From: a bacterium
Lineage (GTDB): Bacteria > UBA8248
Assembly (NCBI GenBank): GCA_965202625.1
Contig: CBDBBI010000002.1
Span: 1-22,635 of the forward strand
Direction of reading: 5' to 3'
Length of the DNA stretch: 22,635 bases
The translations under genes were made by a program, and so were the position numbers. Shown one piece after another: positions 1 to 22,635 of the stretch (its first letter is position 1; each line of letters begins with the position of its first letter). The notes below the pieces were generated by a model. The model was not told where the DNA came from and did no database searches. It saw nothing but the letters and a program-made list of their open reading frames with translations.

Positions 1-1
1 T

Positions 2-2629
2 CGCGCGCGGATGGACGCTTTCGGGGAGGCGGCGGCAAAACGCGCGGGAAAGCGGAAAGTTACAGAAGAGGAGCGCGCGGGGCTGGAGAGGTGCGATCCG
101 GCGGAGCGCATTCTGGAGATGAGAGTCTGCGACCCGGCGATGGGCTCGGGGCATTTCCTCGTCAACCTCGTGGACTACCTCGCCGACAGGGTCATCGAGG
201 CCATGGCCGGAGCGGAGGCCGCCGCAGAGGGCTACGTCTCGCCGCTGGCCGGACGAATCGAGGAAATCCGCGAGACCATCAAGGCGAACGCGGCGAAAGG
301 CGTCTGGCGGCTGGAGGAGGCGCAGCTGGACGATCGCCGCATCGTCCGCCGCATGGTGCTCAAGGGCTGCGTTCACGGAGTGGACAAGAACTCCATGGCG
401 GTGGAACTCGCCAAGGTGGCGCTCTGGCTCCACACCTTCACGGTGGGCGCACCGCTCAGTTTTCTGGATCACCACCTGCGCTGCGGAGACAGCCTTTTCG
501 GCGCATGGGTGCGGGAGGGGAGCGAGAGGGCGAGGGCGCGCGGCAGCACGCTCTTTTTGCGCGAACCCATCCTGCGGGCGATGCGGACGGCGGCGCCGAT
601 GCGAAAGGTCGAGCGGCTCACCGACGCGGAGATGGCCGAGGCGCGCGAATCCGCCGCGCGCTTCGCCGAGGTGGAGGAGGGAACGGCGCCGCTCTCCATC
701 CTGCTTTCCCTCGTCCACGCCCTCGACTGGCTGCGCCCGACAGATAAGGAAGACAAAGCCGCGCTTTTCGACTTCTTCTCCGGCACGTTTGGCGATCCCC
801 TCGATATCGTCCAGGGCACAGCGCCGAGGGACGGGCGGGGGTCGAGGCGCCTCGCCGCCATTCTTGAGCGCGCGCGGATGCTGATGGAGGAGGAGCGCTT
901 TTTCCACTGGCAGGTGGCGTTTCCCGGCGTGTGGTCGGAGTGGGAGCGTGCGGAACGCCAAGGTGGTTTCGACGCGGTTATCGGAAACCCGCCTTGGGCG
1001 CGCCTGGAATTTATGGAAGTCCCTTGGTTTGAAGCAAGAGATGAAAGTATTGCTTTGGAGACGAACGGTTCACGTCGCAAAGAGCGGATTCAGGCTCTCC
1101 GACTAGCCCATGATCCACTTTGGGAGATATATGAGAAAGCGTCCGAGCGTGTAAAGACAGCGGCTCACATTGTGCGAAAGGGCGGAGATTACAGTTTTTT
1201 TAATGCAGGGAAACTGAATTTCTACAAGCTGTTCGTCGAGCGCGCCATGTCTCTGGTGAAGCCGGAAGGTGCGGTCGGCCTGCTCACACCCTCCGGCGTC
1301 GCCTCGGACAAGGCAGGGTCTGGATTCTTTCAGAGCGTGGCGACGGAAGGGCGGCTGCGCGCCCTTTATGATTTTGAGAACAAAAAAGTGTTCTTTCCCG
1401 ACGTTCACGCGTCGTTCAAGTTCTGCATCTTCGTCGCCGGCGCCTCGCCAACTCAAAAACCAGCCAGGTGCGCGTTCTATGTGCACGACGTATCGGAACT
1501 GAAAGACCCCGAGCGATGCTTCCCCCTCACGCCGGAGAATTTCGCCCGCGTGAACCCGAACACGGGCACCGCCCCCATCTTTCGCACGCGGCGGGACGCC
1601 CGGCTGACCACCGCCATCTACGACCGCCTGCCCGTTCTGGTGAATCGCTCCTCAGGTGCGGCCGTGAAGACCTGGCCGGTGAAGTATTCTCAAATGTTCA
1701 ACATGACGTCCGACTCTGCTCTGTTTCGCACGCGCCGGGAGCTCGAGGAAAACGAGGGCGCCTGGCCGATGGGCGGCAATCGCTACCGCAGCAGGGCGGG
1801 AGATTGGGTTCCCCTCTATGAAGGCAAGATGGCGCAGGCGTTCGACCACCGCGCGGCCCGCGTCGTCGTGAAACCCGGAAATACGCACCGTCCCGCTCAG
1901 CCCGTACCCGCCACCCTGGCACAGCATGAGGATCCGGACTGGCTGCCCGATCCGCAGTATTGGGTGTTGAAGAGCGAAATATCATTTCCAAGGGCATCAT
2001 ATTTGCTAACGTTCAAGGACGTGACCGCACCTACCAACGTCCGATCCATGATTGCGACGTTGATCCCAAACGGAGGTGCCGGGAATACGCTTCCTGTCGT
2101 GTTAATGGATGAAAGACAAACCGCCGGAGAAACTGCGAGCTTGCTTGCTAATTTCAATGCGATACCGTTTGACTATGTTGCGCGCCAGAAAATTCAGGGC
2201 CAGCATCTCAACTGGTATATCGTCGAACAGCTCCCCGTCGTTCCACCCGAAACGTTTGAGACTACCCATTTTGGCCCCAAGACTGCCGGAGAGGTTGTGC
2301 GGGAGGCCGTCCTGGAGCTCACCTACACCGCCCACGACATGGCACCCTTCGCCCGGGACATGGGCTACGTGGACGATGCGGGCGAGACGCGCGCACCCTT
2401 CGTCTGGAACGAGGAGCGTCGTCTGCGGCTTCGGGCGAAGCTGGACGCCGTGTTCTTTCATCTCTACGGCGTTGCGGATCGGGACGAGGCGGCCTACGTC
2501 TATTCTACCTTCCCCATCGTCGAGGCCCAGGAGAAGAAGGCTTGCGGCTGCTACCGCTCGCGCGACCTGTGCCTCGCCTGGATGAACGCCCTCGCCGCCG
2601 GCGCACCGGACGCGGACGTGTGCCTGTGA
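2..2629 (+). CDS. Type IIG (Eco57I-like) restriction-modification enzyme / N6-adenine DNA methyltransferase, 5'-partial
   Basis: Frame is open to the left edge. SAM-binding motif VCDPAMGSGHFL, GVDKN..AVELAKVALWL, catalytic GFDAVIGNPPW, then a target-recognition region (YEGKM..AFDHR) and the typical C-terminal tail RAKLDAVFFHLYG. Confidence 0.9.
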   Translation, partial: RARMDAFGEAAAKRAGKRKVTEEERAGLERCDPAERILEMRVCDPAMGSGHFLVNLVDYLADRVIEAMAGAEAAAEGYVSPLAGRIEEIRETIKANAAKGVWRLEEAQLDDRRIVRRMVLKGCVHGVDKNSMAVELAKVALWLHTFTVGAPLSFLDHHLRCGDSLFGAWVREGSERARARGSTLFLREPILRAMRTAAPMRKVERLTDAEMAEARESAARFAEVEEGTAPLSILLSLVHALDWLRPTDKEDKAALFDFFSGTFGDPLDIVQGTAPRDGRGSRRLAAILERARMLMEEERFFHWQVAFPGVWSEWERAERQGGFDAVIGNPPWARLEFMEVPWFEARDESIALETNGSRRKERIQALRLAHDPLWEIYEKASERVKTAAHIVRKGGDYSFFNAGKLNFYKLFVERAMSLVKPEGAVGLLTPSGVASDKAGSGFFQSVATEGRLRALYDFENKKVFFPDVHASFKFCIFVAGASPTQKPARCAFYVHDVSELKDPERCFPLTPENFARVNPNTGTAPIFRTRRDARLTTAIYDRLPVLVNRSSGAAVKTWPVKYSQMFNMTSDSALFRTRRELEENEGAWPMGGNRYRSRAGDWVPLYEGKMAQAFDHRAARVVVKPGNTHRPAQPVPATLAQHEDPDWLPDPQYWVLKSEISFPRASYLLTFKDVTAPTNVRSMIATLIPNGGAGNTLPVVLMDERQTAGETASLLANFNAIPFDYVARQKIQGQHLNWYIVEQLPVVPPETFETTHFGPKTAGEVVREAVLELTYTAHDMAPFARDMGYVDDAGETRAPFVWNEERRLRLRAKLDAVFFHLYGVADRDEAAYVYSTFPIVEAQEKKACGCYRSRDLCLAWMNALAAGAPDADVCL
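2588..2629 (+). repeat. Direct repeat 1, copy A (last 14 codons of the RM gene)
   Basis: gccctcgccgccggcgcaccggacgcggacgtgtgcctgtga; matches 3402-3443 at 34 of 42 positions without gaps. Confidence 0.8.
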
Positions 2630-2717
2630 TAAAATGTAGCGGGCTGTGCGTGTTGCCAGGGCATGATCAACAAATCACTTTTTGGATAAGGTGAACGGGA
2701 ATTTTGGGATATCACAT

Positions 2718-2945
2718 ATGGTCAAGGTAGCGAGAGTTTCTGGGCGTGAGGCGGCCCGAGTGTTTGAAAAAGCGGGATGGGTTTTTGGCAGACGGAAGGG
2801 TAGCCATATGATCTACGTAAAAGACGGAGCGGAAAGACACCTTTCGATCCCTGATCATAAAACCCTGAAGATCGGACTGCTCATCAAGTTGATAAAAGCC
2901 GCGGGGCTGACGCCGCAAGAGTTTGAAGAATTGGGGCGAAAATAG
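2718..2945 (+). CDS. hicA: HicA-family toxin (mRNA interferase)
   Basis: 75 aa basic protein with GW...RRKGSHMIY, SIPDHKTLKIGLL..LIKAAGLT..EF motifs. ATG at 2718 preferred over TTG at 2682. Confidence 0.9.
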   Translation: MVKVARVSGREAARVFEKAGWVFGRRKGSHMIYVKDGAERHLSIPDHKTLKIGLLIKLIKAAGLTPQEFEELGRK

Positions 2946-2990
2946 GCTATAGTCGTGGAGGAGGCATGATGAGTGCCGATCCGAAAAGAT

Positions 2991-3019
2991 TTGACGCGAA
3001 AACGAGAATGACGTATATT
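2991..3019 (+). promoter_or_regulatory. Sigma70-like promoter upstream of hicB
   Basis: TTGACG-N17-TATATT. Confidence 0.6.
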
Positions 3020-3105
3020 TTATGTGTGGGGTGGGCACACCCGAAACGAACGGGAGAGAGACGATGGGGTGTAATGAAGCACACACCCTAAAGGAAGAGA
3101 GAGCC

Positions 3106-3402
3106 ATGATGAAGCAATATGTTCTCAATAAAAGCAGTTATGGCGCGTTTCAAATCGCCCTGGAGCCATGTGAGGTGGACGGCGGATACGTCGCCGAGTG
3201 CCTGGACCTGGAAGGCTGCGTCTCGGAAGGCGACACCCAGGAAAGTGCTCTTGCGAACATCGGCGAGGCGATAGAGGGCATATGCGAATCCATGATGGAA
3301 CACCACGGGCGCATCATGCGCTCCACCGAGAGTTCTGACACGTATTCGGAATCCTCAGAAGAGAGATACACCAGCACGCCTCGTTCTCTCAAATACGCAT
3401 AG
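3106..3402 (+). CDS. hicB: HicB-family antitoxin (short form, no obvious C-terminal DNA-binding domain)
   Basis: LEPCEVDGGYVAECLDLEGCVSEGDTQESALANIGEAI is the HicB N-terminal signature; acidic; purine-rich RBS before ATG 3106; adjacent to hicA. Confidence 0.85.
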   Translation: MMKQYVLNKSSYGAFQIALEPCEVDGGYVAECLDLEGCVSEGDTQESALANIGEAIEGICESMMEHHGRIMRSTESSDTYSESSEERYTSTPRSLKYA

Positions 3403-3443
3403 CCCTCACCGCTGCCGCCCCTGACGCAGACGTGCGTCTGTGA
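3402..3443 (+). repeat. Direct repeat 1, copy B (orphan remnant of an RM gene 3' end)
   Basis: gccctcaccgctgccgcccctgacgcagacgtgcgtctgtga reads ALTAAAPDADVRL* versus ALAAGAPDADVCL*; it starts on the last base of the hicB stop codon. Confidence 0.8.
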
Positions 3444-3452
3444 GGGGGTTTT
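3403..3452 (+). terminator. Possible intrinsic terminator after hicB
   Basis: GACGCA-GACG-TGCGTC hairpin inside CCCTCAC/GTGAGGG arms, followed by GGTTTT. Confidence 0.45.
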
Positions 3453-3472
3453 GTGCTACTCCTGCCTTATAA

Positions 3473-3501
3473 TTGCCGTCGGCGGATAAGTCGCATATCA
3501 T
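3473..3501 (+). promoter_or_regulatory. Sigma70-like promoter for the 3548-4789 gene pair
   Basis: TTGCCG-N17-TATCAT; RBS GGAGGAG lies before GTG 3548. Confidence 0.5.
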
Positions 3502-3547
3502 GCACGCGAAATAGAATGGAGGCGGAAAGCGCGGGAGGAGAGGCGTC

Positions 3548-4020
3548 GTGACCGAACGGCTCTTGTCGGACGACGAACGCAAGGCGTATCGTTCCCTCCC
3601 CAAGCGCGTCACCAACCCCGGGGCGCGCTGGAGCGGCAAGCGCGGCCATCGGCAACGGCGTTACGAAGCTGTTTCCGAAGATGAAGCGCGCGCGCAATTT
3701 CTGATATATCTCCGGCAAAATCTCCACGACGAGATAGATTTCTCCTGCGGCCTCGCGCTGATTCAGAATAGCGGGCAACTTTTCAGTCTCGCGCGCTACA
3801 ACGGCGCGAATCATCTCCATGGCGCCATCGCGCATCGTTGCCACATCCATCGCGCCACGGCGGAGGCACTCTCCGCCGGAAAAAACTCGATAGCCATGCG
3901 GAGGAAACGGACAGATACCGGACTTTGGATGGCGCGCTTGCCTGCCTGATCGAAGATTGCGCCGTTCAAGGTCTGGCCGCCAAACTCGATCATCCGGAGT
4001 TGTTTGATGACGTTGGATAA
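3548..4020 (+). CDS. His-rich hypothetical protein (DUF6978-like), split by a -1 frameshift at 3880-3886
   Basis: ORF 3548-3949 (LARYNGANHLHG...CHIHRAT) continues sensibly in the -1 frame as KKLDSHAEETDRYRTLDGALACLIEDC..., ending at 4020 and overlapping the next start; joined product 157 aa. Confidence 0.65.
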
Positions 4021-4789
4021 AACGGGACTGGAAAAAACCCTGTGCGAGAGGTTATGCAGAAGCATCCGGATACATCAGCGTGATGACGGGGTTCTCATGC
4101 TGGACACGCCGTTCACCTTTCCAGACGGCGATCACTATCCGATCTATCTCTCCGAGGGCCGCACCGGTGGCGTGATCTTAAGCGATCGCGGACATACGCT
4201 CATGCACGCGAGCTACGAGCACGACGTCGATGCTTTCTACGACGGTTCGCGCGCGGTGCTGCGCGAGCAGATTGTCCGTGAGGCGGGGATTGAGGAGAAC
4301 GAGGGCGTTTTTACCATCGAGGCGGTACCGGATGGCGTTGCGGACGCTCTTTTCACCTTGGGCCAGGCGTTGACGAAGATCTACGACCTCACCTTTTTGA
4401 GCCGCGCGCGGGTCGCTTCTACTTTTTACGAAGACCTGAAAGCCTTTCTTTTCAGGATGATAGACGCGGAAAAGATAGAGAGCGACTACATACCGGCGGA
4501 CGTTCCGAATGGGGCGGACTATCCTGTAGATTACCGAATCGCGGGCAAGCACGACGTTCCGATATTCCTCTACGGCGTTCCGGGCCGGGACAAGGCGCGA
4601 CTGACGACCATCATGCTGTCCCACTTTCTGCTGAACCGCCTCTCTTTCGAATCCGTGATCGTGTTCGCCGATCAGCAGCAGATCCCCCGGCTCGACCTCG
4701 CCCGGCTGACCAACGTCGCGGGGACGGCGGTCGCATCCCTGGACGCGGAGGACGACCTTCGCCGCAAAGTCCTTGCACGGGCCGCTTGA
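4007..4789 (+). CDS. DUF1828 (plus DUF1829-like C-terminus) domain protein
   Basis: TPFTFPDGDHYPIYL...LSDRGHTL N-terminal motif; C-terminal FYEDL...YPVDYRI region resembles a PD-(D/E)xK-like fold; GGAG RBS just upstream of ATG 4007. Confidence 0.8.
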   Translation: MTLDKTGLEKTLCERLCRSIRIHQRDDGVLMLDTPFTFPDGDHYPIYLSEGRTGGVILSDRGHTLMHASYEHDVDAFYDGSRAVLREQIVREAGIEENEGVFTIEAVPDGVADALFTLGQALTKIYDLTFLSRARVASTFYEDLKAFLFRMIDAEKIESDYIPADVPNGADYPVDYRIAGKHDVPIFLYGVPGRDKARLTTIMLSHFLLNRLSFESVIVFADQQQIPRLDLARLTNVAGTAVASLDAEDDLRRKVLARAA

Positions 4790-4826
4790 TCCTCCCGTTG
4801 ACGCCGCTCCCCGCCCGTGAAAGCAT
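4739..4826 (+). repeat. Direct repeat 2, copy A (3' end of DUF1828 gene plus putative promoter)
   Basis: 88 bp matching 6636-6723 with about 7 mismatches and no gaps; contains TTGACG-N17-AAGCAT. Confidence 0.9.
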
Positions 4827-4881
4827 CAACAAGCAAAATAAGTGGAAGCATCGGCCAAAATATAGTTGAGGAGCAGTGCGG

Positions 4882-5931
4882 ATGTTCAAGAACCTGGCGA
4901 TACGGAATTTTCGCGGGCTCGGCAATTTAGAGATTCCCCGCCTGGGCCGAATCAACCTCGTCACGGGCAAAAACAATGCCGGCAAGACGAGCCTGCTTGA
5001 AGCGCTTTTTCTACTCTGCGGCGCAGGGAACCCTCAGTTGTTGTTCAGGGCCAACATGATGCGTGGCATTGACGTGGCGGGAGGTTCGGCGATACCCGGA
5101 ATGTTCTGGAAGCCGCTGTTCACCGATATGGACATGGCAAGGACAGTGGAAATCAAGGGCCGCTCTACCTCGCATGGTCCATGGATATTGCACGTTATGC
5201 TCCATCGACCGGATACCATTGAGCTCCCTTTCGACAGCCCCGATCATATGGTGGAGAGAACGGTATTGTCGGGCGAGAGCAGGCTCAAGTTTTCGTTCCA
5301 AAAAGGGGCAGAACCTCTCGTGGAGAGGAACATGCGTTTCGCGGGTGGTGGGCTTCAGGTTGATCAACCCGTTACGCCCCCGCCGTTTCAGGCGGTGTTC
5401 CTCTCGTCGCGCACGGCGAACCTTCAGGATGACGCTAGGCGTCTCGGGCAGCTGCGGCAACGGAAGCAAGGGGAGTTCGTGACGAATGCTTTGCGGCGCG
5501 TCGAGCCGAGGCTGCGGAGCATTGAGGTGAACTCCGCCTCCGGCGTGCCCATGATTTGGGGCGATATCGGCTTGTCCGAGCTCATACCATTGCAGATGAT
5601 GGGCGAGGGCATGACGCGCATCGCCCGAATGGTTCTGGCGATCTCCGATGCGCGTGGCGGCGTCGTTCTGGTGGATGAGGTCGAAAACGGCATCCATCAT
5701 TCCGTGTTGGGCAAGGTTTGGGGGGCTATCGGAGAGGCGGCCCGGCAATGTGATACGCAGATCGTCGCGGCGACGCACAGCTTCGAGTGCATGGAGGCGG
5801 CGCATGGCGCGCTCGACGAAGAGGATTTGCTCGTTCACCGACTGGAAGCAAGCGACGAAACCATACGCTGCGTCACTCTTAACGCGGAAGAAATCAGGAC
5901 GACGGTCGAATACAATTTTGAGATACGCTGA
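4882..5931 (+). CDS. ABC-type / AAA_15-AAA_21 family ATPase
   Basis: IRNFRGL start, Walker A GKNNAGKT, signature-like MGEG, Walker B VLVDEVENGIH, H-loop ATHS; GAGGAG RBS before ATG 4882. Confidence 0.9.
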   Translation: MFKNLAIRNFRGLGNLEIPRLGRINLVTGKNNAGKTSLLEALFLLCGAGNPQLLFRANMMRGIDVAGGSAIPGMFWKPLFTDMDMARTVEIKGRSTSHGPWILHVMLHRPDTIELPFDSPDHMVERTVLSGESRLKFSFQKGAEPLVERNMRFAGGGLQVDQPVTPPPFQAVFLSSRTANLQDDARRLGQLRQRKQGEFVTNALRRVEPRLRSIEVNSASGVPMIWGDIGLSELIPLQMMGEGMTRIARMVLAISDARGGVVLVDEVENGIHHSVLGKVWGAIGEAARQCDTQIVAATHSFECMEAAHGALDEEDLLVHRLEASDETIRCVTLNAEEIRTTVEYNFEIR

Positions 5932-5933
5932 AC

Positions 5934-6554
5934 GTGCCCCCTCAAAAACAGATTAAAACGCCCAGGCAGCTCCTTGTCGAGGGAAACGATCAGCGCAACT
6001 TCTTTGAGGCGTTCGTCAAGCACCTCTCGCTTTGCGACATACAGATACAGGATTATGGAGGCGGGGATGAGTTGCGACGTTTTCTGCAGGCATTCATCAG
6101 CAGGTGGTCGGTTTTTGGCTCGGTAAAGAGCCTCGGCATCGTGCGCGACGCAGAGGATTCCTTTCAGGACACCTTCCGGAGCGTTCAGGGAGCACTTAAG
6201 CGGGTGAACCTTCCCGTCCCGAAGGAAGCGGGACAGCGACAAGGCGGACAAGGCGGGAAGCCCGACGTGAGCGTGTTCATACTGCCGGACAACGCCTCTC
6301 CGGGGATGCTCGAGACGCTCCTTTGCCGCGCGTTCGCAAACTCTCCAGAGAACGTCTGCATAGATCATTTTTTCAAGTGTGCCGAAGCCGTGCCGAGCGT
6401 ATCCATTCGAAGGCCCGACAAGGCGCGCGCTTTCGCCTATCTGGCGACGAGGCGCGATGCGCACCATTCTGTCGGCGTGGCGGCACAACAGGGCGTCTGG
6501 AATCTGGATGACGACGCTTTTCAGGGGCTGCGCGATTTTTTGAAGAATCTGTAG
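5934..6554 (+). CDS. DUF3226-like TOPRIM-fold protein, putative nuclease partner of the ATPase
   Basis: LLVEGNDQ (TOPRIM glutamate), LGIVRDAE (DxD-like), PGMLETLL; starts 2 nt after the ATPase stop. Confidence 0.8.
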   Translation: MPPQKQIKTPRQLLVEGNDQRNFFEAFVKHLSLCDIQIQDYGGGDELRRFLQAFISRWSVFGSVKSLGIVRDAEDSFQDTFRSVQGALKRVNLPVPKEAGQRQGGQGGKPDVSVFILPDNASPGMLETLLCRAFANSPENVCIDHFFKCAEAVPSVSIRRPDKARAFAYLATRRDAHHSVGVAAQQGVWNLDDDAFQGLRDFLKNL

Positions 6555-6635
6555 CGGGCGGGAAAGGCGGGTGGACATGTCAACGACCGGAAGGATGAAA
6601 GCATGAGAACCATGCGGCGCGTCGGGCGTCGCGCA

Positions 6636-6723
6636 CTGGCCGTGGAGGATGGCCTTCGCCGCAAACTCCTTGCACGGGCCCCTTGATCCCCCCGTTGACG
6701 CCGCTCCCCGCCCGTGAAAGCAT
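6636..6723 (+). repeat. Direct repeat 2, copy B
   Basis: Offset 1897 bp from copy A; reads LAVEDGLRRKLLARAP* versus LDAEDDLRRKVLARAA*. Confidence 0.9.
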
Positions 6724-6761
6724 GGCCGGGCATCTCGTTTTCCGGACGGGAGGATGATCAG

Positions 6762-7148
6762 ATGAAAAATGATTGCAACCTGGGCGCGTTCGCCCATGCC
6801 TTGCGCGATCTGGACGAGGTGCGGGCGGAAGCGGAGGAAGAGGGTTTTCCGGTTCCGACGGATGCGGCGTTCCAAAACGCACGGCGTCTGCTGAGAGAAA
6901 TGCACGCCATATTCCCCCGCCGTTTCGAGGTGTATCCCATGCCGGATGGGGAGATCGCGGTTGACGCGACGAATGGCCGAGGGAGTTCCGTCCTGCTGTT
7001 GTGCAGATCAGACGGCGCTGCCCTGTGCTCGGTCAACATGGCGGGTGCGCATCGACGCGCCAGATATGCCACTGCCGAGACGCTTCCCGACGATTTTGTG
7101 CGCGAAGCAATGGGCGAACTTGAACGGCAGGGTGATGGGGTGGAGTGA
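6762..7148 (+). CDS. Hypothetical protein, 128 aa
   Basis: GGGAGG RBS before ATG 6762; globular-looking acidic sequence (EVYPMPDGEIAVD); no family confidently recognised. Confidence 0.7.
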   Translation: MKNDCNLGAFAHALRDLDEVRAEAEEEGFPVPTDAAFQNARRLLREMHAIFPRRFEVYPMPDGEIAVDATNGRGSSVLLLCRSDGAALCSVNMAGAHRRARYATAETLPDDFVREAMGELERQGDGVE

Positions 7149-7248
7149 AAGCACCGAGAAAATCAGCGGTGATGAAGAACCCGGATGGGAGTATTTTCCA
7201 GAAGGCAAGCGGAGCGGACGCTTCGGGCTGGCGGGAAAGGAGATAAAA

Positions 7249-7845
7249 ATGACCTGGTTCCTCAAAAGTATCGCGCATCTGGCGGCGGTTTTTCTGCTCT
7301 GTGCGCTTCTCCCCTCCGGAAGCGGGGCGGCGGAGGGTGCGGAGGAGAACGTCGTCTTTCTCAAGGCGTTCTATCCCCTGGACGAGCCGAGGTTTCACTG
7401 CGTGGACGTACCGGGACACCGCTCCGGTGTGAACACCGCCGCCGCCCTCGTGGTCCACACCTGCAAGGAGGGGATGTGGAACCTCGATGAGCGTTTTGAT
7501 TTGTCCGCCGTCTCGAAGGGTGCGTTGCGAATGCCCGCATACGGGCTGTGCGTCGTCGCCGATTCCGCCGCCGAGGGGGCGAAGGTGCGTCTGCGCGCGT
7601 GCGGTGCCCCGCTCGGCGTCTGGCGTTTTGAGAATTACCGCTTAAGTCTTGAGCACCATCCAGAGAAATGCCTCACCATCGGCACGGAACCCTCACGTCT
7701 CACGCCGGGCGGGCACAGGTTTCCGAGCCGCCACGTGGCCCGCTCCCTCGGGCTTGCGACGTGTGCGGAAGAAGCCCTGGAGAGACAACTCTGGCGTCTG
7801 GAGCGGCCCATGCGGCGCACCGGCTCCATCATGCCCTTCAAGTAG
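7249..7845 (+). CDS. Secreted ricin-B/beta-trefoil lectin-like protein
   Basis: AAGGAG RBS; N-terminal signal peptide; three Cys-pair repeats (CVDV..HTC, LCVV..RAC, KCLT..ATC) and a terminal RQLW motif. Confidence 0.7.
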   Translation: MTWFLKSIAHLAAVFLLCALLPSGSGAAEGAEENVVFLKAFYPLDEPRFHCVDVPGHRSGVNTAAALVVHTCKEGMWNLDERFDLSAVSKGALRMPAYGLCVVADSAAEGAKVRLRACGAPLGVWRFENYRLSLEHHPEKCLTIGTEPSRLTPGGHRFPSRHVARSLGLATCAEEALERQLWRLERPMRRTGSIMPFK

Positions 7846-7863
7846 ACCGCGGAGGCGCGGTCT
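7844..7863. terminator. Hairpin between convergent genes
   Basis: AGACCGCG-GAGG-CGCGGTCT, perfect 8-bp stem; no U-tract. Confidence 0.4.
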
Positions 7864-7895
7864 GCGTGTGCGCGCGGGTGTCGCGTCCATGATGA

Positions 7896-8738
7896 TCAGG
7901 GAGCGGCGGTCCTTCTCTTGCGCGCGTGAACGAGCGTGGCCTCCATGGGCAGGCGGATGACGCCCTCCTCGCACGCAAACTCCATCACGCTTTCGCGGAT
8001 GGCCTCCTTGATGCGCTCTCTCGCCCTGGGCGGCTGTGCGCGCAGACGCGCCGCCGTGCGCACGGTGGATTTCTCGATGATCTCGACGATGCGCGCGGGC
8101 ACCTCCGCCCGCATATAGAGGGTGAGGTCGAGAAACTGCGGCTTTGTGAACCCCGCCGCCTCAAACGCGCGCGCACATGCGTCCTTCTCCGCATAAAACG
8201 GAGCGGGCGGGCCGGCGAGGAGGGGCGTTTGGGCCTCCCCGTGGGTCTGAACCGCTTTTTCCATCAGCCGCCTGTGGCCCGCGTCATGCGTCCACGCGGT
8301 GAGGGCGAGCCTTCCCCCCGGTTTGAGGGTGCGGGCGGTTTCGGCCAGCGCGTCTTCCGGACGGGAGAAGTGGATGAACCCGAAGTTGCTCACAACGGCG
8401 TCAAAGGCGGCGTCGGGAAAGGGCGTCTCCTCCGCGTCGCAGCACCTGAACTCCGCCCCCGGCCAGCGGCGCGCCGCCTCGGCGATCATGTCTCCGGCGA
8501 AATCCGCGCCCACCACCGTGCAGCCGCGCATGAGCGCCCCCGCAGCGACGATGCCCGTCCCGCACGCCAAATCAAGCAGGCGCGTTCCGAAGCGCGCACC
8601 GGCGGCGTCGAGCAGGGCGGCGGCCGCCTGCGCGGTGGCGGTGCCGAACAAATCGTTGTAATCCGCCGCCACGCCGTTCCATCCCGCGCGCTCAAATTCC
8701 CTGAACGCATCAGGGTCGTATGCGGACGTCCCGCTCAT
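7896..8738 (-). CDS. Class I SAM-dependent methyltransferase (UbiE-like)
   Basis: LLDLACGTG, GADFAGDM, DAEETPFPDAAFDAVVS, LKPGGRL motifs. Confidence 0.9.
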   Translation of the reverse strand: MSGTSAYDPDAFREFERAGWNGVAADYNDLFGTATAQAAAALLDAAGARFGTRLLDLACGTGIVAAGALMRGCTVVGADFAGDMIAEAARRWPGAEFRCCDAEETPFPDAAFDAVVSNFGFIHFSRPEDALAETARTLKPGGRLALTAWTHDAGHRRLMEKAVQTHGEAQTPLLAGPPAPFYAEKDACARAFEAAGFTKPQFLDLTLYMRAEVPARIVEIIEKSTVRTAARLRAQPPRARERIKEAIRESVMEFACEEGVIRLPMEATLVHARKRRTAAP

Positions 8739-8763
8739 GTCGCCGCCTCAAGGTTCTGCTGCT

Positions 8764-10188
8764 TCATCGTGCCTCCCCCCTCGTCTGGGGGCGTCCGTCC
8801 GCGCGGACGCCGCGCGCCACCAGGTCCACCCCGTTCGAGCCGATGATCTCGCAGGTGATGACGTCTCCGGACGCGGCGTCTGTTTCGTGGAAAAAGACCT
8901 CGCCGTCCACCTCGGGGGCCTGCAGCCGCGTCCGCCCGCGCAGGAGTCCCTCGGGCGTCAGCCCCTCCACGAGTGCCTGCGTTCTCGCACCCGTCAGCGC
9001 CGCGTTGTCCTCGGCCATGATGCGCTCCTGAAGCGCGAGCAGCCGCGCCATGCGCTCTTTGGCGACCTCGCGCGGTACCTGCTCCGGCAGGCGCGCCGCT
9101 ATCGAGCGGTCCTCGGGCGAGAAGACGAAGCCGCCCAGCCGCGCGAAGCGGGTCTCCTCCACGAAGTCGAGAAGAAGCGCGAAATCCTCCTCCGTCTCTC
9201 CGGGAAAGCCGACGAGCATGGTGGTTCTGAGCGCACAGCCGGGCGCCCTCTCCCTGATGCGCGAAATGAGGGTGCGCGTGCCCCGCTCGTCGATTCCGCG
9301 CCGCATGGCGGCGAGCACGGGAGTGGAGACGTGCTGAAGCGGCATGTCGATATACTCGCACACCTTCGGCAGGTCCCGGTAGGCGTCGATCAGCGCGTCC
9401 GTCATTCCGCGCGGGTAGTTGTAGAGCGCGCGAATCCACTCCAGACCTTCCACGCCGTTGAGCGCCTCGAGCAGCCGCGCGAGCGAGGCGCCGGATCGTA
9501 AATCTCTCCCGTAGCTCGTGATTTCCTGTGCCAGAAGGTTGACCTCGCGCACGCCGGCCTCGGCCAGTGCCCGCGCCTCCTCCACCAGCAGGTCGAGCGG
9601 GCGGGAGCGAAACCTGCCGCGAAACCTCGGTATCACGCAGAACGTGCACGGGCGTGAGCAGCCCTCGGCGACTTTCAGGTAGGCGCTCGGGCCGGGCTCT
9701 GCGAGAATGCGCGGCAGCCTTCTGCCGTAATCCATCAGGGTGTCCGAGAACGCCTCGCGCGCACCGCCGAGCAGGAGGGCGGGCAGGCGGTCGTATTCGC
9801 GGGTTCCGATGAACAGGTCCACCTCGGGCAGCCCCTGGGCGAGTTCTCCCCGGTAGCGCTCGGCGAGACAGCCCGCCACCACCAACGTTTCCAGCGCGCC
9901 CGTCTGCTTGAGTTGCCCAAGTTCCAGAATCACGTCTATCGACTCGCGCTTCGCATCCTCGATGAAGCCGCAGGTGTTGACGATGGCGACCTGGGCCTCC
10001 TCCGCCTCGCCCACGAGCTGGTAGCCCGCCTCCGCCAGGGCGGCGAGCATGATTTCCGAATCCACCGTGTTCTTGGCACAGCCCAGCGAGACGAGCGCGG
10101 CCCGCCGCGCCTCCGCCGGCGCGGGCGCGCCCCGCCGCACGAGGGGCATCTCGGAGATGGGCCGTATTTGGAGGAGCCCGCCGCTCAT
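8764..10188 (-). CDS. rimO: Ribosomal protein S12 methylthiotransferase RimO
   Basis: SLGCAKNTVDSE, VNTCGFIEDAKRESID, YLKVAEGCSRPCTFC (CxxxCxxC), YIDMPLQH, TRAM domain APEVDG; ATG overlaps the upstream stop (ATGA). Confidence 0.95.
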   Translation of the reverse strand: MSGGLLQIRPISEMPLVRRGAPAPAEARRAALVSLGCAKNTVDSEIMLAALAEAGYQLVGEAEEAQVAIVNTCGFIEDAKRESIDVILELGQLKQTGALETLVVAGCLAERYRGELAQGLPEVDLFIGTREYDRLPALLLGGAREAFSDTLMDYGRRLPRILAEPGPSAYLKVAEGCSRPCTFCVIPRFRGRFRSRPLDLLVEEARALAEAGVREVNLLAQEITSYGRDLRSGASLARLLEALNGVEGLEWIRALYNYPRGMTDALIDAYRDLPKVCEYIDMPLQHVSTPVLAAMRRGIDERGTRTLISRIRERAPGCALRTTMLVGFPGETEEDFALLLDFVEETRFARLGGFVFSPEDRSIAARLPEQVPREVAKERMARLLALQERIMAEDNAALTGARTQALVEGLTPEGLLRGRTRLQAPEVDGEVFFHETDAASGDVITCEIIGSNGVDLVARGVRADGRPQTRGEAR

Positions 10189-11510
10189 CGCACCGCTCCC
10201 GCCCGGAGGGTGCTCGGATCGCAATGCCATTCCTCCCGGGGGCGGTTGAAATAGCGAATCGCCGCCCCGGGCAGCTCCTTTCGATAGACCTCCAGCATCC
10301 GCGCCATGCCCATCGCCTCTCCGGAGTTTTCGACCTCGGGCAGCGTCTCCAGGTAGAGGGCGGGGTCGATGCACAGGTTTTTCATCTGTATCACGTGAAG
10401 CCCCGTTCTCTCGGCGAACCGCAGCATGGCTTCCACCTCGCCTTCAAGGTCCGTGACGCCGGGGAATACCAGATAGTTGATCTGTGCGTAAAGCCCCGCG
10501 TCGGCGGCGGCCTTCACGCAGTCCTCCACCTGGGCGAAGTCATACGTCTCGGGACGATAGTAGGCACGATACCATGCGGGCGTCGCGCTGTTCATGCTGA
10601 TGCGGACGCTCTCCAGACCCGCCGCGGCGAGCCTCTCCATCCATTCGGGCCGGCTGCCGTTCGTGTTGAGGTGGAGGGTTCCGCGCGAGGTGTGCTCGCG
10701 TATGCGTCGGCAGGCCCGCTCGATGATCCCCGCCTGGAGCAGGGGCTCCCCCTCGCATCCCTGCCCGAAGCTGGCGACCGCCGCCTCCGCCCCCGCAAGG
10801 TGGGGGACGGCGATCGCGCTCAGCTCCTCCGGCGTCGGTGCGAAACCGATGCGTTGGTGGCTCGCCGGAAACAGGTCGTCGCTCTGAAGGGAGATGCACC
10901 CCCGGCAGTCCGCGTTGCACAGCGGGGCGATGGGCAGGCCCATCTCCCATCGGCGGGCGAAAAAATTTTTGGCCGCGAAGCAATGAAACGCGCCTGCACA
11001 GCGCGCAAGGTGGGGGAGCAGTCGATTTTTTGGGTTCGCCTCGCACATCTCGGCGATGCGCTCGGGCAGGTGCGCGTCGTCGTATTCGGCGGGTGCCCAG
11101 CGCGGGCAGTCGTCCACCTGCACGGCGGCGCATACGAATTCGCCCCTCTCCGCATCAAAGCCCAGTGCCGCGTAGGCCCACAGGGGGAGGACGGCGGCTC
11201 CTTCCTCTCTCTCCGCATAGGGAAGGAGGGTGCGCATCCACCCCGGTGCGGGAAACGCGCAGGCGGCCTGAAGCGGCGCGGCTCCCTCGTCCCAGTCCGC
11301 CTCGGCCACGCTGAGGAGCGCGCCCGTCTCGGAGTCGCCGCCCACGGGCGTGCTGTCGGGAATCGTGAAGAGCCTGCTTCCCTCCGGAAGCGCGGAGAGC
11401 TCCTCCGGCTGCGGTACCACGGGCGACGCCCCGCTCGCGCCCACCATCTCCAGCGCCGGATGCTCGAACAGGTTGCCATCCTGGTCGGCGACCACCATCA
11501 GCGCGGACAT
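10185..11510 (-). CDS. Radical SAM protein of unknown function
   Basis: CNADCRGC motif, SFGQGCEGEP, HLNTNGS; GAGGAG RBS supports ATG 11510. Confidence 0.9.
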   Translation of the reverse strand: MSALMVVADQDGNLFEHPALEMVGASGASPVVPQPEELSALPEGSRLFTIPDSTPVGGDSETGALLSVAEADWDEGAAPLQAACAFPAPGWMRTLLPYAEREEGAAVLPLWAYAALGFDAERGEFVCAAVQVDDCPRWAPAEYDDAHLPERIAEMCEANPKNRLLPHLARCAGAFHCFAAKNFFARRWEMGLPIAPLCNADCRGCISLQSDDLFPASHQRIGFAPTPEELSAIAVPHLAGAEAAVASFGQGCEGEPLLQAGIIERACRRIREHTSRGTLHLNTNGSRPEWMERLAAAGLESVRISMNSATPAWYRAYYRPETYDFAQVEDCVKAAADAGLYAQINYLVFPGVTDLEGEVEAMLRFAERTGLHVIQMKNLCIDPALYLETLPEVENSGEAMGMARMLEVYRKELPGAAIRYFNRPREEWHCDPSTLRAGAVR

Positions 11511-11697
11511 GGGGGGGATGCTCCTCGCGTCGGTCGCCGGGGCGACGGAAAAAACGCGCTTGAGGGTGGAGGAACGCCGGCGTCGCTCACGGCTTCTCGT
11601 CTCCTGATGCGTGTATGGCTCTCCAAAGCCTGCCGCCCTGGTGCGGGCGTCCGCATACCCTAGCAGAACTCGGCCTCCTCTCGCCAGTTTCCCGCCC

Positions 11698-11726
11698 TGG
11701 ACAAGCGACTTGCGGTTGGGGATACT
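11698..11726 (+). promoter_or_regulatory. Sigma70-like promoter for the 11812-13575 genes
   Basis: TGGACA-N17-GATACT in the divergent intergenic region. Confidence 0.45.
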
Positions 11727-11811
11727 TTCCCCCTCCCCTTCATCCGCTTGCCGTGGGGAGACCGGCGTTTCGGAATCCAGACCGCGCGCAAGCGAAAACG
11801 GAGGAACCCCC

Positions 11812-12642
11812 ATGCGCCCAGATGAATATCTCTCCCGAATCGCCCTTGTGAAATCCGAGACCGGGCGTCTGTCCGCAGAGTGGCGCGGCTTCTCGGAGGC
11901 CCGCTGGGAGGTGGATACCTTTTGCCCCGGCTGGCGGGCACGACACGCCGTCTCCCACCTGGCGACGGGGGGCGATTTTTATGCGAACTCGGTTCGCAGG
12001 GCACTGGACGGTCTGCCGCCCGCACCGCCCTACGGGAACGACACGAAAGGGTTTTTTGCCATCCGCAAGGACAAGGGCGAGGCGCTCATGGAACTGCCCC
12101 GGCAGGAGATGCTGAATGCGTTCGACGCCTCGGCCCTTGCCGTGAACGACGCGCTCGAGGCAGTGGGTGCGGACGACCTCGGCAAACGTGGCTATCACCC
12201 CCGCGGCCTGACGAGGCTCGACGCCTGGATAGGGATGCGGCTCGCCGAGATGGTGATTCACGACTGGGATATTCGCTACGGGGAGGACACTGACGCCCGC
12301 GTCGCCCCCCAGGGGGTGGAGGGGATGATGAGTTTCATTCCGGAGAACCAGAGCCGATTTTTCGGTCTGCGCGAGAAGCCCCCCTTCAAGGGCCGGTTCG
12401 CTTTTCGCTCGACGGCACCCGATCGGGCGTGGACGCTCACCGTCGACGGTACGGGGGCGGAGGAGTCTGCGGACGCCTCCGGAACACACGACGCCCGCAT
12501 CGCCGCAGATGGCGAGGCCCACGTCCTCCTCATGTTCGGGCGCGCGAAGCGCGAGGCCATGATGGCGGCGGGACGCCTGGAAGTCGAGGGAAACCCGGAC
12601 CTGGCAGATCGGCTCCTGCGCGTTTTGTACACGACCTATTAG
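11812..12642 (+). CDS. Maleylpyruvate isomerase-like (MDMPI_N / DinB superfamily) protein with SCP2-like C-terminal domain
   Basis: TFCPGWRARHAVSHL and EMVIHDWDI metal-binding motifs; C-terminal LMFGR...GRLEVEGN; GGAGG RBS before ATG 11812. Confidence 0.85.
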   Translation: MRPDEYLSRIALVKSETGRLSAEWRGFSEARWEVDTFCPGWRARHAVSHLATGGDFYANSVRRALDGLPPAPPYGNDTKGFFAIRKDKGEALMELPRQEMLNAFDASALAVNDALEAVGADDLGKRGYHPRGLTRLDAWIGMRLAEMVIHDWDIRYGEDTDARVAPQGVEGMMSFIPENQSRFFGLREKPPFKGRFAFRSTAPDRAWTLTVDGTGAEESADASGTHDARIAADGEAHVLLMFGRAKREAMMAAGRLEVEGNPDLADRLLRVLYTTY

Positions 12643-12684
12643 GAGGTCGCCAAACCTCCATTTTCCCTTGAGGTGGTTGAGAAC

Positions 12685-13575
12685 ATGACGATTACGAAAG
12701 TGGACGGATACGCCTATTATCCCCAAAGCAGGGGGCGTATTGAGGCGATGCGGCAGGCCGACCCCGCCAGAACGCCCTGGACGCCGCTGCCCCGACCGCT
12801 CGCCGAATGCCGGGTCACCCTCGTCTCCACGGCGGGCATATTCATGAAGGGGGACGTCTCCTTCGATTACGCGCGCGAATGGCGAGAGCCGCACTGGGGG
12901 GATCCCACCCACCGGGAGATTCCGAAATCGGCCGGCCAGGACGATTGCGAATACTCCCATCTGCACGTCAACACCGAATATCTGAAAGCGGACAGGAACG
13001 TGGCGTTTCCGGTGGACGTTTTTCTGGACTACGAGCGGGAGGGCAAGGTCGGCACCCTCGCCGACACACTGTATTCCACCATGGGCTACACGCCCAACTT
13101 CCATCCCCTGATCAAGAAGACGGCCCCCCTCATGGCGGAGAATATGCGCTCTGAGGGCGTGGATGCGGCGTTTTTGTTTCCCGTCTGACCGCTTTGCATG
13201 CGGTCCGTGAGCCTGCTGCAAAGAAAGCTGGAAGAGCTGGGAATCGCCACCATCTCGATATGCAACCAGCCCGCCGTCTCCGAGAAGGTCTGCGTACCGA
13301 GGGCGGCGTTCATTCAGTATCCCTTCGGACGGATTCTGGGAGACGTGGGCGACAGGGCGGGCCAGCGCGCGGTGTGCGACGACGTGTGCGCGCACCTGGA
13401 AGCCGCACAGCGCCCCAACGCCTATCGCCACCTGCCCCATGCGTGGCATGAGCCGCCCGAAGAGGCGCAGTGGAAGCCCCTGCAGCCCGCCCCCATGCAC
13501 GTGCTGAGAAACAAGGGAACGGCACCCAAAGGCCTCGCGCATTACCAGGACGACGAGCGGCCGGATTTGGCCTAG
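12685..13575 (+). CDS. GrdB/PrdB-like reductase selenoprotein B family protein, Sec at TGA 13186-13188
   Basis: ORFs 12673-13188 and 13198-13575 are in the same frame, joined as FLFPV-U-PLCMRSV (UxxC). Family motifs VTLVSTAG, GDPTHREIP, DRNVAFPVD, LEELGIATI, PRA..YPFG. SECIS-like hairpin follows; GAGGTGG RBS before ATG 12685. Confidence 0.88.
13189..13223 (+). promoter_or_regulatory. Bacterial SECIS element
   Basis: CTTTGCA (13192-13198) pairs with TGCAAAG (13217-13223); inner GCGG/CTGC and TC/GA pairs; apical loop with GT about 19 nt after the UGA. Confidence 0.75.
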
Positions 13576-13907
13576 AACAGCCGCCCGCCGATGCGCGGGT
13601 TTTTCGCATCGGGAGATAAGAGCACCACCTCGCCCCGCGCGTTCGGGACGCCGAGCGTCAGCACCTCGGAGACGAAGGGGCCGATTTGTCTCGGCGGAAA
13701 GTTCACCACTCCGAGCACGAGCTTCCCCCTGAGTGCCTCCTTCTCGTAGAGGGCGACGATCTGCGCGGAGGATTTCTTCACGCCTACCTCCTCGCCGAAA
13801 TCGATCCGGAGCTTGTAGGCGGGCTTTCTCGCCTCGGGAAAATCCTCCGCCTCGATGATGCGTCCCACGCGGACGTCGAGCTTCTCAAAATCCTCCATCG
13901 TCGCCAC
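13572..13907 (-). CDS. csaA: CsaA tRNA-binding / protein export chaperone
   Basis: EDFEKLDVRVGRI, FPEARKPAYKL.IDFG, KKSSAQI, VNFPPRQIG.F.SEVLTLG; its stop overlaps the selenoprotein stop (CTAG). Confidence 0.95.
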   Translation of the reverse strand: MATMEDFEKLDVRVGRIIEAEDFPEARKPAYKLRIDFGEEVGVKKSSAQIVALYEKEALRGKLVLGVVNFPPRQIGPFVSEVLTLGVPNARGEVVLLSPDAKNPRIGGRLF

Positions 13908-14078
13908 CTGGTCTCTCTCCTCCTCGGATTTTCCTTGACAACTTTTATTATTTTCAAAACAATCCGCAAAATGGTTGGTAAATTTATTTGCCCCTATTGT
14001 GGATGTTTCGAAAGAATTTTCATCGCCAAGAGCAAGAAGTTTAAGTATTTATACTAGCGGATGGGAAAGGAATATATA

Positions 14079-14255
14079 ATGTTAGTTAAGGCGAAACTTT
14101 TTCGAGGTAATGAAATTATATTGGCAGTTCAAGATGATGTAACTCAAAGAGGCGATATTGAACATTTAGTGAGCAAATTGATGAAAGAATTTCACATTAA
14201 ATTTCCTGAGGCTTCATTATGGGAACCGAATTACAAAATTTCTTTAGATAGTTAA
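14079..14255 (+). CDS. Small AT-rich hypothetical protein (58 aa)
   Basis: AAGGA RBS before ATG 14079; lies in a low-GC insert (about 13930-14315) with TTGACA-N17-AACAAT at 13935-13963. Confidence 0.55.
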   Translation: MLVKAKLFRGNEIILAVQDDVTQRGDIEHLVSKLMKEFHIKFPEASLWEPNYKISLDS

Positions 14256-14315
14256 ATCTCCTTTCATTAGTATTTATGCTGCGGATTCAATCGTATATAA
14301 GTCCCAAAAATGTTC

Positions 14316-15203
14316 TTACGCCTCGTCAATCGGTTCGCCCTCGGTTTTCTCCATCTCCAGAATCTCCGCGCGCAGCCGCGTCGTCAGGGGGCCGGGGGCG
14401 GGTATGGGGCGCGCATCGACCTCCTGCACCGCGCACACCCGGCTGAACGATGAGGTGAGAAAGCACTCGTCCGCCGTGTAGAGGTCATAGAGCGTGAGGT
14501 CCGCCTCAGAGGCGGGAATCCCCTCGCGCGCGGCGATCTCCATCACCGCCCTTCGGGTGATGCCGTCGAGGGCGTTGTGGACGTGGGGCGTTTTCAGCGC
14601 GCCGTCCTTCACGAGAAAAACGTTCTCGCCCGGTGCCTCCGCCACGAAGCCGCGCACATCCAGAAGAATCGCCTCGTCATATCCCGCCTCCACGGCCTCG
14701 ATCCGCGCCATCACGTTGTTGAGATAATTGAGCGACTTCACGCGCGCCTCCAGGGATGCGGACGGCACCTTGCGCACCGCCGCCGTCTTGAGGCGCAGCC
14801 CCGCACCCTTCGCGCGATAGCTCGCGCCCGTCTCGGGCGGCGGGGCGGGTGCGTGCAGCAGCACGGCGAGCGTCGCTTCTCCCGTCACCCTCGGATCGAG
14901 CAGGGGGTAGCCCGCTCCCCTGGAGACGACGAGGCGCAGATACACCTCGTCCACGCCCGACCTGCGCGCGCATTCCTTGACGATGTGCGCAATTCTCTCC
15001 CGGGGTTCGGGAAGGTCGATTTTGAGTGCGCGCGCGGAGCACTCCATGCGGTCGAGATGCTCCCGGAAGCGGAAGATGCGCCGCCCCCTCAGCGTCATGG
15101 ATTCAAAGAGGCCGTCCCCGTAGAGAAACCCGTGATCAAAGGCGGAGACGCGCGCCTCGGAGGCGGCGACGTATGCGCCGTTCACGTAGCAGACGAGGGA
15201 CAT
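14316..15203 (-). CDS. Class IV PLP aminotransferase (branched-chain amino acid aminotransferase-like)
   Basis: DHGFLYGDGLFE, HLDR, VKSLNYLNN (PLP lysine), EAPGENVF, LDGITR, ADECFLTSS. Substrate not certain, so no symbol given. Confidence 0.9.
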   Translation of the reverse strand: MSLVCYVNGAYVAASEARVSAFDHGFLYGDGLFESMTLRGRRIFRFREHLDRMECSARALKIDLPEPRERIAHIVKECARRSGVDEVYLRLVVSRGAGYPLLDPRVTGEATLAVLLHAPAPPPETGASYRAKGAGLRLKTAAVRKVPSASLEARVKSLNYLNNVMARIEAVEAGYDEAILLDVRGFVAEAPGENVFLVKDGALKTPHVHNALDGITRRAVMEIAAREGIPASEADLTLYDLYTADECFLTSSFSRVCAVQEVDARPIPAPGPLTTRLRAEILEMEKTEGEPIDEA

Positions 15204-15214
15204 GGGGGTGCTCT

Positions 15215-15958
15215 CTAGATCGCGCACCAGCCGTCATCGACGATGAGGTCGAGGCCGTGTACCGCACTGGCGTCCTCGGAGGCGAGGAACACCGCCGCAC
15301 CCGCCATCTCGGCCGTCGATATGTAGGCCCGGCCCGTGGGGGTGTAGCTCGCCATGCGCTTCACGAACTCCGGGTCGTCCTGTAGGTGCTGGTTGAGGGG
15401 CGTGGCCGTGTTGCCCGGCGAGATGGAGTTCACGTTGATGCCGCACTTCGATATCTCCGCCGCAAGCGCGCGGGTGAGCATATAGACTCCGCCCTTGCTC
15501 GCGCAGTAGGGCACCGCGTTGGGAAAGGCGTGGGTGGCGGCGATGGAGGCGACGAAGATGATCTTGCCGGCCTTATTCTCCTTCATGATGGGCACGACCG
15601 CCTGGGCGAGCAGGAAGTTGCCCTTGAGGTTGACGTCGATGACGTCGTCCCATTCCTCCTCGGAATATCCCTCCAGCTCCTTGTTGATCATGATGCCCGC
15701 GTTTCCGACCAGAACGTCCACCGTCCCGAAGGCGGCCACCACGTCCGCCACCATCTCCTCCACGTCCGCCTTGCGGGATACGTCGCACGGAAACGCCCTG
15801 GCCGCCTCGCCGATCTCGGAGGCGAGGGCCTCTCCTTTCTCCGCAGTGCGGTTCACGATGGCCACGCGCGCACCCTCCTCCGCATAGCGGCGGCAGATGG
15901 CCGCACCGATTCCCTGCGATCCGCCGGTGACGACAGCGACTTTCTCCTTCAGCCTCAT
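15215..15958 (-). CDS. Short-chain dehydrogenase/reductase
   Basis: VTGGSQGIG, NAG, YCASK motifs; GAGGAG RBS before ATG 15958. Confidence 0.95.
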   Translation of the reverse strand: MRLKEKVAVVTGGSQGIGAAICRRYAEEGARVAIVNRTAEKGEALASEIGEAARAFPCDVSRKADVEEMVADVVAAFGTVDVLVGNAGIMINKELEGYSEEEWDDVIDVNLKGNFLLAQAVVPIMKENKAGKIIFVASIAATHAFPNAVPYCASKGGVYMLTRALAAEISKCGINVNSISPGNTATPLNQHLQDDPEFVKRMASYTPTGRAYISTAEMAGAAVFLASEDASAVHGLDLIVDDGWCAI

Positions 15959-16040
15959 GGGCGTCTCCTCCCCTCGGGGCGTTCGGGCTTTTCGGACAAG
16001 CGAAAAATCTCCCGCCTGATGCAGTGTGCCGCGCATGATA
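15873..16040 (-). repeat. Direct repeat 3, copy A (SDR putative -10 element, leader and first 29 codons)
   Basis: 168 bp matching 19279-19446 with about 8 mismatches and no gaps. Confidence 0.95.
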
Positions 16041-16219
16041 GCCCCCTTTGGCCGGGAGGGGAAGGGGGAGGGAATGGCCCCGTTCTGTCTCGTGCTCGCC
16101 ACCCGGCATGGCGTCTCCGGCGCACCTGTTCCATGAAAATGTCCCTTTGAGGACTTTTATTTAGCAATTCCACCTTAAAATACTCCGATATTCAGTGATA
16201 TTTTGCTCTGAAATTTCTA

Positions 16220-16248
16220 TTGCGACATCAATGTATGGGGACTATATT
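16220..16248 (+). promoter_or_regulatory. Sigma70-like promoter of the Xre operon
   Basis: TTGCGA-N17-TATATT in an AT-rich stretch; palindrome GTCC-N6-GGAC at 16141-16154 may be an operator. Confidence 0.55.
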
Positions 16249-16295
16249 TTTAAACGTGAAGCTTCCGAGGCTCTCATTCATATTTGGAGGTTGTG

Positions 16296-17318
16296 ATGAT
16301 CATACATGCAGAAACACTGAAGAAGCTGCGCAAGGCGAGGGGGCTCAGCCAGGAGATGCTGGCGGACGTGTCGGGCGTCTCCAAGAAAACCATCGCCAGA
16401 ATAGAGACGGGAAAGGGGGGCGAGACGCGCGGAGGCACCGCCAAGGAGCTCGCCAAGGCCCTGGGCGTCAAGATCGAAGGCCTGGCCAAGGAGTTTGAAG
16501 ACGAAGATAACGACAACGAGCAAGACGTCTCTCGGCGAATGCGCGGCTGGACGTTCTATCACCCCAGGATTCCCCTCAGTGGCAAAACCCTGCTCGACTA
16601 TGGCCTGGTGAGGGAGCATTACCGCGTGGACGCGCTGTCGCTCATTCGTGCGGCGCCGCTGCTCTTCACCCTTCTGGCGGAGATGAGCCTCGCCGACCGC
16701 CGCCGCCGGGCCGATGAAGTGGAAGCAGCTTTGAAAGAAAAACCAGAACACCTGGGGTTCGCGGCGGAGGCCGATCTCGATTCCGAGTTCACCTCCATCT
16801 CCTTGCGGGATATTTTCGCTGGTCGGGTACGGGACGATGATGCCGCTCGAAACGAAGAGTATTTTGACGAAGAGGAGCGCAACCCTTTCTCCGATTTTTT
16901 GGGACGGCTGGCGAAGGAATTGGGGCCCCAAAACGACGCGATTGCCCCTGAGAATATCCATTTCGATGCGGACAGGGGCGGATTCCACCACCGGTTCTCT
17001 CTTTTCAAGAAATTCCGGGAAAAACTCACGGGCGGTTCCTCTCGCGCCTCCTGTGCCCTTGATAGCGGATATGCGCGCATCAGGGATATTCCCAGAGAGC
17101 TCATGCCCGGGTGGACAGCAGACGAGAAGAAAGACAAAGACGAGGCCGCCGCCGCCGCGCGCGTGAAGTGGCTGGAGGAGCGCATTCCGGACGAGGACTG
17201 GGAGGAATGGGAGGAGGAGGAATCTAAACTTGCAATCGCAATTCGTGAATTTGAAATCGAAGAAGAAAAAGATACGACCAATGACTCGCCAAACGAGGGA
17301 GGAAGCGAGAATGCGTAA
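16296..17318 (+). CDS. Xre-family HTH protein with large unknown C-terminal domain and acidic tail
   Basis: LKKLRKARGLSQEMLADVSGVSKKTIARIETG...LAKALGV; GGAGG RBS; tail EDWEEWEEEES...EIEEEKD. Confidence 0.9.
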   Translation: MIIHAETLKKLRKARGLSQEMLADVSGVSKKTIARIETGKGGETRGGTAKELAKALGVKIEGLAKEFEDEDNDNEQDVSRRMRGWTFYHPRIPLSGKTLLDYGLVREHYRVDALSLIRAAPLLFTLLAEMSLADRRRRADEVEAALKEKPEHLGFAAEADLDSEFTSISLRDIFAGRVRDDDAARNEEYFDEEERNPFSDFLGRLAKELGPQNDAIAPENIHFDADRGGFHHRFSLFKKFREKLTGGSSRASCALDSGYARIRDIPRELMPGWTADEKKDKDEAAAAARVKWLEERIPDEDWEEWEEEESKLAIAIREFEIEEEKDTTNDSPNEGGSENA

Positions 17319-17646
17319 ATTCCACCTGAACGTGACCAAACACGCCGAGGCGCGCATGAGCCAGCGAGGGGTGCGAAATAAAGACGTCGCGTTGGTCTAT
17401 CAACACGGGACGCAGATCGGCCCCTCCGAGTGGTTCATGAAACGCTCTGACGCTGCGCGTGAAATCCGGCAGCTGGAGGGCGACTTGGGGAGCGGGAACC
17501 AGCGCGCTCTGAAGCGTAAGGTGCAGCGGCTTGAGCGTCTGAGGAAGGGTCTCCAGGTCGTCGTTCAAGGCGACGCTATGCGCACCTGTTATTGGCCAAG
17601 CACCGCGCGTCAGCGTCGCGTGCGCCGCAGGGGGAGGAATACCTGA
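17311..17646 (+). CDS. DUF4258-like small basic protein, copy 1 (putative toxin)
   Basis: TKHAEARMSQRGV...DV..V..HG motif and VVVQGDAMRTCY end; start overlaps the Xre stop. Confidence 0.75.
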   Translation: MRKFHLNVTKHAEARMSQRGVRNKDVALVYQHGTQIGPSEWFMKRSDAAREIRQLEGDLGSGNQRALKRKVQRLERLRKGLQVVVQGDAMRTCYWPSTARQRRVRRRGRNT

Positions 17647-18257
17647 TGTCTCCATTCCACACCATTGAAATTGATTTTGGCGTCCACAAAGCGATTGAGG
17701 CTCGACAAAATTTTGCCGAGTCGCCGAATGATGTCTTGCGTCGTCTTTTGAGAATTGAAGATCGCGGTAGAGAGGCGCTGTCGGGCAAAGGCTTGACAGG
17801 GCGGGGGCCTTCTGAAAATTCCACAATCAGGAGGAGGGCGAACGATAAGCGCCGACCTGCGGGGAGCGCAAGTAAAAGAAGAAAAAGGCGCGGTAAAAAA
17901 AAGGGCGGTGGATATGCGGGCGATGACGTAATTAGGGGCCAATTCCTGCATGTCCGCGCGAAACATCATTTCGTTGAAGAAATGCCTCCGAGGGATGGGC
18001 GATCGTGGTGGGGGGAAGGCCTGGAGTTGCCCCATGGAACGAAGTTGCGGATGGAATACCGCCGTCGCAAGTATACCGGCGTCATCCATAATGGGGATTG
18101 GCTGGTGGAGGGCAGAGTGTATAAAAGTCCGTCAGGCGCAGCCGGTGGCGTTGCCGTCACCAGGGATGGAGAGAAAACGAATCTTAACGGCTGGCGGTAT
18201 TGGAAAGTGAAGCGCCCTTCTGATGGAAGTTGGATTCCCATTGAAAAATTCCGCTAG
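17646..18257 (+). CDS. SeqA-N-terminal-like domain fused to a RAMA-like domain
   Basis: TIEIDFGVHKAIEARQNFAESPNDVLRRLL resembles the SeqA N-terminus; basic linker; C-terminal YKSPSGAAGGV...NGWRYW matches the RAMA/DUF4357-type pattern; TGATG coupling to the previous gene. Confidence 0.7.
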   Translation: MSPFHTIEIDFGVHKAIEARQNFAESPNDVLRRLLRIEDRGREALSGKGLTGRGPSENSTIRRRANDKRRPAGSASKRRKRRGKKKGGGYAGDDVIRGQFLHVRAKHHFVEEMPPRDGRSWWGEGLELPHGTKLRMEYRRRKYTGVIHNGDWLVEGRVYKSPSGAAGGVAVTRDGEKTNLNGWRYWKVKRPSDGSWIPIEKFR

Positions 18258-18967
18258 CCGGATGAGGATAAAAAAATTCTTGGAGATTCGTCCAACGAGG
18301 GAGGAATAGCGAATGTTGAAATTCCACCTGAACGTGACCGAACACGCCGAGACGCGCATGAGCCAGCGAGGGGTGCGAGCGGAAGACGTCAATTTGGTCT
18401 TGGATTACGGGACGCAGATCGGCCCCTCCGAGTGGTTCATGAAAGACTCCGACGCTGCGCGTGAAATGGAAGGACGCCCTCCTGAGAGGGATGAAAGATC
18501 GTGGTGGTACAAAGGCGTGGAGTTGCCCCATGGAACGAAGTTGCGGATGAAATACGGCCCTTGCGAGTATACCGGCGTCATCCATAATGGCCATTGGTTG
18601 GTGGAGGGCAGAGTGTATAAAAGTCCGTCAGGCGCAGCCGGTGGTGTTGCCGTCACCAAGAAGGGGCAGAAAATTCAGATTGATGGCTGGATTTATTGGG
18701 AAGTGAAGCGCCCTTTTGACCAAAGTTGGATTGTCATAAACAGATTGCGCTAGCCGGATGAGGATAAAAAAGTTCTTGGTAATTCGCCAAACTAGGGAGG
18801 AAGCGAGAATGCGTAAATTCCACCTGAACGTGACCGAACACGCCGAGACGCGCATGAGCCAGCGAGGGGTGCGAGAGGAGGACGTCAAGTTGGTCTTGGA
18901 TTACGGGACGCAGATCGGCCCCTCCGAGTGGTTCATGAAAGACTCCGACGTTGCGCGTGAAATGGAA
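17991..18967 (+). repeat. Near-tandem duplication, 496-bp period (17991-18471 and 18487-18967)
   Basis: Stops 18257/18753 and starts 18313/18809 are each 496 bp apart; long identical blocks such as gtggagggcagagtgtataaaagtccgtcaggcgcagccggtgg. Confidence 0.9.
18313..18753 (+). CDS. Chimeric protein: DUF4258-like N-terminal half fused to RAMA-like domain
   Basis: First about 53 aa nearly identical to 18809-19177; last about 88 aa paralogous to the C-terminus of 17646-18257; intact frame; GGAGG RBS. Confidence 0.8.
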   Translation: MLKFHLNVTEHAETRMSQRGVRAEDVNLVLDYGTQIGPSEWFMKDSDAAREMEGRPPERDERSWWYKGVELPHGTKLRMKYGPCEYTGVIHNGHWLVEGRVYKSPSGAAGGVAVTKKGQKIQIDGWIYWEVKRPFDQSWIVINRLR

Positions 18968-19177
18968 AACATAAAGCGCGTGTTCCAGCAGCTGGAGGGC
19001 GACTTGGGGAGCGGGAAGCAGCTATTGGAACGCGCCCTGAAACGTAAAGCCCAACGGCTTGAGCGTCTGAGGGGTCTCCAGGTCGTCGTTGAAGGGGATG
19101 ATATGATCACCTGCCTTCGACCAAGCGAGGCGCATCTGCGTCGCGTGCGCCGGGCGGGAAGGAGGCACCGCAGATGA
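18809..19177 (+). CDS. DUF4258-like small basic protein, copy 3
   Basis: TEHAETRMSQRGV motif; full-length paralogue of 17311-17646 with small in-frame indels; GGGAGG RBS. Confidence 0.78.
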   Translation: MRKFHLNVTEHAETRMSQRGVREEDVKLVLDYGTQIGPSEWFMKDSDVAREMENIKRVFQQLEGDLGSGKQLLERALKRKAQRLERLRGLQVVVEGDDMITCLRPSEAHLRRVRRAGRRHRR

Positions 19178-19277
19178 GCGGCGAGGCAAACCCGTTTGAG
19201 GAGCTCTGTCGCCGCGAGTGAAGGGATGGACGCATCCCGACGTCGGGAGCGGCGAGGATGCCGAGGCGCCCGCGCCC

Positions 19278-19364
19278 GCCCTCCTCCGCATAGCGGCGGC
19301 AGATGGCCGCACCAATTCCCTGCGAGCCGCCGGTGACGACAGCGACTTTCTCCTTCAGCCTCAT
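19278..19364 (-). pseudogene. Truncated 5' fragment of the SDR gene
   Basis: MRLKEKVAVVTGGSQGIGAAICRRYAEEG is identical in protein to the start of 15215-15958, then homology stops. Confidence 0.9.
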
Positions 19365-19446
19365 GGGCGTCTCCTCCCCTCCGGGCGTTCGGGCTTTTCC
19401 GATAAGCGAAAATTCTCCCGCCTGATGAAGTGTGCCGCACATGATA
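19279..19446 (-). repeat. Direct repeat 3, copy B
   Basis: Offset 3406 bp from copy A; begins just after the stop codon of the AT-rich gene at 19452. Confidence 0.95.
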
Positions 19447-19451
19447 CCCCT

Positions 19452-19835
19452 TTATTCATATCCATAGAAATAATCTCCATCCTTGTCTTTTTCAATGTAG
19501 AAATTGATCATGGAATTCCCACTACGACTCCATTTTGCATTTGCAGTGCAATTTAAAATTCTACCCCCGCTTCGATATTTATTTTCTTGAATGTCATATA
19601 ATTTTACAATCCTACCATGTTTATCATAGGGTCGAGTTTGATTTTCTTTGGATAATTTAATGATTCGAGGACCTAAGTCTTCACAAGTTGATTTTTCTGA
19701 AATGGGCATTTGAAACAGGTCGTCTATTTCTTCAAAGTTGCTAAAAATGAAGCATAAAAATACAGCGAATGCTATCCCCATTATAAATTTGAAAATTTTG
19801 TTTTCTCCTTTTAGGAATAAAAATATACGTGGCAT
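19452..19835 (-). CDS. AT-rich hypothetical membrane-anchored or exported protein
   Basis: Open frame in low-GC DNA; hydrophobic IMGIAFAVFLCFIFS segment then a small Cys-containing domain. Start uncertain (19865 GTG, 19835 ATG or later). Confidence 0.65.
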   Translation of the reverse strand: MPRIFLFLKGENKIFKFIMGIAFAVFLCFIFSNFEEIDDLFQMPISEKSTCEDLGPRIIKLSKENQTRPYDKHGRIVKLYDIQENKYRSGGRILNCTANAKWSRSGNSMINFYIEKDKDGDYFYGYE

Positions 19836-19861
19836 TTTGACCCATACAATCGGGTCGAATC

Positions 19862-19969
19862 CCACTTAACCTGTGGGTTCTTGGATAGGTTCCCGCGTAT
19901 TCTCACAAGAATTGCGATGTTGTATTTCGCGGGCGACCCGACTAACAGGTCAACCCACAGTTGAAGTGG
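19862..19969 (-). other. 108-nt imperfect inverted repeat, candidate structured RNA leader or DNA hairpin
   Basis: Nested arms on the minus strand: CCACTT/AAGTGG, CTGTGGGTT/AACCCACAG, GGGT/ACCT, CCCGCG/CGCGGG, TCGCAA/TTGTGA. Confidence 0.6.
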
Positions 19970-20314
19970 TGAGGAATATCTTTTTTGTCATGTTGGGTTT
20001 TGTCAAGCGAAACATGAATCGGGAGTGCGCATCAGCGTCGGGAGCGGCGAGAGCACCGACGCCCGCGCCGCCAGCACGCGCGAGGATCTGCTTTGCGCGA
20101 CTTTTGCAACGCCCTTGCATGGCCGTTTCACGTGCCGTTTAGGCACCCCAAAAGGCTTTTTTTAGGCGGTTCGCAATGACTTTTGTCCGGCTATATGTAT
20201 GGGGGGTTCTTCTGTGCACCTTGGAGGCAATGACGACGGCGGGGAGGGTGCGGGACGGCGAGGGGAGAGGACGTTCCCGATTCCGGCGCAACCGCTCCCT
20301 CGGGCGGGTTGGAC

Positions 20315-22117
20315 TTATCCTCCGCGCAGCTCTGCGCGCCGCCGCGCGGTTTTCTCCTCGTCCACCTCGCCGCGCCCATCGATGGCGACGCCATAGACGG
20401 CATACGCCCGCTCTTTTGTGATCCACCGCTCCTCCACGTCCTCGCGCACCTTCTCGACGGGACGCTCGCCCGGCGGGCCGTAGCCGCCCCCGCCCGTGCA
20501 GTAGGAGGCCACGTTCTCTCCGGGCTTGAGAACGACGTCCGCACAGGCGGGCAAATCCTCCAGGCGTCCGTCCGCGCGCATGAGGTAGTTTCTGCATACC
20601 GCCCCGTTCATGCCGCCGCGCGTTCCCTGGGAGGCGTTTATCGCCCCGTCCGACACGTAGAGGACTTCCAGGTCCCCTCCGCCCACGGGGCCGTATTCGC
20701 AATAGCCCGAAGGGGCACCCGTCGTCCGGCCCGCCCCCTCGGTGTCGGGGACGAGCCTTCTGGTCTTGACGTAGATGGGGAAGTGGAGCTCGTCCAGCTC
20801 GATGCTGTCCACGAAGCACATGCCGGCGTTTCCCGCGTGCAGGATGGTGAGCCAGGCGTCGGTCTTCCCCGCCCCCGCCCCTCCGGTGACCATCAGGAAC
20901 AGGTGGTTCACGAAGGGTTCGTCGCCGTTTCTGGGGTCGAAGCCCGATATGACGCCCATCGAGGCGGGGAATATCGGCCCGCACTCCGCCAGCCCGATGC
21001 CGTCCTGTATCATCGAGAAGGCACGCTGGACGGGGTTCGTCACGCGGTCGGCGAGGTTGGTGGTGGCGACCGACATGGAGGTGGGGTGCCTGCCCCCGCC
21101 GGCGACGGAGCCCTCTCGAATGAGGACGCGGATGCGGCGGAAGCTGCCCGCGTTCGTGGGCACGACGTCGTCGATGCTGTTGAACACGCCGATCATCGCT
21201 CCGGTGCGCGCACACGCCTCGCTCAGGTTCAGCCCGCAGGGCATGGCGTCGGGGTTGTCCCGCAGGTCCACCTCGATGGCGGCGCGCGCGCTGTCCACCC
21301 GCACGTGGGCGGTGATGGGAATGCCCTCCTCCGGCGTGCCCGGCACGGGGTCGTGCGTGCTGTGGGCGGTGGCCTGGCCGGTGGGGAGCTTCCGAATGGC
21401 GGAGATCATGCGCTTCTCGCTGTAGTCGAACCACTCCTCCGTGAAGGTGTGCAGCGTCTCCCAGCCGTATTCCTCGCCCATGGCGAGTACCTCGCGCTCG
21501 CCGATGCGCGCAGCACCTATCATCGCCAGATAGTCGCCGTACCATTGCTCGGGCACGCGAATGCGCATCCGGCAGAGGCGGATGAAATCCTGGTTGTCCT
21601 CGTAGTTCTCCTGGACCTTGGTGGGCGGGAATATGAGCGCACCCTCCTCATACACGTCGCGCGCACCGCCCATGTAGGTGGTGGGCTGGCTGCATCCGCA
21701 ATCCGCCTGATGGGCCTTGACCCACACGGTGAACCGGTGCGTTCCCTGCCCGTCGATGACGGGGACGAGGATGGTGTGATCCGCCGGGTGCGAGCAGCCG
21801 TGATAGGGCGAGTTGTGGAGATACGCGTCGCCCCGCTTGAGGTCGGGGTGCAGGTCCATCATCGAGCGGGCCATCAGGTCCGCCCCGCTCAGGTGGTGGA
21901 TGGGCAGGGATTCCGCACCCGTGAGCAGTGCGCACTCGCGCGTCACCACCGAGGTGGAGAAATCGCGCGCGAGGTTCAGAACGCCCGAGCGGCCCGTGCG
22001 CAGCAGGGTGTTCGCCATCTTCGCCGTCACGGCGTCGAAGCGCTTGTGCAGCACGGCCAGGGTGACCGGGTCGAACCCGCCTCTTTTTCCGGAGCGTCTC
22101 GTCTTCCCTCTCGCCAT
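20315..22117 (-). CDS. Hydantoinase B / oxoprolinase family protein
   Basis: DPVTLAVL, RTGRSGVLNLARDFST, NSPYHGCSHPAD, KAHQADCG, GAGRTTGAPSG, TGGGGYGPP; AGGAG RBS before ATG 22117. Confidence 0.92.
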   Translation of the reverse strand: MARGKTRRSGKRGGFDPVTLAVLHKRFDAVTAKMANTLLRTGRSGVLNLARDFSTSVVTRECALLTGAESLPIHHLSGADLMARSMMDLHPDLKRGDAYLHNSPYHGCSHPADHTILVPVIDGQGTHRFTVWVKAHQADCGCSQPTTYMGGARDVYEEGALIFPPTKVQENYEDNQDFIRLCRMRIRVPEQWYGDYLAMIGAARIGEREVLAMGEEYGWETLHTFTEEWFDYSEKRMISAIRKLPTGQATAHSTHDPVPGTPEEGIPITAHVRVDSARAAIEVDLRDNPDAMPCGLNLSEACARTGAMIGVFNSIDDVVPTNAGSFRRIRVLIREGSVAGGGRHPTSMSVATTNLADRVTNPVQRAFSMIQDGIGLAECGPIFPASMGVISGFDPRNGDEPFVNHLFLMVTGGAGAGKTDAWLTILHAGNAGMCFVDSIELDELHFPIYVKTRRLVPDTEGAGRTTGAPSGYCEYGPVGGGDLEVLYVSDGAINASQGTRGGMNGAVCRNYLMRADGRLEDLPACADVVLKPGENVASYCTGGGGYGPPGERPVEKVREDVEERWITKERAYAVYGVAIDGRGEVDEEKTARRRAELRGG

Positions 22118-22128
22118 GTCGCTGACTC

Positions 22129-22635
22129 CTAGAGCGTGATGCGGAGGCTTCCGCTTCTCGTTCGCGCGGCGTGCGCCCCCGGATCGATCACCACCGTCGT
22201 GAAGGGAGATTCCACGACGGCGGGCCCGCACAGGGCGGCGTCGGGCTGCATCGCGTCAAACGCGGCGACGCGGGCGTTCACGAGTCCTTTTCCCTCAAAC
22301 CACGCCTTGCGTCTTTTGGGAAGCGCGGCTTCGCGGACGGTTCCGCGGGCGAGCCTGCCGAGGCGGCCCTTCCGCAGCCTGCACCGCGCCACGGCGCGCC
22401 AGCCGACGAACTCCACCTCGGAGGAGGGGTCGCGGAACGCGAAAACCTCCTCGTGTGCCTCGTCGAACGCCGCGCGCACCTCGCGCACGTCCTTTTTCGA
22501 GCGGAAGCGATGGCCCGGCAGGCGCAGGTCGATCTCCCATATCTGGTGTTTGTAGCGCGCCTCGACGTAATACTCGACCGCACTCTCCGCCGCCCCCTTG
22601 CCGGGCCCCCGGATGAAGGCGCGGCAGCGCTCCCC
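22129..22635 (-). CDS. Hydantoinase A / oxoprolinase family protein, C-terminal part (5'-partial)
   Basis: Frame open to the right edge: EARYKHQIWEI, FDEAHEEVFAF, GPAVVESPFTTVVIDPG. Confidence 0.88.
   Translation of the reverse strand, partial: GERCRAFIRGPGKGAAESAVEYYVEARYKHQIWEIDLRLPGHRFRSKKDVREVRAAFDEAHEEVFAFRDPSSEVEFVGWRAVARCRLRKGRLGRLARGTVREAALPKRRKAWFEGKGLVNARVAAFDAMQPDAALCGPAVVESPFTTVVIDPGAHAARTRSGSLRITL

What the first reader, a model, noticed from the sequence alone, without database searches (positions are those of the whole stretch)
2588..19446. Accessory cassettes bracketed by diverged duplicates of the neighbouring gene end, with no integrase
Seen four times. hicAB lies between 2588-2629 and 3402-3443 (RM 3' end). 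ATPase/TOPRIM lies between 4739-4826 and 6636-6723 (DUF1828 3' end). The Xre cassette lies between 15873-16040 and 19279-19446 (SDR 5' end). The RAMA-like genes are followed by an Xre-tail remnant plus another DUF4258 copy. Several junctions fall at cargo stop codons (3402, 18257, 18753, about 19452). The repeats are much longer than transposon target duplications, and no recombinase or transposase is in the window. Inference: a recurring gene-acquisition route, such as homology-anchored illegitimate recombination or insertion-duplication of DNA from relatives, that also leaves cassettes excisable or amplifiable by RecA.
Basis: partly seen in the sequence, partly recalled or inferred. Interest (0 to 1): 0.75.

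Follow-up and report, generated by a model that had tools for sequence, protein, structure and literature searches.

The report
Recombination scars from stacked gene cassettes
Short spare copies of gene ends in a sponge-dwelling bacterium mark places where two strains' alternative defence-type gene cassettes were joined end to end, most likely by the cell's own recombination, a known process that is seen here unusually clearly and repeatedly.

Summary
All four repeats are real. They are better read as seams than as insertion duplications. Each site has the form left gene – cassette A – seam – cassette B – right gene. Relatives carry several of these cassettes singly at the same two slots.

The window is an alternative haplotype of the main contig. 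That contig keeps the Xre cassette but lacks the SDR copy and the AT-rich gene next to it. So the copy travels with that gene, and it is joined at a CCCTC microhomology.

The main contig has 10 orphan 3' gene ends at 7 loci, all on the outward side, against 0 in inverted or distant controls. The only tyrosine recombinases are XerC/D-like.

Best explanation: homology-facilitated illegitimate recombination between strains, a published mechanism. Classical transformation is doubtful, because 22 of 23 genus genomes lack a pilus ATPase. Donor and recipient cannot be told apart. The scan has reported this scar type before, in this genome (e1-6815508) and in many others.

The parts
11..2629 (+). 3' part of a type IIG restriction-modification gene; left anchor of slot 1
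   Evidence: Pfam Eco57I, PADLOC REase_MTase_IIG; full ORF on main contig 2137581-2141735
2588..2629 (+). Intact RM 3' end (ALAAGAPDADVCL*)
2718..3402 (+). hicA-hicB cassette; directly after RM in G007, G015, G033
   Evidence: Pfam HicA_toxin, HicB_lk_antitox
3402..3443 (+). Seam 1: orphan RM 3' end (ALTAAAPDADVRL*), 34/42, 5 synonymous and 3 non-synonymous changes; CCCTC at the hicB stop resembles the native hicB downstream sequence
   Evidence: spanned by X1 and X4 contigs
3548..4789 (+). Two-gene cassette: small partner ORF (frameshifted here relative to the main contig) plus DUF1828 (PDC-M24B-like)
4739..4826 (+). DUF1828 3' end plus the conserved promoter-like motif of the slot
4882..6554 (+). 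AAA ATPase + DUF3226 pair (AbiLi/PDC-M38-like); directly after RM in G032, directly before the lectin gene in G001
6636..6723 (+). Seam 2: orphan DUF1828 end plus promoter-like motif, 92%; 3 synonymous and 7 non-synonymous changes (neutral-like)
   Evidence: spanned by an X1 contig
6762..7148 (+). Small ORF of no known family after seam 2
7249..7845 (+). Beta-trefoil lectin-domain gene; right anchor of slot 1
   Evidence: follows RM directly in G006
15215..16049 (-). SDR gene and its upstream region; left anchor of slot 2
16296..17646 (+). Xre HTH gene + DUF4258-like gene, resident allele of slot 2
17646..18257 (+). RAMA-domain gene
   Evidence: Pfam RAMA below cut-off, PDC-S14
18258..18312 (+). 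Seam 4: orphan Xre tail (PDEDKKILGDSSNEGGIAN), shorter than the intact tail
17976..18967 (+). 496-bp tandem duplication (RAMA domain, Xre tail, DUF4258 start) that creates a chimeric DUF4258-RAMA ORF at 18313-18753
   Evidence: a one-unit form is a joint in run X4, 17760 to 18487
18809..19177 (+). Second full DUF4258 gene
19241..19281 (+). Start of the right-flank dispersed repeat, truncated at the CCCTC microhomology; left half of seam 3
19279..19453 (-). Seam 3: orphan SDR 5' end and upstream region; both coding differences synonymous; 3 of 9 differences shared with the main contig's intact allele
19452..19865 (-). AT-rich ORF (about 32% GC) found in none of 22 other genus genomes; absent from the main contig together with seam 3
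20036..20200 (.). Dispersed intergenic repeat (35 BLAST hits on the main contig); right flank of slot 2 before the hydantoinase B gene

Best explanation
The window holds two variable intergenic slots (RM to lectin gene; SDR to hydantoinase B). Strains of this sponge-associated Nitrospinota lineage fill them with different small, mostly defence-like cassettes and swap them by ordinary homologous recombination in the flanks. Rarely, an incoming fragment from another strain recombines homologously on one side only. Its other end joins at a short GC-rich microhomology (homology-facilitated illegitimate recombination, HFIR). When that joint lies just inside a flanking gene, both alleles end up in tandem and the seam holds a piece of the flanking gene: left gene - A - seam - B - right gene. 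The copy is diverged from birth because it is another strain's allele, and it then decays. Later homologous recombination moves, converts, expands or trims these stacks. Shown: the repeats, the single-cassette alleles in relatives, a sister haplotype with only one allele of slot 2, a microhomology at seam 3, and no dedicated recombinase. Inferred: the one-sided crossover, RecA dependence, the direction of transfer, and how the DNA entered (transduction by Mu-like phages or vesicles is at least as likely as transformation).
For: Single alleles in relatives: of the 9 other genus genomes with this RM gene, RM is followed by hicAB in 3 (G007, G015, G033), by the ATPase pair in 1 (G032), by the lectin gene in 1 (G006) and by other DNA in 4. 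None showed an RM-end repeat in the roughly 1.5 kb fetched. SDR-Xre-DUF4258-hydB without an SDR repeat occurs in 5 of 12 relatives. The main contig lacks 19186-20041 and reads ...GCGCCCGCCCTC|ACGCG where the window reads ...GCGCCCGCCCTC|CTCCGC (SDR); intact SDR has GCGCGCACCCTC, 10 of 12 matching. Run X4 shows joints 19185>20068 and 19260>20056, so alleles without the SDR copy exist as DNA. Copies look like alleles: RM remnant 5 of 8 changes synonymous against 0.28 expected (p=0.04); SDR remnant 2 of 2; pooled over 14 hand-picked remnants 34 of 81 against 0.25 (p=0.0006, after trimming the non-homologous overrun of the SDR alignment). Genome-wide: 17 of 2062 genes have an orphan direct 3'-end copy within 10 kb, 14 of them on the outward side (p=0.006). 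After I dropped 6 in tandem paralogue arrays and 1 with no gene between, 10 remain at 7 loci, all outward; inverted and distant controls gave 0. Two tyrosine recombinases only, XerD and XerC-like; no serine resolvase or large serine recombinase. Other haplotigs show the same plasticity: C9 has one more cassette plus seam than the main contig, and C8 lacks a 2.3-kb block between 118-bp repeats. Mechanism and 3-10 bp microhomology as described in PMC3240628; displacement arrays in PMC5361080.
Against: The second parental allele was not found for any seam: no RM-DUF1828 neighbour in the genus or metagenome loci and no SDR next to the AT-rich gene. Direction is unresolved: of 9 SDR differences, 3 side remnant with main contig, 4 side intact with main contig, 2 are other. 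The DUF1828 (3 of 10 synonymous) and guaA (0 of 10) remnants look like plain decay. No microhomology was identified at seam 4, and seam 1's rests on distant relatives. HFIR is described for naturally competent species and usually deletes recipient DNA (PMC3240628). Here the pilus ATPase is missing, recJ and xseA are present, and almost nothing is deleted at seam 3. The pooled synonymous test uses hand-picked, non-independent cases. No other genome was scanned, so I cannot say that the density is unusual.
Confidence: 0.63

Rival explanations
1. Local tandem duplication of a whole slot at a microhomology, followed by replacement of one copy's cargo by ordinary double crossover or by deletion. 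It gives the same final architecture with no foreign DNA at the illegitimate step.
For: The 496-bp RAMA/DUF4258 tandem is such a duplication. The middle DUF4258 copy of the main contig is closer to the first copy (147/155) than to the window's middle copy (139/155), which shows exchange among copies. Identical seam positions recur in haplotig C9. The DUF1828 remnant decays neutrally.
Against: Replacement would need a homology arm as short as 42 bp at seam 1. There is a synonymous excess in the RM and SDR remnants and in the pooled set.
Confidence: 0.17
2. Insertion-duplication: a donor fragment carrying a gene end plus cargo circularises by end-joining and integrates by one RecA crossover in the shared gene end.
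For: It gives the same bracketed structure with no loss of recipient DNA, as at seam 3. In E. coli this route outnumbered HFIR about tenfold (PMC3240628, passages read).
Against: Repeats of 42-88 bp are short for a single crossover. No circular ('goes back') joint is among those listed.
Confidence: 0.11
3. Decayed att sites of integrase-borne islets whose integrase has been lost or acts in trans.
For: Many genus members carry numerous tyrosine recombinases (up to 54 matches). One genome-wide remnant is the guaA 3' end, which I recall as an island integration site (not checked).
Against: The four seams share no core. Targets include accessory genes (DUF1828, Xre) and a 5' end. This genome has only XerC/D-like enzymes. 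Relatives' alleles at these slots carry neither repeats nor, among the window genes tested, an integrase-type arrangement (their other ORFs were not annotated).
Confidence: 0.06
4. Assembly or read chimeras of co-occurring strains.
For: The window is a 22.6-kb alternative haplotig from a mixed population. Seam 3 is on this haplotig only and is not spanned by a listed contig.
Against: Seams 1, 2 and 4 are on both haplotypes. Seams 1 and 2 are spanned by contigs of a second study, with their own variants. The copies carry private substitutions.
Confidence: 0.03

Closest known systems
Homology-facilitated illegitimate recombination (HFIR; S. pneumoniae, A. baylyi, P. stutzeri; summarised in PMC3240628, introduction and passages read)
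   Same: One non-homologous joint with a short microhomology, no dedicated recombinase, foreign cargo added next to a homologous flank.
   Different: Described in naturally competent species and usually with a deletion similar in size to the insert. Here no pilus ATPase was found and the resident allele is kept.
Displacement arrays of V. cholerae T6SS effector-immunity modules and Rhs orphan 3' ends (PMC5361080, passages read)
   Same: Successive additions at one locus leave orphan 3' gene ends and keep old cargo; HFIR is proposed; copies derive from different strains.
   Different: There the anchor is a conserved toxin-delivery gene. Here the anchors are unrelated genes (RM, DUF1828, SDR 5' end, Xre) and the cargo is TA or defence-like.
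HGT hotspots without mobility genes, diversified by double crossover in flanking core genes (PMC5635113, abstract and passages read)
   Same: Fixed slots between conserved genes with rapid cargo turnover and no integrase; the window's 13935-14311 insert, which has no repeat, fits this directly.
   Different: Double crossover replaces alleles and leaves no duplicated gene end; it does not explain the stacking step.
Integrase-borne genomic islands that restore a gene's 3' end (general knowledge, recalled)
   Same: Gene end duplicated on the far side of the cargo.
   Different: No integrase, no shared att core, long and diverged repeats, and accessory genes and a 5' end as targets.

Membership tests
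HFIR product | Non-homologous joint with 3-10 bp microhomology | tested here: met
   Seam 3: CCCTC exact, 10 of 12 overall, against the main-contig allele. Seam 1 suggestive only; none identified at seam 4.
HFIR product | Homologous crossover on one side only, with donor DNA from another strain | tested here: inconclusive
   Synonymous excess and shared alleles support a foreign allele; no donor tract or second parent was found.
HFIR product | Occurs during natural transformation | tested here: inconclusive
   ComEC, DprA and ComM-type genes present; PF00437 ATPase absent here and over the cut-off in 1 of 23 genus genomes; one marginal HHH_3 hit not verified as ComEA.
HFIR product | Deletion of recipient DNA similar in size to the insert (typical, not obligatory) | tested here: not met
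   At seam 3 the main-contig allele is retained up to the joint; other seams lack a known parent.
HFIR product | RecA dependence | not testable with these tools
   Needs genetics in a cultured relative.
Displacement array (Rhs/T6SS type) | Orphan gene ends on the outward side of the intact gene | tested here: met
   Window seams 1, 2 and 4; 10 of 10 retained genome-wide cases, 14 of 17 before filtering.
Displacement array (Rhs/T6SS type) | Anchor is a polymorphic toxin or effector gene with immunity genes | tested here: not met
   Anchors are RM, DUF1828, SDR and Xre.
Integrase-borne genomic island | Cognate integrase in or near the island | tested here: not met
   None among 26 window ORFs; the genome has only XerD and XerC-like enzymes and no serine recombinase.
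Integrase-borne genomic island | Conserved att core shared by the sites | tested here: not met
   Self-comparison of the window shows no sequence shared between the four repeat families.
Integron cassette array | IntI integrase | tested here: not met
   Both recombinases score far below the TIGR02249 cut-off (141 and 109 against 265 bits).
Integron cassette array | attC sites between cassettes | not tested
   No attC model was run; the spacers are recognisably gene-end copies.

The most novel reading that the evidence does not exclude
In a sub-lineage that has lost all integrases except XerC/D and has no DNA-uptake pilus, chimeric seams (end of the right flank fused to end of the left flank) act as reusable adaptors. 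Once one forms, ordinary RecA crossovers can stack, swap and drop defence cassettes like an integron without an integrase, with DNA delivered by Mu-like phage transduction or by pilus-independent uptake. This would be the main route of defence-island growth in these sponge symbionts, and denser than in other bacteria.
Probability: 0.2. Interest if true: 0.62.

Novelty: new member of a known kind. Interest (0 to 1): 0.33.

Why it matters
Many bacterial gene-acquisition hotspots have no integrase (PMC5635113), and double crossover explains replacement but not growth of such slots. This genome gives a tidy natural record of the growth step: several seams, coexisting haplotypes with and without a cassette, and no dedicated recombinase. 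That makes it a good test bed for how often illegitimate joints build defence islands in the wild, and for how DNA moves in a lineage without a competence pilus. The mechanism itself is published, and the scan has recorded such scars in many genomes, so this is a well-documented example rather than a new system.

Tried and rejected
1. Search for the second parental alleles. The SDR 5' pattern gave 0 matches in metagenome contigs. The AT-rich ORF was found in 0 of 22 other genus genomes and 0 viral contigs. None of 10 metagenome DUF1828 loci or 2 examined genus loci has RM upstream. An X4 contig links RM 2524 to 3888 with unknown sequence between; this is too weak to use.

2. In run X1 a contig starts exactly at 15873 and another ends at 15902. 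This may mark a branch at the SDR repeat boundary but cannot be resolved; not counted as support.

3. The idea that loss of ssDNA exonucleases or mismatch repair raises HFIR was rejected: recJ, xseA and mutS are present.

4. The Mu transposase family search rang in no control genome and is uninformative. IS families were not surveyed genome-wide.

5. The idea that the 42-bp RM remnant is only the slot's promoter motif: by eye it matches the promoter of G033 at about 16 of 24 bases and the RM end at 20 of 24; rejected.

6. The first BLAST-based genome scan missed the 42-bp repeat and was swamped by a CRISPR-like array, so it was replaced by the gene-end scan. That scan rests on my own simple gene caller, which missed some AT-rich ORFs.

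7. The ESM Atlas gave no hit at 0.9 or above for the AT-rich ORF. The sigma-70 scan did not report the TTGAC-N-GAAAGCAT motif, so its promoter role is inferred from conservation only.

8. Literature searches listed no genome-wide survey of such scars; five searches of an open-access library do not show that none exists. No supplements were read.
Full report
Observation. The four repeat sets are present as described. RM end: 2588-2629/3402-3443, 34 of 42. DUF1828 end plus 37 downstream bases: 4739-4826/6636-6723, 92%. SDR 5' end and upstream region: 15865-16049/19271-19453, 93.5%. There is also a 496-bp tandem covering a RAMA domain, an Xre tail and a DUF4258 start. Pfam and PADLOC name the cargo as HicAB, DUF1828 (PDC-M24B-like), an AAA ATPase with DUF3226 (AbiLi/PDC-M38-like), Xre, DUF4258 and RAMA-like proteins, with no recombinase.

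Context. The window is contig C2 of a 10-contig assembly and aligns at about 96% to the 2.9-Mb contig C10 at 2139107-2160594. It is an alternative haplotype from a mixed population. Runs holding the DNA are sponge metagenomes and one coded organism, from two studies. A close homologue of the ATPase lies on a record titled Nitrospinota (L048).

Real, not chimeric. C10 carries the RM and DUF1828 repeats and the RAMA tandem. Run X4, probably the source sample and so not independent, has a contig identical to 1711-4823. Run X1, from the other study, spans both remnants with its own variants. Seam 3 rests on this haplotig alone.

Slots and alleles. Of 22 other genus genomes, 9 have this RM gene. 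It is followed by hicAB in 3, by the ATPase pair in 1, by the lectin gene in 1 and by other DNA in 4. In G001 the ATPase pair sits directly before the lectin gene. At the SDR-hydantoinase slot, 5 of 12 relatives fetched have Xre plus DUF4258 with no SDR repeat, and the rest have other or no cargo. The window therefore holds, in tandem, several alleles that relatives hold singly.

Seam 3 in detail. C10 keeps the Xre-RAMA-DUF4258 block but lacks 19186-20041, which is the SDR copy and the AT-rich ORF. The seam is chimeric: the start of the right-flank dispersed repeat runs to CCCTC and then continues as SDR. The two parents match at 10 of 12 bases there. X4 shows two shorter forms as joints (19185>20068 and 19260>20056). 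So the duplicate does not mark the Xre cassette as the newcomer. Either allele could have been the donor, and the nine SDR differences split 3, 4 and 2.

Other seams. At seam 1, relatives' hicB is followed by CCCC-rich sequence (G007 reads CCCCTC), which resembles the GCCCTC at the start of the RM repeat. This may explain why the joint sits at the stop codon. Seam 2 duplicates a promoter-like motif conserved at this slot across the genus, and both downstream cassettes begin right after it; promoter capture is an inference. Seam 4 is an orphan Xre tail plus a second DUF4258 gene, later duplicated locally. X4 has a one-unit form, and C10's middle copy shows exchange with the first.

Origin of the divergence. 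RM remnant: 5 of 8 changes synonymous (p=0.04). SDR: 2 of 2. DUF1828: 3 of 10. guaA: 0 of 10. Pooled over 14 hand-picked cases: 34 of 81 against 25% expected (p=0.0006). This fits foreign alleles plus later decay but does not exclude plain duplication for individual cases.

Genome-wide. With my own gene calls, 17 of 2062 genes on C10 have an orphan direct copy of their 3' end within 10 kb, 14 on the outward side. Nine have a 5' copy and 3 a mid-gene copy (all three in one tandem family). Inverted and distant controls gave none. Dropping 6 in paralogue arrays and 1 without an intervening gene leaves 10 at 7 loci. The host genes include a glutamate-cysteine ligase family gene, an acyl-CoA synthetase, guaA, an ABC permease and two other restriction-type genes. 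Haplotig C8 lacks a 2.3-kb Mu-like block between 118-bp repeats. Other haplotig differences, and the window's own 13935-14311 insert, are replacements with no repeat, as expected from double crossover. No other genome was scanned for comparison.

Machinery. There are two tyrosine recombinases, scoring best as XerD and XerC, and no serine recombinase. ComEC, DprA and ComM-type genes are present, but these also rang in most control genomes. No PF00437 ATPase is present, and only 1 of 23 genus genomes has one over the cut-off. recJ, xseA and mutS are present. Haplotig C3 carries Mu-like capsid and tail genes and C10 a Mu-like remnant, so transduction is a plausible, untested DNA source.

Comparison with known work. 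PMC3240628 (introduction and matched passages read) defines HFIR, gives 3-10 bp microhomology and notes that circularisation plus single crossover can outnumber it in E. coli. PMC5361080 (matched passages read) proposes HFIR for displacement arrays with orphan 3' ends. PMC5635113 (abstract and matched passages read) shows that many hotspots lack integrases and turn over by crossover in flanking genes. The structure works like an HFIR displacement array. Membership is only partly testable: the microhomology is met at one seam, transformation is doubtful, and the usual deletion is absent. The scan's own notes list 92 findings with these key words in at least 91 genomes; they are unchecked and are not support.

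Verdict. A real, recurrent recombination scar of a known kind. Interest 0.33.

Noticed in passing
window 12685-13575 (+): The GrdB-like ORF ends at TGA 13186-13188 and the frame continues in register as Pro-Leu-Cys into the next ORF: probably one selenoprotein with a U-x-x-C motif (motif recalled; no SECIS test).
   Followed up: no
window 998-1215: This part of the type IIG RM gene does not align with the main contig's allele (69% identity in the 1000-1500 bin against 94-100% around it), suggesting a swapped specificity segment between co-occurring strains.
   Followed up: no
window 13935-14311: AT-rich insert with a 63-aa ORF of no known family between the tRNA-binding-domain gene and the aminotransferase gene; the main contig has about 18 unrelated bases there and no repeat flanks it.
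   Followed up: partly
window 3548-4020: The small partner gene of DUF1828 is frameshifted by one base near 3879 in this haplotype relative to the main contig and run X1; the pair is conserved in other metagenome loci.
   Followed up: partly
window 16296-17318: Xre is only about 79-88% identical to the sister haplotype, against 98% for neighbouring core genes, and 44-50% in protein to genus orthologues; the main contig's copy seems to have an altered tail.
   Followed up: no
window 20036-20200: Dispersed intergenic repeat with 35 hits on the main contig, in both orientations; REP- or MITE-like, family not identified.
   Followed up: partly
L072 (G000:C3) 4941-19669: Mu-like phage head and tail operon absent from the main contig, with a 295-bp repeat (95%) duplicating a tail-chaperone gene around a repeat-rich ORF.
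   Followed up: partly
G000:C10 2386300-2391450: Regular 66-bp array of about 35-bp repeats, CRISPR-like, with one inverted copy about 4.4 kb upstream that could be a tracrRNA anti-repeat (interpretation recalled, untested).
   Followed up: no
genus-wide: Tyrosine recombinase matches range from 2 (5 of 23 genomes, including this one) to 54, so some members have shed nearly all integrases.
   Followed up: no
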